Part shown: one piece after another, positions 1 to 64,000 of the stretch
Layout of the letters: each line of letters opens with the position of its first letter
How positions within the stretch are numbered: the first letter of the stretch is position 1
Virus record (IMG/VR): IMGVR_UViG_3300035498_000778
Span: 60,893 to 124,892 of that record
DNA length: 64,000 nt
Strand: one strand, 5' to 3'
Source: a virus
Taxonomy: Duplodnaviria; Caudoviricetes
Translations under genes and position numbers: made by a program
The notes under the pieces: model-generated
Told to the model about the DNA's origin: nothing
What the model saw: only the letters and a program-made list of their open reading frames with translations
The model's database searches: none

Positions 1-1170
1 CAGCTTGAAGCTATATATAAAGCGGAAAAATGGTGGAAACATTCCACTAATCAGGTATTTGAAATATCCGGAGCGGCAGGTACAGGTAAGACAACATTAG
101 TTAAGTACATTATAGAAAAACTGGGAATAGGATTAGAAAATACAGCGTTCGTAGCGTATATGGGAAAAGCGGCTATGCAATTGGCAAGGAACGGACTACC
201 TGCAAAGACTATTCACTCATTCATATACGACTGTATTCAAGAACCAGTGTGGGATGAAGAGGGTAAACCCGTATACACATCGGCAGGATATCAAAAAAGA
301 AAGTTAGTATTCAAGCTTAAAGATAAAGACACGATACCTGAGAACATAGAGCTTATTGTTGTAGATGAAGCGAGTATGGTTTCCAAGGAAATATCTGAAG
401 ATCTGATAAGCTTCGGAATTCCAATAATAGCAATGGGCGATTTAAACCAATTACCACCTGTATTCGGTAATAGTTATTTTCTAGTAAACCCAGATGTTAT
501 ACTTACGCAGATAATGCGACAAGCAGAAGGCTCACCAATTATATATTTATCACAAGAAGTTCTTCATAACAGACAATTACAATCCGGTCAATATGGAGAC
601 TGCTCGGTTATGAAAAAATCAGATTTTCTTCCAGAAATGCTGAAAGATATGGATGTGGTTCTTACAGGAACAAACAAATTGAGATATAGTATTAATGACC
701 TATACAGATCTAATATATTGGATCTACGTAGACCTGAGATACCTAATGTTGGAGAAAAGTTGATATGCCGACGCAATAACTGGGATGTTTCTATCAAATC
801 TAGGGACGATGAATATTATCTTGTTAATGGCTTATCCGGAATAGTTGATTATAGCGACGTTTCGTCGTATAATGGGAAAAAAATGGAGATAGATTTTAAA
901 CCAGACTTTTTATCAAGGTCGTTTAAAAACCTCGTTATTGATTACAAGCATTTATTTGCACAGTACGGTACACCTGAATACGATGCAATCAACCTAGGAA
1001 TGAATCCGTTTGAATTTGCATACGCTATTACCGTACATCTTTCACAAGGTTCACAATATGACAATGTTATGTTATTTGCAGAACGTGGGTCATTTGATAA
1101 TAACACATTTAAAAAACTGATGTATACAGGTATAACTAGAGCAAAGAAAAGGATTACAATTTTAATATAA
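1..1170 (+). CDS. RecD/Dda-like SF1B helicase (5' end outside window)
   Basis: Frame is open from base 1 and contains Walker A GAAGTGKTT, then VVDEASMV, GDLNQLPPV, MRQ, YAITVHLSQGSQY and YTGITRA motifs. Confidence 0.9.
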   Translation, partial: QLEAIYKAEKWWKHSTNQVFEISGAAGTGKTTLVKYIIEKLGIGLENTAFVAYMGKAAMQLARNGLPAKTIHSFIYDCIQEPVWDEEGKPVYTSAGYQKRKLVFKLKDKDTIPENIELIVVDEASMVSKEISEDLISFGIPIIAMGDLNQLPPVFGNSYFLVNPDVILTQIMRQAEGSPIIYLSQEVLHNRQLQSGQYGDCSVMKKSDFLPEMLKDMDVVLTGTNKLRYSINDLYRSNILDLRRPEIPNVGEKLICRRNNWDVSIKSRDDEYYLVNGLSGIVDYSDVSSYNGKKMEIDFKPDFLSRSFKNLVIDYKHLFAQYGTPEYDAINLGMNPFEFAYAITVHLSQGSQYDNVMLFAERGSFDNNTFKKLMYTGITRAKKRITILI

Positions 1171-1195
1171 TAGAGTCATTTGACTCTATTATATT
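1164..1195. terminator. Palindromic intrinsic terminator
   Basis: AATATAATAGAGTCA-TT-TGACTCTATTATATT at the helicase stop codon. Confidence 0.7.
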
Positions 1196-1223
1196 TAATT
1201 TCCGTAATAGTAAATGATTTATT

Positions 1224-1240
1224 TATATATTATAATATTG
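1224..1240 (+). promoter_or_regulatory. Putative early promoter TATATATTAT-N5-TG (representative copy)
   Basis: Same motif at 1224, 1511, 5006, 16191, 25552, 34148, 39837, 57281 (+) and 62726 (-), always intergenic and upstream of an RBS. Confidence 0.75.
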
Positions 1241-1282
1241 ATAAGAAAGTTCGAGTAATAAAAAGATATGGAGGAAATGATT

Positions 1283-1468
1283 ATGAGAGAGCTTATCTAT
1301 GATATTATTATGGGAGTAAGTGAACATATGTTAAACGGTTATGAGCTTCTAGGTAACGCTTACTGGGTGCTATATATGTTTGGTATGTTATCAGTACTTA
1401 CTCTTATAGTGATCTTTGACGATCACCAAAACGCAAAAAAGAAGAGTAAGAAAACTAAAAAGAGATAA
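1283..1468 (+). CDS. Small membrane protein with Lys-rich tail
   Basis: GGAGG RBS, one hydrophobic segment, KKKSKKTKKR C-terminus. Confidence 0.65.
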   Translation: MRELIYDIIMGVSEHMLNGYELLGNAYWVLYMFGMLSVLTLIVIFDDHQNAKKKSKKTKKR

Positions 1469-1582
1469 TTTGATTATCTCTTTTTTTCTTATTTTAAACG
1501 TAAAAATGATTATATATTATAGCTGTGTGTGGGTAGAATATAAATTACAAACTTGTTTAAATTATGAAAGGTGGTAAATTCT

Positions 1583-1783
1583 ATGTTTGCGTTTGTATTA
1601 ACCGTGATAGTAACAGCTGTAACTTTTGGAACAGCTTGTGCGGTAACATTTGTGTTGGACTTATGTGGAGCTCTCTCAACTGTTATTGGTGCATGTCTCA
1701 TTACATTGGTTCTGGTTGTATCTATCAAAGTAATGACCAAAATCCTTATGATTGCTCACAAGGTGTATGGTCTATTTAATTAA
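1583..1783 (+). CDS. Small two-TM membrane protein
   Basis: AAAGGTGG RBS, two hydrophobic segments, downstream of the early motif at 1511. Confidence 0.6.
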   Translation: MFAFVLTVIVTAVTFGTACAVTFVLDLCGALSTVIGACLITLVLVVSIKVMTKILMIAHKVYGLFN

Positions 1784-1798
1784 AAAGGAGGACTTATT

Positions 1799-2065
1799 AT
1801 GGCAGATATGTCAACAACCACAGCTGGTCTAATTCAATCATTCATGCCAAGCTGGATGACTTCAGGTACCGCTGTGTTAATTATGGTAATCATAGGTATA
1901 GTGTTCAAGTACAGGGTGGAGTTTCTAGCTGTAGCTCAGAATGTTCTCAATATCATACCAAAGAGAAAGAGCAAGAAGAAGACAATCAACAGTACTATCG
2001 ATATGTTAGAAAAGAAGTACGGTAAGAAAAAAGTACGTAAAATATTAGCAAAGCGTTTCGGATAA
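1799..2065 (+). CDS. Membrane protein with basic C-terminus
   Basis: AAGGAGG RBS, TM segment, Lys/Arg-rich tail. Confidence 0.7.
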   Translation: MADMSTTTAGLIQSFMPSWMTSGTAVLIMVIIGIVFKYRVEFLAVAQNVLNIIPKRKSKKKTINSTIDMLEKKYGKKKVRKILAKRFG

Positions 2066-2173
2066 AACCGAACAACAAGATTCCTTCAATATTCGTCTTT
2101 ACAATACGTCTCAAAATTCAACGCACGGAATCAAGTTGAGCTGATAACTAAAAATAGAAAGGAGGTTTATATA

Positions 2174-2425
2174 ATGCCTTCTAATTCTATATCTATAGAA
2201 GATATGATACGTTCAGGCTTAGGGCTAATCGTATTTATATTGACTAGTTTATGTACTATATGTGATTGTATTGATAAGTTACAGGGTCGAAACACATCAA
2301 GTTATTATGCTCCTTCAAAGAATTCTTTTGATGATATACTTAAAAAAGGGTCGAAAAGGAAGTCTAAAAAGAAGAAAAAGAAGAAGTATAAAACACACAA
2401 AGTATATAAACGATGTATCATATAA
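2174..2425 (+). CDS. Membrane protein with poly-Lys tail
   Basis: AAGGAGGT RBS, TM segment, KKGSKRKSKKKKKKKYK. Confidence 0.65.
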   Translation: MPSNSISIEDMIRSGLGLIVFILTSLCTICDCIDKLQGRNTSSYYAPSKNSFDDILKKGSKRKSKKKKKKKYKTHKVYKRCII

Positions 2426-2442
2426 GAAAAGAGGTGAATTGT

Positions 2443-3018
2443 ATGGTAACATTAGTTGGCAAGTCGGCAAGATTTATGACGGCAATCGGATACTTGTCTT
2501 TGATATTATTCGTTATATTTGTCATACCAGTTACTAAGTTGGTAATAAAGGGTATAAAGTATGATGAACTACAGGACCAAATCGACACTCTCAATAATAG
2601 TCTCGAGAATGTTGTTGAGTCCGTAGAAATAGCTACTGATGCTATAAAGAAAAATCAAGATGACATAGCCGAGTTGACATCAGCATATAATGATTCCGCA
2701 GACGTTATTAATGAATTAGTTGATATATGCAACGATGAAATTGCGGATGATGGCGATGAAGATGATAACGAAGACGATGGTGATAAAAATGATGTCACTA
2801 TTCAAACAGTTATAGACACAGTTAACGAATTAGTCGAGCAATGTAACGGATATGACAAAAAGTTCGACAACCTATCAAGCGATGTTGAAGTATTAGGTAA
2901 TAAGGTGGATAAACTGAAACGTAAGCTTAAAGATTACGTAACGTTTGATAAGCTTTATGAACTATGTGAAAACGACGCTGATAGTGAAGACATAATGAAA
3001 GCCAAGGCTGATGCATAA
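2443..3018 (+). CDS. Membrane-anchored acidic coiled-coil protein
   Basis: GAGGTG RBS, N-terminal TM, heptad pattern, Asp-rich linker. Confidence 0.7.
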   Translation: MVTLVGKSARFMTAIGYLSLILFVIFVIPVTKLVIKGIKYDELQDQIDTLNNSLENVVESVEIATDAIKKNQDDIAELTSAYNDSADVINELVDICNDEIADDGDEDDNEDDGDKNDVTIQTVIDTVNELVEQCNGYDKKFDNLSSDVEVLGNKVDKLKRKLKDYVTFDKLYELCENDADSEDIMKAKADA

Positions 3019-3070
3019 ATACACATCAGCCTAACATTTAATATAAAATAATAAAATTGGAGGAATTATT

Positions 3071-3628
3071 ATGAATAACAAGAAAATGATTAACAAGCTA
3101 GGTAAAAAGGTTACTCAGGATATTCAGGTTCTACAAAAAGGTAGATTACTTGATAATAGCAGAATCGATGCTATGACCGATGTAGTAACAACAAGTTCTA
3201 TGTCTCCTGATGATATAGCTAGCAAGGGGATGTCAGCTCTTATTGTTAGTAAAGCAATAAAGTCAGTAGCTAAACATACCGATGACGAAACTGTCTTATC
3301 AATATGCAATGAATTCTTAGATTGCTTAGAAGACAGTGCAAGTGATGGTAAGAAGTTTGTCAAGAAATCTGTAAAGAGAACTGATAAAGCTATAAATAAC
3401 TATAATGCTGTGACTGACGTTGTTGATAAAACTCTTAAGAATGACATTTCAAAAAGTGCCAAGAAAACTAAAGCTGTAAAGAAGGTTAATAGGATACTTG
3501 GTACTACAGCCGATGATACTACTAAGAAGAAGACAAAGAAGAAGACACATAAGAAATACAAAGGATGCGGAAACCCCTCATCAGAAAAATTATTGAAGGG
3601 TATGACGAAGATTCAACAACAGAATTAA
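3071..3628 (+). CDS. Basic hypothetical protein
   Basis: GGAGG RBS; Lys-rich; followed by hairpin AGGATGGGTG..CACCCATCCT and a T-run. Confidence 0.7.
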   Translation: MNNKKMINKLGKKVTQDIQVLQKGRLLDNSRIDAMTDVVTTSSMSPDDIASKGMSALIVSKAIKSVAKHTDDETVLSICNEFLDCLEDSASDGKKFVKKSVKRTDKAINNYNAVTDVVDKTLKNDISKSAKKTKAVKKVNRILGTTADDTTKKKTKKKTHKKYKGCGNPSSEKLLKGMTKIQQQN

Positions 3629-3783
3629 CCATTAGATTGAGGATGGGTGATTATTATACACCCATCCTTTTTTAAACGAGACGAGCCCTAGTTTTAAAAG
3701 GGAATACTATTATAAATTTCATTATGTAATTCGCCAACAATTAAATAGGCTGAAGTTAAAACATAATGTGGGAGGATTTAACT

Positions 3784-4131
3784 ATGAATGAAATAAATAT
3801 CAAAAATGTACATACTTTGTACAGACTTTTAGTATCTGTCGGATTTCTAGTATCATTATGGCTAGGATATGGTAGATGGTTCTTTTACCTAATGATGTTT
3901 ATGTTTTATGTGACCATATTCTCAGAGTACGTTTATAAAGCATACAGTGAATTGAACTTCATCGAGAAAGTATGGTCCGTTGCAGCTACCATAGTAGTAA
4001 TAGGTATATTATTCGACTTTGTTACTGCTGGTTTCAAAACTATAACATATGTCGGTGTAACAATAATCATCATATGTCATATGTTTGTAGAAAGGTTTTT
4101 GGATAAAAAAGAAAAGACACACAAAAGATAA
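3784..4131 (+). CDS. Multi-pass membrane protein
   Basis: GGAGG RBS, about 4 hydrophobic segments, AACA-N6-TA motif at 3736. Confidence 0.65.
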   Translation: MNEINIKNVHTLYRLLVSVGFLVSLWLGYGRWFFYLMMFMFYVTIFSEYVYKAYSELNFIEKVWSVAATIVVIGILFDFVTAGFKTITYVGVTIIIICHMFVERFLDKKEKTHKR

Positions 4132-4186
4132 TTAATTCTTAAAAAGAACTGGGTTTGTATTCCAGTTCTTTTTTTCTTTTTTTAAA

Positions 4187-4198
4187 AACAATTTAGTA
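4187..4198 (+). promoter_or_regulatory. Putative non-virion RNAP (late/middle) promoter AACA-N6-TA (representative copy)
   Basis: Plus-strand copies at 3736, 4187, 7661, 9349, 11560, 14292, 19598, 28864. Minus-strand copies (read as TA-N6-TGTT) at 6498, 14247, 19571, 34098, 39788, 43906, 49150, 50164, 51860, 53656, 55197, 55925, 57238, 59426. All lie just upstream of a gene start. Confidence 0.8.
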
Positions 4199-4246
4199 AA
4201 TTGAAGTGATATAAGTCATAGTTTTATTTAAATGGAGGATGATTAA

Positions 4247-4945
4247 ATGAGTAAAATTATTAAAGCATCATACGAAATAATGGATAATCTTGATAGAGAA
4301 TATATAGATCGAATGATGCTAGCTCTTGGAAGATATGCGGGTATTTGCTACAGAGGAAGCGCAGACGTTAATATTGAAGATACTAAAGATAAAAGCGCTG
4401 AGCAAATTGAGCAAGAGCAATGTGAAAGACGAATTATTAATTGCATTAAGCGAGGTCATGAATCTGTCATTGAGCATGAAAAACTAACAGTTAAGTTCTT
4501 AGTAGATAGAGGTGTAACGCACGAGCTTGTAAGACATAGACTAGCTTCATTCACCCAAGAATCTACAAGATATTGTAATTACGACTCCGATGTACAAGGC
4601 AATAATGTTAAGTTTATAGATGTATGGCCAGCTATTGATGCAATGGATATTGATGAGGGTCATAAGAATGCAGTGTATCTACAGTGGAAAGCATCTTGTG
4701 ATGCGGCTGAAAAGAAGTATCAGACTATGTTATTATATGGAGCTACTCCACAGGTAGCACGTGCAGTTCTACCTACTAGTACTGCGGCATCTATAGTCGT
4801 AACTGCAAACTTAAGAGAATGGAGACATTTGCTTAAATTGAGAACTGATAAGGCGGCTCATCCACAAATGAGAGAAGTTATGGTCCCTCTATTGGAAGAA
4901 TTGAAGAATAAAATGCCAATAATATTCGGTGATATAACATATTAA
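4247..4945 (+). CDS. thyX: Flavin-dependent thymidylate synthase
   Basis: GHESVIEH, RHRLASFTQESTRY (RHR-x7-S), ARAVLP, NLREWRH, AHPQMR. Confidence 0.95.
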   Translation: MSKIIKASYEIMDNLDREYIDRMMLALGRYAGICYRGSADVNIEDTKDKSAEQIEQEQCERRIINCIKRGHESVIEHEKLTVKFLVDRGVTHELVRHRLASFTQESTRYCNYDSDVQGNNVKFIDVWPAIDAMDIDEGHKNAVYLQWKASCDAAEKKYQTMLLYGATPQVARAVLPTSTAASIVVTANLREWRHLLKLRTDKAAHPQMREVMVPLLEELKNKMPIIFGDITY

Positions 4946-5076
4946 TACATATGATCTAGCTACAATATGTAGCTAGATCATTCCCGTATTCATAAAGCTT
5001 ATAATTATATATTATAATTATGATATTATATTATAATATATAATATGACATAATAATTCTAGAAGGAGGTGTTGTT

Positions 5077-5109
5077 GTGTTTGATGATGCTGCCGGACTA
5101 GATGACTGA
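5077..5109 (+). CDS. Possible 10-aa peptide MFDDAAGLDD
   Basis: Early motif at 5006, AAGGAGGT 6 nt before GTG, terminator hairpin at about 5128-5160. Confidence 0.35.
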   Translation: MFDDAAGLDD

Positions 5110-5160
5110 AAGTGTTAAATGTTGTCTAAAATAGAGATCGTTAAGATCTCTATTTTTTTT

Positions 5161-6474
5161 TTAATTATTGTATTTTTGTACAGATAACAGAATGTACATG
5201 AACATGGCTTTCGCGTATGCACTTCTTGTAGGTAGACGTTGGAATTTTTTATTGATACCAAAGTCTTCACACCATTTAGATAATATATTCTTAATCAAAA
5301 GTATGTTTGCGTTTTTTGTGTTGGTAACCTTAAAAGCTTTAAGACCAAACTCTAGAAATGCCTGAGAATTAATGGCTCTTATCTCAGCTTTAGTTTCATA
5401 TAAAAATGCAAAACATAATGCTTCAATCGCTTTACGTAATTCATTGATATGATTTTTACTCAACATATTTACGACACACAGTCTTATCTCACTCATGGAT
5501 ACTTCATTGGCTCTTGCTGCTATTTGACATAACTTGAGATCAGGACCTGCTTGTTGCATTTTTGTAACAACCGCTATGGAGACACGTTCCACACGGTTAG
5601 TATTGTTCTCATTGTCAATTACTTGTGTATTGTCTTCATCATTCATAGTTTCGGCTTGTCTAGATACACCCAATCCAGCTTCGTAGTTCTTGCGAAACTC
5701 ATTGTATATATTTTTCATGAATGAATTCTGGTCATTTCTAATACGTTGAATGAACCTTATGATTTCAGCATCGCTTCCTATGATGAATCCTTTCTCATGA
5801 AATGAATAGGAATTCTGAACCATCATCATCAAAGCACCAAAAATAGTTTTTGATTTCTTAACCACAAAGTGTGCGGATAAGTTGTCAATCGTATACATCA
5901 TGACGTATTCATTTGGCTCATACTGAAAATACTTACTAAAAATACTTGGATAATTAGATAGCGCAATCATACTAAGAATAGCATTCAATCCTTTCTGATC
6001 CTTATGTAACGTGTAATATCTTGCAATTGCATAAAACAGCACGAAGATAGGATTGTTTTTAATTAACTGCCATTGAGCTTTAGCATTTATGTTTTTCGTT
6101 GCTTCATTTATTACCTTCTTAATCTCACTTTCAGATATACCAAATAACGCATAATATTTTTCTTTTTCTTTTGTTACAAAAGTTAATAAATATTGTGGTC
6201 CGGGAGTGGATAGCGCTTTCTGGTTGTTATTCACATATTCACCTACAATATTTTGGAACTTCCTAGCTTTAGCCGGATCGTTTAATGTAGCTTCAACTTT
6301 TGGATATATATAATTCATCATTATGTGTGTTTCTGATGTGGCTTCGTAACAGTAGCCTATATCATCGCTTAATTCTATATCATTATATATCCCTTCAGTC
6401 ACAAATACTGATCGATTATCAAAAGGTTCGAATACACTGTTGTATTCTGAACTCATTCGTTGCATATTCATCAC
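5161..6474 (-). CDS. Conserved jumbo-phage protein, probably virion-associated
   Basis: 437-aa ORF with late motif at 6498; acidic N-terminus with VTEG/CYEA propeptide-like sites. Confidence 0.55.
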   Translation of the reverse strand: MMNMQRMSSEYNSVFEPFDNRSVFVTEGIYNDIELSDDIGYCYEATSETHIMMNYIYPKVEATLNDPAKARKFQNIVGEYVNNNQKALSTPGPQYLLTFVTKEKEKYYALFGISESEIKKVINEATKNINAKAQWQLIKNNPIFVLFYAIARYYTLHKDQKGLNAILSMIALSNYPSIFSKYFQYEPNEYVMMYTIDNLSAHFVVKKSKTIFGALMMMVQNSYSFHEKGFIIGSDAEIIRFIQRIRNDQNSFMKNIYNEFRKNYEAGLGVSRQAETMNDEDNTQVIDNENNTNRVERVSIAVVTKMQQAGPDLKLCQIAARANEVSMSEIRLCVVNMLSKNHINELRKAIEALCFAFLYETKAEIRAINSQAFLEFGLKAFKVTNTKNANILLIKNILSKWCEDFGINKKFQRLPTRSAYAKAMFMYILLSVQKYNN

Positions 6475-6557
6475 CCTTTCATAGTTTTCAAATTAGTTAT
6501 AATACTGTTTTTTGTACAATTCAATAATATATGTAATAACAGAAAGGAGATAATGTA

Positions 6558-7604
6558 ATGAGCAAAATAGATTTATTGTCCAACTGGACGGATATAACAT
6601 ATGAAAACGACAATATAAGATTTGCTACGACAGCGCTTAACGAGATATATACCGATTACGCTGTTAATGACGAGATAATGCTGGATAAAATGTCAGGTCA
6701 AATGTCTTATAAGAGAAAAGAAGATGGACAGATTATACGACCTGTGTACACTCGTAATGATAGAGTAGAAGACTTAGTACACAGTATTATGTCATGTACG
6801 CAGCAAACAAACGGTTTTACGTTTAACAGAACTTCAGGGACAACAGATTACACTGCAGAGTATTTACTATGTTATAACTATAATCTAGGATATGTCACTA
6901 GACAAGTAAACTTGTTTAATGCGGGAAACCAATATATTGATTTTCCTGAAATAAGCTATTATACTAGCACAAATGCAGGTGTATTTATAAGATTAAACGT
7001 GGATAAAGATTTGTATGCCGATTTGGGAATGGTTCCTAATAAACAGATAAAGATTACTATACTAACTACCTCATATTATACTAGCGGTGATAAGAAGATT
7101 AAAACTTATACCGTGGAGGCCGAACCTAACAAGTATGCGTTCATAGCTCTTCCAAATACTACTGGAACATTAGTTAATGTAATATTTAATATATATTACA
7201 TAAGTTCTAGCTTTTTAAGTTATAAAGAAAATTATAATGTTGATTTTTGGAATACTACTCAATCATCAAAAAATGGAGGTTCAGGTAAAATAAGCTCAAT
7301 AGATTTTGCATTTGTTCAGAGAATACTATATGATGGAAAAACTAATTTGATGGAAAAAGCGTATCTTCCAGTAACAGATGCTGCCATGAAATCACCGGGA
7401 TCAGCTGATGATAGCTCTGAATATATCTACCCCATTAAATTGGATGCTATAGTTCCTCTATCAAAATTTGATCAGTATTCGCCAGTACAAACCATGAATG
7501 CCGTACCAATAAAGGTAGGGACATTTACAACTCAAGAAGAAGCAATATTCTGTCCAACTGCAAGTTCTTCATTTACCGAGGCTCAGTTTCAAGCTAAAAT
7601 ATAA
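6558..7604 (+). CDS. Hypothetical, beta-rich, probably structural protein
   Basis: AAAGGAG RBS, TACA-N6-TA variant at 6515. Confidence 0.55.
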   Translation: MSKIDLLSNWTDITYENDNIRFATTALNEIYTDYAVNDEIMLDKMSGQMSYKRKEDGQIIRPVYTRNDRVEDLVHSIMSCTQQTNGFTFNRTSGTTDYTAEYLLCYNYNLGYVTRQVNLFNAGNQYIDFPEISYYTSTNAGVFIRLNVDKDLYADLGMVPNKQIKITILTTSYYTSGDKKIKTYTVEAEPNKYAFIALPNTTGTLVNVIFNIYYISSSFLSYKENYNVDFWNTTQSSKNGGSGKISSIDFAFVQRILYDGKTNLMEKAYLPVTDAAMKSPGSADDSSEYIYPIKLDAIVPLSKFDQYSPVQTMNAVPIKVGTFTTQEEAIFCPTASSSFTEAQFQAKI

Positions 7605-7705
7605 TATAAAAAGGAAGCATATTGCTTCCTTTCTTTTTTGTTAATATTTTATATACTAAAAACAATCTATTAAATATTTACTAAAAATTAATGGAGGTTG
7701 AAATC

Positions 7706-8224
7706 ATGAATTATCATAATATCACAACAGATGATATGCTAAACGGTCCCGGTCTAAGGACAGTATTATGGGTAGCAGGTTGCTCTCATCACTGTAAGGG
7801 ATGTCAAAATCCTGAGACATGGGATCCGGAGGGTGGTATACCATTTGATATGAAAGCTTTTAATGAAATTCTGGATAATCTTAACAAACCTTATATAACG
7901 GGAATAACATTTTCAGGTGGTGATCCACTACATGAAAATAATATCAAAGATGTTTTATGTATAATTGATTTTATAAGAGGTACGTATGAGTATACAAAAT
8001 CGATATGGTTATATACAGGTTATACTTATGAAGAACTATTAACTATGTCTGAAACTAACGCAGATATAAATGCGATACTTAGTTACATAGATGGATTAGT
8101 AGACGGAGAATTTATCGAAGAACAAAAAGATATTAATACCGAATGGGCAGGAAGCACTAATCAGAAAGTCATAACAAAAGGATTACCATATTATGATACA
8201 TATAAAGAATATTTTAAATTTTAG
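7706..8224 (+). CDS. nrdG: Anaerobic ribonucleotide reductase activating protein (radical SAM)
   Basis: NGPGLRTVLWVAGCSHHCKGCQNPETW, GITFSGGDPL, DGLVDGEF, GSTNQ. Confidence 0.95.
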   Translation: MNYHNITTDDMLNGPGLRTVLWVAGCSHHCKGCQNPETWDPEGGIPFDMKAFNEILDNLNKPYITGITFSGGDPLHENNIKDVLCIIDFIRGTYEYTKSIWLYTGYTYEELLTMSETNADINAILSYIDGLVDGEFIEEQKDINTEWAGSTNQKVITKGLPYYDTYKEYFKF

Positions 8225-8236
8225 GAGGAATTGAAA

Positions 8237-9280
8237 ATGATAGACGTTATCATACCAGCATATAATTGTAAGAAAGAATTATGGAGAGTTCTTCATAGTA
8301 CAGCGTCTCAAACTGTAGCAGAGAAGGTCAACGTTATAGTTGTTGATGACGCGTCTGATGAACCTCTAATGAGTTCAGATGATTTGGTATTTTGGGAAGG
8401 ATGTTTTAAGTCTATACAGTGCAAACGTCTTGATGCTAATTCAGGCCCCGGAGCAGCGAGAGCAGCAGGGCAAGTAATTGGTAAAGGTAAGTACGTTACA
8501 TTTATTGACGCTGATGATACATGGGCAACTGCATATGCTCTAGAGAAGCTATCAGCCGTAATGAATGCTGATAGAAATATCGATGGATGTTTCGGTAAGT
8601 TTATTGAGGAAACCCGAAATGAAAATAGATATTGGCTTGAACATTCCAATGATAGAGTTTGGATGTTTGGTAAGATGTATCGAAGATCTTTCCTAGAGGA
8701 AAATGAGATATTAATGAACGACTCTAGATCTAATGAAGATATGGGATTCAATCAACTAGTTTTGGCATGTACCGATAATATAGTTTTTATCAATGATCCC
8801 GTTTATTACTGGCACTTCAAGGCAGACTCGATAACTAGGAAACCAGAAAACGAATATGACTTTACTGGGTTGAAAGGTTATATATATAATCACCAATGGG
8901 CATATGATCAATGTGAGGAACGTGGTTTAAATGATCTACAAAAGCGTAAGGAAGCGGTTATATCAGCAGTAACCATGATGTATTTGTATTTTGTTGAGTC
9001 TTTAGAAACAAGAGAACAAGCAAAAACTCAAGAGTTACTCGGATGGATCCAAGAGTTCTTTAATCACTGTATTGCTGAAAAGATAAATGAATATAATTTC
9101 GACAAGTCATTTATAATGAGCATACTAAATTCAAGTGACATATATAAATTATATTTACCTTCAATCACGTTCTCTGATTTCTTAAATAGTTTATACGCGG
9201 CATACAAAAATCCGCCCGCTGATACATCGGACGGCAATGAATTGACTGATGCAGAAAGTAATATTGAATCAGTTGAATAG
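8237..9280 (+). CDS. GT-A fold glycosyltransferase (family 2)
   Basis: VIIPAYN, VVDDAS, NSGPGAAR, FIDADD, NED motifs. Confidence 0.9.
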   Translation: MIDVIIPAYNCKKELWRVLHSTASQTVAEKVNVIVVDDASDEPLMSSDDLVFWEGCFKSIQCKRLDANSGPGAARAAGQVIGKGKYVTFIDADDTWATAYALEKLSAVMNADRNIDGCFGKFIEETRNENRYWLEHSNDRVWMFGKMYRRSFLEENEILMNDSRSNEDMGFNQLVLACTDNIVFINDPVYYWHFKADSITRKPENEYDFTGLKGYIYNHQWAYDQCEERGLNDLQKRKEAVISAVTMMYLYFVESLETREQAKTQELLGWIQEFFNHCIAEKINEYNFDKSFIMSILNSSDIYKLYLPSITFSDFLNSLYAAYKNPPADTSDGNELTDAESNIESVE

Positions 9281-9390
9281 ACGGTATTCAAAGTAACTAC
9301 GGCATTTACCGTAGTTACTTTTTAAATTATGTGTATTTAACTCATATCAACATTTTATTAAACGAATACAAAGAAAGGGAGTGATATACT

Positions 9391-10032
9391 ATGCTCAAAT
9401 ATGTAGGCTACTTAGGTACCCCCAATGAAGATAATGGTATACGTGTTTATTTTGGTAATAATACTGATAATATATTTTATGATGAGAAGTCTGTAACTGA
9501 GATATTAGATTCGACTGCTAGTTCAATAAATACAGCATATGAGCCTCTCGGTAATCATATAAAAGATTTTAATAATCCACATAAGGTGACTGCTAAACAA
9601 GTTGAAGCTATGACATTAGATGGTGACAACGAATATATATATTCCAATAAAACGTTCATAAATAACGTCACTATAACTAACTTGAATTGTAATAGCATAT
9701 CTGTTGACGGCCAAAACATAACTAATATAACGGGTGATAATATAACTCAATGGATTGATCTTACTAATAATTATAATGCTGCCGTGGATGGCGCGGCTGA
9801 CATTAAAAACATTCTTGAAAATAGTATTCAGTACGTCGTACGCAATGAAATAGAAAAAGCCACAAATAATATAGATAAAACGATATCCGAAAATAAGAAT
9901 ACTATGAAATCTATGTTGAACGATCTTGTAGATCAGATAATTGAAGAATGCTTACTAGAATTATTTAGTGGCGAATATGAAGGAGACAATAATATGATTT
10001 TTAGAATGGTAGGTGGAATAGAAGATGAGTGA
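9391..10032 (+). CDS. Virion/tail-associated protein, paralog of next gene
   Basis: H..D.NNPHKVTAKQV fibre-type motif; ends in YEGDNNMIFR like the next gene. Confidence 0.6.
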   Translation: MLKYVGYLGTPNEDNGIRVYFGNNTDNIFYDEKSVTEILDSTASSINTAYEPLGNHIKDFNNPHKVTAKQVEAMTLDGDNEYIYSNKTFINNVTITNLNCNSISVDGQNITNITGDNITQWIDLTNNYNAAVDGAADIKNILENSIQYVVRNEIEKATNNIDKTISENKNTMKSMLNDLVDQIIEECLLELFSGEYEGDNNMIFRMVGGIEDE

Positions 10033-10681
10033 TTATACAAGTAAATATAACGGTTATTTGACAGTAGCTGACTCAAAAGGTGAAGAATATAGGGTATATT
10101 TGGAGACAGATTCTGATGCTATAATTTATAGTAGTACAGAAGAATCCCTTACTGATGTAATTGATGATTTACTATTTAAGTTACAATCAATGACCAACCC
10201 TATAGGAGCACATACAGGAAATACAAATAACCCTCACAAAGTAACAGCAGATCAAGTCGGCGCTGTGTCGTTATACTCTGATCAAGTTGTTGAGGGTAGT
10301 AAGACATTTGTTGGTGATGTGACCATAAATAATCTTATAGCTGAGAATATCTCTGGTAATGGTAGCGGTATAACAAACATACAGGCTAGTAACATAGTCG
10401 GATGGACAGATATGGAAAACAACATTAACATCTTGCTTTCTGCAGTATCGGATGCCGAGGATTCTGCTGCAGGTGATGCTACCGAATATATGGATAATAA
10501 AATATCCGAGTTATATAATGACGTGGATGACAAGATACGGACTGCAAATGACGAATTAGTTGAGCAGATCACATCAACCATCAAGGACCGTGTAATGGCT
10601 GCTCTAGAGTCATACTTCAAACAAGACTACGAAGGAGATAACAATATGATTTTTAGGGAGAACCAAACAGAAAACACATAG
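10025..10681 (+). CDS. Virion/tail-associated protein, paralog of previous gene
   Basis: NNPHKVTADQVGA, DQVVEGSKTF, YEGDNNMIFR. Confidence 0.6.
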   Translation: MSDYTSKYNGYLTVADSKGEEYRVYLETDSDAIIYSSTEESLTDVIDDLLFKLQSMTNPIGAHTGNTNNPHKVTADQVGAVSLYSDQVVEGSKTFVGDVTINNLIAENISGNGSGITNIQASNIVGWTDMENNINILLSAVSDAEDSAAGDATEYMDNKISELYNDVDDKIRTANDELVEQITSTIKDRVMAALESYFKQDYEGDNNMIFRENQTENT

Positions 10682-10704
10682 TTAAAAAATAAGGAGTGAT
10701 TAAT

Positions 10705-11508
10705 ATGGCAGTAAAAACATATTCATACGCAAAGAATAAGAATGATAAGTTGAGCGAGCATTTTTCTGTATGGGAATTTGCTTCATCTGATGGATCAAAG
10801 TTATACACAGACAAGATTTTGATAGACAGCGATCTTGTCACTATGCTTGAAAAGTTATATGCTGCAATGAATTGTAGTAAGATGAATATTAATTCTGGTT
10901 ATCGATGTGCTGAGCACGATAAGGCTGTAGGCGGATCTGGTAGCGGGCAACACGTGAATGGTAAGGCTGCAGATATAAAGTGCTACGATAAGGATGGAAA
11001 TATAATAGACGCTCGATATGTTTGTTGCATGGCAACAGAAGTTGGTTTTAAGGGTGTGGCTAATATAAAGACAAGTCCTCAATACACATCTGTACATGTA
11101 GACACAAGAACAACTAAGTATTATGGTGATGAAAGTATAGTTGATAACTTAAGATGGAATTCTATTTGGTATAGAAATTCTAAGTATACAGATTTTTATG
11201 TTTACTTTAATCTAAACAGGTCTGACGTTCTAAGTAAGTTCAACTATAGTAGTTCTTCTAGTACTAGTAGTACATCTACCACTAGTACAAAAACGACCAC
11301 TGCTACCATAATCAAAAATTCAAGTACTACTAGCACATATAAGTTGAAGATAAAAAGCGGTAAGTGGAATATTAGAAGTGGACCTTCAATGAGTTCATCC
11401 GTAGTTACTACCGTATCAGGTGGTATATCAACAACATATACAAGCAACTCCGATTGGTACTATATTCCTTCTCTAAAGGGTTGGATATCAGCAACCGCTA
11501 AAAAGTAG
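10705..11508 (+). CDS. Peptidase M15 peptidoglycan hydrolase with Ser/Thr linker and SH3b-like domain (lysin)
   Basis: LSEHFSVWEF, INSGYRC..H..VGG...GQH..GKAADI, VHVDTR; C-terminal WNIRSGPS...GWIS. Confidence 0.85.
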   Translation: MAVKTYSYAKNKNDKLSEHFSVWEFASSDGSKLYTDKILIDSDLVTMLEKLYAAMNCSKMNINSGYRCAEHDKAVGGSGSGQHVNGKAADIKCYDKDGNIIDARYVCCMATEVGFKGVANIKTSPQYTSVHVDTRTTKYYGDESIVDNLRWNSIWYRNSKYTDFYVYFNLNRSDVLSKFNYSSSSSTSSTSTTSTKTTTATIIKNSSTTSTYKLKIKSGKWNIRSGPSMSSSVVTTVSGGISTTYTSNSDWYYIPSLKGWISATAKK

Positions 11509-11608
11509 ACAAATTTATGCAAAGGATAATATTATCCTTTGCAGTTTTTATATCCTAAAAACAATTGATTAATTAGATACTTTTACAATTTAAAAGGAGA
11601 TTGATTAT

Positions 11609-13270
11609 ATGGCCAAAAAGAAAATACGCATACAGACAGTAGATGATATTAAGAAAACCAAAGTCAAAATAAAATTCTCGGAGGATTTTCTAAAAGGTCT
11701 GTTAGCAATGTTGGTTCAGGGAAATAAGCTATGCACGCTTAAAAACCTTAATAATATAAAAAGACTTATAAGTATAATTGACGAAAAAGCATATAAAAAA
11801 GATGCAGATGCATGGGCTAGAATAGAAGTAATAGATATATGCGTTAGAGCAATATTAGATGATGGAGTAAACGGACCATTATTAAAAGCCTATGTTAAAG
11901 AAAAATATAATTCACCAGACTTAGTCGAATATTATTTTCAAGAGGCTGAGTCTATGATTATTGGTGATAATGAGGTTAGATTCGTATTGAATACTATGTC
12001 CGATCGTCTTCGTTACGCGTTTGTGTTATCATTAAAAGATGAGATGCAGGATGTGTTGGATGAAATAGAAGATGACAACACAGGAAGTTATGCTGAAAAA
12101 ATGGAAGCACTAACTACAATATCAAACGCTATTAGTATAATAAATCGTGAAGCACAGACTACATTAACAACGGAAAAGATGTTTTCATTAAGATGTGATA
12201 AATTCGATAATGTAATGGACGATATATATGAGAGTATTAATTTCAAAAATAAAGCGTATGTAACAGGAATAAGAAAATTAAATACTCTTTTGGGTGGAGG
12301 ATATTTATCTAAAAGGCTTTATTCATTCATTGCCTTCCCCGGTGGTGGTAAATCGTTACTACTATTAAAATCCGCAATTGATATTAAAAGATACAATCAC
12401 GTAGAACCGGATGATTCCATGAAAACACCTGCAATTCTATTAATAACAATGGAAAATGATATAGATGAGACTGTAGAACGTCTATTCAATATGACGACTA
12501 CGCCTGATGATATCAGAGATTATGATAAAGAAACCATAAAAGATATGATAAGAAACAATGGTGGAATGACAATAAACGATGCGTCTAATATGGATATTTT
12601 AATAAAGTACTACAAAGTAAATGAAATATCTACACAGGATTTATATACCATTATTGATGATCTTTCAAATGATGGTTATGAAATAAAAGTATTAATTCTG
12701 GACTATTTGAAACGAATAAGATGCGCTGAAAGGGTGAATGATGAAAAAACCAAACTAAAAAATGTCACAAACGAGTTAAAAGCGTTAGCTACAGAATTGT
12801 GTATACCAGTAATAACGGCACACCAATTGAACCGTAGCAGTGCATCTATTGTCGATAATGCATTACAGAGTAATAAAATAGATGTTACAAAATTGATTGG
12901 TAGAGACGCTATAGGTGATGCGTGGGAAATAAATGAAAACTGTGATTGGATTTGTGTACTTAATAAAGAAACTAATATGGACGGGGATGAATTTATGTCA
13001 TTTAAGCTACTTAAAAGAAGATATAAATCTCTTGAGCCAAATGTCGCTCTACATGGTATAAATTATTTCTCACATCCGTTCAATAAGGATAACGGTATAC
13101 AGCTAATCGATGATTTACATGAAAAGAGATCATTATCATTATCTACCCTAGGTGGAAATCTTGTAGATGAGACTATAGGAACACGCGGAAGAACGGCGTT
13201 TAGTGACTCCGTTAAATCTGCATTCGCAACTATTGATTTTGATAGGGACCATGATGGTTTACAATTATAA
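11609..13270 (+). CDS. DnaB-like replicative helicase (phiKZ/AR9 type)
   Basis: TGIRKLNTLLGGG, AFPGGGKS, ITMEN, ILDYL, ITAHQLNR. Confidence 0.9.
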   Translation: MAKKKIRIQTVDDIKKTKVKIKFSEDFLKGLLAMLVQGNKLCTLKNLNNIKRLISIIDEKAYKKDADAWARIEVIDICVRAILDDGVNGPLLKAYVKEKYNSPDLVEYYFQEAESMIIGDNEVRFVLNTMSDRLRYAFVLSLKDEMQDVLDEIEDDNTGSYAEKMEALTTISNAISIINREAQTTLTTEKMFSLRCDKFDNVMDDIYESINFKNKAYVTGIRKLNTLLGGGYLSKRLYSFIAFPGGGKSLLLLKSAIDIKRYNHVEPDDSMKTPAILLITMENDIDETVERLFNMTTTPDDIRDYDKETIKDMIRNNGGMTINDASNMDILIKYYKVNEISTQDLYTIIDDLSNDGYEIKVLILDYLKRIRCAERVNDEKTKLKNVTNELKALATELCIPVITAHQLNRSSASIVDNALQSNKIDVTKLIGRDAIGDAWEINENCDWICVLNKETNMDGDEFMSFKLLKRRYKSLEPNVALHGINYFSHPFNKDNGIQLIDDLHEKRSLSLSTLGGNLVDETIGTRGRTAFSDSVKSAFATIDFDRDHDGLQL

Positions 13271-13303
13271 AAAGAAAACAGGTACAATGTTGTACCTGTT
13301 TTC

Positions 13304-14179
13304 TTAACTATTCGATAGCACGTCTAGTAATTCTGTTGGTTTATAAACATTTTGATGAATAGAGCGACCGCTCATCATCATATATGTGAACGCTAATGCT
13401 TGATACACGTACCATGAGTCTGGAGTAGCATCCACTGGTGTAGCTCCTCTTGAATCCAGCCAGCATTCAAAGGATACAGACTTATTATTTTTTATATAGT
13501 CATTCATCTTCTTTAAACTAAACTTCACATATATGTCATCCATAATGAGTAAAATTTTATTATATGGAACGTTCGTACAAAGCATGAACATAGATTTTAG
13601 TAGGTGTATAGCGGTAGATATATGATGGATATATACACCTTTACAATCAACGAGTTTGTCTTCTATTCCATTTGGAAAGTATAAAGACTTAACATCCGAA
13701 ATTACATGGTCATATTTACGACCGTCAAGTGTACCATCATTTATACGTAATATTTCACGCACTCTACCTTTTGCAGCATGTAGTATCATTCGGGTCCTCT
13801 CTTCAGTAGTATCAGTAATAGCTTTTCTATAATTGATAAAATGATCATTCAAAGCGTCAGTTCTAGCGATCACATCATCATAATCCGTTTTTTGTGATAT
13901 GACATATAAAGAAAGAAAGAACCTCATTCGCATAAACATGTCAGCCGGTGATGAAGCTGTTCCATATTGATCGTTTTCCGTTATAGTAACATAATCTTTA
14001 AGTGTATTAATAATATCTTCATTTGCATATTTACTCGCTGTCACAAGAGGAACAGAAAAATCAGCATAATCTTCCCTATAGAATCTGGTTGACTCGTGGA
14101 CATTAGAAATGTTTGTACCATAAAAACCTTCCAACACTCTAATCACTATATCCTGCTTTTTCTTTGTTAACTTTTTCAT
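13304..14179 (-). CDS. Hypothetical protein
   Basis: 291-aa ORF, GGAGGT RBS, late motif at 14247. Confidence 0.65.
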   Translation of the reverse strand: MKKLTKKKQDIVIRVLEGFYGTNISNVHESTRFYREDYADFSVPLVTASKYANEDIINTLKDYVTITENDQYGTASSPADMFMRMRFFLSLYVISQKTDYDDVIARTDALNDHFINYRKAITDTTEERTRMILHAAKGRVREILRINDGTLDGRKYDHVISDVKSLYFPNGIEDKLVDCKGVYIHHISTAIHLLKSMFMLCTNVPYNKILLIMDDIYVKFSLKKMNDYIKNNKSVSFECWLDSRGATPVDATPDSWYVYQALAFTYMMMSGRSIHQNVYKPTELLDVLSNS

Positions 14180-14339
14180 ATTTTATTACCTCCGAAAATA
14201 TATTAAATAGTATTCTAGTCTTAATAGACTACAATTCGAAATCAATTAATAAACTGTTTTTAGATAAAAAATCATTTTATTCAATGCCCAAAACAATTGT
14301 ATAATATCATAAAAATAAAACGTTAAGGAGAGAATAATA

Positions 14340-15380
14340 ATGGATTACATAAACGAATTCGCGGTATTATCGCATAACGATCTAGACGGATATGCCTGCA
14401 GTATATTGGCTAAGTTAGTATTATACTTTAATCCTAGTCTACCAATTTGTAAATATCAGAACGGTGATGATCTTAATAAAAACGTTGGTTACTCTAGCTT
14501 AAGTAAAAGTTTGAGAGAATACGTTGACTACTTATACGGAAGAAGACAGGATCCAAAAATAAAAAACACAATATTATTTGTGACTGATCTTAATATTTCA
14601 GAAGCTGACGTAAATTACATAATTGAAAAGAAGAGTACTGGAATATCAAGAGGTTCAAATAATATAAAAACTGTGATATGCGATCATCATGAGTCATCCA
14701 GATTTTTAATGAGTAGAACTATTGATAACAATATACTTGAATCTAGAATAGTATTAGATCAATTTCCTGAAAAACAAAGTGGAGCGATGATATTTTACAA
14801 TTATCTTATTGAAAATAGTTTGTTACCTGAAAACCAAGTGATTAAGCAATTCATCTATTATGTTTCAATGTATGATACGTGGCAATGGGTTGACAAAGAA
14901 TCGTTTGCAAAAACTTTGAATACATATTTTACGTTGACCGAAAATAATCTCTTTGTCAAAGAGATGTTTGACCTATTGATTAATAATAGCGTGACGGATT
15001 TCAGAACAGAATTCGAGAAAAACGAACGTGCGATGCTAGTGGTGGCAGAACGAGAAAAAGATATTAAAAATACATGCTATCGTAAATGTAACGAAGCTAA
15101 GATATCAATGTTCCATGAATATAAAGTTGCATCTGTCTTTTGTGACAGATATCTTTCAGACATCGGGAATTACATATGCCAGCAGAAACCTGATATAGAT
15201 TTCTGTATGATGTTTACGCCTAATGGTTATACCATATCATTTAGGTCGATCAAGGATGATCTGAATTTAGCACGAATGGCAAGTAGATTATTCCCACAAG
15301 GTGGGGGACATGCTAAGGCTGCTGGCGCCAGATTAACTAGAGAACATTTTATTGAAATGATGTCAAATCATTTATTATAG
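14340..15380 (+). CDS. DHH/DHHA1 phosphoesterase
   Basis: SHNDLDG, VTDL, CDHH, YDTW, SFRS, GGGHAKAAG. Confidence 0.9.
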   Translation: MDYINEFAVLSHNDLDGYACSILAKLVLYFNPSLPICKYQNGDDLNKNVGYSSLSKSLREYVDYLYGRRQDPKIKNTILFVTDLNISEADVNYIIEKKSTGISRGSNNIKTVICDHHESSRFLMSRTIDNNILESRIVLDQFPEKQSGAMIFYNYLIENSLLPENQVIKQFIYYVSMYDTWQWVDKESFAKTLNTYFTLTENNLFVKEMFDLLINNSVTDFRTEFEKNERAMLVVAEREKDIKNTCYRKCNEAKISMFHEYKVASVFCDRYLSDIGNYICQQKPDIDFCMMFTPNGYTISFRSIKDDLNLARMASRLFPQGGGHAKAAGARLTREHFIEMMSNHLL

Positions 15381-15408
15381 CTTATTATAAAAAGGAGGAT
15401 TTATACAT

Positions 15409-16131
15409 ATGAATGCAACCAAGAGACTAAAGATGGAAAAACTTATATATGACGTGTTTGGAGCCTTAGATAAAAGTGGTACGAATGTGAAAAAATATAA
15501 GGATAAATTTAATGCGATGACAGATGTGCAGTTTGAAAAATTCTTCAAATCATTATTTGCAAATGATGATGCCTACTTGACATTAGATATAGTTGAATAT
15601 GATAGACCGTTGAAGCTAGAAGATATTTATGATGCTGCCGATATTTTGGGTATACCCCTATTGGAGAAATTAGTATTCCCACATATGAGCCCAGACCCTA
15701 ATAACCCTATAGTTACTAAAGAACCTGTACCTGTCGGATATTTACATGTTAAGCGTACTCAACAAACAGTTGCTAAGAAGAATGGATTGAGTATTTCTAC
15801 TTCTGAAAGAAGTATGATGACTGGACAACTTACTGGCCATGACAAGAATGGTAGAAATAGTGACCTTGAAGCGTGTGCTGTATTGTCATATGATATGAAG
15901 GAAGTATTACGTGAAATGAATGGAGCTCGATCCGATGATATGCATATGAAGCAACAAATGTTACAAGCTATACAAGAAAAAGGATATTTCTCTTTAGAAG
16001 AACTAGATAGTGACCCAGCAAATAAGACTGCATTAAATACTGTAGATGTATTTTTCACTGGTATGTTAATAAACACAGATTTAGTGACCAAGGGTCTAAT
16101 GAATAAGAAGACTTTAAATGAAGAAAGTTAA
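15409..16131 (+). CDS. RNA polymerase beta subunit C-terminal fragment (likely virion RNAP)
   Basis: PVPVGYLHVKRTQQ, GQLTGHDKNGRNSDLE and LREM..ARSDD match beta C-terminal regions; co-transcribed from the late motif at 14292. Confidence 0.8.
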   Translation: MNATKRLKMEKLIYDVFGALDKSGTNVKKYKDKFNAMTDVQFEKFFKSLFANDDAYLTLDIVEYDRPLKLEDIYDAADILGIPLLEKLVFPHMSPDPNNPIVTKEPVPVGYLHVKRTQQTVAKKNGLSISTSERSMMTGQLTGHDKNGRNSDLEACAVLSYDMKEVLREMNGARSDDMHMKQQMLQAIQEKGYFSLEELDSDPANKTALNTVDVFFTGMLINTDLVTKGLMNKKTLNEES

Positions 16132-16313
16132 TAAAGAATGTGAGCATTAATGCTCACATTCTCGTTTACCGTAACGGCTTACTATTTAATTATATATTAT
16201 AATTGTGAATATAGAAATAAATTGCATCCGTTTCTATGTTCCTCTGGTAACAACAAATACCAATGTTCGTAAGTGATGCATAATATTCTATAGATTCTTA
16301 AGGAGGAATCATT

Positions 16314-16760
16314 ATGTTAAGAACAACCTTAACCAACACTATATCCGCTATTAGCGGAGTAATCTCTAAGGCACATGCCGCTCACCCAATAATCACTGGG
16401 TTAGTATTATCAGGGGCTATCAAAAAAGCTATTAACACTGCCAGCGGAATAATAACCACTGCAGTATTCAAAGTAGCCAAGATAGAAGACAGCCCTATGC
16501 CAACTGGTGCTGCTGATATCAGAAACGCACCATGGAAGGCTTTTGGTAGCAAAAAGCGCATATGCGTTGAGGGTATAGCCTTCGCTCTTAGAGTATTAGT
16601 CATACTTGCATTGGGTACTATTCAGAGCCCAATCGCAGCATCACTCGTGAGATTCCTAAAAATCGACAACGTACTTACGATCATCTCCATCATACTAATA
16701 AGTTGTATGGTATGTGTAATGTACGGTGCTAGATACTCAGAAGTATGTGCTGCACAATAA
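16314..16760 (+). CDS. Early membrane protein
   Basis: Early motif at 16191, AAGGAGG RBS, hydrophobic helices. Confidence 0.65.
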   Translation: MLRTTLTNTISAISGVISKAHAAHPIITGLVLSGAIKKAINTASGIITTAVFKVAKIEDSPMPTGAADIRNAPWKAFGSKKRICVEGIAFALRVLVILALGTIQSPIAASLVRFLKIDNVLTIISIILISCMVCVMYGARYSEVCAAQ

Positions 16761-16861
16761 ACCCACAAAGCAATATTCATCTCACTCAGAGTACAAAACG
16801 TACTCATTCGTAATATTCATCGCATTGGGTTTTAAAGCGAGTATACCTATATTTATAAACA

Positions 16862-16928
16862 AGGTGGATACATAAAACGGAACACTGTATTCATCTAAAT
16901 TCTATGTTCCGATCAGGGTAGGAGGCCC
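16862..16928 (+). ncRNA. Putative cis-acting H-type pseudoknot plus SD hairpin, copy 1
   Basis: Stem 1 16862-72/16886-96, stem 2 CGGAACA 16878-84/TGTTCCG 16905-11, then GGGT-AGGAG-GCCC. Confidence 0.5.
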
Positions 16929-16935
16929 ATGAATT

Positions 16936-17427
16936 ATGAAAAAGATGTTACTAATCGCTACTGGTGTGGCTGCAGTTGCTGCAACAGTTATTGCTTCTAT
17001 GGTAGTTATCAACAAGAAGAAAACACAACAAGTTGATACTATAGACGACGTATTCGAAGATATCGACGAATGCGTAAACTGCGGTGAGGATTGTCCTTGT
17101 TATGATGAGTGCGACTGCGACGTTACTGAGGACAACATGGATGTAGAAGATGATACAACTGAGGATGAAACATCTGAAGAAAATACATCTGAAGATGATA
17201 CAACTGAGGATGAAACATCCGAAGAAAATACATCTGATACATCTGACGATTCCGAGGATACATCTGAAGATAGTTCAATAATACGTGACAAAGACGCTTT
17301 TAAGGAGTTAGTATTATTGGCGTTAAAAGAATTATCTGAAGATGGTTCAATAATACGTGACAAAGACGCTTTTAAGGAGTTACTAGCATTGGTGGCAAAT
17401 GACATAAAGGTAGCCAATAACGAATAA
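16936..17427 (+). CDS. Membrane-anchored acidic Cys-cluster protein, copy 1
   Basis: N-terminal TM, CVNCGEDCPCYDECDC, internal repeats EDDTTEDETSEENTS x2 and SED.SIIRDKDAFKEL x2. Confidence 0.75.
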   Translation: MKKMLLIATGVAAVAATVIASMVVINKKKTQQVDTIDDVFEDIDECVNCGEDCPCYDECDCDVTEDNMDVEDDTTEDETSEENTSEDDTTEDETSEENTSDTSDDSEDTSEDSSIIRDKDAFKELVLLALKELSEDGSIIRDKDAFKELLALVANDIKVANNE

Positions 17428-17449
17428 CAGATGTCAATATTATGGCATC

Positions 17450-17521
17450 CGGAGTGGGTACGTAAACGGAACAACGTATTCACTCTGCATATCTCTATGT
17501 TCCGATCAGGGTAGGAGGCCC
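17450..17521 (+). ncRNA. Putative cis-acting H-type pseudoknot plus SD hairpin, copy 2
   Basis: Stem 1 17450-63/17474-87 with compensatory changes relative to copy 1; stem 2 17467-73/17498-504 identical to copy 1. Confidence 0.5.
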
Positions 17522-17529
17522 ATTGAATT

Positions 17530-18282
17530 ATGAAAAAGATGTTACTAATCACCGCTGGTGTAGCTGCAGTTGCTGCAACAGTTATTGCTTCTATGGTAGA
17601 TATCAACAAGAAGAGAACACAACAAGTTGATACTATAGATGACACATTCGAAGATATCAACGAATGTATAAACTGCGAGGATTGTCCTCATCATGATGAG
17701 TGTGGCGTTATTATTGAGGACAACATGGATGTAGAAGATGATACAACTGAGGATGAAACATCTGAAGAAAATACATCTGATACATCTGAAGACGACACTA
17801 CCGACATCAACGATGACAAGAATACAATCGACGTCAACCGCATTATGCCTAATGACTCTATGGTAACAGATTTTCTCGAAGCAAGAATGAATGCATCATT
17901 ATCCGAGATAGATGTTAACGACTACAATGGAAGAATGAATCACCCAGATGCTCAGGCATATTACAAATACAATAGTTTTGCAAATGCTGTCATCAAGCTT
18001 GCAATCATGCGTCGTCTAGATAACTACATGATATATGCGAATAATGAAAGCTTGCTACATCAAGGACCTACCATTGGTGATATAATAGAAACAGCTGCAA
18101 CTATATTCTACGTATCTGAAGATGGTAAGAATGTAGTGTGTGACCATGATGCCCATGAAAAGTTATTATTATTATACGGAGAGTTCGTAGTAGCTGCTGG
18201 ACATCAAAATGAGGTGGGTAATATTATAGTGACCGGAAAAGCATTCATGGATTGCATAAATACAGTCAATGACATTGAATAA
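17530..18282 (+). CDS. Membrane-anchored acidic Cys-cluster protein, copy 2 (different C-terminal domain)
   Basis: First ~85 codons near-identical to 16936; unrelated C-terminus. Confidence 0.75.
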   Translation: MKKMLLITAGVAAVAATVIASMVDINKKRTQQVDTIDDTFEDINECINCEDCPHHDECGVIIEDNMDVEDDTTEDETSEENTSDTSEDDTTDINDDKNTIDVNRIMPNDSMVTDFLEARMNASLSEIDVNDYNGRMNHPDAQAYYKYNSFANAVIKLAIMRRLDNYMIYANNESLLHQGPTIGDIIETAATIFYVSEDGKNVVCDHDAHEKLLLLYGEFVVAAGHQNEVGNIIVTGKAFMDCINTVNDIE

Positions 18283-18328
18283 TGGTAATTTAAAAAGAGT
18301 TCCATATGGAACTCTTTTTTTTGTGTTA

Positions 18329-19540
18329 TTATTTGCTTTTTTCTTTTAAAAATGCTTTAACTATTGTATTTATTATAAATAGTAATATTGGTGTTATGAA
18401 AAAAATCTCCTCACTATCAGCATTGTATAATATTTGATCTGAAAGTGTTAAATCGATATTATATATGCTGTCAATTTCTTTATTTAGATACTTCCTAATA
18501 AAATCTAAGTAAATATTATCACTCGCTTCATTTTTTCTTATAGTATTAACAAAGTCATGAGAAAATAATTCTCTGGCCGTTTTACTTTTATCACTTATAG
18601 GTAGATCCACAATAAAAACTGCAGGATCATACCATCTGGCAAAACAAGTCTCTTTTCTATACATAGCTGGATATAGTTCATATTTGAATTCTGTCAACAT
18701 TCTATTGTCAAGCTTTTCAAAATACCTATAAAAACTCTTTTCGTATTTCATTTTAGCTCTTGGGTCATTGATTTCAGAAGATAAAGAGATAGTATTGTAG
18801 CTGTTAGTATTCTCCAGTAATTTATGTCTATTTATAAATTCTACCTGTAGGGGATCATACAAAAGTCTACCCTCATTATCATGACCGAGAAAACAATTAT
18901 ATCGTTTATTGTAGTACATATTGATATACATTCCAACTATGTTGTCATACATTAATTTTATCTCTTTGAGCCTCGTTAGATATTCGTCTTTAATTATGCA
19001 GTTGTTCTCACTTCCTATATTCTCCAAAACACATGTAAAACTATCGTTAGTTTTCTGCTCTAAGAATCGGTACATTTCTTCATTGATAAACTCAAGTCTA
19101 TAGCTTATCTTAAAGAAGTTATCAGGTCTAATATCATCAAAATCTATAGCGGTAATTCTAAATAAAAATCTTTTACCAACAACGTCTATTATGAAGAAAT
19201 CATTAGGTAATGGTTTAATAGTATTTGGTAGTATGACCGCATCAGATTCATAAGAAGTATCCAACCCCTGATCCTCTGTTTGTAGGTTTGCTATTACTTG
19301 TTGAACACCATAGATTGGAAAGTTCTCAATCTTTTGATATCTCAATGGGCTTCTTGGACCGAGTAATGATTCAATGTCCTGATAGCCCGCATCCACGGTT
19401 GACTCATTATTAGATATATGAAAATATGTCGTGAATGTGGGCGTTTTATCCAAAAATCTAGTTAATTGAGATTTTATTCTATTCTCGTATATAAAAACAT
19501 TGTTATTAACCATGTTTTGCTCATTTATAAATTGTGCCAT
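18329..19540 (-). CDS. Virion structural protein (phiKZ/AR9-like)
   Basis: SPLRYQKIENFPIYG and ILPNTIKPLPNDFF resemble conserved jumbo-phage structural proteins; late motif at 19571. Confidence 0.6.
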   Translation of the reverse strand: MAQFINEQNMVNNNVFIYENRIKSQLTRFLDKTPTFTTYFHISNNESTVDAGYQDIESLLGPRSPLRYQKIENFPIYGVQQVIANLQTEDQGLDTSYESDAVILPNTIKPLPNDFFIIDVVGKRFLFRITAIDFDDIRPDNFFKISYRLEFINEEMYRFLEQKTNDSFTCVLENIGSENNCIIKDEYLTRLKEIKLMYDNIVGMYINMYYNKRYNCFLGHDNEGRLLYDPLQVEFINRHKLLENTNSYNTISLSSEINDPRAKMKYEKSFYRYFEKLDNRMLTEFKYELYPAMYRKETCFARWYDPAVFIVDLPISDKSKTARELFSHDFVNTIRKNEASDNIYLDFIRKYLNKEIDSIYNIDLTLSDQILYNADSEEIFFITPILLFIINTIVKAFLKEKSK

Positions 19541-19638
19541 ATTAAAATCTCCTTTCATAAGAATTGTACTTATATCTCTGTTCAACTTTAACCCTGAAAC
19601 AATATTATAACTATAACTTAGAAAAGGAGAGGTAATAA

Positions 19639-21096
19639 ATGAATAATATATTTATTAATAACATGATTTATGACCATGAGTTTAATTCTAAATTAGACCA
19701 GTATTTTATTGAAATGGTAGAGTATAGACATGACGAAGACGCGTACCCTGTAATGTTTGAATCTGCAATGGACGGTGTTCGTAAATTGATAGATAATTTA
19801 CTAGCCAAAGTTAAGAGCGTCATTGAAAAGGTGAAGGTATTTCTTTTTGGAGAAAAGGCAAAAAAGGATGAACAACAAACTGATGCTAAAGTTGAAAAGA
19901 TGGAAGAAGTGATATCTGAACATCCTGAAATTGGACAGCAAGAGGTAACGACTATCGATTCAGATAAATATGTAAAAGAATGTAGAAAATTACGCAAGCA
20001 AAATAAATTCACAGGAATAACAGATACACTTTTTAAAGCTTGTGCAGTGACTGGAACAGTGGCAAGTGTTATTATGATGTTTAAAAGTGGTAAAGTTAAA
20101 AAACAGCTTAAAAATGCAATGTCTGAGCTTGAACAGTCGAAGAATTCTATTACAAAGTTAAAAAGCGAACTAGATAAATCAGCTTCGGCTAATACAGCTT
20201 TATCCAGTGAGCTTAACAAACAAAAAACGACTAATAATGATCTTAAGACAAAGATTGCGGATCTCGAAAAACAAATAAGTGATAAGAATCAAGAAATAAC
20301 ACAACTAAAAAAAGACAATAAGAATAATCCTAGAATAACAGAGTTAGAGAATGAGGTTAAAGATTTGAAGACCCAAGTCAAAAATCTGACCGAAGAAAAT
20401 AAGGGTAACGTCACACGACTAGATACTGCAAAACACGAGAATACAGGTTTGAAGAATAACCTCAAAAAAAGTCAGGAAGAGGTCAATAATTTACATCAGG
20501 AAGTCTTAGACTTAAAAGGCAAGTTACAAACTGAAGAACAAAAGGTAGTCAGTCTAACAACAGAAATAGAGGGTCTCAAACGAATTGAGCAGCAACAAAA
20601 GACGATAGCGACCACTGGCTCTGCTAATAATATTAATGGTAAACAAGCTGCAAATAGTAGTGGTTCTACGAAGCCTGCACCAGCACCAAAGTCTAAAGAT
20701 GAAAAAGATACTGTAGAGAAAGATCATAAAGCATCACAAAATATGCGAGAATTAAAGGCTGCGCTTAATGCTCTTCGTAATAAGATAAAACTTAAAGATA
20801 ACGTCCGCATATCAGAATCGGTGAAATCGAGATATTTATGGTTTTTTAATGAAGAAAACTGCGGAAGAACAATGAAAAAGAGTCTCTCTGATGCCGAGTA
20901 TATAGAACTTGCAAATAGGATATCTTTAAAGACAAAAGCAAACAGTGAAGAAGAATGTAAAAACTTTGTAATAACAATGAAATATAACACTAAGGATGAT
21001 ATAAATGCTTTTATAAGTAGTAAACTTTGGGCTATCATTAGTAAATATAAAAATACTGTGGGAGCTGGAGGCAGTGGTTCTAAGCGTACGAAGTAA
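19639..21096 (+). CDS. Divergent member of the cassette family; putative internal head protein with long coiled coil
   Basis: N-terminus alignable to the family (MFESAMDGVRKLIDNL vs MCESVLDSIKTFFSNL; EHPEIG vs DNPKLG; hydrophobic segment followed by KxG). Confidence 0.7.
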   Translation: MNNIFINNMIYDHEFNSKLDQYFIEMVEYRHDEDAYPVMFESAMDGVRKLIDNLLAKVKSVIEKVKVFLFGEKAKKDEQQTDAKVEKMEEVISEHPEIGQQEVTTIDSDKYVKECRKLRKQNKFTGITDTLFKACAVTGTVASVIMMFKSGKVKKQLKNAMSELEQSKNSITKLKSELDKSASANTALSSELNKQKTTNNDLKTKIADLEKQISDKNQEITQLKKDNKNNPRITELENEVKDLKTQVKNLTEENKGNVTRLDTAKHENTGLKNNLKKSQEEVNNLHQEVLDLKGKLQTEEQKVVSLTTEIEGLKRIEQQQKTIATTGSANNINGKQAANSSGSTKPAPAPKSKDEKDTVEKDHKASQNMRELKAALNALRNKIKLKDNVRISESVKSRYLWFFNEENCGRTMKKSLSDAEYIELANRISLKTKANSEEECKNFVITMKYNTKDDINAFISSKLWAIISKYKNTVGAGGSGSKRTK

Positions 21097-21651
21097 TAGT
21101 ATATATTAGGTATATATGTGGTATATACCACATATATACATTTTTTACATTAATATAACCAATAATATATATAAGAAAGGATATGATGTATAATGGATAA
21201 TATTATATTAGAGAATATGTATTTTGAACATAATATAAGCTCATTAACAGATAAATATATTATAGAATGTTATGAAGATAGTTATATGTGTGAGTCAGTA
21301 TTAGATAGTATTAAAACATTCTTTAGTAATTTAAAAGAAAAGATAAAAGATATATTTAATAAGATAATAGCTAAAATAACAGGTAAAAGTAAAGAGAATA
21401 CAAATAAACTAAATGAAATAGAAGATAAGATTAAAGATAACCCTAAGTTAGGATTAGTTAAAGTACAAATAGCTGATCCTAATAAAGTAGAAGCAGAAAT
21501 AGATAAACAAAAGAAAGAATATTTAAATAATAAGAATAAAGAAAAAGGTAAGTTTAAAGTAGATAAGAAGAAAGTAGCTACCACAGCCACAGTTACTGTT
21601 ACATTAGGTGCAGCTGTAGTATTATTAAAGAAAGGTATAATAAAACTACCT
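21093..21651 (+). repeat. Cassette repeat unit 1: spacer with 30-bp perfect palindrome plus 459-bp constant coding region
   Basis: Near-identical to 22374-22928 and 24094-24637; constant part also at 63620-64000 (inverted). Confidence 0.95.
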
Positions 21652-22362
21652 GATGAAGTTCAGAAGATTCAAAAAAATGTAACTAGTACTATAGATAAAA
21701 ATAAAGAACAACTTGACAGAGAATATAATATGTTAAGGAATAATTACAGGCTTTTTGGTTATGATCACCCAGAGCAGCATAGTGATAAAGAAATAGAAGA
21801 TGCCCTTAAAAGAGAACAAAAAGTGTTTGGTACTAAGGGTGAACATAAGATGGAAGAAATAGAAGCTGAAGAAAAAAGGCTGAAGGAAATAGAAAGAGAG
21901 TCATCGGAAGTTGTACAAGCTGCACAAGAAGCCACAGTTATGAGATATGAACTTTTGCTTGAAGAATGTAATCGATTATTATCAGAAGCTCTAAACGCAA
22001 CATATAAGGCTGAGCGCATTAAAAAAGATGATTTGGAAGGGTTGTATGATACTGACAGTGTAGAAAAATTTGATAAGATTGCATCAGCTGCTCGTGATAA
22101 AATTGAACAAAATAAGAGTAAAATTGATTCAATAGAGGATAATTCATATAGCATGAGAGAGGACCGACGACGAAATATGGCTGAGATTCGTAGGAAAGCA
22201 GTGGACGATAGAGCAAAAATCATAGATGCTTATAATAGAGATCTTGATGAACTAGAGAAAAAATACCCTTCTCCAGATGGAAAGTCCGCTCCTAGACTTT
22301 CAAATATGAGACCTAGCAAGATTAAACTCAGTATGCCAGAAGATATCCCGAACAACGGGTAG
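21193..22362 (+). CDS. Cassette family member A (constant N-terminus, variable C-terminus), putative internal virion protein
   Basis: 153-aa constant region ending KKGIIKLP, then unique helical region. Confidence 0.85.
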   Translation: MDNIILENMYFEHNISSLTDKYIIECYEDSYMCESVLDSIKTFFSNLKEKIKDIFNKIIAKITGKSKENTNKLNEIEDKIKDNPKLGLVKVQIADPNKVEAEIDKQKKEYLNNKNKEKGKFKVDKKKVATTATVTVTLGAAVVLLKKGIIKLPDEVQKIQKNVTSTIDKNKEQLDREYNMLRNNYRLFGYDHPEQHSDKEIEDALKREQKVFGTKGEHKMEEIEAEEKRLKEIERESSEVVQAAQEATVMRYELLLEECNRLLSEALNATYKAERIKKDDLEGLYDTDSVEKFDKIASAARDKIEQNKSKIDSIEDNSYSMREDRRRNMAEIRRKAVDDRAKIIDAYNRDLDELEKKYPSPDGKSAPRLSNMRPSKIKLSMPEDIPNNG

Positions 22363-22373
22363 AGAGAAGTAAT

Positions 22374-22928
22374 AATAGTATATATTAGGTATATATGTGG
22401 TATATACCACATATATACATTTTTTACATTATTATAACCAATAATATATATAAGAAAGGATATGATAATATGGATAATATTATATTAGAGAATATGTACT
22501 TTGAACATAATATATCTTCATTAACAGATAAATATATTATAGAATGTTATGAAGAATCATACATGTGTGAAAGTGTATTAGATAGTATTAAAACATTCTT
22601 TAGTAATCTTAAACAGAAGATAAAAGATATATTTAATAAGATAATAAGTAAAATAACAGGTAAGAATAAAGATACTAATAATAAACTAAATGAAATAGAA
22701 GATAAGATTAAAGATAATCCTAAATTAGGATTAGTTAAAGTACAGATAGCTGATCCTAATAAAGTAGAGAATGAGATAGATAAACAAAAGAAAGAATATT
22801 TAAATAATAAGAATAAAGAAAAAGGTAAGTTTAAAGTAGATAAGAAGAAAGTAGCTACCGCAGCCACAGTTACTGTTACGTTAGGTGCAGCTGTAGTATT
22901 ATTAAAGAAAGGTATAATTAAACTACCT
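22374..22928 (+). repeat. Cassette repeat unit 2
   Basis: Palindrome GTATATATGTGGTATATACCACATATATAC at 22389-22418, then constant region. Confidence 0.95.
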
Positions 22929-23888
22929 AGTAAAGTTGAAAAGAGTAAAAAAGAAGTAAGTAATACAGTTGATAAATGTGAACAAAATGCTACTAAAACT
23001 GTAGAGAATAATAGTGATAATAAAGAAGAAGTTAAAGAACAACAACAAGAAGCGGCAGAAGTTACACAAGCTAATGAAGAAGCTGCAGCTGCCGAGTATG
23101 AAAGTATATTAAATACAATAGCTGAATTAGAACAGATAAGATATGATCATCATTTTGAAACCATGATGGCACAAACCGGTAACAAAAAAGAGGACGAAGA
23201 TCTCATGGAGAAAGACAGAGAATTTGCAGACAAAATCGAAGGTAAACAACTTGATCTGAAGATGAGTGCTAGTTATCATGGTCCTAAGAGGAAAGAGCTT
23301 AGAAAGAAACACAATGAACGCATGAAAAACATACATGATGACTACAGTAAAAAAACAATAGATACATTCTTTACTCCACCATCTGAGCCAAGGAAAGTAA
23401 TATCAAAAGAAGAAGCAGATGAAATAAGAAGCGAAAAACAGAGGGATGATCAGGAAAAAAGGGAAAAAGCTAGGCTACGAGATGAAGAAAACGCAGTAAC
23501 AGATAGGGTGTTGAAACGATATGAGGGCATTACTTCAAAGAAACTATTTAACACGTTTAAGGGATATGCTAAAAAGGAAATTCAAATAAATCAAGAATGT
23601 CTGGCAAACATACGTAGGGATGTTGAGAAATTCTATAAGAAGTACGGCCATATATCCAAAGATAGGTGTGATAAAATTGAGAAGCAATATATGAGCATAC
23701 GTTTAGATAAGTTACGAGTACTTTATAAGGATTATCCTCCATTTAAAGATATATTTAAAGAACGCGGAGATGATGAGTATTTAGAGTTATATGATGGTCT
23801 CAAAGATAAAGTGGCAACAAGCTGGACTGATTCATCTGTTCCACTACATAGGTTTATGGATGATATAGTTAAAAACTCAGAGAAATAG
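22470..23888 (+). CDS. Cassette family member B
   Basis: True start MDNII at 22470 after AAGAAAGG RBS; constant region plus unique C-terminus. Confidence 0.85.
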   Translation: MDNIILENMYFEHNISSLTDKYIIECYEESYMCESVLDSIKTFFSNLKQKIKDIFNKIISKITGKNKDTNNKLNEIEDKIKDNPKLGLVKVQIADPNKVENEIDKQKKEYLNNKNKEKGKFKVDKKKVATAATVTVTLGAAVVLLKKGIIKLPSKVEKSKKEVSNTVDKCEQNATKTVENNSDNKEEVKEQQQEAAEVTQANEEAAAAEYESILNTIAELEQIRYDHHFETMMAQTGNKKEDEDLMEKDREFADKIEGKQLDLKMSASYHGPKRKELRKKHNERMKNIHDDYSKKTIDTFFTPPSEPRKVISKEEADEIRSEKQRDDQEKREKARLRDEENAVTDRVLKRYEGITSKKLFNTFKGYAKKEIQINQECLANIRRDVEKFYKKYGHISKDRCDKIEKQYMSIRLDKLRVLYKDYPPFKDIFKERGDDEYLELYDGLKDKVATSWTDSSVPLHRFMDDIVKNSEK

Positions 23889-23891
23889 TTA

Positions 23892-24089
23892 ATGTATACC
23901 AAAAAAAGCGTTACTTCAGCTGTAGCTGTAGTATTACTAAAGAAAGGTATAATTAAACTACCTAGTAAAGTTGAAAAGAGTAAAAAAGAAGTAAGTAATA
24001 CAGTTGATAAATGTGAACAAAATGCTACTAAAACTGTAGAGAATAATAAAAATAAAGATACTAAAGAAGAAGTCCAAGTAATAATATAA
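23892..24089 (+). pseudogene. Internal remnant of a cassette family member
   Basis: AVVLLKKGIIKLPSKVEKSKKEVSNTVDKCEQNATKTVENN matches member B at DNA level; lacks spacer, RBS, N-terminus and variable domain. Confidence 0.75.
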
Positions 24090-24093
24090 TGTG

Positions 24094-24637
24094 GTATATA
24101 TGTGGTATATACCACATATATACATTTTTTACATTAATATAACCAATATAACCAATATATAAGAAAGGATATGATAATATGGATAATATTATATTAGAGA
24201 ATATGTATTTTGAACATAATATATCTTCATTAACAGATAAATATATTATAGAATGTTATGAAGAATCATACATGTGTGAGTCAGTATTAGATAGTATTAA
24301 AACATTCTTTAGTAATTTAAAAGAAAAGATAAAAGATATATTTAATAAGATAATAAGTAAAATAACAGGTAAAAGTAAAGAGAATACAAATAAACTAAAT
24401 GAAATAGAAGATAAGATTAAAGATAATCCTAAATTAGGATTAGTTAAAGTACAAATAGCTGATCCTCAAAAGGTTGAAGCAGAGATAGATAAACAAAAGA
24501 AAGAATATCTTAATAATAAGAATAAAGAAAAAGGTAAGTTTAAAGTAGATAAGAAGAAAGTTATAACAGTAGCTACAGTAACAGTATCATTGGCTGCAGC
24601 TGTAGTATTACTAAAGAAAGGTATAATTAAACTACCT
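24094..24637 (+). repeat. Cassette repeat unit 3
   Basis: Palindrome at 24094-24123, then constant region. Confidence 0.95.
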
Positions 24638-25486
24638 AGTAAAGCTAAACAAGCAGAACAGAATGTAACTAAAACTGTTGATAAATGTGAACAAAATGCT
24701 ACTAAAGCTGTAGAGAATGATAGTACTGATAAAACCACTGATGCTAAAGAAGAAGTTAAAGAACAGCAACAAAAAGCAGCAGAAACTGTACAGGCGGACC
24801 AAGAAGCTATTACTAAATATCGTAATGCACTAGACGTAATGTGGCTGAATATCAATAGATGTATAGGATATGAGAAATCACTGAACGATCCAGATATTAG
24901 TGAAAAGGAGAAGAAACATATTAAGGAAGAGCAATGGGTCAATTATAAATTGTTTAAAAAAGAAGAGACTGCGGCTCAAAATTTATATGATGAAAATAAT
25001 CCTGTTATGGTAGACTTAAAGAATAAACATCAGCTCTCTGATAAAACAAAATCCCTTATGGATGAAATTAAAAATAGGCACGATAAGGAGTGGGCTGAAG
25101 CTACGTATGCGTCAGAAACCGACATAGATAAACTTAAAACCATATTGGACGACATAGTTAAATTGTGCCCAAGAAGTGAAGAACTTTTCTATGCGAAGAG
25201 AGTACCGGATATTAGTGAATCTGATGAGAAACGCCTTCAAAACGAAGAAGATCAGATAAATAAGAAAATCGCTGAATTAGTATCTAGTGCTAAAGAAATA
25301 TTTAAAAGAGATAATAAAGAGATGGGACGACTTTGTTCAGACTATAATAGAAGCATAAAGGATATTAAAACAGAAATTGATAGCAAGTATAAACAAAAAT
25401 ATGGTTCAACATTAAAACCTGCTCCTTCCAACTTTGCTGCTAAAATGCATAGGGCATACCGATATTCATTAAAGGATCCAGAATAA
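24179..25486 (+). CDS. Cassette family member C
   Basis: Constant region plus C-terminus distantly similar to member D (SLNDPDISE / AQNLYDENNP). Confidence 0.85.
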   Translation: MDNIILENMYFEHNISSLTDKYIIECYEESYMCESVLDSIKTFFSNLKEKIKDIFNKIISKITGKSKENTNKLNEIEDKIKDNPKLGLVKVQIADPQKVEAEIDKQKKEYLNNKNKEKGKFKVDKKKVITVATVTVSLAAAVVLLKKGIIKLPSKAKQAEQNVTKTVDKCEQNATKAVENDSTDKTTDAKEEVKEQQQKAAETVQADQEAITKYRNALDVMWLNINRCIGYEKSLNDPDISEKEKKHIKEEQWVNYKLFKKEETAAQNLYDENNPVMVDLKNKHQLSDKTKSLMDEIKNRHDKEWAEATYASETDIDKLKTILDDIVKLCPRSEELFYAKRVPDISESDEKRLQNEEDQINKKIAELVSSAKEIFKRDNKEMGRLCSDYNRSIKDIKTEIDSKYKQKYGSTLKPAPSNFAAKMHRAYRYSLKDPE

Positions 25487-25615
25487 CTTTTTATTATATT
25501 AATAACATTTATATTAAGTAAACCATATGGTTTACTTAATATATTTTTAATTATATATTATAGACATGGAAGTATATAAACATATAGACCATAATATGGA
25601 GGTAATATAATATGG
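25483..25615 (+). repeat. 133-bp perfect inverted repeat, left copy (palindrome/terminator + early promoter + RBS + ATG)
   Basis: Base-for-base reverse complement of 62663-62795; contains a 34-bp perfect palindrome at 25510-25543. Confidence 0.95.
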
Positions 25616-26898
25616 CTAAGAAGAAGAAAACGTACATCGAACGATTAAACTGGGACGCAGAGTATATCAGAGATGTAATGTCAGGTGAAGGATTTAAAAT
25701 AACAGAACCAGCATCTGTTACTGTGGATAGTGGAAAGGAAAAGACCTTGTATGGTTTATACTCACCACTCTATGGTACAGACTACTCAGATGAACAGTCT
25801 TTCGTTGAAAGATACCATTGTGATTGTGGCTACTTTACAGGTAAAGCTTTCGAGGGCGAAGTGTGTCCTAAGTGCAATACTAAGGTTACTTATAAGGATA
25901 TAAATATTAAGTTTACTGGATGGATATCATTTGGTAGACATAAATTATTAAATCCTTATTGGTACAATGTACTTGACAAAGCACTGGGAACTGAATCTCT
26001 TAAAGGACCTGATGGTAAGTCCGTTGGTGGTAGAGTTAACATACTAAAGACTATTATTAACTCAAAACAGATGGTAGATATTAATGGTCAGACTGCTAGG
26101 TATGACGCTGATGCGATGAATGAGAAAGTATCACATCCATATGTAGGTATAGGTATGACGGAGTTGTATAATAGGTTTGATGAAGTACTACGCTATTTCT
26201 ATGACAAGAAACAAAACTCCAGACCTAAGATTAAGATGATAAAGGATGAAATACAAAAAGTATGGTGTACTAAGATTCCTATTTATAGTACATTCATGCG
26301 TCCAATGTCATCTACATCAGAGAACCTATACTACACACAAATGGACAAACAACTATCTCCTCTATTCACAATATCATTAAAGATACAAGATGCAGAGGAT
26401 ATAGAAGTTGACAACATGTTAACGCGTGCTCAAGAACGTCTTAATCAATACTGGGATATCAACTTCAGTTTGATTAATGGTAAGGAAGGTTGGATTAGAC
26501 AACAGATTGTAGGCGGTAGTTTAAATAACACCTCACGTAATGTTATTATACCTGACCCTACCTTACGTGAAAATGAACTTGCGTTATCATATCACACATT
26601 CATCGAATTATTTAAGTTCCAGATTATTGCATCACTACGTGATTACGGTGGTATGAGTTTAGCTGATGCTGACAAGCGCTGGAATGAAGCATACTACAAA
26701 TTCGACCCATTAGTATACGAAACTATGAATCAGATTATCAAGGAGAAGGAACCTTGTGTAATCATTAACAGAAACCCCACGTTAAACTATTACAGTATTT
26801 TACTGATGAAAATCAAACGCGTAAAACCCGACTTTAGTGATTATACGCTTTCGGTTCCCATAAGCATACTCGTGGGGCTTAACGCTGATTTTGATGGT
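25612..26898 (+). CDS. Non-virion RNA polymerase beta' N-half, exon 1
   Basis: Zn ribbon CDCG..CPKC, GKEGWIRQQIVGG, SRNVIIPDP, NRNPTL, LNADFDG; early motif upstream. Confidence 0.9.
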
Positions 26899-28677
26899 CC
26901 AAATGCTTAATTCATGATGCATGTATTGATTGAAATGTAAAATGGACGAACAATACAGTAAAAAGATAGGAATTAAGCGAGCAAGTTTTTGCCATCACTA
27001 AACCCTTTAAATTGCTGGAAGGACTTTATAACATATTGCTACAACGTGATTAGAAATGATGACCGTGAATGCTCTAAAAAGTATATGTTTTAGTCAATCA
27101 GCAGCCCGAATATTGAGATCTCAATTTATAATGATAACTTGCCACTCTAAATTTTATCTTTTAAAATATTCTAAGGAGGATTTAAAAATGAAAGAAATAT
27201 TTAAAGATGTGGTAGGTTATGAAGGAAAATATAAAGTATCCAATATGGGTTATGTTATATCTTCAAATGGAAAAATTGTTAAACCGTTTGCTGATAGAAA
27301 AGGATACTTAAGATGTTCTTTACACAACCCAAATACTATAAAAACCATTCATCGAATAGTTGCTACAGCATTTATACCTAATCCAGATAATAAGCCTGAA
27401 ATTAATCACAAAGATTGTAATACTGCTAATAATCGTGCAGATAATCTTGAATGGATGACTAGTAAAGAAAATAGCAATTACCGTGACAGTTTAGGTCACA
27501 ACAATCGTGTAAATGCTATTGAAGCGCATAGTTGTCCATGTGCTATTTATGACTTAGAAGGTAATTTGTTGTATTTATTTAAAAGTCATAAAGAGGCTGC
27601 AGTCTTACTAGATTTTGATGCCACTTACATTGGTCAAGCGTGCAAAGGTGTCAAAGCTACTTACAAGAACTTTATCTGGAGAGATGTTGATTATTGTAAA
27701 CCGTCTGAAGTATCAGATTATATTCAAAAAATGCATCTTGAAGATGGGTTGGATAAGGTAATGCAGAATCGACCATCTAAAGAACAGGAATGTGTTCAAT
27801 TATCAATGGATGATGTGGAACTAGCAAGATATAGCTCGTGTTCAGAAGCCGCAAGAGAATGTAAGTTAAGTGGTACATCTATAGCAAGAGTATGTAGAGG
27901 AGAACGTAATTCATATGCTGGTTTTAAATGGAAATACTCAGGTAATAGTAATAATGTGAAAAGTGTCAAATATGACATTACTAAGTATGTAGCTCGTTTG
28001 GACTCTTCATATAATATAGACAAAGTATACACCACTTGCAAAGAAGCTGCTGAAAAAAATAATATAAATCAATCATCTTTAAGCTCTGCGTGTAGAGGAG
28101 AATACTCAATGTGCGGAGGATATAGATGGAGATACGTTACTGCTGACGAACTATTGAACACTGGTTTACAGATACCTAATGATAATAGGGCATCATCAAA
28201 ACCATGTGCACAATACGATCCAGATACGAACGAACTGATTGATGTATATGTATCTTGTGTAGACGCAGGCAAAAGTGTTGGAGCAACTGGATGTAACATC
28301 TCAATGGCATGTAATGGTCAAATAAGCAAATCGCATGGATACAGATGGGAATATATAGATATGGATACCTATTATAAATTGAAGAAACAAGATTAAGGTT
28401 CATCGACTATCGAAACCAAAATACCAGTAGGAGAATATTTGGTATCTCCGAAAATGACTGTGAAGTCATTTGGTAAAATACGGAGCGTTGTGAAACGCAC
28501 TTAAGGAATTAGAGTACAGCCAAGCGGTGTGGTTGTGTGTAATAAGCACGTAATGCCACTTAAATGGAAATGTTGGGCACTATCCAAATAGTGAAGATAT
28601 AGTCACACCTTCTAGTGGAAGCTAGAGAAGTTCATAAGAGAACTGCGTGAGCGTAGCGAACTTGCGTGAAGATAGTG
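26899..28677 (+). mobile_element. Group I intron (IA-like) in RNAP beta' catalytic motif
   Basis: Exon ends in U and intron ends in G. IGS GCCATCA (26991) pairs with exon TGATGGT via G.U. Core elements P AAATTGCTGGAA, Q AATCAGCAG, R TCATCGACTAT, S GAAGATATAGTC. Splicing restores NADFDGD. Confidence 0.92.
27188..28396 (+). CDS. Intron-encoded HNH homing endonuclease (NUMOD4-HNH plus four NUMOD1-like repeats)
   Basis: KDVVGYEGKYKVSNMG; HRIVATAFIPNP..INHKD.NTANNRADNLEW...EN; four S..EAA...I..AC.G....G..W repeats; AAGGAGG RBS. Confidence 0.9.
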   Translation: MKEIFKDVVGYEGKYKVSNMGYVISSNGKIVKPFADRKGYLRCSLHNPNTIKTIHRIVATAFIPNPDNKPEINHKDCNTANNRADNLEWMTSKENSNYRDSLGHNNRVNAIEAHSCPCAIYDLEGNLLYLFKSHKEAAVLLDFDATYIGQACKGVKATYKNFIWRDVDYCKPSEVSDYIQKMHLEDGLDKVMQNRPSKEQECVQLSMDDVELARYSSCSEAARECKLSGTSIARVCRGERNSYAGFKWKYSGNSNNVKSVKYDITKYVARLDSSYNIDKVYTTCKEAAEKNNINQSSLSSACRGEYSMCGGYRWRYVTADELLNTGLQIPNDNRASSKPCAQYDPDTNELIDVYVSCVDAGKSVGATGCNISMACNGQISKSHGYRWEYIDMDTYYKLKKQD

Positions 28678-28848
28678 GATATTTTAAACATGATTGCACT
28701 AGTGGACGACTATGACAAACATTTATTCAGACGTTATGACCCACATACACGTATGATGATTAGTCGTGATACTGGTTTGCTAAATAAGGACTACGCAATA
28801 GCTAAGTCACAAATGATAGACCTATATTATTTCTGCACAATGGAATAA
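28678..28848 (+). CDS. Non-virion RNA polymerase beta' N-half, exon 2
   Basis: Begins DILNMIAL, completing NADFDG-D; DP..MMISR.TG; spliced product 485 aa. Confidence 0.88.
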   Translation, partial: DILNMIALVDDYDKHLFRRYDPHTRMMISRDTGLLNKDYAIAKSQMIDLYYFCTME

Positions 28849-28944
28849 CAAAAAGTATAGTTAAACAATATAGTAAAAATTTATGAGAAGAAGTTTTATA
28901 GACTTCTTCTCATATGTGAAATAAAATTAATGGAGGAATTTGTT

Positions 28945-29142
28945 ATGAAAGGATTAAGAGTTCTTGTAAATGTAAACAGTAATATTCTGTTCACCGAGGA
29001 TGAATATGACAACTGGAGTTATGATGGTACCTGCCTTATGATTGAAAAGGATGGCGGTTTGGTCGCACTTTACACCGTCAATAACATAATTGGCGCACTT
29101 AAGTGGGACGATGATGATACCAATAACAATAATGAATCATAA
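28945..29142 (+). CDS. Small hypothetical protein
   Basis: GGAGG RBS, late motif at 28864, terminator at about 29153-29185. Confidence 0.6.
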   Translation: MKGLRVLVNVNSNILFTEDEYDNWSYDGTCLMIEKDGGLVALYTVNNIIGALKWDDDDTNNNNES

Positions 29143-29196
29143 TACATATATAAATGAAGACTGACAATGTCAGTCTTCATTTTTTTATTTTTATAA

Positions 29197-32100
29197 TTAT
29201 AGAATTAGCGCACGTATATGCGTATCATCTATACGCTTGATCATGCGAATATTTGTTTTTTCTTCTGAGTATGTAGCAATACCGTTAACGGCTGTCACAT
29301 ACTTATTCTTTTTACATGTACCATCATCAATACATACAAGTTTACCTAAGAATCCAACCATATCCCATTCTGATCTATCTTTACGTGAAACATATTCTTT
29401 AGTTTCATCCCAGTCTGCACTTACCTTATCTACCATTCGGCTCCATTCCTCATACTTAACAGTACCGTCTTCATTATACTGAGCAGGGTATGTTACCTCT
29501 TCTTGTATAATCTTTCCAAAGATATCATGTTCATACTTGTCATGCCATTCATCATCGTAACAGTCACCTATTACTATTGGGTCTGATGATATAATACCTA
29601 TAATATCATCACCTTTATTAGCTAACTTCATCTTACTTTCAGAATATTCATCATCACTGTCTGATAAGGATACTAATAATCCTCTTCTATCATCATCCTC
29701 TGGATTACCATCTTCCCATTCCATATACTCAGCATAGTCGGCTGTACCAGATATAGTACCGTATATACTCTTAATATATCCGTACGCGAATGGATAAGAT
29801 TTTTCTCCAACATACGAGTTTGCAGAACCTGTGGTTATTCTTGATATTATAACCCCATTTCGCTGTATCTGAAACCCTTTTGTATCGTTTACACGATTTA
29901 ATATGAATGATCCGTCAGTGATATATGCGGAATGACTGTTAACCTTAAAATCTAGGTTAGCGTCTATTTCTGTCTTAGTTATTTCAAACGCGTTGGATCG
30001 CGTGTAGGTACTACTATCATTATATGTAGTCCATGTACCGTTTCCGACACTGAATATAGTTGAGTCAACCGTTGAGCTGTTAGCTTTACCTAAGGCTATT
30101 TCATATTGGTTAGTAGTCGTTAGACCTGTGCCAAAACAATAAGTTCGGTGGTTCGCGGGTGTATTGCATTGACCCATTACATAGTTGAGTGTGTATTCTG
30201 AACTATTAGAACAGCCCAATACATACGATCCTATATTATTATACTGGAGCCTATCAGACTTCGCATATGTAAACGAATTATTGAAACCTAAGATCATCGA
30301 ACCGTAACAAGTACTGCTATTATTTCCACCGTAAATTATAGAATATGGTGCTGTAACAGTATTATCATGACCTCCACATAAACAACTTGAGCTGTCTGAA
30401 TTTAAATTGTTAGACCAGCCCTCAACGATAGAATAAGGCGCGTCTACGGTATTATTATAACCCCCAACAATAGAATCCTTTCCACTCACAGTGTTTTCCT
30501 CACCAAACACAGATGTGTTGGTAGCATCAGATGTTAGACTGTTTTTGTAACCTCCAACAACCGTATTATTACCAGCACATGTATTACTATTTCCGTGTAC
30601 GAATGATCTATCACCGCTTGCAGTACAACCGTTACCACCAGCATGTGAATCTGTTCCTGACGCGGTGCATGATCCGCCTTCAACATGTGATCTTGCTCCG
30701 CTCGCAGTACCACCATTACCTTCTGCATGTGCTGATGAATTTGTCGCTTTTGTTCCATTACCTTCTGCATGGCTATTATTTCCACTCGCGGTAGTTTGAT
30801 AACCCTCCGCATGCGCTTGTGGACCGCTAACGGTACAGCTATTACCTTCAACATGAGCGTCCGCTACTGCATTGATTTTGTTATTGTAGCCTTCAGCATG
30901 TGAGTCTCTTGATGAACCAGTAATGGTATTATTATATCCTTCAACATGAGCACCGCTACTTGCACTATTGTCAATAACGTTCTGGTATCCTTCGACATGT
31001 GAGTAGGCGCCAAGTGTAGCAGTACTGGATCCTTCTGCATGTGAGTAATTACCAATCGCGTAATTTGCTGAATTATTAAATACTTCGGCGCCTGTGCCTC
31101 CGGTAGAACTAGCGATAGAATTAGAATTAATAGTTTTTGCACTGTAGCTATATCCTTCTCTTAAGTGGCCGACGCCATACAACTGACTATCAGAAAGTTT
31201 TATAGTGTCATTATCTATATAGCTACTTAAGTTTTTATTACTGAGCAATGTATACCATTCTGACCAAGTGGTGCTACCATTGGAACCACTGCCGCCTCTA
31301 TATTGTAAGCCGTTTGCACTAACTCCATTTGTAATAAATAGCTGCGCACCAAAACCTGCTGTTGTATCCCATCCGAATGTTAATATGTATCCATCACCCA
31401 TCGGTTTATTAGATGTCATAGAACTTGTCGCAACCATCAAACTTAATGATGACTTCTGTAATGTCGTCAAATACTCACTTACATCATTAGCGTCAGCCTT
31501 TCTATTATTACCACTGTAATAGTATGGAGATACAATATATTCATGCGTATGATCGCTGTCAGCTTTAGTATCAAGAGCATCGCATACAACCTTATTTTGG
31601 ATAGCGTTGGTACTTGAGTAGTCTAATGAACTATCGACTATTACTCTAGTCGCTCTATTCTCAATCTGGGATAATTTCGTCTTATCAGCAGAACTCATAA
31701 GACCATCTGAAATCGTAGTAGCATTATTATAAACATGGACTATGTAATCCGCCCATGCTGCCGTACCATCACCGGTACATAATAACATCTGTCCATCTTC
31801 ACCTCCACTTGGAATATGCATATATCCAGATGTCGTAGGATGAACATAGTTATTAGCGCCAGCCGCAATGCCGTCTAATTTAGTCTTATCACTAGAACTC
31901 ATAAGACCTGATGTGCTTGTGGTAGCTACACCGTAGGTCGTATCTGTTGGTATGACCCATGTACCGTCACCTCTTAAAAATGATGTCTGCTTACCCGCAG
32001 CTGGTGCTGGCACTAAACCACTTGTACCAGTACTACTTGATGTAGCACCAGTCATAACATCGTAAGTTATATTTTCAGAACCTGAGGTAATAGTACCGGT

Positions 32101-32532
32101 TGTACCATCACCCTTAGTATACGTTATAGTATTACCCGTAGCAGAGAGAGATTTAATGTATGTACTAGAAATCTCCTGTCCGTTACTATCGTTTGTTGCA
32201 CTAGTAGCTGATGTTGCGCTGGTTGCATTACCATTAAAAGCGGTTGCAGTAACAGAACCGGATACATCCAAACCACCGGATCCAACATGTACTACGCCTG
32301 TGTTGTTATTGATATATAGATCGTTCGCGTTGCTACCAGTACCTGATGAAACTGGTGTGTTACTTAAATCAGTATAACTACCAGAGTACGCTACGGTTTT
32401 GGTATCTGATATATACTTACTTATCTTACCCATCATTGTCTTTATACTTTCTCCAGAAGTAATATTACTTCTGGAGGTTGCTGTAGAAAATCCCACTGTG
32501 ATATCTACATCATTCATTTCTATATTAGCCAT
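29197..32532 (-). CDS. Tail fibre/adhesin with SHAEG beta-helix repeats and C-terminal peptidase G2 autocleaving chaperone
   Basis: GLMSS.DKTKLDGI fibre motifs, many (S/A)H(A/V)EG repeats, ADYAEYMEWEDGNP..DRRG. Confidence 0.85.
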   Translation of the reverse strand: MANIEMNDVDITVGFSTATSRSNITSGESIKTMMGKISKYISDTKTVAYSGSYTDLSNTPVSSGTGSNANDLYINNNTGVVHVGSGGLDVSGSVTATAFNGNATSATSATSATNDSNGQEISSTYIKSLSATGNTITYTKGDGTTGTITSGSENITYDVMTGATSSSTGTSGLVPAPAAGKQTSFLRGDGTWVIPTDTTYGVATTSTSGLMSSSDKTKLDGIAAGANNYVHPTTSGYMHIPSGGEDGQMLLCTGDGTAAWADYIVHVYNNATTISDGLMSSADKTKLSQIENRATRVIVDSSLDYSSTNAIQNKVVCDALDTKADSDHTHEYIVSPYYYSGNNRKADANDVSEYLTTLQKSSLSLMVATSSMTSNKPMGDGYILTFGWDTTAGFGAQLFITNGVSANGLQYRGGSGSNGSTTWSEWYTLLSNKNLSSYIDNDTIKLSDSQLYGVGHLREGYSYSAKTINSNSIASSTGGTGAEVFNNSANYAIGNYSHAEGSSTATLGAYSHVEGYQNVIDNSASSGAHVEGYNNTITGSSRDSHAEGYNNKINAVADAHVEGNSCTVSGPQAHAEGYQTTASGNNSHAEGNGTKATNSSAHAEGNGGTASGARSHVEGGSCTASGTDSHAGGNGCTASGDRSFVHGNSNTCAGNNTVVGGYKNSLTSDATNTSVFGEENTVSGKDSIVGGYNNTVDAPYSIVEGWSNNLNSDSSSCLCGGHDNTVTAPYSIIYGGNNSSTCYGSMILGFNNSFTYAKSDRLQYNNIGSYVLGCSNSSEYTLNYVMGQCNTPANHRTYCFGTGLTTTNQYEIALGKANSSTVDSTIFSVGNGTWTTYNDSSTYTRSNAFEITKTEIDANLDFKVNSHSAYITDGSFILNRVNDTKGFQIQRNGVIISRITTGSANSYVGEKSYPFAYGYIKSIYGTISGTADYAEYMEWEDGNPEDDDRRGLLVSLSDSDDEYSESKMKLANKGDDIIGIISSDPIVIGDCYDDEWHDKYEHDIFGKIIQEEVTYPAQYNEDGTVKYEEWSRMVDKVSADWDETKEYVSRKDRSEWDMVGFLGKLVCIDDGTCKKNKYVTAVNGIATYSEEKTNIRMIKRIDDTHIRALIL

Positions 32533-32553
32533 AATTTATCACCTCATATTAAT

Positions 32554-34068
32554 CTATTTAACATTTAGCTTCAATGTATCGTTTACAGAAATTAGATCTA
32601 CGATTGTGGCTTCTAATTTGCTCACTCTCTCAGTTAGATCATCAATTAGATCCTTCAATGCTTTACCTTGTGCAGCAGATAGAGACTCTGTGGTACTAGT
32701 ACTTGTCAGTACGTTTTGTACTCCTCTCCAAGTATTTGTGTCGGTAAATTTAGCATCGCTTGGCACTGAAGCTTCTATAGTATATGTACAAGCAGTAGGT
32801 TTACCACTTGTAAAGTATACAGGTTGAGTTGCACTACCTGCAGTACTAGTATCAAGCTTAACTGCAGATGTGGCTGAACCACCCGCTGTAGTTGAACCAG
32901 CATACATATGCGTATGGCCAACGTCTGCCTTACCACTTAATTGAGTTTGAATAGACTCAGTAACGCCTGACACATAATTTAATTCCGTTGCGCTTGAAGT
33001 AACTCCGAGATCGCTTAAAGTAACATTATGTGGGTTTCCGGATGTAAGTTGTGAATGTACATATGCAGTATTACCATAGTCACCTCTATATGCTGTACTA
33101 GAGGTTGTACCTAAGGCTAAAGTTTCACTAATGACCACATATGTACTACCTGACCATCTGTAAATCTTTTTACTACTTAAGCACACATATATCTTACCGG
33201 ATTCTTCATCAATCTTATCTGTAAAAGAGCTATCAATGTAGAATCTATCAGTATTGCTGTCGTAGTATCCTTCTAGCACGTCATCTACATAACTAGGTAG
33301 TTGTGCAGCAGGCACAGTTCCGTTAGAATCGAGTTCAGCTAGACCGTTAACAGCACCTTTTAAATTAGAATTTAAAGGTGTATAACCTAATGATGAAGTT
33401 ACGTCACTTGCGCTGATTTCACTTATGATAGTAGCAGCACTTTTATTTTCAACATTATCTAATCCAATATTAGCTTTAGTGATATTGATTTGACCAGTTC
33501 TGTAGCTTGTTTCACTATCACCTTTAACGCCAGTAACTGAGTTTACCTGTGCGCCCGCATCAATTCCTTCTAGCTTTGTCTTATCAGCAGCACTCATAAG
33601 ACCATCTGCAGTTATAGTAGCATTAGGATAAGTACTGTCTTGTAGTATAACAGTTCCTGTTTCGTTATTACCCTTTGTATAAGTAATAACATTGCCTGAA
33701 GCAGAAAGATCCTTAATGTACGTTACTGTTATTTCTTGATCAGATCCATCATTGGTAGCTTTAGTTGCTGATGTAGCGTTACCACTAAATGTCTTAGCAG
33801 TAACTGAACCAGTGACATCTAGACCACCTGTACCAATGTGTACAACGCCAGTGTTGTTATTGATATAAAGATCGTTGTTGTTGGTACTAATTGGTGCATT
33901 GTCTAAGTCATTATAATCGTTTGAGTAAGCAATAGACTTTGTGTCAGATATATACTTACTTATCTTACCCATCATCGTCTTGATATTCTCGCCTGAGCTT
34001 ATGTTTTCTCTACTGTCAGCCTCATCAAATTCGACATTTATCTGGGCGTTTATAGTTCTTTCAGCCAT
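32554..34068 (-). CDS. Tail fibre protein
   Basis: GLMSAADKTKLEGI, ITKANIGLDNVENKS, NGLAELD..G.VP..QLPSYVDDVLE, LSAAQGKALK. Confidence 0.8.
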   Translation of the reverse strand: MAERTINAQINVEFDEADSRENISSGENIKTMMGKISKYISDTKSIAYSNDYNDLDNAPISTNNNDLYINNNTGVVHIGTGGLDVTGSVTAKTFSGNATSATKATNDGSDQEITVTYIKDLSASGNVITYTKGNNETGTVILQDSTYPNATITADGLMSAADKTKLEGIDAGAQVNSVTGVKGDSETSYRTGQINITKANIGLDNVENKSAATIISEISASDVTSSLGYTPLNSNLKGAVNGLAELDSNGTVPAAQLPSYVDDVLEGYYDSNTDRFYIDSSFTDKIDEESGKIYVCLSSKKIYRWSGSTYVVISETLALGTTSSTAYRGDYGNTAYVHSQLTSGNPHNVTLSDLGVTSSATELNYVSGVTESIQTQLSGKADVGHTHMYAGSTTAGGSATSAVKLDTSTAGSATQPVYFTSGKPTACTYTIEASVPSDAKFTDTNTWRGVQNVLTSTSTTESLSAAQGKALKDLIDDLTERVSKLEATIVDLISVNDTLKLNVK

Positions 34069-34208
34069 TTGGCTCAACTCCTTTTCTTTTTTAATGTTAT
34101 AAGAATGTTTCTTGTTGAAACTTTCCACTTATAACCATAAAAATAATTATATATTATATTTGTGTAAGAAAAACAAACATAATAAAAGATACTCGGAGGT
34201 ATAAAATT

Positions 34209-35018
34209 ATGAGTACAATTATGACTGCAACCGTTAAAGGAAAAGCTAACAATCATGAAGCTGTTGAAGCTTTCGCCAATATGTTAAACGTAGGAGTTAG
34301 AAACGCTCAGCGTTCATACTACACAATTGGTGCTAAGGATTATATAATTCTTGGTACAAACATAAATACGTCAAACATATTAGACATGGTAACAGAAGGT
34401 GACATGATATGCTTTGAAGGTGTAATTGATTGTAAAGAATCAATTATCGTTAGAATGGGAAGTGATATGGAATCTATGGGTATGAATGAGCCTATACAGG
34501 ATTCTGATAGAACTCTCTATCCTATCAGTATAAAACAGTTATTCGAACTCGTCCCAGATATTATGGAGATTGAGATTGATGGTAAGAATGAAGAAACTAT
34601 GCAGGCTGAATCTATATATGTCAGACGAGAGGAATCTGGTTGTATTGCGTACAGTGAAGTGTCAGAACCTCTGGTGGGTTATATATGCTTAGACTGTTTA
34701 GCCAATTCTGTACAGAATCTTATAGCTGAACTTAAAGTTGTGCCTGACAGTTACACTCCAAATGACACGTATGAGTTTTATCAGACTATACCAAAATCAT
34801 ATCTTGAGTCAATAACTTGCGAAAATGATACACGACACAATAACTTCATCATTGATAGCGAATGGGGTTATAACGATGATAACGATATATTCGAATTGAT
34901 GTGTAGTGCCGTTAAAACTGTTGTAAATGATTGGTCAGAAAACGATGAATCTACCGCTGACGATAATAGTCGCTTAGCTGGTACTTTAAAAGAATTAATA
35001 TTAAGCGCAACCAAATAA
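34209..35018 (+). CDS. Early hypothetical protein (stand-alone unit)
   Basis: Early motif at 34148, GGAGGT RBS, terminator at about 35022-35049. Confidence 0.7.
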   Translation: MSTIMTATVKGKANNHEAVEAFANMLNVGVRNAQRSYYTIGAKDYIILGTNINTSNILDMVTEGDMICFEGVIDCKESIIVRMGSDMESMGMNEPIQDSDRTLYPISIKQLFELVPDIMEIEIDGKNEETMQAESIYVRREESGCIAYSEVSEPLVGYICLDCLANSVQNLIAELKVVPDSYTPNDTYEFYQTIPKSYLESITCENDTRHNNFIIDSEWGYNDDNDIFELMCSAVKTVVNDWSENDESTADDNSRLAGTLKELILSATK

Positions 35019-35053
35019 AATAAAAAGAGAGCATTGAGCTCTCTTTTTTCTTG

Positions 35054-38000
35054 TTATTTCACATCTATTAATACGGTATTCTCTCTTTTTAGAACACACA
35101 TAAATCTAGTAGGTTCGTTACTTGCAGTAGCATAGCCTGTATCGTTTGAACGTACATATTTTCCAACTTCACAAGTTCCGTCTTCCAAAGCAGGTACTAG
35201 TCCTCTCATACCGACAGTATCCCATTCCTTTCTGGACTTGCGTGGTATATATGCTTCGTTAGCATTAAATTCTGGATTAAGCTTCGGTACTTCATATATA
35301 ACACCGTCTTCGTCAGTGCGCTCCTCATATATAATCCTATCAAATTCATCAGTTAAATATTGCTTACGCCATTCCATATCAGAGTTACCTATAACAGAAG
35401 GATTTCCAGATACTATACCCATGATATAGCTATTGTTATTCGCAATAGTGATACAAAGTTTATCAGTAACTGAAGGATCCATAGTTACAAATTTACCACA
35501 CCTATCCTCGTTGTTTGGATTACCATCAGACCATTCCATATACTCTGCATAGTCAGCTCCAATAGTTTGATATGCATATGCACTCTTCGTCCCTTGTGAA
35601 CCACCAGTCACGAACGCGGTCTTGTCAGAAGTTTCGCTACCATCACCGACAACAAACCTAGCATTTTTAATCGTAGCAGCCGTCGGACGAGTTCCTACAA
35701 TTGTACATGATGATTGGCTTGAAACGGATATATCACTACCAAGGATAGCTACGCTTGAACAGTTATAGACATTGCAGTTACTACCTACTATTATTGAGGC
35801 GTTAGTATTGTTAACTATAGTACCTTTTAGAGGAGTATAAGTATCATTATTACTAGTGTTAATTCTGGCATGGTTAATGGTGCTGCTTATTATTAATGAG
35901 CTATCACTATTTTTAACGGTTCCTCCGTCTATTATAGAGAATAAAAAGCTGGCATTATTTACGGCAGAGTTACTACTCATTATTAAACTATTTTGAAGAC
36001 CACCCACATTTGATGTATTTGCTACTATTATACTATGATCGGTACTTTGTTTTAATTTACATGTAACAATATCACTGAGAGAAAAATTACTACCATTAAT
36101 ACTAAACGAATTTATAGCAGTCGAAACTGCATTCTCATTTGAAGAACCTGCAATAATACTACCATTGGCAATAATTAAAGAACCGACGCTTGTACCTAGT
36201 ACTGATGTACCATTAATCCCAATTAGTGAAACGTCCGTGCAATAAACTTTATTATCAATGTTATTACGAATGGTATGCGCTACTGCATTTTTAGTAGCCG
36301 AATTTTTTCTTATTAATGCTAAATCACTAGAACTTCCCTCATAATCAAATGATTCTAGAAGCATCGCTACATTTGAATTAGATAAAACAGCTGTTGATGC
36401 ATGTGAGCTATACATATTTGACGAGCCGTCGACAATTATACTACTATCTTTAACACTCACCATTGCAAGGTCGTATTCATTGCTTGATGCTCGATGATTG
36501 TATGCCAAAATTTTTGAATTTTCGATGTTACCATAGAAAATCCATTCGTTATCCGTATCATTTTCCATTTCAGTAGTAGTGATGATGGATGATCCTTCTA
36601 TCTCATAAAATTTTGCATGCGAAGCTTTTATGTCCGAATACCTGATCAAACCAGCATCAGAAAGGATAAAACTATTATCTGGTCTATAGCTAATTTTCCC
36701 ACCAACAGATACATTATCACCTATAATACTAACCGCGTTGGTATCAAATCTTGACCATACCGCAGTATTTGTACATACCATCATTGAAGTATGTGCGTTT
36801 GAATGATAGGTCTCTTTTTCATCTTCAGAATGAGTGACACCTCCCATAACATCTAGCTTACTTCCTATATATAAGGAATCCGAATATACTGCCTCACCAG
36901 TTTCCGCCACAGTTAAGCTTACATCATCAGCTATTACTAGGCATTTATTCACACCAGCCATTATAGAATGATTGTTTATAACACATACAGACCCATTAGC
37001 TGATACCCTCGTGCTGTCACTTGCAACGATTAGCGAATTATGCATGGCACTTATTTGCCCAGAGTCTCTACAATTAGTACATATAGCGAGAGATCCTGAT
37101 ATATTTTTTGCCATCACTGAGTTGTTTATTGACAATATAGAATCGGTTATAGATCTATTATCACCACTAATCATACTGTTAGCAAGAATTAAGCTATGGG
37201 AAACCGTATTGTTAGAACTACCAATCGCAGAGTTACGACCCAATATGAAAGAATCCTTTGAATTCGTTTTTATGTCTACACCTGTAATTATTGAGTCTAC
37301 ACCACAATGGTTAACGTTAGTACCTACAACAACTGATTGACCTTGGATATATGTAGAACTGCCGTATAACTCAGTTACGCCTGAACTGTTTATATCTCTA
37401 CCGAAAGATATACTATATGGAGACCTACTGACTATATTCTGTCCATATGACACAGAGTAACTAGAAGGTTCATATTTATTACTCGCTGTATTATTATAAG
37501 TACCAACAGAGATATTCGACCCAATCACTGTTACAGCTGTGCTATATGTTTTATTAGCAACACTGTGGTTATTCATCGAAATTGATCCTAGACTGATGCC
37601 GCTACCTATAATTATAGAATTTGCTCCATTTGATGCTATATTATTACCAATGATTATATTACCTATACCATTACTGTTTACTCCTACGTTACTACTATCT
37701 GGGCCCACAGCAGCGACAGAATAACTGCTATTTATGCTGCTATTGGCACCGATTACACAGCTATAATTAGCACTACTATTCATATAAGTACCTATAGTAG
37801 CACTGTATGCTCCAGAGCCAGATGTGTCTAAACCTATAGTTGTACTATACTTACCGCTTGTCTGTACATTTGAACCTATCGCACATGATCCGTTATTTGT
37901 CGCGTTACAATTCACACCAATGGCTTTACTGTATGCACCAGAAGCATTGGCACCTTCTCCATATGCTATCGCACCACGAGCCGCAGCTACTGTATACGCA

Positions 38001-39730
38001 GACACATTAAGAAATGTTGAATCCAGCGAAGGAGCTCCTATAGCTATTGCGTATCTCGAATTGTTATTTACAAGAGCGCTGTTACCTATAGCTATTGCAA
38101 ATGGAGAATTACTCCTTACTATAGAATTAACGCCCAATGCTAGTGAGCCTATTGAGTCCACTGTAGTATTTGTTCCTATAGCTATAGCAGAATTGGAATT
38201 CGCTGTACTCGTAAGTCCTATGGCTATAGAAGCTGAGCCGTTGGAATTTGTAGTCGTACCTATTGCGATAGAATTATCACCGGATGCTCTTCCGTGGGCA
38301 GCAGCAAAAGATTCTTTACCATTTGCGGTTGAATAATATCCAACTGCAGTCGATCGGTCACCAGTTGCTTTGCTTATATAGCCTATAGCAACAGATGTTG
38401 TAGCGTTAGCAGAACTGTAAGATCCAACTGCAGTCGATCGGTCACCTATCGATGATGCGTTCATACCTAAAGCCAACGCACTGTTTCCAACAACTTGTGA
38501 ACCTGAACCAATAGAAACCTCACCGACATAATTGTTACTTGTGATCGTGTTATTATTTATTGTAGCTCGGTCGCGTACGCCCCTACCGATATATATCGAA
38601 TTCGATCCATCAAATGATTGTAGTGTACCAGTATTATTACTGGTTCCTATAACTATATTTTTCGATCCTTCGTTAGATACATCAAGGTCTCTACCTATGA
38701 TAATCGAATCAGATCCGTTCGCGTGTAAATTTCTACCAACCATAACAGTATTAATTGAACATGGATATAGATAAGAACCTAATGCAAGCGAATTATCTGC
38801 GTTTGAATTTGTGGCATATATATATGATCCCATAAATGCGCTGTTACCCGTAATACCACTTGAAGCAACAATGTGCTTACCTACAGATACACAGTCTGAT
38901 TGTTGTGAAATATCAGCACCAAGGGATATTGCGTTACTCATATTCTGATAAATATTTGAACCTACAGCAACACAATTGTTTAATTGTAAATTCCAATGGT
39001 ATGCACCATCAAAATAACGACCTATACTTATATTTGAGCCCATCGCCAAACCATCTGTACTACATTGGTATATATTTTCGCCAAAAACGATTGCGTTATT
39101 CAAGGATACAGTTTGTACATTAGATCCTACCACTATTGAATTAGAAGAATGTAGTTGTAAATTCTTTCCGAGCGCAAACACGTTGTTTATATATTGGCCT
39201 CGTTGACCCTGAAATGCGACATATACACTATCTCCCATTACCACAGACGATGGAGCGCATATGTTCATATTATTACCGATAACTTTGGCATTGTTAGCAC
39301 CGGAACCTATGGTTATATTACTGCCCATCGCTTGTGATTCATTGGCTGAGATGTTTATTCTATCACCCATAGCCTGTGAGTATTGAACGGAACTGTTCTG
39401 TTTTGATATATTAACATATGCGCCTAACGATACATCTGCCAATCCTGATGCTAGTGTGTTATAACCGCCACTAATAGACGATTCACCACAGTTAGCACCA
39501 TTATTGGTACTGTTATTAGAGCCTGTTAGATATACAGAATTGTCAGCGTCACCGTCCTTCCAATTATGAGAAACATCGGCAAGATCACTGGCCACATTAT
39601 TAATTGAATCTTCCACAGTGGAAAGATTATTCATGAAGACTTCACTGGCCTTAGTTCTAGGGAGAAACGGCACATTGTTACCCTCAACGTCTACCTTAGT
39701 CAGAGTACCAGTTATATATTTTTTAGACAT
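35054..39730 (-). CDS. Large tail fibre/adhesin with YadA-head-like repeats and C-terminal peptidase G2 domain
   Basis: Repeating S(I/T)A(I/V)G..(S/A).A pattern; GADYAEYMEWSDGNP..EDRCG; late motif at 39788. Confidence 0.85.
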   Translation of the reverse strand: MSKKYITGTLTKVDVEGNNVPFLPRTKASEVFMNNLSTVEDSINNVASDLADVSHNWKDGDADNSVYLTGSNNSTNNGANCGESSISGGYNTLASGLADVSLGAYVNISKQNSSVQYSQAMGDRINISANESQAMGSNITIGSGANNAKVIGNNMNICAPSSVVMGDSVYVAFQGQRGQYINNVFALGKNLQLHSSNSIVVGSNVQTVSLNNAIVFGENIYQCSTDGLAMGSNISIGRYFDGAYHWNLQLNNCVAVGSNIYQNMSNAISLGADISQQSDCVSVGKHIVASSGITGNSAFMGSYIYATNSNADNSLALGSYLYPCSINTVMVGRNLHANGSDSIIIGRDLDVSNEGSKNIVIGTSNNTGTLQSFDGSNSIYIGRGVRDRATINNNTITSNNYVGEVSIGSGSQVVGNSALALGMNASSIGDRSTAVGSYSSANATTSVAIGYISKATGDRSTAVGYYSTANGKESFAAAHGRASGDNSIAIGTTTNSNGSASIAIGLTSTANSNSAIAIGTNTTVDSIGSLALGVNSIVRSNSPFAIAIGNSALVNNNSRYAIAIGAPSLDSTFLNVSAYTVAAARGAIAYGEGANASGAYSKAIGVNCNATNNGSCAIGSNVQTSGKYSTTIGLDTSGSGAYSATIGTYMNSSANYSCVIGANSSINSSYSVAAVGPDSSNVGVNSNGIGNIIIGNNIASNGANSIIIGSGISLGSISMNNHSVANKTYSTAVTVIGSNISVGTYNNTASNKYEPSSYSVSYGQNIVSRSPYSISFGRDINSSGVTELYGSSTYIQGQSVVVGTNVNHCGVDSIITGVDIKTNSKDSFILGRNSAIGSSNNTVSHSLILANSMISGDNRSITDSILSINNSVMAKNISGSLAICTNCRDSGQISAMHNSLIVASDSTRVSANGSVCVINNHSIMAGVNKCLVIADDVSLTVAETGEAVYSDSLYIGSKLDVMGGVTHSEDEKETYHSNAHTSMMVCTNTAVWSRFDTNAVSIIGDNVSVGGKISYRPDNSFILSDAGLIRYSDIKASHAKFYEIEGSSIITTTEMENDTDNEWIFYGNIENSKILAYNHRASSNEYDLAMVSVKDSSIIVDGSSNMYSSHASTAVLSNSNVAMLLESFDYEGSSSDLALIRKNSATKNAVAHTIRNNIDNKVYCTDVSLIGINGTSVLGTSVGSLIIANGSIIAGSSNENAVSTAINSFSINGSNFSLSDIVTCKLKQSTDHSIIVANTSNVGGLQNSLIMSSNSAVNNASFLFSIIDGGTVKNSDSSLIISSTINHARINTSNNDTYTPLKGTIVNNTNASIIVGSNCNVYNCSSVAILGSDISVSSQSSCTIVGTRPTAATIKNARFVVGDGSETSDKTAFVTGGSQGTKSAYAYQTIGADYAEYMEWSDGNPNNEDRCGKFVTMDPSVTDKLCITIANNNSYIMGIVSGNPSVIGNSDMEWRKQYLTDEFDRIIYEERTDEDGVIYEVPKLNPEFNANEAYIPRKSRKEWDTVGMRGLVPALEDGTCEVGKYVRSNDTGYATASNEPTRFMCVLKRENTVLIDVK

Positions 39731-39899
39731 ATAATAATCACTCCTTTTATGTATTATTTATGAAAAATTTTTATTTTATCTTCGTATTAACTCATTGTTT
39801 TTTAATTTAAAAGCGATATACTAAATATAAAATAATTATATATTATTTGCTTGACCCAACAACAAACAGGTAAATATTATTTTATTAGGAGGTAATTAT

Positions 39900-40475
39900 A
39901 TGAATAATGAAGTGCTATCTGTAACATCTATGGTGGCATATAAAGCCCCTATAGATTATCACGGTTTTCATAATCGTAAAGCGAGAATATTACGATTGGA
40001 TAAATATGAGGATTTAAACGACTTGTTAATCAGAATCAGTGACGAATTAAATTTAATAGATACCAAAGTAGAACTACATCGTAACTTTATGGGGTTTTAT
40101 AAAACTGTAATTGACAGGTTCGTTCAAACCATTTACAACTATATTGACTGTGTAAATGACGATGGACTATATGCTAATGTAATACCTACAGATCAAATAA
40201 TTAATCCGAAAGAATCTATATTCAACCAACTAAAACATATTTATTTCGTCACTCATGTAGTTTCTAGTAATAATTTACATGATTTCGTTATGAATAGCAA
40301 GCAATTCCAATTGGACAACCAACAATTGTATAAAATTGCAATTAGCTGTATGTGTGAATTATCTAGTGGGTGTTGGTTTCCGCCATATTCAAATACACCC
40401 ATTAATGAAGTAATATGTGAATGGCCTATATCTAATATAAATAGTAAGATAAACGAATATCTATTCAGTAATTAG
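39900..40475 (+). CDS. Early hypothetical protein
   Basis: Early motif at 39837, AGGAGGT RBS. Confidence 0.65.
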   Translation: MNNEVLSVTSMVAYKAPIDYHGFHNRKARILRLDKYEDLNDLLIRISDELNLIDTKVELHRNFMGFYKTVIDRFVQTIYNYIDCVNDDGLYANVIPTDQIINPKESIFNQLKHIYFVTHVVSSNNLHDFVMNSKQFQLDNQQLYKIAISCMCELSSGCWFPPYSNTPINEVICEWPISNINSKINEYLFSN

Positions 40476-40517
40476 GTCCTCACATTAACAAAGTTGATAT
40501 TTTTGGAGGTAATTAGG

Positions 40518-41027
40518 ATGAGTATCTATGTATGTAACGAATGTATGACAGTATTTAACAAGGCGAGTAAATATTGTCCTATCAGGTGCTGTACTGGTGA
40601 TGTAGTTGAAATAGACGAAAATATATATCCAGCTATATATATTCTAAATAAAAAGCATTATCATACTGCATTTTCATGTTCCGGACACGTATTTGAAAAC
40701 ACACAAAATAGTGGTTATATCAAGTTTGATCAAGAAAGGATAGAAAGCTGCTTCAGCGAATACTTTCATAACGACGAAGAACTAGCAGTAATAAATGATA
40801 AAGTAGCAGAGTATATAACCTCAAAGGCTGGAAATTATAAAAACCTAGTCCCATGTAATATCGGTGACGGATTAATTCCAATAATATACGCGATTTTTAA
40901 TGAGACTACATGGTGTGATTTATCTATAACAGAAAGACAAGATAAAATATTTCAATTTATAAATGACATAACTGATTTTGCTAACAATTTACCATCGTTA
41001 GATTGCTTGGTAAAACAACTCAAGTAA
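40518..41027 (+). CDS. Hypothetical Zn-ribbon protein
   Basis: CNEC..CP..CC; VEIDENI..AI..LNKK.Y.TAFSCSGH. Confidence 0.65.
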   Translation: MSIYVCNECMTVFNKASKYCPIRCCTGDVVEIDENIYPAIYILNKKHYHTAFSCSGHVFENTQNSGYIKFDQERIESCFSEYFHNDEELAVINDKVAEYITSKAGNYKNLVPCNIGDGLIPIIYAIFNETTWCDLSITERQDKIFQFINDITDFANNLPSLDCLVKQLK

Positions 41028-41076
41028 AAACAAAAACATAATAAAAGAACGTAGGAAATTCCTACGTTCTTTTTCT

Positions 41077-43872
41077 TTATACACTTATGAGTGATTCATC
41101 AAAGTTGATATTACCAAGTTTGATAGTGCTATCATGGAATCCCTTCATATTTAAGTTGGTTAGTGTTTGACCAAGGCATGATATAGTCAAGCCAACATTT
41201 CTAACACCCATTTTATAACTTAGATTACCAGCACAAACGTTACATATACCATTAGAGCTTGTACATGATAATGGTGTTCTCATCTTAACGTGTTTATCTA
41301 CATACTTTCCAATATTCTCGTGTGTTAATTCGACAATCTTATCACCTTCGACTATATACCTATAAACAAATCCTGATATATTATCCTTGGTTAATAATAT
41401 GTCAATCGGATGCTTACTGTGACAGTCTGTTCCTTTCTCGGCAGTACGGTCGGTCTGCATCATTTGAACTAGCTCTTTCTGTAAGTATCCACTTTCAGAT
41501 GTTCCTACAGCTTTAGTATATGCACCAGCAAGAGCAGAGTTATTGAGTGCTGGAATATCCTTTTTATCAAATCCGTCCAAGTAAGATGATGTTATGATGT
41601 CATACTTACCGGTTATGTTATTTGGTACCGCACCACGCATTATATTATTACACTTATAGTTGTTACCAAACGATCCTCTTGCACCAGACTTAAATAGATC
41701 CATTGCGGGGTCATCTGCTATCTCTTTTTCTGCTATCTCTAGTAGTTCATTCTCTATAGCAACGACAGTGTTGATGTCTCCCTTCTCTAATTTCTCCTTA
41801 TTTTTTTCTAATAACTCTTCACGTCTTTTCTTTACTTTATCAGGCGTTCTCATCATAATAGTTGAATATGATGTTGTTAGTAGGGCGTTCAATTTTAATC
41901 CCAAATAATCTCGGGCATCTATATATTGCATCATCTGTTCAGTCTTAACTTTATCATCTAGTAGGGCAGCGCAAATCTCATCTTGCATCTTACCTTGTAA
42001 TTTATTTACTACAGGCCTGTTCACATAAGGTATTACTGAATAAAGACCGGTTCGTTCTAATAGATATCTGTTATAAAGCAATCGTCCTATAGTTGTTTCA
42101 ATCTCGCCGTCTACGTATTTATACATACTCTTATTAAGCTTCACCTTATCGTATGTGTTGTATTTTGATTTAACTTCTTTTCCATTTATAAATTTATCAC
42201 CGAATAAGTCTGAGAAAAATTTATAGTCCATTTGGTCTAATGGAGTATCTAATATTTGTTTCACCACTACTGGTGGAACTGTTTTCGCATCTTTGCGTGG
42301 ATCCTTAGTCAAAACATATATGGTTTGTGCAGCTTCAGATTCTATCGTACGTTTATTTCTCGAGGCAGTGGAGTCAAGAATATTCTGTTTACTATATAGG
42401 AATTTCTCTGCCTCTGCATTAGCTTCCTGAGACCATATTATTTTTATAGTGATCTGGTCGCCGTCATAATCGGCTACCATGTCTGAACAATATGAATTTG
42501 AAAACGATACAGTATCAATAAATATACCCGACATATCATCATGAGATATATTTTGATCTACTACGGGGAACATTGGGTATACCTTACCATTTAAAGTAAA
42601 CTTTTCATGTTTTATTGTTGATACTACTGTGATCTTGTTAAAGAATGTACCCATATCAGGATATCTTGTAAGCATTACATATTTATTTTCAACTACATCA
42701 CAAGCTATTATATACAATAGATCTGTCCACGTAATTTCTTTAATATAATCAGCACCTTGATGATCACTATCTTTATATCCTCGTTTACCTGTCAGATACA
42801 AGGATGTGTTGTCACGAATCTTACCATTAGAATCTTTCGATTTGAATTGAACTTTATTAAACCTTGAAGCTGGGTTTTTGATATAGCTATCCAACACCTT
42901 ATCAAAATATTGATCCGTAAACGTGGATTCTGGGTCTATAGGATACATAAGTTTCGAAATAGTTTCACCATTCCCATCTCTTGTCATCACAGGTATACCT
43001 GAATCTACTTTAGAGAATACTATACGTTCAAACCATAACTTTAATTCTCTTATTATATATGGGTAGCATAAATCTAGAACTTGAGTAAGAGGAACCTGTG
43101 TATGCGTAAAGTTAATTGGCATATCTTCTAGCCTATCAGCTTGGTATGATGGAGCTGTAATGACAGTACGAACAGAGTAATCTATAGTTTTACCCATCAA
43201 TGACTTACGTATCATACCATTCTTTTTTTGTAGTTTTAACTTAAAGTAATCATATATATCTACCAAGGTTTGTTGTATGGTGTAATCTGTACTATAGAAT
43301 GCAAAGTCGAACATTAATGAATTACTAAGCATATCAGTCGATCTTAGTAATTTTATGTATAAACTATTTAAGTCACCACTCTTAGTACCTGATGATTCAT
43401 CAAGTACATCTCTATAAAAGGCTGGTATAACAAGCATCTTGGTTATCCATATGGTTTTCTTCGGATAATTTTGGATAAGATCTACACGTTCTTTACGCAT
43501 AGCGGTGTTTCCTTTATCCCATTTTATATTGTCCCACACTTTATATAGCCATTCAATACCGGTATTACCCTTCTCATCTTCGACGAGAGCTCCATCTACT
43601 AGTTTAAACTTTTTAGTACCTCTTACTATGTCATCAATAACTCTAAATAATCTTCTCATAGATTTATAAACATGAGGATGTAAAAAAGGCTTCTTAAGGT
43701 CTATGTATGCAAATGTCTCTTTACGAGATTTTGTATTATAACCAAATATTTCGTTAGATATTAAACCTTGTGGGTGAGGTCCACTATTTCTGTCAAATAG
43801 AATAGGAGAAGTGATTTCTTGTAGATTATTAATCTTTACATATTCATCTACATTAATCAACTCAATCTTCAT
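41077..43872 (-). CDS. RNA polymerase beta' subunit, single-chain (likely virion RNAP)
   Basis: GLISNEIFG, FAYIDL..PFLHP, KNGMIRKSLMGKTIDYS, RYP, ADYDGD, SGARG, GYLQK, MRTPLSC..GIC..CAG, LNMKGFH; late motif at 43906. Confidence 0.9.
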   Translation of the reverse strand: MKIELINVDEYVKINNLQEITSPILFDRNSGPHPQGLISNEIFGYNTKSRKETFAYIDLKKPFLHPHVYKSMRRLFRVIDDIVRGTKKFKLVDGALVEDEKGNTGIEWLYKVWDNIKWDKGNTAMRKERVDLIQNYPKKTIWITKMLVIPAFYRDVLDESSGTKSGDLNSLYIKLLRSTDMLSNSLMFDFAFYSTDYTIQQTLVDIYDYFKLKLQKKNGMIRKSLMGKTIDYSVRTVITAPSYQADRLEDMPINFTHTQVPLTQVLDLCYPYIIRELKLWFERIVFSKVDSGIPVMTRDGNGETISKLMYPIDPESTFTDQYFDKVLDSYIKNPASRFNKVQFKSKDSNGKIRDNTSLYLTGKRGYKDSDHQGADYIKEITWTDLLYIIACDVVENKYVMLTRYPDMGTFFNKITVVSTIKHEKFTLNGKVYPMFPVVDQNISHDDMSGIFIDTVSFSNSYCSDMVADYDGDQITIKIIWSQEANAEAEKFLYSKQNILDSTASRNKRTIESEAAQTIYVLTKDPRKDAKTVPPVVVKQILDTPLDQMDYKFFSDLFGDKFINGKEVKSKYNTYDKVKLNKSMYKYVDGEIETTIGRLLYNRYLLERTGLYSVIPYVNRPVVNKLQGKMQDEICAALLDDKVKTEQMMQYIDARDYLGLKLNALLTTSYSTIMMRTPDKVKKRREELLEKNKEKLEKGDINTVVAIENELLEIAEKEIADDPAMDLFKSGARGSFGNNYKCNNIMRGAVPNNITGKYDIITSSYLDGFDKKDIPALNNSALAGAYTKAVGTSESGYLQKELVQMMQTDRTAEKGTDCHSKHPIDILLTKDNISGFVYRYIVEGDKIVELTHENIGKYVDKHVKMRTPLSCTSSNGICNVCAGNLSYKMGVRNVGLTISCLGQTLTNLNMKGFHDSTIKLGNINFDESLISV

Positions 43873-43969
43873 AAAATATCATTCCTTTCAATTTAATATT
43901 TTTGTTATTCAAGTGTTTTCAATAGATTTTCTGAGCGTACAAAACAAGAAGAGGATTATCCTCTTCTTG

Positions 43970-46147
43970 TTACCAATTGTTTAATTCATCAAACAGTTCA
44001 AGATCGGTAGTAGTATCATAGCTATACGAATCCACAAGAGATGCGGCTGTGTGACTCATCGTTTCATCTTCTGTCATATTACGCTCTACTAAATTCCTAG
44101 TATCTTTTTGAGCTGCAGCTACAGCATTCCTGTAAATAGTAGCATAATCATTAGCTTCTTTAAACTCTTGTTGCTGTTTTAATTTTTGTACTTCCCACTC
44201 AGGTAGTACACCTGGGTCTAAATCATCTATGGTCATTTCAGGTCTCTTAGTGGTCTCATCCAGTTTCTGACCTTTAATAAATCCGAATGATGCTAGATTA
44301 TTACCATGATAAAAAACATACATCGCAACAAGATAGCTCATGATACTATCATCATGGAATCCCGGACCAGCCTCGATTTTACCAGTTTTAGTTCTGACTA
44401 ATCTGGATATGTCTTCAATGATATTTTTAGTTACAAAGTTGTCTTTATAGTCATGCATATGGTTAGCCAATATGGAAAACATATCACTACGGGAATTGAC
44501 GCCTGTCCATACACCATAATATGACTTCTCACTAGCTTTTGCTTTTAGCATACTCTCCACTGTACTGTATCCTGATATTTTATTTTGTAGTAAATCCTTA
44601 TTCTTATCATAATATAAATTGTATGCTACCTCACTTTCCATTAAATGGTCTATGATAGCATCACCAACGTTATTTCTTTCTATGATAAGTATGCCTCTAG
44701 GTATATGCTTTCTTACAAGTTCTATTATTATTTTTTCAAATTTTGATTCTCCAATATATTGACACGCGAATTCAGCTACAGGTTTAACGGTATATGGATT
44801 TATTACTGTTATTGCGTTATTATCGTTACCTTTACCTGATGAACAGTCTATACCTACTAAATATGGTATTCTTGGATTAAGTTTTTCATAAACGTCAAGC
44901 CTAAAGAATTCTTCCATATAGATTTCTTCTATGACCGGTTGAATATTACTTGTTATGTAATCTATATCTTCAGGTTCGAATGGGGATTCACTAGAACCTC
45001 TCAATCTTTGTAGCAATACCTCACGCTTGAATGTAAGATTGTCACCTATACCTGAAGCCATCTTCTGTAACCATTTTCTTGTAAGGCCTAACTCTTTCCA
45101 TCCATATTCAATATATACAATACCGTTTGTTCCATTAGCCTTAACATATTGAAGAAGCTCATTCTTTTCATCAATTCTATTATAAGCCATATCATACATC
45201 TTTTCAGTAAATGTGGCACAGCCATCTAGTAACTTCGCGGCGTCTTGTCCCATCTGAGTGTCAAGGTCTCCGGGGGTGGACGTAAATATTCTACCATACG
45301 GCGCTCCATTAGATTTTGCAGCTCTAGATGCAGTCTCAAATGTAGAGAATGAGTTTGCTACAATTGTGAAAATAAATGGGGTAAACTCTGTTTCATCAAA
45401 ATGCATTATAGGTGCAGACAAACCTCTCGCCAATGATAACGCTCTTGTATATGATGAAGCTGAAGGTTTTGTTATGATCTGATTGTTATTTATTGGATGC
45501 TTCATACTTGTAGCATTCTTGACAGCTTTAACAATTTTACCTTCTTCAGTCATGACAGATTCAAATTGTAAATATTTTGGTAAATGCTCAATTAAGCTTC
45601 GCATTATTCCTAAATTACTTTTTGCATTACCATCATCTTTATTGATAAAGATAAATTTTGAGTTAGAAGTAGCAAAATTATATATCCAACTTTGTACAGA
45701 TAGCACAGATACAGTTTTACCCTGCTGTCTAGGAAGATTTAGCCAGCTGTCTATACCATGTAATAATAAATATGCTTGAGCTATATTTCCTCTATTAGCT
45801 CTAAACATAACGCCTTGTTCGTTACCACCGGAATCGGGTATTCTCACAACTTCTCGTAAGTAATACCATAAGTTTCTAGTACACTCTACTACTATTCTTG
45901 ATATCTGATCACGGGTTAAATTTGGATCAAAAGGATCTATTCCAGCTAATGATGGATCCTTTATCTCAAGCATAAACGAATTGTTAGCAACGCCAAGTTT
46001 AGCTAGTGTGCTCGAGACTACCAGAAAAGATTTATTTTTTGTACCTAAGTCATAAAATTTATTACCTATTTTCTTAACATTCCTAACACCGATATGTTTA
46101 CCATCTGTAGGTTTTACACATTGTTTAAACGTAGTAGTATCTGACAT
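43970..46147 (-). CDS. Terminase large subunit
   Basis: NLWYYLREVVRIP, PRQQGKT Walker A, HFDETEF, STPGDL, GIDCS, IERNNVG, HDDSIMSYL. Confidence 0.9.
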   Translation of the reverse strand: MSDTTTFKQCVKPTDGKHIGVRNVKKIGNKFYDLGTKNKSFLVVSSTLAKLGVANNSFMLEIKDPSLAGIDPFDPNLTRDQISRIVVECTRNLWYYLREVVRIPDSGGNEQGVMFRANRGNIAQAYLLLHGIDSWLNLPRQQGKTVSVLSVQSWIYNFATSNSKFIFINKDDGNAKSNLGIMRSLIEHLPKYLQFESVMTEEGKIVKAVKNATSMKHPINNNQIITKPSASSYTRALSLARGLSAPIMHFDETEFTPFIFTIVANSFSTFETASRAAKSNGAPYGRIFTSTPGDLDTQMGQDAAKLLDGCATFTEKMYDMAYNRIDEKNELLQYVKANGTNGIVYIEYGWKELGLTRKWLQKMASGIGDNLTFKREVLLQRLRGSSESPFEPEDIDYITSNIQPVIEEIYMEEFFRLDVYEKLNPRIPYLVGIDCSSGKGNDNNAITVINPYTVKPVAEFACQYIGESKFEKIIIELVRKHIPRGILIIERNNVGDAIIDHLMESEVAYNLYYDKNKDLLQNKISGYSTVESMLKAKASEKSYYGVWTGVNSRSDMFSILANHMHDYKDNFVTKNIIEDISRLVRTKTGKIEAGPGFHDDSIMSYLVAMYVFYHGNNLASFGFIKGQKLDETTKRPEMTIDDLDPGVLPEWEVQKLKQQQEFKEANDYATIYRNAVAAAQKDTRNLVERNMTEDETMSHTAASLVDSYSYDTTTDLELFDELNNW

Positions 46148-46219
46148 TATATCAACTCCTTTATAAAATAAATAAGCTATATCACCGATTGGTGATATAG
46201 CTTATTATAATTCGTTTTA

Positions 46220-47854
46220 TTAAAGTGTGCAATTAATAACAACTGTATCACTTTCTGAAACCTTTTCATCTAGTGCGTCTTGTAGACCTGATACACTAGT
46301 AACATCATGAGTATGAGATGCGTCAGCCTTACCTTCTAATGCTGTAGCAACAACCTTGTTCTGTACTGCATTAGTAGATTCTGTGCTGATAGCTGCGTCA
46401 ATAATTGGTGTGTTACTTAGATCTGTGTAGTCACCGCTCTTAGCAACCTTTGCTAGAGATTGATCCAACTTACTTAGATCACCAGTAACATCGGAAACCT
46501 TGCCAGTAACTGTATTAATAGCCTCATTTACAACCTTGTTCTGTACTGCATTCTCAGATGTTTCTGATAGAGCACTATCGATTGTAGGAGTACCAGTTAG
46601 ATCTGAGTACTTACCAGTTGTAGCAACAGTAGCTAGACCCTTCATAGCGTTCTCTAGAGCACTAGAAGCATCAGATGCGTTAGATTCGAGTGCGTTGTCG
46701 ATTGACTTAATCTTAGCAGCGATAACCTTGTTCTGTACTGCATTTACAGACTCTTCATCTAGTTCATCATCAATAGTAGGTGTGTTCTGGATTTCACTAT
46801 AATCATGCTTATGTGTACTATCAGACTTACCTGCAACATCTTCCTTAATGCTATTGATTGCAGTGGTAACAACCTTGTTCTGTACTGCATTCTCAGAAGC
46901 TGTGCTTAGTTCACTATCAACTTCAGGTGTATCTGTTAGATCCTTGTAACTACCAGTAGTAGCAACATCCTTTAGAGAATCCTTAAGATCTTGTACTGCT
47001 TGATTGGAATTACTAATTAGACCCTTAACATCACTAATTGCAGATGCAACAGCCTTAGTCTGTACTGCATTAGTAGATGTATCATTCTCAGCAATTACCG
47101 CATCAATAACTGGTGTGTTGCTTAGATCTGTGTAATCGCCACTCTTAGCAACCTTTGCTAGAGATTGTTCCAAAGTACTTAGGTTGCCAGCAACTTCAGT
47201 AGCCTTACCTTCAGCTGCAGCAATAGCTGTCTTAACAACCTTATTTTGTACTGCATTTTCAGATGTATCTGAAAGCTCAGTGTCAACTGTAGGAGTACCT
47301 GTTAGATCTGAATACTTACCAGATGTAGCAACATCAGCTAGACCAGTTACATCACTTGCTGTATGAGTGTGCTTAGCAGCAGCCTTAGCTTGGATTAGTT
47401 CATCAGCTTCACTCTTAGTGTAGTAATTATCTAGGTCTGTCTTGATAATGTCACCTAGGCATTCCCAGTCATCACCTGTCCATACGTACTCTTGGCAGTT
47501 ATCTTCATCTGCTGTACCTACAATGTATAGATCACCAGTCTTTTGATCATCTGATGGTAGTGCGTCTGTTGAAGCAACCACACCCTTAAAAATAAGAACA
47601 GTAGAGAGTGCAGATTCAATTTGTGAAGTTACTTCACTCTTTGTAAAGTAGTTGTTCATATCTGCGTTAGACTCGATATAAGGTAGTTCAGCAAATGTAG
47701 CTACACCGTCACCGACCTTCATCTTAGTCTTATTATCTGTTGTAAATTCAACAGCGACGTAACCCTTAGGAATCTTTTGGGTGACCCCAGCCCATTGTTC
47801 GGTTGTCTTGGCATCCATGAGGACTTGCCATTTTACAGTCTTATTATTAGCCAT
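46220..47854 (-). CDS. Repeat-containing fibre protein with Mtd-N/hyaluronidase-N-like start
   Basis: KMKVGDGV..F..LPY; about 6 repeats of VA(T/K)(S/T)G.Y.DL..TP..D..LS..S.NAVQNKVV. Confidence 0.75.
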   Translation of the reverse strand: MANNKTVKWQVLMDAKTTEQWAGVTQKIPKGYVAVEFTTDNKTKMKVGDGVATFAELPYIESNADMNNYFTKSEVTSQIESALSTVLIFKGVVASTDALPSDDQKTGDLYIVGTADEDNCQEYVWTGDDWECLGDIIKTDLDNYYTKSEADELIQAKAAAKHTHTASDVTGLADVATSGKYSDLTGTPTVDTELSDTSENAVQNKVVKTAIAAAEGKATEVAGNLSTLEQSLAKVAKSGDYTDLSNTPVIDAVIAENDTSTNAVQTKAVASAISDVKGLISNSNQAVQDLKDSLKDVATTGSYKDLTDTPEVDSELSTASENAVQNKVVTTAINSIKEDVAGKSDSTHKHDYSEIQNTPTIDDELDEESVNAVQNKVIAAKIKSIDNALESNASDASSALENAMKGLATVATTGKYSDLTGTPTIDSALSETSENAVQNKVVNEAINTVTGKVSDVTGDLSKLDQSLAKVAKSGDYTDLSNTPIIDAAISTESTNAVQNKVVATALEGKADASHTHDVTSVSGLQDALDEKVSESDTVVINCTL

Positions 47855-47881
47855 AATGACCACTCCTTTTTATGTTTTATG

Positions 47882-48223
47882 TTATTTTATTTCTTTTGGA
47901 TCGAGTACCGCTTGTAGCGTCTCAATCTCGTCGTATACATTACATACAATACATCTATAACAATGTTCAGTTGTATCATATCTGTATATCCTATTCTCAT
48001 CGGTCGCAATATATAATTTATCAGCTTCACCTATATTAGGGAAGCTGAAATGATCAGAGAATTGTAAGGGGTATTCATCTAGTTTTTCATTAATTTTGTT
48101 AATTTCAGATTTGATATCTTCAATATCATCCCGAGCGTACTTATCTGCTATTTCATATATGCGACCTTTTACACAAATTTTGTCAATAGTAGCGGTTTGC
48201 TTTGTTTTAATGATACTCTGCAT
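47882..48223 (-). CDS. Small tail/fibre-associated protein
   Basis: YEIADKYAR; FPNIGEADKLYIATDENRIYRYD. Confidence 0.6.
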   Translation of the reverse strand: MQSIIKTKQTATIDKICVKGRIYEIADKYARDDIEDIKSEINKINEKLDEYPLQFSDHFSFPNIGEADKLYIATDENRIYRYDTTEHCYRCIVCNVYDEIETLQAVLDPKEIK

Positions 48224-48260
48224 TGTGAATCAACCCTTTCATTTATAATATAATATAAAA

Positions 48261-48809
48261 TTACTTTCTGTTCTTTTTATTACGTTTCTTGTATGGATTG
48301 GATTGCTGATTTTCATCTGTAGTTTCTACAGATTCCTCTGTATCATCGACAGCTGATTCATCAACTTCTTCTGCAGCGCTATTATCATTTGATTCTTCAA
48401 CTTCGTTTATGGTACTCACATCGTTTACAATTTCTTCTACGACAGGTTCGGGCTCATCAACCTTTACAGCTTCAATCTCTACAGGTTTTACTTCTTCCAC
48501 AGGTTTAGTAACTTCTGGAACTTCTTGTCTTTGGCGAGAAATCTTATCTACTGGTTCGGGTTTATCCTGTTCCTTTGACGCTTGTGGTCCAAAGTTGTCC
48601 TTTCTAACGTTTGCGATAGTTAGCTTGATTCTCTCACTTCTGTTATTTGGATTTACCTCATACACAATCTTATTATTGCTTACCATTCTAGCTACAATAT
48701 CTGTAGAAACTCTAGATGGTGATATAATAGGTCCTGTAATAGATCCTAGTTCTAGAATTGGACCACTGTGATTTACCACAACTAATTTCTTGTCGGTCAT
48801 ATCGATCAT
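48261..48809 (-). CDS. Hypothetical protein with acidic disordered tail
   Basis: AGGAGGT RBS; GPI.ELG.I.GPI..P N-terminal domain. Confidence 0.65.
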   Translation of the reverse strand: MIDMTDKKLVVVNHSGPILELGSITGPIISPSRVSTDIVARMVSNNKIVYEVNPNNRSERIKLTIANVRKDNFGPQASKEQDKPEPVDKISRQRQEVPEVTKPVEEVKPVEIEAVKVDEPEPVVEEIVNDVSTINEVEESNDNSAAEEVDESAVDDTEESVETTDENQQSNPYKKRNKKNRK

Positions 48810-48830
48810 AATTTGAACCTCCTAAAATTA

Positions 48831-49139
48831 TTAAGATAAACTATCCTGAACATCGAGGATTTCATCAATAGTAGCCCCATCTTCATTATTGAGAATTCTA
48901 TCAATTTCAATCTCTTCAGTTTCAGGAGTTGATTCTGGAATTGTCTCTATCAACTTTTCAATATCAACGTCTTCTTCACCAGATTCATAAACTGGGTCAT
49001 TAATAGTATCTAGTATCATATCATTGACATTCATGTCATGAATCATTGAACTTAATACTACCCTGTCCCTCTCCATCCTAGCTCTATCTCTAGCAATGGA
49101 AGTTAAACCTTTAATCATAACGCGATCATCCTTTCTCAT
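48831..49139 (-). CDS. Small acidic late protein (putative head protein)
   Basis: Late motif at 49150; VYES site. Confidence 0.6.
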   Translation of the reverse strand: MRKDDRVMIKGLTSIARDRARMERDRVVLSSMIHDMNVNDMILDTINDPVYESGEEDVDIEKLIETIPESTPETEEIEIDRILNNEDGATIDEILDVQDSLS

Positions 49140-49238
49140 TATAGTTATTTACAGTATTGTTTAAAATTATATCTATAAATTACCAAGCGATAAAATAATA
49201 TTGAATACACTGAATTCAGTGTATTCAATATAAATAAT

Positions 49239-50135
49239 CTACTTCTTGTAATGATTTGCCATACCAAGTAGTTCTAGTCTATTATCGAAAGATTCTAGTT
49301 TTAACGCCTTCATCGTACTAAGCATTGTATAATCGCAGATAGTCTTATAGTATATATCCTTATTGTTATCATTAGGGCATGATTCGACATAATACTTCAT
49401 GATACCTTCAAATAACGATGGTTGATATATTTCATTGTTTAATCTCTTTTTACTTATCTCTTTACTAATAGCCTTTTCCATTGCTGGTTGATCGACTATT
49501 TCGTCGTCAGCAGCTAGCTGTTCTTCTAGTGATTTCATTTCTTCTTTTTCAGCAGCATTCTTACGTTGTTCGTCTTGAATAGTATTCATGACGTTATTCC
49601 TAATAGCATCGCTTATTTCATCCATACCCATATCGCTTGTAATGGATTGTAGGTCCTTATCTTCGTCAGCACCCCATTGGAACTGGGCTAACTCAGCTAA
49701 TTTATTATATCCATTATTTATCATCTCTTGCTTCTTCTTTGCGTGCTTTCTTGCCATATAATCAGCAGCTTCTAGCATACTAGTTAGAAATGGAGACTTG
49801 TTCTTCTTAATAGCTTCATGGATATAATATGACGCATCCTTTCCCTTAGTACGAGTATTGATATAATCTGAGATGTCTTGATCTACATCGATAGGATCAC
49901 CATCAACAGGGATAGCATCTTTATAAATCTTACCCAGCATCTTGTCTAGTGAAACCATCCTGCACTTATCACAAGCTTGCTTCACAGCTATTTGCTGTTT
50001 ATAGGGATTTGCGTTATCTCGTTCCTTTTGAAGTTGAAGCTTCTTTTGAGTATCCATATTAGCTAAAAACACATCCATATTAGATTTCTGTTCATCTAAC
50101 TTATCCATTTTATTATTAAAATCCATAACTTTCAT
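49239..50135 (-). CDS. Putative virion structural protein
   Basis: Late motif at 50164; helical; MLEA/LFEG/YVES sites. Confidence 0.6.
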   Translation of the reverse strand: MKVMDFNNKMDKLDEQKSNMDVFLANMDTQKKLQLQKERDNANPYKQQIAVKQACDKCRMVSLDKMLGKIYKDAIPVDGDPIDVDQDISDYINTRTKGKDASYYIHEAIKKNKSPFLTSMLEAADYMARKHAKKKQEMINNGYNKLAELAQFQWGADEDKDLQSITSDMGMDEISDAIRNNVMNTIQDEQRKNAAEKEEMKSLEEQLAADDEIVDQPAMEKAISKEISKKRLNNEIYQPSLFEGIMKYYVESCPNDNNKDIYYKTICDYTMLSTMKALKLESFDNRLELLGMANHYKK

Positions 50136-50236
50136 TCCTTTCTTATTTTAAACGATTTGTTATTATTTTAATGTTTAAGGGGGTAAATAGATACCCGCTT
50201 TTCATACGGGTATCTATTGTGTCATTCTTGTGTAAG

Positions 50237-51823
50237 TTAGACAATATCATATCTTTCGTTCATTCTACAAAGTAGGTCATCGCGTTCTGATTCACTAATG
50301 TAACCATTTCTTGCATCTTCAAGAATATGGCTTCTTATATTCTTGTACTCCTTTTCAGTCACATATTCGATCACAGGAGTAGCATCCGGTGCATATTCCA
50401 TAGGAACGTCACCTCTAGCTCTTTCAGAAATCGCTTCACATAGAGCTACAGCCTTTCTATCGCTAATTTCACCAGAATTATATCCGCTGACTACAGCTTC
50501 TAGTGTAGCGATTAGCTTTTCTCTATCATAGTCATCTATGGCGTAATCATCATCAGCTGCACATTCTAGAATGAGCAATCTGGTATCTTCATACATATCT
50601 TGAGTAAACTCCTTCATAGTTTTTCCACCTTTCTTATCTACTACATTCTTGGTATCAGATTTATTATTATCATTAATGTTCTTATCCTTTTTATTAAAAG
50701 GATTGGCATTCTTAAATTTATTTTTGATATCGGCCTTACGTTCATCATCAAACTTCTGATGTTCTTCGTCACCATCACGTTTTAGATGCTTCTTGGTGTC
50801 TTGACACTGCTTTATAAGCTTATCAATTTTTGCTTGATCTTTCTGACTGTTAGTTCTAGATCTCGCCGCCTTCAACTTATCTATCGTTTTGTCCATAGCC
50901 TCAGCACCAGCATCTGTTGAATTCATCATAAAAATAACCTTTGTCATTCTACTTATAATGATTCCGGGTATGTTAAATGACAATAAAGATCCAATATATA
51001 GAGCATCTGAACTATATACAAGTAATTGATTTAGCACCAAATTAAGCTTAGTTAGTATCTTTAATCCATTATTATTTATATCATTTTCCTTATAATACTT
51101 GTTGCACTCAGCAAGTGTTTGCTCATACTTCTTTAACTCTGGATACTTCTTCGTTAAAGGCGTAATATTAATAAGAAACATGTCTTTAGCACTAGTACCA
51201 ATTGCTTCAGTAACAAGTTCATTTTCATCTAGCAAAACCTCATTCGAGAGAACTGACTCATTTGCTCTAGAAGAAAATGTGTTTTTCAAACTTTTTGCGA
51301 ATCTACGATCTATTTTTGTAGAAACGTGTTCATCTTCACCATAGTTATCCAAATGATCAATTGTTTCGTCTATTCTTATTACCATATCTTTCATTTGCGC
51401 TCTTTGACGATCACTTAATGAACCATTATTTTTGATATGATTAATTAATACCTTCTTGGCGCTATTAAGATGACTCTTAGCCTCTTCCTGATGCCAGCTC
51501 TCTATAGCGTATTGTAACAGCTTATCTATTAAATACGATATAGGATTTAAAGTCAATACAGAAAATAATGCTGAAAAGCTCTCACCAGCATTTAGAAACT
51601 TACCAATTGATATAAGTATCTTCGAACCCATGGTTCTAATTTTTGTTCTATCATCGCAATCATGAAGTACTTTTTCTATCTCAATAATAAGACTCTCATA
51701 TTCTTTAATTTCAGGATACTTTGTAGCTTGTTTCCTGAAAGTTGGTAAAACATAAAATTGTGCAGCTTCAGTAACAAGTCCGTACTCATCATCAAAATCC
51801 GTATTATTGGAATACATATTCAT
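50237..51823 (-). CDS. Putative internal head polyprotein with duplicated domain
   Basis: Two LVTEA...KYPE.K.YE units; late motif at 51860. Confidence 0.65.
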   Translation of the reverse strand: MNMYSNNTDFDDEYGLVTEAAQFYVLPTFRKQATKYPEIKEYESLIIEIEKVLHDCDDRTKIRTMGSKILISIGKFLNAGESFSALFSVLTLNPISYLIDKLLQYAIESWHQEEAKSHLNSAKKVLINHIKNNGSLSDRQRAQMKDMVIRIDETIDHLDNYGEDEHVSTKIDRRFAKSLKNTFSSRANESVLSNEVLLDENELVTEAIGTSAKDMFLINITPLTKKYPELKKYEQTLAECNKYYKENDINNNGLKILTKLNLVLNQLLVYSSDALYIGSLLSFNIPGIIISRMTKVIFMMNSTDAGAEAMDKTIDKLKAARSRTNSQKDQAKIDKLIKQCQDTKKHLKRDGDEEHQKFDDERKADIKNKFKNANPFNKKDKNINDNNKSDTKNVVDKKGGKTMKEFTQDMYEDTRLLILECAADDDYAIDDYDREKLIATLEAVVSGYNSGEISDRKAVALCEAISERARGDVPMEYAPDATPVIEYVTEKEYKNIRSHILEDARNGYISESERDDLLCRMNERYDIV

Positions 51824-51881
51824 TTTTGAACCACCTCTATATTATTAATTATAGTTATTTAATTGACTGTTTATTATACGC

Positions 51882-53042
51882 TTATCTCATGACAACCATC
51901 ACGTGTTTGTTATCGATTCTTTTCAATATACGAATAAATCCCACGGATAATCTGGGTGAGAAGAAAGTTGAAGTCAGTACACCGTCTTTAAAACTATATG
52001 CCCACTCACTTATCTTAATATCTTCACTGTCGATCGTGTTAACTACAACTTTACCTATCATTGCAATAGCACTCCATTCAGGACGCTTACATCTAGGGAT
52101 GTATTCTAGTGATTCGTCATATTCGTCTGAAATAATTTTATCACCACTGTCATCTAAAATATATGACCCATATATATCTTTCTTATATTTCCCATGCCAT
52201 TCATCATCATAAGCATCTCCTATAATGGACGGTCTCGAACTCACTATCCCAAGCACGTGAGTACTGGTTCCATTTGCGAGTTCAATTTTTCCATCACTGT
52301 TTAGATTAACAAACATTCCTCGTCTGTCTTCATTATTTGGATTACCATCAGCCCATTCAAAATACTCTGCATAGTCAGCACCATCACTTAATACCAAGCC
52401 TTCAATTTTAGCAGCATATACAGTTTCGCTATATATATTAGTTGTAACACACAAACCATCTTTATTCATAGCAAGGATTCCCTCACCATCTGAATTACTA
52501 ATATACATACATCCATCATCTGTATCAACAGTAAAGTCATATGCGACCGTATCATCCGATCCTGACTTAACTGTGAGCTTGTTAGATATAACAACACTGT
52601 TGTCATCACATGACATAACATCACCAATATTAATTTTACTGTCTGTTATATTTATACCGAATGAGGCATCGTCACTAACTTTTATAGATGGCGTGCATAA
52701 CTGTTGAGTTGCCACTGATAAAAAAGGTTTATCATCTAGCCCTAAACGTAATGGTTCATTTGTAGTTTCATCATTAACGGTAACAAACGGTATCACATCA
52801 CCATCGCTATTAACTTGAATACCACGTCTTATATCATCAGTAAAAGAAGATATTATGTCGGGCGTATGGTTATCCTTATATTCATAAGTTATCTCCGATA
52901 CACCTATCTCGCTACTATTGTTACCAATGAATAATCTGTTATTAATCTTATCATAAATAAGTTCGCCGTCATATAATGAAGCACTATTTTGTTCGACGCC
53001 AGCAGCTGTACTCTCGCGTCTAATTTGATACCTAAAGGCCAT
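51882..53042 (-). CDS. Short fibre/appendage protein with peptidase G2 domain
   Basis: QIRR..LYDGELIYD...LFIG start; GADYAEYFEWADGNP..EDRRG. Confidence 0.8.
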   Translation of the reverse strand: MAFRYQIRRESTAAGVEQNSASLYDGELIYDKINNRLFIGNNSSEIGVSEITYEYKDNHTPDIISSFTDDIRRGIQVNSDGDVIPFVTVNDETTNEPLRLGLDDKPFLSVATQQLCTPSIKVSDDASFGINITDSKINIGDVMSCDDNSVVISNKLTVKSGSDDTVAYDFTVDTDDGCMYISNSDGEGILAMNKDGLCVTTNIYSETVYAAKIEGLVLSDGADYAEYFEWADGNPNNEDRRGMFVNLNSDGKIELANGTSTHVLGIVSSRPSIIGDAYDDEWHGKYKKDIYGSYILDDSGDKIISDEYDESLEYIPRCKRPEWSAIAMIGKVVVNTIDSEDIKISEWAYSFKDGVLTSTFFSPRLSVGFIRILKRIDNKHVMVVMR

Positions 53043-53047
53043 TTATA

Positions 53048-53626
53048 TCACTCCTTTATGATTTTATTATATTTTCTTTGGTTATAATTGCTGTCATAAC
53101 CATCCATATATTCTATGTCTATTTCAACCCTAGGCTTAATAGAATAAAACTTCTTGGACGTTCCTTCTATGATGAGAGCATCATCATAAATTAGAATATC
53201 ATTCACCATATCAGAATACGCTTTTCCTAAATTGTCCCAATCAGGTTTCGATATAGGGCGTATCTCACCAAGTTCGGAATCGTATTTCTCTTGCTTAGTC
53301 ATAGATTTCGGGGTTGGTAAATATGATCTTACTTCAAATTTACAAGCAGTTGTTATAAAAGGTAAATCATGTTTTTTAGCATAATCTTCAAAAAAACGTT
53401 TATTATCCTTCGCACCTTTGACATAAAAAACACCAAATCTTCCAAGTTTAGGTCTTGGTGTAGGCTTAGGCTCTATATAAAAAACTAATGATAATTTATT
53501 CCATTTATGAGTATTATCTTTGTCAGTAATTATCTTTCTCGAACTGCTTAATATTTGAAGTCTATATTCAATATCTTCAGGAATATCTCCGTAAGTGCGT
53601 TGATATTCTTCATCTAATTTCATCAA
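53048..53626 (-). CDS. rusA: RusA-like Holliday junction resolvase
   Basis: PKPTPRPK, KPDWDNLGK..D, YDDALI, KFYS..PRVEI. Confidence 0.85.
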   Translation of the reverse strand: MMKLDEEYQRTYGDIPEDIEYRLQILSSSRKIITDKDNTHKWNKLSLVFYIEPKPTPRPKLGRFGVFYVKGAKDNKRFFEDYAKKHDLPFITTACKFEVRSYLPTPKSMTKQEKYDSELGEIRPISKPDWDNLGKAYSDMVNDILIYDDALIIEGTSKKFYSIKPRVEIDIEYMDGYDSNYNQRKYNKIIKE

Positions 53627-53700
53627 TTTTTCACCTCATCATTTTTTAATAACTTTAAATTATTGTTTCAGCGTTAAGAGATTAAGAGCTTTATGGGCTC

Positions 53701-55179
53701 TTAATCTTCTATAAATGGATTGTAAACATACTTGACTTTTAAAGCTCTAATATCTTTACATTTAAGTTTCATTTGTTTAAGTCTAGACTTATATTGATTA
53801 TTCAACGAATTATGAGATAGATCTACTATATCAAATAAATAGCTGTCCTCATTACCATAAGGTCTTAATCTTCCAGCTAACTGATTAGCTATTATAGGTG
53901 ATGAAAAAGATTCAATATTTATTATCGCTCTCAGACGTTTAATATCACTACCAGTACCATTCCCACGTATAGTCGAAATGATAATGTCAGCGTTATTTAT
54001 GACATCTTCTTTTTCTTCACTACTAAGTCCGCTATAGTACAACCCTACGTATTTCGTTTTACCAACGTATTTATTTATCAACTCTTTGAATATCTTTATT
54101 GATTCTACAGTTGACGTAGTTATTAATACACGTCCCTCAATCTTATTGCATAAATGTATCGCATACAGAACCATGTTCAATAGTTTATCATTATATTCCG
54201 AAAGCATTATGTCAAGATACCTGTTAAATGAGAAACCGTAGTTTGTCATACACTTCGCTTGATCTCTCTCGTTCATTTCGCTTCTGTATAATAATGGCAC
54301 GTATATTATATTCTTATCCCTGTCAACATATCCATCACACCCACGTCCAAATCTTTCAGTATTCGCAAATGCTTTTTTGAATATCCTACTTTCTTTATCA
54401 TCGCTTCTATCAAACGTTGCTGATAGATAAAAAGTCTTATAAACATTTGAAAACATATCAGTTCTTAATATATTTCTAAAGCATAGATGAGCTTCATCGT
54501 ATACTTTTATTCCTATCTTTAATTTCTTAATAAAGTCACCTACGCTCTCCCAACCATTAGCTTGCGCGTATGATAAAATTGTTTTATGATTGATGAAATA
54601 GATATCAGCGTCAACTTCACCTTTCAAAATTGATTGTATTGTACTACTTCCAACTATGTTGAACATTCTATCTTCTTTAATATTTGTAAATTTTAAGAAA
54701 GCATTGTACCATTGGTCACGGATGTTATCTACATGTGTGATTATCAATGCCTTCATTTTTAATTTCAAAATAGAATATATAGTGCAAAAAGTCTTACCAT
54801 CACCTGTATTTAATGTTAAAGCTAACTGGGAGCATTTTTTAGTATGCTTATATCCTTTACCACCAGTTAAAAAATTGACACTCTTCTCTTGAATAATGTC
54901 TCTAGGCTCTGTGTTTATGATAACATCTGATAGACGATCATATGGATAATAATCATCCTTGAATACAACAGTCGCGTCAAACAACTCTTCTAACCAAGGT
55001 AATGACATGCCTCTTGGTAAATAAAGAGTTTTAGTATCAACCTCATAATGATAACCTATATTATCATACCTATACTCACCTTCTACCCATACTGAACAGC
55101 ATGTCTCAAGCGAGTGTTGGGAACCGAGTTCATATGGTTGAACTTCAATATGCGTATGATACACATAAATATTAGACAT
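53701..55179 (-). CDS. SF2 DEAH helicase (UvsW-like)
   Basis: PRD.IQ, TGDGKT, DEAH, LSAT, GTGSDI, QLAGRLR. Confidence 0.9.
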   Translation of the reverse strand: MSNIYVYHTHIEVQPYELGSQHSLETCCSVWVEGEYRYDNIGYHYEVDTKTLYLPRGMSLPWLEELFDATVVFKDDYYPYDRLSDVIINTEPRDIIQEKSVNFLTGGKGYKHTKKCSQLALTLNTGDGKTFCTIYSILKLKMKALIITHVDNIRDQWYNAFLKFTNIKEDRMFNIVGSSTIQSILKGEVDADIYFINHKTILSYAQANGWESVGDFIKKLKIGIKVYDEAHLCFRNILRTDMFSNVYKTFYLSATFDRSDDKESRIFKKAFANTERFGRGCDGYVDRDKNIIYVPLLYRSEMNERDQAKCMTNYGFSFNRYLDIMLSEYNDKLLNMVLYAIHLCNKIEGRVLITTSTVESIKIFKELINKYVGKTKYVGLYYSGLSSEEKEDVINNADIIISTIRGNGTGSDIKRLRAIINIESFSSPIIANQLAGRLRPYGNEDSYLFDIVDLSHNSLNNQYKSRLKQMKLKCKDIRALKVKYVYNPFIED

Positions 55180-55265
55180 ATTAATTATCACTCCTTTACG
55201 TGATTGTTTTATAGAATTATAAAATGCAACTAGACCGATAATTTCGGTCTAGTTAATTCATTAAA

Positions 55266-55898
55266 TTACTCATGTATAACTGATATCCTAGCAGAATATA
55301 TGTCGTTCCATTTGTTTTCACCAGCTTCTTTATCATATTGTAGTTTAATCCATGCTATAGCTGCTAGAAATTTACCCCTGAGTGATAGAAGATTCTCAGG
55401 AACTTTATTCTTTGAGCCTGCTAAGATTTCCAATACAGCTTGCTGGTAATTACATATTATGTTAATTATAACTCCATGAAGCATTTCGCTCATAGGAAAC
55501 ACTCGATAATTATTTCGTACACTAGTATCATCCAATGATTTGACAATGTCATCATATTCAGATGTATAACTTGGAACACGCACTCCATTCATGTTACAAT
55601 ATAAAACAGCACTTTGTATCCATTTCACAAGTAGCATATTTCGTTCTTTTTCTATAACTCCAGTATCTCCATCGATTATACACAAAAGTTTTTGGAATAG
55701 TGAGGATTCATCAGCTACATATTGAGGTATATTCATTACTAATCCCTTAAACTCTTCAGGCGCTCTTTCATACATACAATTATATCCCTTCAATACATTG
55801 CATGTTGACTGTAATATACCCAGTAGCACTTGATTGGCATCTATATCATTCACTACTACAACTTCATTTTTTTCATCATTTAATATTTCTTCGTTCAT
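55266..55898 (-). CDS. Hypothetical protein
   Basis: ORF with RBS and late motif at 55925. Confidence 0.6.
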   Translation of the reverse strand: MNEEILNDEKNEVVVVNDIDANQVLLGILQSTCNVLKGYNCMYERAPEEFKGLVMNIPQYVADESSLFQKLLCIIDGDTGVIEKERNMLLVKWIQSAVLYCNMNGVRVPSYTSEYDDIVKSLDDTSVRNNYRVFPMSEMLHGVIINIICNYQQAVLEILAGSKNKVPENLLSLRGKFLAAIAWIKLQYDKEAGENKWNDIYSARISVIHE

Positions 55899-55953
55899 AT
55901 AATTTTCCTCCAATTAATATTTTTTACTAATCTGTTTAATAGCTAATAAAAAA

Positions 55954-57204
55954 CTATTTTTGTTTTTTGAACGTTATTACCGAAGCCAAAGTGAAATCTG
56001 ACGTACTATCATGAACAAATTTATGTACAGCAGACGCAGTCTTATATACTCCATTGTACTTATCATTTAGTGTGAGATCTTCAAATACTATATTGATATT
56101 TTTATTAGGAGTTACTGCTGCTATATCATAATCCGAAACTGCGAAATTTAATTGACATTCCTGACCCTTTACCTGTTGCGAATATGTATCTACTCTATAA
56201 TCATTCATGGTATCATTGTAAATATACGAATACTTACCATCTCCTCTTGTCTCGTAATTACTTTTGAAAGTGTCTAGCTTATTATTAGATGCATCTATAA
56301 TCGTAGCATCAGTACCGGTAATAACATCTAATGCTACTATATTATTAATGAACTGAACTGTGGCATTAGACGCAGCAATGTAATTTGTACTCTCGCCTTC
56401 TCTAATGATTGATCCGTTCTGTGAAGTATCATCACTACCCTTTTCAGAAATTAAGATGGTTGTGTCATGATATTCATTATCCGCTACGGCGTCGCTATAA
56501 GGTCCATATCTTAACATGTAACTCCTATCTAGTCCAAAATAAAGAAGCATACCAGTTTTATAAAATCCATAATACGCATCAAGATACTTTATGTTTTCAT
56601 ATATACTTTGTGGTGGTAATATAATAGTATCATAGATATTGCGATTATCTACCGGTGACATAAGTATCTTTTTACAATTAGCTTGATATAAGAGATATGA
56701 AACTAAAGTGTTGATGTCAATATTGTTTATTATCATATTTGAAGATTTGAGTAAGCCGTTCACTATATCACAGTCAAACAAATATATGTCCATGGAGTTA
56801 GTCATTTTATCCAACTTCTTTGTATCCGATTTATTACCTGACATACGTTTTATTTTTCTCTGAAGGTCTTCAGGAGTTTCATCAATGTATATACCAAAAG
56901 TCTTATTAAATACATCACTTACAAGACTCTTGTGTTTAGTACCAACACGGCAGTGATATTTCTGTAACCTTATCTGAAACAAGATATCATTCTTATCTTT
57001 TATTATCTTGAAGATAGTATTGTACTCCATTATCAAACTTAGTCTAAATATGGGCAGCCTACTGTTTTCATAATAGTCTTCGACTGATATCCCTGTTATG
57101 TTATTAGAATCAATATTCTCAACGCTGCCATCTGAGTAAAGTATATTCATGTAGACTGTGTATCTATATTGCGTAACGATATCTCCTGACTGTATTAAAC
57201 TCAT
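55954..57204 (-). CDS. Putative baseplate/tail structural protein
   Basis: SPVDN..IYD.IILPP...I.YL...YGFY..G resembles jumbo-phage baseplate hub-like proteins; late motif at 57238. Confidence 0.5.
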   Translation of the reverse strand: MSLIQSGDIVTQYRYTVYMNILYSDGSVENIDSNNITGISVEDYYENSRLPIFRLSLIMEYNTIFKIIKDKNDILFQIRLQKYHCRVGTKHKSLVSDVFNKTFGIYIDETPEDLQRKIKRMSGNKSDTKKLDKMTNSMDIYLFDCDIVNGLLKSSNMIINNIDINTLVSYLLYQANCKKILMSPVDNRNIYDTIILPPQSIYENIKYLDAYYGFYKTGMLLYFGLDRSYMLRYGPYSDAVADNEYHDTTILISEKGSDDTSQNGSIIREGESTNYIAASNATVQFINNIVALDVITGTDATIIDASNNKLDTFKSNYETRGDGKYSYIYNDTMNDYRVDTYSQQVKGQECQLNFAVSDYDIAAVTPNKNINIVFEDLTLNDKYNGVYKTASAVHKFVHDSTSDFTLASVITFKKQK

Positions 57205-57368
57205 ATAATCACCCCATAAAATTAATCTATTTATCGTTATATTACTGTTAATCGGTCAAAATGATAAACCAAAAAACAGTTATATATTATAATTGTGTAT
57301 TTACTTATATCGTGGATATACCCATTCATAGATACAGTAAAAAATTATTTTTTTAGGAGGATACTCAT

Positions 57369-57752
57369 ATGAGTACTATTAAGACTATCAATGAATTAAG
57401 AAACGATAAGGACTTTATCACACTAGTAGAGACCATACGTGGTCATAAGTCAGATTGGGAATACCTAATAGAAGATGGGAATGAATATGCTGACGAAAAC
57501 ATATATCTTAAAGTCAGAAATACATCTATCAAAACCATGATGGACCTTACTGACGTCTTATATGAAATGGTTCGCAGTACTAATTCATCTACTAAGCTAG
57601 ACGTGATGCGATTAAAGTTAACACTTGATACAATCAGATGTTGCATCATTAACGGATTATCGATGAATAGTATGGGTGGTTCATATTACCCAGAATTATT
57701 TGCTGGACTAGATAGTAACATCGATGAGTTACTATATGAATTACAACACTAA
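57369..57752 (+). CDS. Early hypothetical protein (stand-alone unit)
   Basis: Early motif at 57281, AGGAGG RBS, terminator at about 57759-57790. Confidence 0.7.
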   Translation: MSTIKTINELRNDKDFITLVETIRGHKSDWEYLIEDGNEYADENIYLKVRNTSIKTMMDLTDVLYEMVRSTNSSTKLDVMRLKLTLDTIRCCIINGLSMNSMGGSYYPELFAGLDSNIDELLYELQH

Positions 57753-57788
57753 AAAAGTAAATGAGGAAGCGTTGCTTCCTCATTTTTT

Positions 57789-57965
57789 TTATATATTTCT
57801 AAGCGTAACTCCATCTTCACTGGGTGATATTATTTCAAAAATATCAGTTGTTGGTTTATCTTCTTGTTCAGTATACTTTGTTATCATGTCCTTAACATTG
57901 TCAAAAGAAATATCATTACTTTCAGATATTCGACGTATGTAGTTCTCATTTAATAGATTCTCCAT
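57789..57965 (-). CDS. Small hypothetical protein
   Basis: GGAGTGG RBS; downstream of 58009-59385. Confidence 0.45.
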   Translation of the reverse strand: MENLLNENYIRRISESNDISFDNVKDMITKYTEQEDKPTTDIFEIISPSEDGVTLRNI

Positions 57966-58008
57966 AATATACCACTCCATTTCGTTATCTACACATTTCT
58001 TTTTTAAT

Positions 58009-59385
58009 TTACAATTGACCTGTTATTCGCTTACATTCGTCAACAGCATATTTTAATGAGTCGTTTATATCTAATCCTTTCTCTCTAGCCTCATCAAATT
58101 TACTATCGAATAAACGAGTACCGGTCATCTCGTCTTCTTTCAGATCGACTATGACGTTAAGTTCGTCATCTTTGAGAGTCGAAGTATCCTGCTCTTCTGT
58201 GTCATCATCATCTTCATCGAACTCTTCCGGATAATATCTGTCATAATCGCATTCATAGTCTTCTTCATCAATGCCATATTGATTATTAACGAAGTCAACT
58301 ATATCATCTTTTATATGATCCCAGTTTTTTGTCATCATTGCTTCTATGTTATCGATTATTGCCTCTAGATTTTTTCTAGTAGCACTAGATAATGAAAAAT
58401 CCCATTCTTTTTTAGTGAAGGATAGTCTATTCATATCTTTATAACTACCAAACAAGATGTATGCAGTATTATTCTCTATCTTTACTGACATACTAGCAAT
58501 AGGCTGGGGAATACAATATCCTTTTGTGCAAGCTAAAATATTTAACACTATGCAATCCGATAGATGTGTATCCCCAGAGCATGACACGTCAGCCAAATAC
58601 ACAGAATACATAAATGCTTCTCCTATATCTTTAGTGTTCATTATATCAACAAACTCTTTTAAAAGGTTAGCCTCTTTTAAGTGTCTCCTTGCTTCAATCG
58701 CAATATTATCATCTGCATGGTTTACTAGTAAACAGTTTAAAGCTAATATTATATGATCAATGAATAGCTCTATATCTCTAGTTTTACACACAACAGTATT
58801 AGCATCAATATCGCATAACGCATCTCTTAGCTCATCAAAATTATCCATGTCAAATATCTTATCTACGCAACATACGAGTCTATCACTATAATATTCCTCA
58901 GCGAATATCAACTTATCACACAGACCTTTGGTATTAAGTATTTGATTTACCCTTTCTTCAAGATCATTAATAGGCTTTTTAAAACGTATTAAGTATCTTT
59001 TTGTTTTACCAGATTCAGATATATTGTCATTCAAATGCGCATATTCAATGCCATAATAAACTATGTATGTTATTAACCATGTTAAACCTACATCTTTTAT
59101 TAGGTTCTTTTTTTCTTCTAAATCATCTGAATTATATAGAACGAAAAAAATAGCATTTATTATCAATTCATCTTCAACAGGATCCGCGGGAATAACATTT
59201 AGATCTAATCCATCCAAAATCTCCCTAGACTTAGAGTCTTTATCTTTTGGCATACTGCTGAAAAACTTTGCCCTATTATGCTCCATTATAGAATTTGCCG
59301 TGTACGTTGAAAATGTATACGCGAGACGTTTAATCTCTTTATCTCGTATATAACGCATGAACTTTGTATCCATTTCATTTTCCAT
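58009..59385 (-). CDS. Hypothetical acidic protein
   Basis: 458-aa ORF, AAGGAGG RBS, late motif at 59426. Confidence 0.65.
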   Translation of the reverse strand: MENEMDTKFMRYIRDKEIKRLAYTFSTYTANSIMEHNRAKFFSSMPKDKDSKSREILDGLDLNVIPADPVEDELIINAIFFVLYNSDDLEEKKNLIKDVGLTWLITYIVYYGIEYAHLNDNISESGKTKRYLIRFKKPINDLEERVNQILNTKGLCDKLIFAEEYYSDRLVCCVDKIFDMDNFDELRDALCDIDANTVVCKTRDIELFIDHIILALNCLLVNHADDNIAIEARRHLKEANLLKEFVDIMNTKDIGEAFMYSVYLADVSCSGDTHLSDCIVLNILACTKGYCIPQPIASMSVKIENNTAYILFGSYKDMNRLSFTKKEWDFSLSSATRKNLEAIIDNIEAMMTKNWDHIKDDIVDFVNNQYGIDEEDYECDYDRYYPEEFDEDDDDTEEQDTSTLKDDELNVIVDLKEDEMTGTRLFDSKFDEAREKGLDINDSLKYAVDECKRITGQL

Positions 59386-59487
59386 ACATTTATCCTCCTT
59401 ATGATTAAAAATATATAACTTGATATAATTAACTGTTAAACAAAAATAAAAAAATAAAGAGACAATGCGCCTCTTTATTTAAATTTC

Positions 59488-59673
59488 TTATTCAAATCTT
59501 TCATCGTAGTCATCATACCCATAAAAGGTATTATCATCCTTTCCTTGACTAGCCATGATACGCTTCTGCTTATAGCTTTTGATATGTATAGTATTCCAGT
59601 CCCAATCACGCTTTGTATTTCCTTCTCGTGTATTAAGTGTACTCTCAACTACGTATTCGCTACAATCATTCAT
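59488..59673 (-). CDS. Small hypothetical protein
   Basis: GGAGG RBS; terminator-like hairpin downstream. Confidence 0.5.
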   Translation of the reverse strand: MNDCSEYVVESTLNTREGNTKRDWDWNTIHIKSYKQKRIMASQGKDDNTFYGYDDYDERFE

Positions 59674-59761
59674 TGTAATCATCCTCCATTATTTGGTATA
59701 AAATTATAATATTAATTTTAAACCGAGAAACTGGAGTCTCTCGGTTTATATTCCAATTAAA

Positions 59762-61816
59762 TTAATCAATTGTTGTATATTCTTTTTTGTAAAATTCCCT
59801 CAATGATTCGGTGCTGACCTGCTCACTGAATAGAATATCATGAATGCTTTCTCCGTCTCTGTTACCAGAGTTAGGAGATAATAATTGATTCTTCAAGTTT
59901 TGATATATCAGACCTGATAAAACTGATTTATTAGTTGTTAGTGCACGGTTTAATGGTATTAATTCATATGGTACTTCACCATCGAACTTGAAGTTTGGAT
60001 ACTCATTTGTACCCGGAACACGCATTAGTGCGGTAACGACTACTTCACCTGCTATAGCAGATGCAGCTATTTTTGCGTCAATTATCAACTTTGTATATGT
60101 CTGAGCCATGTCGTCTGCAGAGGCCGGAATACCATCCTTAGACGTTAACTCCATAATCTCATATAATGGTTTAGTCAACTCATTATTAGCAATATCTACA
60201 CGCATAACATAGTTTTCATCAGCTATATCTATGAGATTTACAACTCCTTCATTCTCTTTTATGAGTTTGACGAGTTCCTTAGATAAGTACAAATGTTTCT
60301 CATTCAATACTGAGATTGTAACTTCATCTGTACCATCATGTCTACGAAATGCAAACGGTTGATTGATATATGTGTTTAAATCGTTGGTGTCATCGTATAT
60401 GTCTTCATGACATAACATTGACTCAGGTATATACAATTCATAATCATTTACGTCCAACTCAACATTGTCACGAACTCTTATCTCACCACCAGCGAAAGAG
60501 AATATATCATAAAACTTATCACTAAATTCTATTTTTTCTGAGCGTGTGGTCAATAAGTGCTTTGCTGAAAGTATGTTCTGATTAACAACCTTAGTTATTT
60601 CTTCAGTCAAATAGATAGAAATACCACCAGCAATATCTACGTTCAATCTAGCATTAGCACCAAAACATTTATGACAAAAAGTTCGTCTACCGTGTATAGG
60701 CCTACATGCACAGAAAATAGGTGACCTAAAATAAACTGTTTTACCAATCAAATAGTCATCTTCATTTGAGTGGACACATTGTAAATTGTCATGGTCATTT
60801 GGGTCAAGAGTGTAATATCTACCTTCGTATTTCTTTAAGAAAGCTTTATCACTAATATATATCTTAAGATAGTGATGCGTACCACAGTTCTTAACTCTAT
60901 CTGACATTCTTACATTTGTACTTATAATAGTCAAGGACTTAGCATAATATCCAGCTTTACCCATAACTTTCTTATTCATAATGTATGACTTACGAGCTCC
61001 AGTGGCATCTAGGTACATATTACTTGGGGTTCTCATACCTCTAACAAGCTGATTACCATTGATAACCTTTGGAACTGTACAACCATTTATATCAGGTTTC
61101 ATACCACCATTAGATGTAAACTCTTGAAGCTGCTGAGCTTTTATTCCTTGACCAGACCTTAAGAATACTCCTATAGCATTGTTTTTCATTGACTTGAATA
61201 TTGATACTTCTTCAGCTACGGTTTTATCCATCTCTGCCTCGATATCAGCAGGCTGGTCAGCATCACTATATTCTGCTACAAATATCTCTTTAAGTCTATC
61301 TGAAGCATCATACGCTTCTATGAAAGTTTCTGTTGATAGAGTCAAATTCATGATTTGGCTGAAGTTGAGTGATATGGAACGTAGATATGTTAGAACTTCA
61401 GAAACTGCTAGGTTCATATCACTACGCTTAACTCCACAGTATAGCATAAGCTTGATTATATCATCTATATAATCATGGACATTCGCTATATTATTACAGT
61501 CAAAGATATACTTCTCTGACAAAAGATTATTCTCATATAATAATGTGAATGGATACCATAGAAATAGATTAATCAAGAAGTGTCTTAACTGGAGTTCGTG
61601 AACCTCAATATCAATAGAATGAAACTTAAACTTCACCATATAATTGCGTAGGCTGCGGTGTTCTATGCAGCCCTTTACTATGTCATATATATTCTCTACA
61701 AAGTTAATGTACTTCTCTTGGTCATCTAAATAATCATAGATACAGTACATAGCTTGTAATTCATCCTCTAACTCTGCTATTGTGCTTATTGCCTTAACAT
61801 CGTTATTGATTTTCAT
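59762..61816 (-). CDS. Non-virion RNA polymerase beta' C-half
   Basis: GARKS..MNK..MGKAGYYAK (bridge helix), NCGT, GRYY, YFRSPIFC...CHKCFG, NQNILSAKHLLTT (trigger loop). Confidence 0.88.
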   Translation of the reverse strand: MKINNDVKAISTIAELEDELQAMYCIYDYLDDQEKYINFVENIYDIVKGCIEHRSLRNYMVKFKFHSIDIEVHELQLRHFLINLFLWYPFTLLYENNLLSEKYIFDCNNIANVHDYIDDIIKLMLYCGVKRSDMNLAVSEVLTYLRSISLNFSQIMNLTLSTETFIEAYDASDRLKEIFVAEYSDADQPADIEAEMDKTVAEEVSIFKSMKNNAIGVFLRSGQGIKAQQLQEFTSNGGMKPDINGCTVPKVINGNQLVRGMRTPSNMYLDATGARKSYIMNKKVMGKAGYYAKSLTIISTNVRMSDRVKNCGTHHYLKIYISDKAFLKKYEGRYYTLDPNDHDNLQCVHSNEDDYLIGKTVYFRSPIFCACRPIHGRRTFCHKCFGANARLNVDIAGGISIYLTEEITKVVNQNILSAKHLLTTRSEKIEFSDKFYDIFSFAGGEIRVRDNVELDVNDYELYIPESMLCHEDIYDDTNDLNTYINQPFAFRRHDGTDEVTISVLNEKHLYLSKELVKLIKENEGVVNLIDIADENYVMRVDIANNELTKPLYEIMELTSKDGIPASADDMAQTYTKLIIDAKIAASAIAGEVVVTALMRVPGTNEYPNFKFDGEVPYELIPLNRALTTNKSVLSGLIYQNLKNQLLSPNSGNRDGESIHDILFSEQVSTESLREFYKKEYTTID

Positions 61817-61836
61817 TTCGATTTCCTCCTAAATAA

Positions 61837-62292
61837 TCATTTTAAGTCATATAGCTTCTTAAACAACTTCAGCGTATCAATAGTGATTTCATCAGATTTT
61901 ATCTGCTGTGCTAATGCTCTTAATGCCGACCTAGTGTATCCTGAGATACACATTCCATAAGTATATATTACCGTTTCTGCATTATCAGCAAAAGCACTTT
62001 CCCATTGATTTATCAGACTATCCATGTACAAGCATTCTGATATAGTGGCAACGACTTCATGTGTCCTGCCTTTTTTATCGACCAACTCTAGAGTAGTCAT
62101 TTCCTCATGTCTGTTGTTTTCGAAGTATAACTCGTATTCAGTATAGCGTGATCTGGATAATACAAATTTTTCTTTATAATACTTATTCATATCCCTTGTT
62201 CGCTCGAATTCTTTCGCAAGAGCTTTGTTATCAGTACATGCATACAGCATGTCATCATATGTTGAAAAGTATTGATATATCTTCATACTCAT
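61837..62292 (-). CDS. Hypothetical protein
   Basis: Translationally coupled to 62289-62666; LYACTDNK.LAKEFERTRDM. Confidence 0.7.
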   Translation of the reverse strand: MSMKIYQYFSTYDDMLYACTDNKALAKEFERTRDMNKYYKEKFVLSRSRYTEYELYFENNRHEEMTTLELVDKKGRTHEVVATISECLYMDSLINQWESAFADNAETVIYTYGMCISGYTRSALRALAQQIKSDEITIDTLKLFKKLYDLK

Positions 62293-62666
62293 ATCTCCAC
62301 GTCGAACAATCTAACATTATCTTTATTAGATTTCTTGGGCTTCTTGTATTTTATACCATTTTCCGCACACGCTTTTGCTAGTTTGTCTGTGAATTCCTTT
62401 TCCCTGCGTTCATAAGCACTCTCAGTTTCATATGAAATTGGCTCGAGATAATCCTCGATATACTCAATCTTAGGAGAGAAGTTTTTATTAAAAACAGACT
62501 TGTCATGATTGGCCAATTTCTCAATCAGCTCATCTAGTTTCTCTAAGTTTGCTATATCCTCTTCCGCAGTTAACTCAGGTCTGGTCATTATACTTCTGGC
62601 TAAATTTCTAAAAATGTATAGCCTATAGTGTAAATCATCCATTCCCTTTTTAGAACCAAATACCAT
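62289..62666 (-). CDS. Hypothetical protein, first gene after the right inverted repeat
   Basis: RBS and ATG are supplied by the repeat. Confidence 0.7.
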   Translation of the reverse strand: MVFGSKKGMDDLHYRLYIFRNLARSIMTRPELTAEEDIANLEKLDELIEKLANHDKSVFNKNFSPKIEYIEDYLEPISYETESAYERREKEFTDKLAKACAENGIKYKKPKKSNKDNVRLFDVEI

Positions 62667-62795
62667 ATTATATTACCTCCATATTATGGTCTATATGTTT
62701 ATATACTTCCATGTCTATAATATATAATTAAAAATATATTAAGTAAACCATATGGTTTACTTAATATAAATGTTATTAATATAATAAAAAGTTAT
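62663..62795 (-). repeat. 133-bp perfect inverted repeat, right copy
   Basis: Exact reverse complement of 25483-25615. Confidence 0.95.
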
Positions 62796-62797
62796 AC

Positions 62798-64000
62798 TTA
62801 TTTTTTATATTTATTAGCAATTTCCCTCTTGATATCTACCGTACGTTTACGAAAGGCTTCATTAAGGGCTATCATCTCAGGATTATTCCTATTATATAAG
62901 TCCGTTTTTTCATCATATAGTTTTTCCTGTTTTTCGGCAAGCTCTGAATGTTCTTTCTCAAGACGTTTTTTATCAGCTTCACTTGTATCTTGTAAAGCCT
63001 GTAAGAACTTAATCTCTGTCATTCTGTAACGTACCTTATATATTTCTTCTAGTACAGCTTTAAATTTATTAATCACAGATGCTGGTTCAAAGCTTTCTAT
63101 ATCCTTATTACGCTTATATAGGATACTTCTCATCTGAGGATTAGCATCGTTATATAAATTTTGGGAAGCGGTTATTAATTCTTCCTTTTTATCATTAATT
63201 TGCTTATAGCTTTTATTTAGCTTTTCTTTATCAGCATCACTTATATTCGGATCTTTCAGTGAAAATTTAATCTCACGAGATTGTTTTATCAATTCAACCA
63301 AGCTATCTGATATACTTTTATACTCGGCGGCTGCGGCTTCTTCATTAGCTTGTGTAACTTCTGCTGCTTTTTGTTGCTGTTCTTTAACTTTTTCCTTAGT
63401 ATCTTTATCTGTGTTATCATTATTAGTACTAGCATTATTTGTATTAACATTTTTAGTACTATTATTTGTAGTATTAGTATTATTATCTTCCTTAGTATTA
63501 TTACTTGTAGTATTAGAATCAGTAGTTTTATCACTATCATTCTCTACAGTTTTAGTAGCATTTTGTTCACATTTATCAACTGTATTACTTACTTCTTTTT
63601 TACTCTTTTCAACTTTACTAGGTAGTTTAATTATACCTTTCTTTAATAATACTACAGCTGCACCTAATGTAACAGTAACTGTGGCTGCGGTAGCTACTTT
63701 CTTAGTATCTACTTTAAACTTACCTTTTTCTTTAGATTTATTATTTAAATATTCTTTCTTTTGTTTATCTATTTCTGTTTCTACTTTATTAGGATCAGCT
63801 ATCTGTACTTTAACTAATCCTAATTTAGGATTCTTCTTTATATTTTCTTCTATTTCATTTAGTTTATTTGTATTCTCTTTATTCTTACCAGTTATTTTAC
63901 TTATTATCTTATTAAATATATCTTTTATCTTTTCTTTTAAATTACTAAAGAATGTTTTAATACTATCTAATACTGACTCACACATATAACTATCTTCATA
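62798..64000 (-). CDS. Cassette family member D (5' end outside window)
   Basis: YEDSYMCESVLDSIKTFF...KKGIIKLP constant region; B-like middle, Asn/Thr insertion, C-like tail. Confidence 0.85.
   Translation of the reverse strand, partial: YEDSYMCESVLDSIKTFFSNLKEKIKDIFNKIISKITGKNKENTNKLNEIEENIKKNPKLGLVKVQIADPNKVETEIDKQKKEYLNNKSKEKGKFKVDTKKVATAATVTVTLGAAVVLLKKGIIKLPSKVEKSKKEVSNTVDKCEQNATKTVENDSDKTTDSNTTSNNTKEDNNTNTTNNSTKNVNTNNASTNNDNTDKDTKEKVKEQQQKAAEVTQANEEAAAAEYKSISDSLVELIKQSREIKFSLKDPNISDADKEKLNKSYKQINDKKEELITASQNLYNDANPQMRSILYKRNKDIESFEPASVINKFKAVLEEIYKVRYRMTEIKFLQALQDTSEADKKRLEKEHSELAEKQEKLYDEKTDLYNRNNPEMIALNEAFRKRTVDIKREIANKYKK

Follow-up and report, generated by a model that had tools for sequence, protein, structure and literature searches.

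The window, a 64,000-nucleotide stretch of phage DNA, contains a tandem array of genes with a near-identical 5' part and different 3' parts. In this uncultured, AR9-like jumbo phage they probably represent a lineage-specific expansion within the phiKZ-type internal head/ejection protein family (PF12699), of which they would form a divergent branch. They would thus vary a known theme, in which internal head proteins are loaded into the capsid and injected with the DNA, and would not constitute a new system. Mosaic site patterns show that gene conversion among the paralogs keeps the 5' 500 nt and the upstream spacer near-identical.

Organization of the repeated genes

A first-pass annotation of the window had reported the near-identical 5' part at 21193, 22470 and 24179, in a 65-codon remnant at 23892 and in an inverted copy at 62798-64000, and all five were confirmed. 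The family also includes a divergent paralog, g1, and three copies on a sister contig, G001; it numbers at least eight copies at three loci.

18329-19585, minus strand: virion structural protein, next to the array
19639-21096, plus strand: g1, divergent paralog, 485 aa
21094-21192, plus strand: spacer 1, with palindrome (21110-21139) and T-run, together terminator-like, TACATTAATATA (21146-21157) and GGA-rich ribosome binding site
21193-22362, plus strand: g2, family gene, 389 aa, with the constant N-module
22373-22469, plus strand: spacer 2, with palindrome (22389-22418)
22470-23888, plus strand: g3, family gene, 472 aa from the ATG aligned with the other copies
23892-24089, plus strand: remnant, 65 codons, end of the hydrophobic segment and about 45 residues
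24078-24178, plus strand: spacer 3, with palindrome (24094-24123), T-run, TACATTAATATA and ribosome binding site
24179-25486, plus strand: g4, family gene, 435 aa
25480-25615, unstranded: left arm of an inverted repeat, 136 bp, 99% identity
62663-62798, unstranded: right arm of the inverted repeat, immediately 3' of the inverted family gene
62798-64000, minus strand: inverted family gene, truncated at codon 27 where the contig ends
Sister contig G001: c2a at 3586, c2b at 7455 and c2end from 101964 to the contig end

G001 is apparently the other half of an AR9-like genome of about 230 kb, and both contigs terminate within a constant region. The inverted gene is the last of a second, opposite array, which continues beyond the assembly gap in the direction of the G001 end. 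Its full 426-aa version is found on another JGI contig (P0100, 100% identity over 400 aa), and a 13,142-bp JGI contig carries a variant of g3 that differs by one residue. A 497-aa reading of g3 from 22395 was rejected, as its start codon would fall within the palindrome. The remnant, which is 95% identical to 22875-23020 (the 3' end of the constant part) and lacks both promoter and ribosome binding site, is the relic of a lost cassette gene. The divergent g1 shares 29-32% identity with the family N-module and matches the constant module with E 4.7e-11. Its layout is that of the family, with an acidic leader, ..MFE/S, an amphipathic helix, a hydrophobic segment and a long coiled coil, and orthologue-like proteins (P0010 and P0013) are present in other metagenomes.

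Spacers and promoters

The spacer unit described earlier, an exact 30-bp palindrome followed by a T-run and TACATTAATATA, is indeed found upstream of each array gene. The palindrome occurs exactly three times (21110, 22389 and 24094; 0 expected) and folds as a 13-bp hairpin, followed by U6. The non-coding spacers 1 and 2 are 99% identical; for spacer 3, the identity in an ungapped comparison is 71%. TACATTAATATA lies 47-51 nt ahead of the start codon in each array gene; g1 lacks an upstream palindrome and carries a canonical AACAATATTATA of its own at -41. Family copies are preceded by late-type motifs at a distance of 41-51 nt, and no early promoter was found before any copy. Each gene would be transcribed alone, from a late-type promoter behind the terminator hairpin of the preceding gene.

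The AR9-type late promoter, used by the nvRNAP, is AACA-N6-TA/G, with AACA at -11 to -8 and TA or TG at the start site; position -11 is critical in AR9 (PMC9209446). The motif of g1 is canonical, and that of the seven near-identical copies begins with TACA. The earlier call of TACA-N6-TA as a promoter variant is weak: upstream versus coding sequence, TACA is enriched 2.4-fold, partly owing to the cassettes themselves, compared with 11.5-fold for AACA and 0.3-0.5-fold for CACA/GACA. Beyond g4, whose last 7 nt it includes, the left arm of the inverted repeat carries a terminator hairpin and then the start region of the RNAP beta' N-half gene, with early-type promoter (TATATATTAT), ribosome binding site and ATG.

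Concerted evolution of the constant part

The first 153 codons of g2, g3 and g4 align without gaps at 88-95% amino-acid identity. This part of the first-pass description stands, but the boundary is graded and does not fall exactly at codon 153: DNA similarity spans about -100 to +507/+540, and up to +615/+630 for g3 versus g4. The C-termini, which had been described as largely unrelated, are so only in part. Those of g4 and the inverted copy are related over their full length (34% identity, E 1.6e-29) and that of g2 matches only the sister-contig copy c2b (31% over 137 aa), whereas the g3 C-terminus has only its first 57-110 residues in common with g4 and the inverted copy. Structure prediction and searches had been suggested for these variable parts, which were thought to be anti-defence or host-takeover payloads. 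This idea found no backing: domain and profile searches recognised no domain of any kind, enzymatic and inhibitor domains included, in the C-termini, which contain about 40% charged residues and for which AF2 predicted long helices at low model confidence.

Recombination within the constant region, as had been proposed, is evident from PHI (p<2e-4) and from the four-gamete test, which was failed by 240 of the 465 informative site pairs. Over 514 nt, c2a matches c2end at 99.8% identity despite their different loci. The N-module shows dS values of 0.15-0.47 and omega values of 0.16-0.35, and the C-termini are saturated; these tails are fast-evolving and partly swapped. Since the tails change fast and the 5' part is homogenised, the 'constant plus variable' layout amounts to concerted evolution of a targeting module.

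Wider family and relationship to PF12699

A profile of the constant module found 71 proteins among 1.8 billion, about 60 of which are collinear and 260-450 aa long. These roughly 60 unnamed metagenomic proteins carry a module of acidic leader, almost invariant Glu, amphipathic helix, NPxL and membrane-type segment; a single hydrophobic segment (hydropathy >= 1.6), flanked by Lys/Arg, is present in 57 of 63 members. Behind this one N-module, the C-termini fall into unrelated classes. In a second lineage (P0008, P0009, P0011 and P0012), about 178 near-identical residues are followed by mosaic divergence; P0008 is a mosaic of pieces common to P0009 and P0012, and related contigs bear different C-termini. 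The longest listed contig measures 236,411 bp for both P0009 and P0011, and is most likely one contig.

PF12699 (phiKZ_IP) is the Pfam family most frequently matched by members (6 of 63). P0025 passes its curated cut-off of 27 bits (30.2 bits, residues 39-142 against profile positions 91-204) and the other five remain below it. Conversely, the family profile selects exactly the four true PF12699 genes (32-35) of phage AgentSmith, which are situated among virion genes, and in MarsHill it picks the same ORF as PF12699. These matches support the link to phiKZ-type internal head proteins that had been suggested previously. A local HMM of the 63 N-modules also matched AR9 gp096, a 'virion protein' (E 1.5e-8, HMM positions 14-190; hhalign against the family, 49% probability, E 1.8e-4), and, weakly, SPN3US gp54 (E 1.8e-4 in a 112-ORF set), while phiKZ gp93, 95, 96, 162 and 86 gave weak scores in the same register. 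For any single protein the link is transitive and weak, because PF12699 was matched neither by the window proteins in a Pfam scan (E<=0.01) nor by either contig in a six-frame search at E<=10, and a comparison of the family by hhalign with an alignment of five phiKZ internal head proteins gave no support (0.75%). On the strength of this profile-level homology, the repeated genes are likely to form a divergent PF12699-type branch. PF12699 paralogs number 2-7 per phage, and are processed and injected (PMC5694885; bioRxiv 10.1101/2024.03.24.586471).

The genomic neighbourhood agrees with a role in the head. On G001 the gene order is c2a, head-maturation protease (phrog_3014, E 3e-23), an unknown ORF, a virion structural protein and c2b, which places the protease gene between two family copies, as expected from the proposed head link, and c2end is preceded by a virion structural gene. 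c2a is divergently transcribed from an endolysin gene. The proteins do not match typical holins, which are small (about 70-150 aa) and encoded beside the endolysin: they measure 328-485 aa, and only c2a adjoins an endolysin gene, divergently.

Leader and predicted maturation

The conserved Glu is kept in 61 of 63 members, at residues 22-62, in the context hydrophobic-hydrophobic-x-E followed by S, A, E or G. It aligns with E137/S138 of SPN3US gp54, where the maturation cut, (E)SLWDDIK, was experimentally mapped (PMC10052503). This alignment favours the earlier proposal that the Glu of MCE/S is a maturation site. In an AF2 model of g4, the Glu falls in the sole stretch with pLDDT <50 (residues 29-32), which separates the leader helix from a long helix, and the pI changes from 4.1 in the leader to 9.8 in the mature N-part. 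A counterpoint is that the P3 residue in the family is Met, Tyr or Phe and not, as for the SPN3US and phiKZ proteases, Ala, Ser or Gly.

We infer packaging, cleavage and membrane anchoring, as well as any effector function that the C-termini may have. By homology, the acidic leader of 34 residues would act together with the conserved module that follows to carry the protein into the prohead, where the head-maturation protease may cut after the almost invariant Glu34 (..MCE/SVLDSIK..). The mature protein would then be packaged with the DNA and probably ejected. In its predicted layout, a basic, helical N-part is followed by a single hydrophobic membrane-type segment and by a long helical tail rich in charged residues.

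Alternative explanations

A stronger version of the first-pass reading would make the array a purpose-built cassette system, in which module and spacers serve as homology arms for swapping injected anti-defence or host-takeover payloads at the C-terminus. Conserved DNA does lie on both sides of every variable part: upstream it is the N-module, and downstream the spacer with the following N-module or else the 136-bp inverted repeat; for g4 and the inverted copy these flanks are 88% and 99% identical, while the C-terminus retains only 34% protein identity. The remnant can be taken as a sign of cassette turnover, and the unrelated C-terminal classes headed by one N-module in the wider family, together with the mosaic P0008 and the different C-termini on related contigs, would also fit. 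A precedent is T4 IPI, a packaged anti-restriction protein bearing a targeting leader. However, homologous recombination among paralogs requires no special machinery, weakly constrained coiled coils would also diverge fast, and the C-termini are low-confidence long charged helices, none with a recognised enzymatic or inhibitor domain. A dedicated system is therefore unlikely, and ordinary concerted evolution of internal head protein genes is preferred.

It is also rather doubtful that the products are late membrane proteins of the infected cell instead of virion cargo, acting in holin-like lysis timing, in superinfection exclusion or as prohead-assembly anchors. The single Lys/Arg-flanked hydrophobic segment kept in 57 of 63 members would suit such a role, but SPN3US gp47, a processed ejection protein, can carry a membrane helix as well (PMC5694885). 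Similarly, the endolysin gene divergent from c2a has to be set against the prohead protease and virion genes flanked by two copies, and the weak match of g1 to 'hol-like' PHROGs (E 4.7e-7) is limited to the generic membrane segment and coiled coil. Lengths of 328-485 aa and at least eight paralogs are atypical for holins, the N-module is related to PF12699 and to the AR9 virion protein gp096, and the invariant Glu is aligned with a capsid-protease site. Repeats generated by a collapsed or chimeric metagenome assembly are highly improbable: the copies are 5-14% apart in DNA and have distinct C-termini and upstream contexts, and other contigs in the protein collection also hold g1, g2, g3, g4 and the inverted copy. 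The assembler nevertheless could not cross every copy, as both contigs end within the constant region and the second array is incomplete.

Comparison with known systems

As putative internal head protein genes, the repeated genes resemble phiKZ gp92-gp97, gp162 and gp163 (PF12699), a tandem paralog array of late head proteins whose conserved x-x-E motif (I/V-S-x-E in phiKZ) leads directly into an amphipathic Lys-rich helix and whose family size differs from phage to phage; the phiKZ inner-body proteins are injected with the DNA (bioRxiv 10.1101/2024.03.24.586471). The phiKZ paralogs, however, are only 17-22% identical to each other, compared with 88-95% between the N-modules here, and have pro-regions of 60-260 residues instead of a 34-residue leader. 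Bacillus phage vB_BspM_AgentSmith also has four tandem bona fide PF12699 genes (32-35), with pro-regions of about 110 residues that end in A-(L/M)-E before G. Neither phiKZ gp92-96 nor AgentSmith 32-35 contain a hydrophobic segment (maximum Kyte-Doolittle 1.0-1.3), in contrast to the membrane-type segment here. Thus, the branch departs from canonical PF12699 proteins in two features that look defining, the short leader and the hydrophobic segment.

The best cultured-phage match to the N-module is AR9 gp096 (268 aa), which probably has counterparts in vB_BpuM-BpSp and the Staphylococcus phage MarsHill. Leader, amphipathic helix and a 'KV.I..DP.K' motif follow in the same order, but gp096 is a single-copy protein with a short C-terminus and no hydrophobic segment. 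AR9 has the same late-promoter type, and its RNA polymerase places it among the nearest cultured relatives (RNAP beta' N-half identity 27.8%; phiR1-37, 26.9%; Listeria phage LPJP1, 29.0%).

T4 IPI-III and Alt have short leaders ending in hydrophobic-x-E that the prohead protease removes from unrelated mature parts (PMC5694885), and the principle of a single address label in front of diverse cargo is alike. There is no sequence relationship, and in T4 the leader of 10-20 residues is the sole common part. T4-type targeting of capsid cargo was rejected as a description, since the shared part here extends beyond the 34-residue leader to about 170 codons plus upstream DNA.

SPN3US gp53 and gp54, the major ejection proteins of 'paralog family A', have an identical N-terminal stretch of 15 residues in common (PMC5694885), and the mapped mature N-terminus of gp54, SLWDDIK, is similar to SVLDSIK of the present genes and to SAWDSIK of P0025. 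They differ in occurring as two copies, with propeptides of 124-137 residues, an A-x-E motif and no membrane segment. SPN3US gp47, encoded at a highly variable locus, is likewise packaged and protease-processed and has a membrane helix in its mature part (PMC5694885); this helix is at the mature N-terminus, whereas the segment described here lies about 100 residues in.

Repeat array and genome context

The window contains the repeats listed in the first-pass annotation, namely three intact genes, a remnant and an inverted copy, and three further copies (c2a, c2b and c2end) are found on a sister contig, G001.

Family copies in the window and on G001
21193, plus strand: intact array gene (g2), 153-codon ungapped common start
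22470, plus strand: intact array gene (g3), 153-codon ungapped common start
24179, plus strand: intact array gene (g4), 153-codon ungapped common start
23892–24089, plus strand: remnant of 65 codons
62798–64000, minus strand: inverted copy, carrying the same 153-codon start
G001 3586–4719: further copy
G001 7455–8441: further copy
G001 101964 to contig end: further copy

The first 153 codons are ungapped among the intact genes, the remnant and the inverted copy, with 88–95% amino-acid identity. The shared start proposed earlier stands for these codons but not in its extent: DNA similarity runs from about −100 to +507/+540, and in g3 and g4 to +615/+630. The claim that the C-termini are largely unrelated holds only in part, since g4 shares 34% identity with the inverted copy along the whole length. 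The g2 tail resembles that of c2b, and in g3 only the first 57–110 post-module residues are common to other copies. Gene 19639 (g1) is a diverged paralog with identical layout, and the remnant records a lost former cassette.

Each array gene is preceded by an exact 30-bp palindrome (three copies versus none expected by chance), which folds into a 13-bp hairpin followed by U6. The sequence TACATTAATATA lies 3' of the hairpin, 47–51 nt ahead of the ATG, together with a ribosome binding site. AR9-type AACA-N6-TA motifs are enriched 11.5-fold upstream of ORFs, and early-type motifs (TATATATTAT) are found upstream of other genes; no early promoter precedes any family copy.

The window is the final 64 kb of the 124,892-bp IMG/VR contig G000 (CheckV completeness 52%), while G001 (102,416 bp, completeness 42%) derives from the same metagenome. 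The repeats are the sole DNA that the two contigs have in common, and bases 1–107 of G001 are the exact reverse complement of bases 1–107 of G000; most likely, the contigs are thus two halves of a single genome of about 230 kb. The junction (G001 1–126 versus G000 1–278) lies inside a direct repeat with a period of about 171 nt, in which G000 1–107 recurs at 172–278, and is the other site where the assembly broke. G000 and G001 each terminate within a constant region, and breakage of both contigs in these repeats is a practical point for metagenomics. Gene orientations indicate that the inverted gene and the gene at the end of G001 are parts of a second array, which faces the first across 37 kb and contains the assembly gap. 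The inverted gene is complete on another contig and encodes 426 aa.

The split multisubunit RNA polymerase genes, sharing 22–29% identity with those of cultured phages, place this phage, distantly, among the phiKZ/AR9/phiR1-37-like jumbo phages. No match to cultured phages was detected at the DNA level, and near and protein-level BLAST searches of the array and of the metagenomic proteins P0001, P0017 and P0009 against 50,697 GenBank phages gave no match. IMG/VR scans with the remote members A5, P0022, P0018 and P0009 returned no relatives, and a genome-collection scan with P0009 no match. The sole return of one metagenome scan, a Bacteroidota chromosomal match (L017), was judged spurious.

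Anatomy of the constant module

A search of 1.84 billion representative proteins with the module profile yielded 71 matches, about 60 of which are unnamed metagenomic proteins of 260–450 aa with an N-terminal module, one of them on a 290-kb contig. Across the 63 members sharing the module, an acidic and hydrophobic leader of 22–62 residues ends at an almost invariant Glu (61/63), in the context hydrophobic-hydrophobic-x-E↓S/A/E/G. It is followed by a long, Lys-rich amphipathic helix, a turn (NPxL, its Pro nearly invariant), a strand ('KV.V.D', its Asp conserved) and a basic stretch that often reads KYRKQRN. A hydrophobic segment of 19–22 residues comes next (Kyte-Doolittle hydropathy of at least 1.6 in 57 of 63 members), and then a charged, helical tail. 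The leader has a pI of 4.1 versus 9.8 for the following part. The AlphaFold model of the 180-residue module reaches a pLDDT of 82, with values below 50 solely at residues 29–32, immediately ahead of the conserved Glu34; in this numbering, the hydrophobic segment spans residues 127–146. Foldseek retrieved no match at E ≤ 0.001 for the full-length model in BFVD or the N-module model in the PDB, and AR9 gp096 ranked no higher than 24th; a sequence profile search of the PDB gave nothing beyond coiled-coil noise.

Relation to PF12699 internal head proteins

Several searches point to PF12699, the Pfam family of phiKZ-like internal head proteins. P0025 passes PF12699 with 30.2 bits and a match spanning exactly the module; five more members touch this family, and no other Pfam family recurs as often in either set. 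A local HMM built from the 63 modules was searched against 112 ORFs of cultured-phage loci. Its top match was AR9 gp096, annotated as 'virion protein' (E 1.5e-8, nearly the full module), followed by gp54 of SPN3US and a number of PF12699 proteins from phiKZ, and all of these alignments are in register at the x-x-E site and the following helix. The family Glu aligns with SPN3US gp54 E137↓S138, and the published mature N-terminus of gp54, (E)SLWDDIK (PMC10052503), compares with (E)SVLDSIK in the window proteins and (E)SAWDSIK in P0025. In the Bacillus phage AgentSmith, the family profile matches only four tandem ORFs, located among virion genes, and PF12699 identifies the same four at 34–136 bits; in the Staphylococcus phage MarsHill, both profiles pick one and the same ORF. 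Listeria phage LPJP1 touches PF12699 only weakly. The protein atlas also pointed to PF12699, with best scores of 0.76–0.78 that constitute a lead only.

Since no window protein matches PF12699 directly, and hhalign comparison with the five phiKZ internal head proteins gave no support, whether the family or P0025 was the query, the family is treated as a distant PF12699 branch and not as a plain member, its link being remote but convergent. A positional homologue was also sought in phiR1-37 g275, a structural protein adjoining the β' N-half, but this candidate was rejected as unproven (HMM E 0.03–0.08, hhalign 4%).

The AgentSmith ORFs correspond to genes 32–35 (L053, 32588–38656), four tandem PF12699 genes annotated as hypothetical, with A-L/M-E↓G motifs near residue 110–125. 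AR9 gp096 has one homologue cluster only. A 280-aa ORF at G000 52392–53234 (minus strand), about 7.7 kb (7,659 nt) ahead of the window start, matches PF12699 weakly (E 0.003, at profile positions 91–119 and 292–358). Because of its size, it may be the gp096 counterpart, in which case this genome would also hold a single-copy relative of the array genes that lacks the segment.

Recombination and tail diversity

Within the module, dS is 0.15–0.47 and omega 0.16–0.35, while the tails are past recognition at the DNA level. The non-coding spacers 1 and 2 are 99% identical, and spacer 3 shows 71% identity in ungapped register. Informative sites occur in blocks with conflicting groupings of copies: codons 29–31 group g3 with g4, codons 111–145 group g4 with c2a, and elsewhere g3 is grouped either with the inverted copy or with c2a. 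The four-gamete test is failed by 240 of 465 site pairs, the PHI permutation test gave 0/5000, and c2a and c2end, at separate loci, are 99.8% identical across 514 nt. Gene conversion among the paralogs is therefore evident.

The same pattern is seen in a second lineage, in which four proteins share about 178 near-identical residues followed by mosaic, divergent tails. For both P0009 and P0011 the longest contig measures 236,411 bp and is most likely one and the same; the remaining two proteins come from separate contigs. Tails in the wider family fall into unrelated classes, none like the window tails. No domain was detectable in the tails, which are predicted with low confidence to form charged helices.

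Virion role or membrane role

Immediately upstream of the window array lies a virion structural protein gene (phrog_3013, PF24214). On G001, c2a is followed by a head-maturation protease, an unknown ORF, a virion structural protein and c2b, and the third copy comes after another virion structural gene. The protease (G001 5109–5966) was recognised by phrog_3014 (E 3e-23), searches with Peptidase_S77 (PF03420) and phrog_3017 being negative. The earlier proposal that the constant part is a packaging module is largely borne out. The family proteins would be late-expressed, cleaved after Glu34, packaged and ejected. The main alternative, a non-virion membrane role in lysis or exclusion, is based on the hydrophobic segment, the adjoining endolysin gene and generic 'hol-like' matches. 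The segment distinguishes this family from canonical PF12699 proteins, which are without it; as a precedent, the processed ejection protein gp47 of SPN3US carries a predicted membrane helix (PMC5694885).

To regard the tails of such packaged proteins as 'payload' and the array as a 'cassette system' is speculation. An improbable, more far-reaching version is that at least 60 uncultured jumbo-phage proteins form a new membrane-segment branch of internal head proteins, in which the recombination-homogenised module, with conserved spacers on its flanks, would shuffle ejected C-terminal domains between paralogs and co-infecting phages; once ejected, these proteins would enter the host membrane and have variable, host-specific takeover or anti-defence roles. 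If true, phages would have their own equivalent of polymorphic-toxin-style evolution, with a 'constant delivery module plus variable tip'.

Processed and injected PF12699 paralogs in varying copy number are established in phiKZ, SPN3US and their relatives (PMC5694885; bioRxiv 10.1101/2024.03.24.586471). What is new is a subfamily combining a short leader with a membrane-type segment, the strong homogenisation of the module together with its regulatory spacer, and the layout of two facing arrays plus a pair flanking the protease. With this locus, the internal head protein family reaches into an AR9-like lineage; it is a clear example of a packaging/cleavage module held uniform via gene conversion while the tails diversify. 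Leader and module constitute a compact candidate targeting tag, and ..MCE↓SVLDSIK.. is a concrete putative cleavage site.

Other loci in the window

A 136-bp inverted repeat (99% identity; arms 25480–25615 and 62663–62798) encloses 37 kb, including the large tail-fibre-like genes 29197–32532, 32554–34128 and 35054–39730 (minus strand in each case). A hairpin terminator, early-type promoter and ribosome binding site are present in both arms, as is a start codon, which belongs to the β' N-half at 25612 in one arm and to a 125-aa ORF at 62666–62289 in the other. With these repeats and the facing family arrays, the 37-kb segment could be inverted by homologous recombination. The RNA polymerase β' N-half ORF (25612–26910) stops three codons past 'NADFDG', within the universal catalytic motif, and is directly followed by an HNH/NUMOD homing endonuclease gene (27056–28396). 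The arrangement resembles an insertion or intron placed in the active-site motif; Rfam detected no group I intron in 26700–29300, and a downstream exon was not apparent. The paralog pair 16936–17427 and 17530–18282, for which no family match was found, shares a near-identical hydrophobic N-terminus (92% across 154 nt) and acidic repeats (TEDE/TSEE) with a 15-nt period. A 547-aa ORF at 46220–47863 (minus strand) contains 4–6 internal repeats of about 180 nt with 61–85% identity.

Follow-up and report, generated by a model that had tools for sequence, protein, structure and literature searches.

A perfect inverted repeat that heads both halves of a split RNA polymerase beta' gene in an AR9-like phage is a predicted portable regulatory cassette and a probable site of recombination

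A stretch of 64,000 nucleotides (hereafter, the window) from the 124.9-kb Caudoviricetes record IMGVR_UViG_3300035498_000778 carries a 133-bp inverted repeat, which is a complete, portable intergenic regulatory cassette spanning the interval between the upstream gene's stop codon and the start codon of the next gene. Positions 25483-25615 are the reverse complement of positions 62663-62795 at 133 of 133 bases (100%), and 37,047 bases lie between the arms. The left copy heads the N-terminal half of the split non-virion RNA polymerase (nvRNAP) beta' subunit, and the right copy stands in front of ORF125-ORF151-beta'-C. Recombination between the two sites is probable, since one public assembly joins their flanks crosswise. 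As the best explanation, we consider it likely that a portable cassette pair was recently made identical and forms a substrate for recombination. The coordinates of all features are given in Table 1.

Table 1. Coordinates of the repeat pair, its regulatory elements and the adjoining genes in the window
Feature	Position	Strand	Remarks
Left repeat copy	25483-25615	+	Stop codon of gene C to ATG+1 of beta'-N; also in L010 and L006
Right repeat copy	62663-62795	-	2 nt past the gene D stop codon to ATG+1 of ORF125; also in L005 and L006
Perfect palindrome, 34 nt	25510-25543	+	15-bp stem, 4-nt loop; predicted intrinsic terminator for gene C
Mirror palindrome	62735-62768	-	Predicted intrinsic terminator for gene D
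Early-promoter core TATATATTAT + 6 nt + G	25552-25568	+	Predicted +1 at 25568
Mirror early-promoter core	62726-62710	-	Predicted +1 at 62710
GGAGG Shine-Dalgarno	25598-25602	+	9 nt ahead of ATG; read from sequence
Mirror GGAGG	62676-62680	-	Precedes ATG at 62666-62664
nvRNAP beta'-N, exon 1	25612-26900	+	Ends ...NADFDG; phrog_2987, 4.5e-63
Group I intron	26901-28677	+	Approximate boundaries; carries HNH/NUMOD homing-endonuclease ORF 27056-28396
nvRNAP beta'-N, exon 2	28678-28848	+	First residue D completes NADFDGD
ORF125	62289-62666	-	First gene of the right-hand operon; no family match
ORF151	61837-62292	-	149 aa from an alternative start; 4-nt overlap with ORF125
nvRNAP beta'-C	59762-61816	-	phrog_3015, 6.4e-45; 20-nt gap from ORF151
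Gene A	21193-22362	+	Constant region in outer imperfect inverted repeats with D
Gene B	22470 (probable start)-23888	+	Constant region in outer imperfect inverted repeats with D
Gene C	24179-25486	+	435 aa; ~170-aa constant N-terminal part, one predicted TM helix, variable charged tail
Gene D	62798-64000	-	Cut by window/contig end; 426 aa in L005

The order of elements in the cassette is stop codon, terminator hairpin with T-run, early promoter, 44-nt leader, GGAGG, and ATG. The left copy starts one base ahead of the TAA of gene C and the right copy two bases beyond the TAA of gene D, which agrees with the original observation that each copy begins at the end of a cassette-family gene. The ATG of the left copy occupies 25612-25614, and the last base of the repeat is the next G. 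The palindrome, promoter, GGAGG, and terminus one base past the ATG, all claimed beforehand, were found in their places. In the alignment, homology stopped abruptly at both edges; addition of three bases (136 nt) lowered the identity to 99%. A TTTTT run follows the left palindrome on the + strand only. This palindrome scored as terminator-like, with 0.1 such sites expected in shuffles, and the hairpin was present in both the MFE and the centroid fold (z = -3.4, 156-nt region). Promoter and terminator activity of the cassette are predictions from sequence.

The early (virion RNA polymerase) promoter consensus of phage AR9 was experimentally defined as AAATATATATTAT-(6N)-G+1 (PMC5312081). The string AATTATATATTAT-AGACAT-G at 25549-25568 fits this consensus and its G+1 spacing; the core TATATATTAT itself lies at 25552-25561 and is followed by AGACA-TG. 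Across the 124.9-kb record, 24 instances of the core were counted, most of them in intergenic regions upstream of genes and several with an adjacent hairpin; the early-promoter consensus of the studied genome is TTATATATTATAATTGTG. No relevant AR9-type late promoter (AACA-N6-TA/G) was found near either repeat copy. Judged by its motif, the cassette promoter is a general AR9-type early promoter and a predicted target of the virion RNA polymerase. Once injected, this polymerase would read the cassette's promoter, and both beta' halves would belong to the early regulon with identical initiation signals.

The left copy had been said to head beta'-N, and it does; the gene, however, is not a simple ORF, and the copy heads exon 1 of an intron-containing gene. 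The intron splits the NADFDGD catalytic loop between NADFDG and the final D. In the intron-less relatives P0008 and P0009, the C-terminal 56 residues align to exon 2 at 62-66% identity. The intron ORF has HNH_3, NUMOD1/4, and I-HmuI-like domains, and the Rfam Intron_gpI model matched 28477-28627 (26.5 bits, E 7.7e-4, under the gathering score). The best AR9 match of beta'-N was g270 (non-virion RNAP beta' N-terminus) and the best PDB matches were 7S00/7S01 chain d. For beta'-C, the best AR9 match was g154 (non-virion RNAP beta' C-terminus) and the only PDB match was 7S00 chain D (1.5e-36). Both proteins are closest to the nvRNAP and not to the vRNAP subunit, as expected of a split phiKZ/AR9-like nvRNAP beta'. 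A separate unsplit beta' is encoded at 41077-43872 (phrog_2986 and phrog_2962). At the right copy, the three-gene operon ending in beta'-C was confirmed as ORF125, ORF151, and beta'-C, and homologues of ORF125 precede beta'-C in relatives (L019 ORF103). A search for RNAP beta subunits gave no PF00562 match, and two unannotated ORFs of ~1050 aa had no PDB match. Neither ORF125 nor the cassette family matched a Pfam or PHROG family, and their atlas neighbours were under the reliability range. Single-protein queries with beta'-N and beta'-C returned no related loci from viral_contigs.

Each repeat copy lies downstream of one member of a paralogous gene family (A-D) of putative membrane proteins. 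The true start of gene D is 78 nt past base 64000, according to contig L005. The constant regions of the family are inverted relative to each other at the two loci, as had been claimed, with 88-93% identity over 438-473 nt. DNA identity between C and D was 89% in the constant region, undetectable in the tails, and 99-100% in the repeat. The head of gene D is closest to that of gene B (92-93%), and its tail is related to that of C at the protein level only; gene D is a mosaic in which a head resembling B is followed by a tail related to C and by the cassette that also lies downstream of C. The phiKZ internal head protein family (PF12699) was considered for A-D and rejected, with no Pfam match at E <= 0.01; the only link of A-D to phiKZ_IP was a language-model neighbour at 0.76, below the reliability range of the tool.

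In the relatives with 76% (L014/L019) and 61% (L021/L020) identity, the upstream regions of beta'-N and of the beta'-C operon had no sequence in common. The patch is recent, since these relatives lack a shared repeat and the neighbouring gene tails lack DNA similarity. On this comparison of sequences, the perfect identity stems from recent copying or is a gene-conversion patch in this lineage; it is not a relic of an old gene duplication. The suggestion of recent duplication or homogenisation is supported by the relatives and by the C/D identity, which passes from 89% to none and then to 100%. The copies would have become identical in this lineage through an exchange between the two loci, either ectopic homologous recombination or gene conversion; conversion as the mechanism is what we infer. 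Local alignments to the upstream regions of relatives, which bear on the direction of copying, matched in the promoter core only, with one match of 23/27 nt (hairpin end, T-run, and promoter) at the beta'-C operon of L020. The order of a cassette gene followed by beta'-N was found in all relatives examined. For the 76% relative, three Logan contigs begin at one point, 69 nt upstream of the ORF125 homologue, which hints at a repeat boundary there too, with a partner that is not near beta'-N.

Selection, rather than recombination, might keep the copies identical if the same promoter, leader, and RBS equalised the stoichiometric co-expression of the beta' halves. The two copies do head two halves of one subunit, and the identity covers exactly the expression signals. 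We nevertheless find this improbable. The 76% and 61% relatives, as well as AR9, use unrelated upstream regions with only the promoter core in common. The first 27 nt, the loop, and the spacer positions are identical here as well, which selection on expression would not call for. Equal initiation would not mean equal protein output, because beta'-C is third in its operon and the beta'-N transcript must be spliced. The genome has a second, unrelated cassette pair, and this one precedes unrelated cargo genes. Moreover, both AR9 beta' halves have early promoters and their upstream regions have only a 15-nt core in common, so that the halves can be co-regulated with no extended identity. The view that promoter identity serves to match the two halves loses force accordingly, the core being that of a general early promoter, and base-by-base selection need not be invoked for the perfect identity. 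Recent copying or conversion between the loci remains our preferred reading.

The existence of both copies was borne out by the 133/133 alignment and by recurrence in independent assemblies. Whole copies with their flanks were found again in JGI 3300035499 (L005 and L010) and JGI 3300035497 (L006). The contigs L007-L009 start inside the right copy, and several further contigs break within the repeat. One copy could in principle be an assembly artefact, as the right copy is only 1.2 kb from the contig end and this end falls inside a repeated gene family. All four flank-repeat boundaries, however, recur in different samples and pipelines (JGI contigs L005, L006, L010, L011, and L008; Logan contigs L007, L009, and L012), and a chimera, which had been named as a possible refutation, is extremely unlikely. 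An exact 40-mer of the repeat had 0 matches in viral_contigs and metagenome_contigs, a count that is no measure of rarity, and a 9-kb megablast against GenBank phages gave no match.

The repeat pair and the constant regions that flank it on the outside (88-93% identical) would be a substrate for general homologous recombination. Such recombination could turn the 37-kb arc round or carry cassette tails from one locus to the other, leaving all genes undamaged. The geometry agrees with what was predicted: a crossover in the intergenic repeat would invert 25616-62662 and break no gene, and each operon would have the same promoter, leader, and RBS as before.

Two recombinant junctions had been predicted, and one of them was found. 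In the 2.3-kb contig L006 (JGI 3300035497), window positions 24504-25615 are joined to 62795-61434, with 100% identity on both sides. This is the expected junction of gene C, the repeat, and ORF125 (the 62666 ORF), and L006 is the only crosswise contig. The reciprocal junction, in which gene D is joined through the repeat to beta'-N, was absent among the contigs searched. A search with beta'-N for such contigs yielded, as N-terminal fragments, only an 81% fragment from a relative; the cluster look-up gave an uninformative C-terminal fragment alone, and no further junction variants came up for C, D, or the lysin. Three other independent junction-spanning contigs are parental, as is the record itself; both contigs of sample 3300035499 are parental. 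The neighbouring contigs in the source sample of L006 are fragmented.

L006 could result from inversion, from a non-reciprocal transfer that placed the C tail at the D locus, or from a mis-join across the 133-nt repeat. The last possibility belongs to a static duplication, in which a single recent copying event was followed by no exchange and L006 was mis-joined across a repeat slightly longer than the assembly k. The first 127 bases of the record recur unchanged at 172-298, which suggests a probable k of 127, just below 133; a repeat longer than k is resolved by assemblers from read pairs, and they can err. The parental state of three of the four independent junction-spanning contigs and of the record, the missing reciprocal junction, the many contigs that break in or at the repeat, and the start of L011, from the same sample as L006, inside the repeat all suit a static duplication. 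A paired-end join, on the other hand, needs read pairs linking the C tail to ORF125, which are expected to be absent from a purely parental population; such a population should favour the join of C to beta'-N, and the mosaic gene D shows past exchanges between the loci. We regard a static duplication as somewhat unlikely and lean towards L006 reflecting real molecules; the larger part of this leaning goes to inversion and the smaller to tail conversion. An active flip-flop, with a measurable share of genomes inverting the 37-kb arc in each infection, two isomers packaged, and tails shuffled between the loci, seems doubtful to us. If it did occur, an AR9-like phage would have a recombinase-free means of diversifying a membrane-anchored family, built out of ordinary expression signals.

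No serine or tyrosine recombinase was detected in the 124.9-kb record (no Resolvase PF00239 or Phage_integrase PF00589 match; controls positive). A RusA-like resolvase and an SbcC-like protein are encoded. A RecA/UvsX-type recombinase was not found in the record, so that strand exchange would need a host function or a phage protein that escaped recognition. The record lacks 3.5 kb, which hold a GH25 lysin and three genes without a Pfam hit on record. A programmed Gin/Cin/Hin-type segment, flipped by a site-specific recombinase, might be suspected, as inverted repeats bound the segment and variable C-terminal gene tails adjoin them, in superficial likeness to the Mu G and P1 C segments. This alternative is very improbable given the lack of recombinase domains. 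Furthermore, the repeat consists of 133 nt of ordinary expression signals and not of a 26-34-bp crossover site, the segment comprises 37 kb of core genes, and inversion would alter nothing in expression, with no switch of gene 3' ends or promoters. Repeat-mediated exchange is ordinary recombination and not a dedicated switch.

At the repeat, short-read assemblies from this group of phages can be expected to break or mis-join, and contig orientation there is untrustworthy. The promoter, leader, and terminator of the cassette are compact candidate parts for the study of early transcription by the virion RNA polymerase in an uncultured Gram-positive-type lineage.

A second cassette of 142 nt is present in the same genome as an inverted pair with 97.9% identity (G000 5668-5809 and 43119-43260). 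With two further copies at 26223-26345 and 77057-77134, it amounts to four copies at 84-98% identity. It resembles the studied cassette in its size of ~140 nt, near-identity, both orientations, and the same early promoter core, and differs in its unrelated leader and in having four copies, versus two at 100%.

Repeat-mediated flip-flop genome isomers are formed by the L/S segments of HSV-1 and by plastid inverted repeats. They are also described for the Burkholderia jumbo phage Matilda (bioRxiv 10.64898/2026.10.21.760668), where, as here, there are inverted repeats and no dedicated recombinase; intramolecular homologous recombination was proposed for its co-existing isomers. The repeats of Matilda, however, are 1.5 kb and 18 kb long and occupy the genome ends, and PCR and long reads demonstrated the two orientations. 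The studied pair is internal and spans 133 nt (plus ~0.5 kb at ~90% outside), and the evidence for its recombination is one short contig.

AR9/PBS1 share with the studied phage the promoter consensus and its spacing to G+1 (PMC5312081; KU878088). In AR9, g154 and g270 each have a hairpin and an early promoter upstream, as the beta' halves do here; g270 (beta'-N) consists of 2 pieces with the HNH gene g271 between them, and the beta' halves are far apart on opposite strands. The beta' proteins here are only ~26-28% identical to those of AR9, and the match between the two AR9 upstream regions is limited to the 15-nt core.

The closest counterparts in layout are the PeSL (promoter-early stem-loop) cassettes of the T4-type phages RB49/phi1, PST, and nt-1 (PMC2839356, PMC4122927), which consist of a stop codon, a stem-loop, an early promoter, and an SD with start codon (PMC2839356, Fig. 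2 legend). The studied cassette is likewise a composite unit in which the upstream stop codon is followed by a terminator stem-loop, an early promoter, and the SD with the start codon. Its stem-loop is predicted to be a stable terminator (15-bp stem and T-run). PeSLs occur repeatedly in their genomes beside variable accessory genes, and here too there are many copies in such surroundings, as seen in the 24 cores, the cassette-gene family, and the second cassette family. PeSLs also provide homology for recombination between flanks that are otherwise unrelated; the studied cassette may do likewise, to judge by the one crosswise contig, L006. The AR9-type virion-RNAP early motif, in contrast to the sigma-70 promoters of PeSLs, makes it an analogue and not a member of the sequence family. 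The studied pair also differs in its inverted arrangement, its 37-kb spacing, and its 100% identity over 133 nt, and it heads essential polymerase genes, whereas PeSLs head ORFans. The expected product here is an inversion or tail swap, versus a deletion or mini-circle for PeSLs; inversions are not mentioned in the PeSL paper (PMC2839356). Should the exchange prove real, portable expression cassettes of the PeSL kind would extend beyond T4-type phages and sigma-70 promoters; they would operate also in phages transcribing with their own multisubunit polymerases and could rearrange tens of kb of core genome, beyond swaps of small ORFans.

The sequence at 25483-25615 was identical to the reverse complement of 62663-62795 at 133 of 133 bases, as originally predicted, and 37,047 bases separate the two arms. 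The length of the repeat alone excludes a chance origin. In alignments, similarity was lost immediately beyond the repeat limits on both sides. The inner flanks, beta'-N and ORF125, are unrelated; the outer flanks are the C-terminal tails of the paralogous cassette-family genes C (left) and D (right), between which DNA similarity is undetectable. The T-run found 3' of the 34-nt palindrome on one strand only (+ in the left copy) makes the predicted intrinsic terminator one-directional. The IMG/VR record, of which the window forms the final 64 kb, is 124,892 bases long and has 24 occurrences of the promoter core, mostly in intergenic regions 5' of genes. Their local consensus, TTATATATTATAATTGTG, agrees with the early consensus of Bacillus phage AR9, AAATATATATTAT-(6N)-G+1, which was mapped experimentally; the polymerase that reads it is the injected virion RNAP (PMC5312081). 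With terminator, early promoter, and RBS/ATG in one unit, the 133-nt cassette is predicted to be a full package that ends the previous gene, starts an early transcript, and initiates translation.

Features of the repeat, the genes that it serves, and related elements (window positions unless marked "record")
Feature	Position	Remarks
Stop codon TAA of gene C	repeat positions 2-4	left copy
Perfect palindrome, 34 nt	25510-25543	left copy; 15-bp stem, 4-nt loop
Promoter core TATATATTAT	25552-25561	left copy; then 6 bases, then G at 25568
Leader, 44 nt	from G 25568 to start codon	left copy
GGAGG	25598-25602	left copy
ATG	25612	left copy; last base of repeat is the next G
beta'-N	25612-28848	exon 1, 25612-26910; exon 2, 28678-28848
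HNH/NUMOD homing-endonuclease ORF	27056-28396	3' of exon 1
Group I intron Rfam match	28477-28627	sub-threshold
beta'-C	59762-61816 (-)	
931-aa ORF	41077-43872 (-)	
Upstream modules of cassette-family genes	21094-21187, 22373-22466, 24078-24171	
RusA-like resolvase	53048-53626 (-)	
SbcC-like protein	record 56279-58939 (+)	
Second cassette, copies	record 5668-5809 (-), 43119-43260 (+), 26223-26345 (-); window 16165-16242	

The assignment of the served genes to the two halves of a split non-virion RNA polymerase (nvRNAP) beta' is supported by their best relatives. The ORF behind the left copy matches phrog_2987, with AR9 g270 as the best GenBank relative and 7S00 chain d (AR9 non-virion RNAP) as the best PDB relative; beta'-C matches phrog_3015 and is closest to AR9 g154 and 7S00 chain D. 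The former ORF is only exon 1 of beta'-N. It terminates with NADFDG, within the catalytic NADFDGD, and exon 2 opens with the missing D, at which the 56 C-terminal residues of intron-less relatives begin to align (28678-28845). The interruption is a putative group I intron of ~1.8 kb (sub-threshold Rfam match) carrying the HNH/NUMOD endonuclease. Where relatives lack the HNH gene, their beta'-N is a continuous protein of ~475 aa, and AR9 g270 is interrupted as here, with HNH gene g271. The phage's other beta', of the virion type, appears unsplit, since a single 931-aa ORF has matches to the families of both halves, phrog_2986 (N-terminal) and phrog_2962 (C-terminal). Proteins P0184 and P0199-P0201 of distant relatives (37-39% identity to beta'-C, 1,183-1,192 aa, with an Rpb1_2 domain) indicate a fused nvRNAP-like beta' of ~1,190 aa in some metagenomic phages of the clade.

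The right copy heads the operon ORF125-ORF151-beta'-C, with a 4-nt overlap and then a 20-nt gap; no promoter or terminator motif was found between these genes. Homologues of ORF125 and ORF151 occupy the same position before beta'-C in relatives. The proposal that identical promoters match transcription of the two halves was not upheld. The early promoter class is generic (about two dozen transcription units), beta'-C comes third in its operon, and beta'-N requires splicing. In AR9, each beta' half lies behind a hairpin and an early promoter, and the upstream regions share a 15-nt core only; in close relatives the halves lack extended upstream identity. It follows that the signals are identical as a by-product of copying and are not evidence for a stoichiometry device.

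The contig end of the record is 1.2 kb away from the right copy, which was therefore tested as a possible assembly product. This was ruled out by whole copies with flanks in contigs L010 and L005 (JGI sample 3300035499) and L006 (JGI 3300035497), which come from independent assemblies and represent essentially the same phage at 99.9-100% identity. Five more contigs begin within the repeat, which is what a repeat boundary would be expected to produce. L005 (9.6 kb) overlaps both record ends at 100% identity (4.47 kb, window 59529-64000; 1.6 kb, record 153-1767), and the genome map therefore closes at ~128.3 kb, plus or minus 171-nt tandem-repeat units. Between the ends it adds 3.5 kb carrying four genes, one of them for a GH25 lysin; that the lysin gene adjoins D is also supported by contig L025, which comes from another sample. 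The CheckV completeness estimate for the record is only 52%, and ~128 kb would be unusually small among phages that carry multisubunit RNA polymerases of the phiKZ/AR9 type. Record positions 1-298, inside an acidic tandem-repeat coding region with a 171-nt period, hold an exact 127-base repeat (1-127 = 172-298), which probably reflects either variation in copy number or an end effect of assembly at k=127; L005 is one unit shorter there.

Apart from the record itself, four contigs fully cross a copy. L010 (C-repeat-beta'-N) and L005 (D-repeat-ORF125) have parental junctions. The recombinant junction anticipated from the sequence, C joined to the 62666 ORF, was found in L006 as C-repeat-ORF125 (window 24504-25615 joined to 62795-61434, 0 mismatches on either side). 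L011, from the same sample, starts at repeat position 54 and continues into beta'-N. We lean towards L006 reflecting real recombinant molecules. Inversion of the 37-kb arc is plausible, if short of probable; non-reciprocal replacement of the D tail by the C tail, in which the cassette and the constant region would supply the flanking homology, is less likely. A chimera or assembly mis-join is about as plausible as the inversion: the exact recurrence at the record start suggests k=127, the 133-nt repeat would then be resolved by read pairs, and such resolution can fail where coverage is low, but it normally needs real pairs linking the joined flanks. Any real exchange at the repeat would be general homologous recombination, since the phage encodes neither a serine nor a tyrosine recombinase; it does encode a RusA-like resolvase, a helicase, and an SbcC-like protein. 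A RecA-type protein was looked for in the record and not found. The genome has many perfect palindromes, and the RusA-like Holliday-junction resolvase and the SbcC-like protein are candidates for a role in recombination at these sites.

As to the origin of the identity, the original prediction offered ongoing homogenisation or recent duplication. C and D share 53% amino-acid identity overall; at the DNA level their constant 5' part is 89% identical, the ~700-nt tail has no blastn similarity, and the cassette is 99-100% identical. D is a mosaic, with its head nearest to family member B (92-93%), its tail related only to that of C, and the downstream cassette that of C, a pattern probably left by gene conversion or patchy recombination within the family. 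A single duplication followed by divergence is contradicted by this pattern. The order of cassette-family gene(s) followed by beta'-N is kept in relatives L014/L015, L016-L018, and L021 (beta'-N identity 76%, 63%, and 61%, respectively). In the two relatives with both loci (L014+L019, L021+L020), no similarity between the upstream regions of beta'-N and the beta'-C operon was detectable, in line with a recent origin of the identity, and the L020 operon is preceded by a gene from outside the cassette family. Three Logan contigs of the 76% relative, from three different runs (L019, L035, L036), all start at a 24-nt palindrome exactly 69 nt 5' of the ORF125 homologue, which suggests that this relative, too, has a repeat boundary there. 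In each of the cassette-family genes' own upstream modules, a GGTATATATGTGGTATATACCACATATATACC-type palindrome of 30 nt is combined with a T-run and a conserved leader; the modules differ from the 133-nt cassette and lack a sense-orientation early-promoter core.

The genome also holds a second, unrelated portable promoter-leader cassette in both orientations; its inverted pair (142 nt, 97.9% identity) is likewise ~37 kb apart, and two further copies are 84-89% identical. The layout of the 133-nt cassette fits almost word for word the definition of promoter-early stem-loop (PeSL) cassettes of T4-type phages, which comprise a stop codon, a stem-loop terminator, an early promoter, and SD plus start codon (PMC2839356). 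PeSLs are repeated beside variable genes and act as recombination patches (PMC2839356; PMC4122927). Here, however, the promoter is predicted to be read by another polymerase, and the pair is inverted, 37 kb apart, and serves essential genes. The recombination products described for PeSLs are deletions, replacements, and mini-circles, not inversions (PMC2839356). Repeat-mediated flip-flop isomers were recently shown in the jumbo phage Matilda (bioRxiv 10.64898/2026.10.21.760668), whose repeats, unlike those described here, are terminal and far longer than 133 nt.
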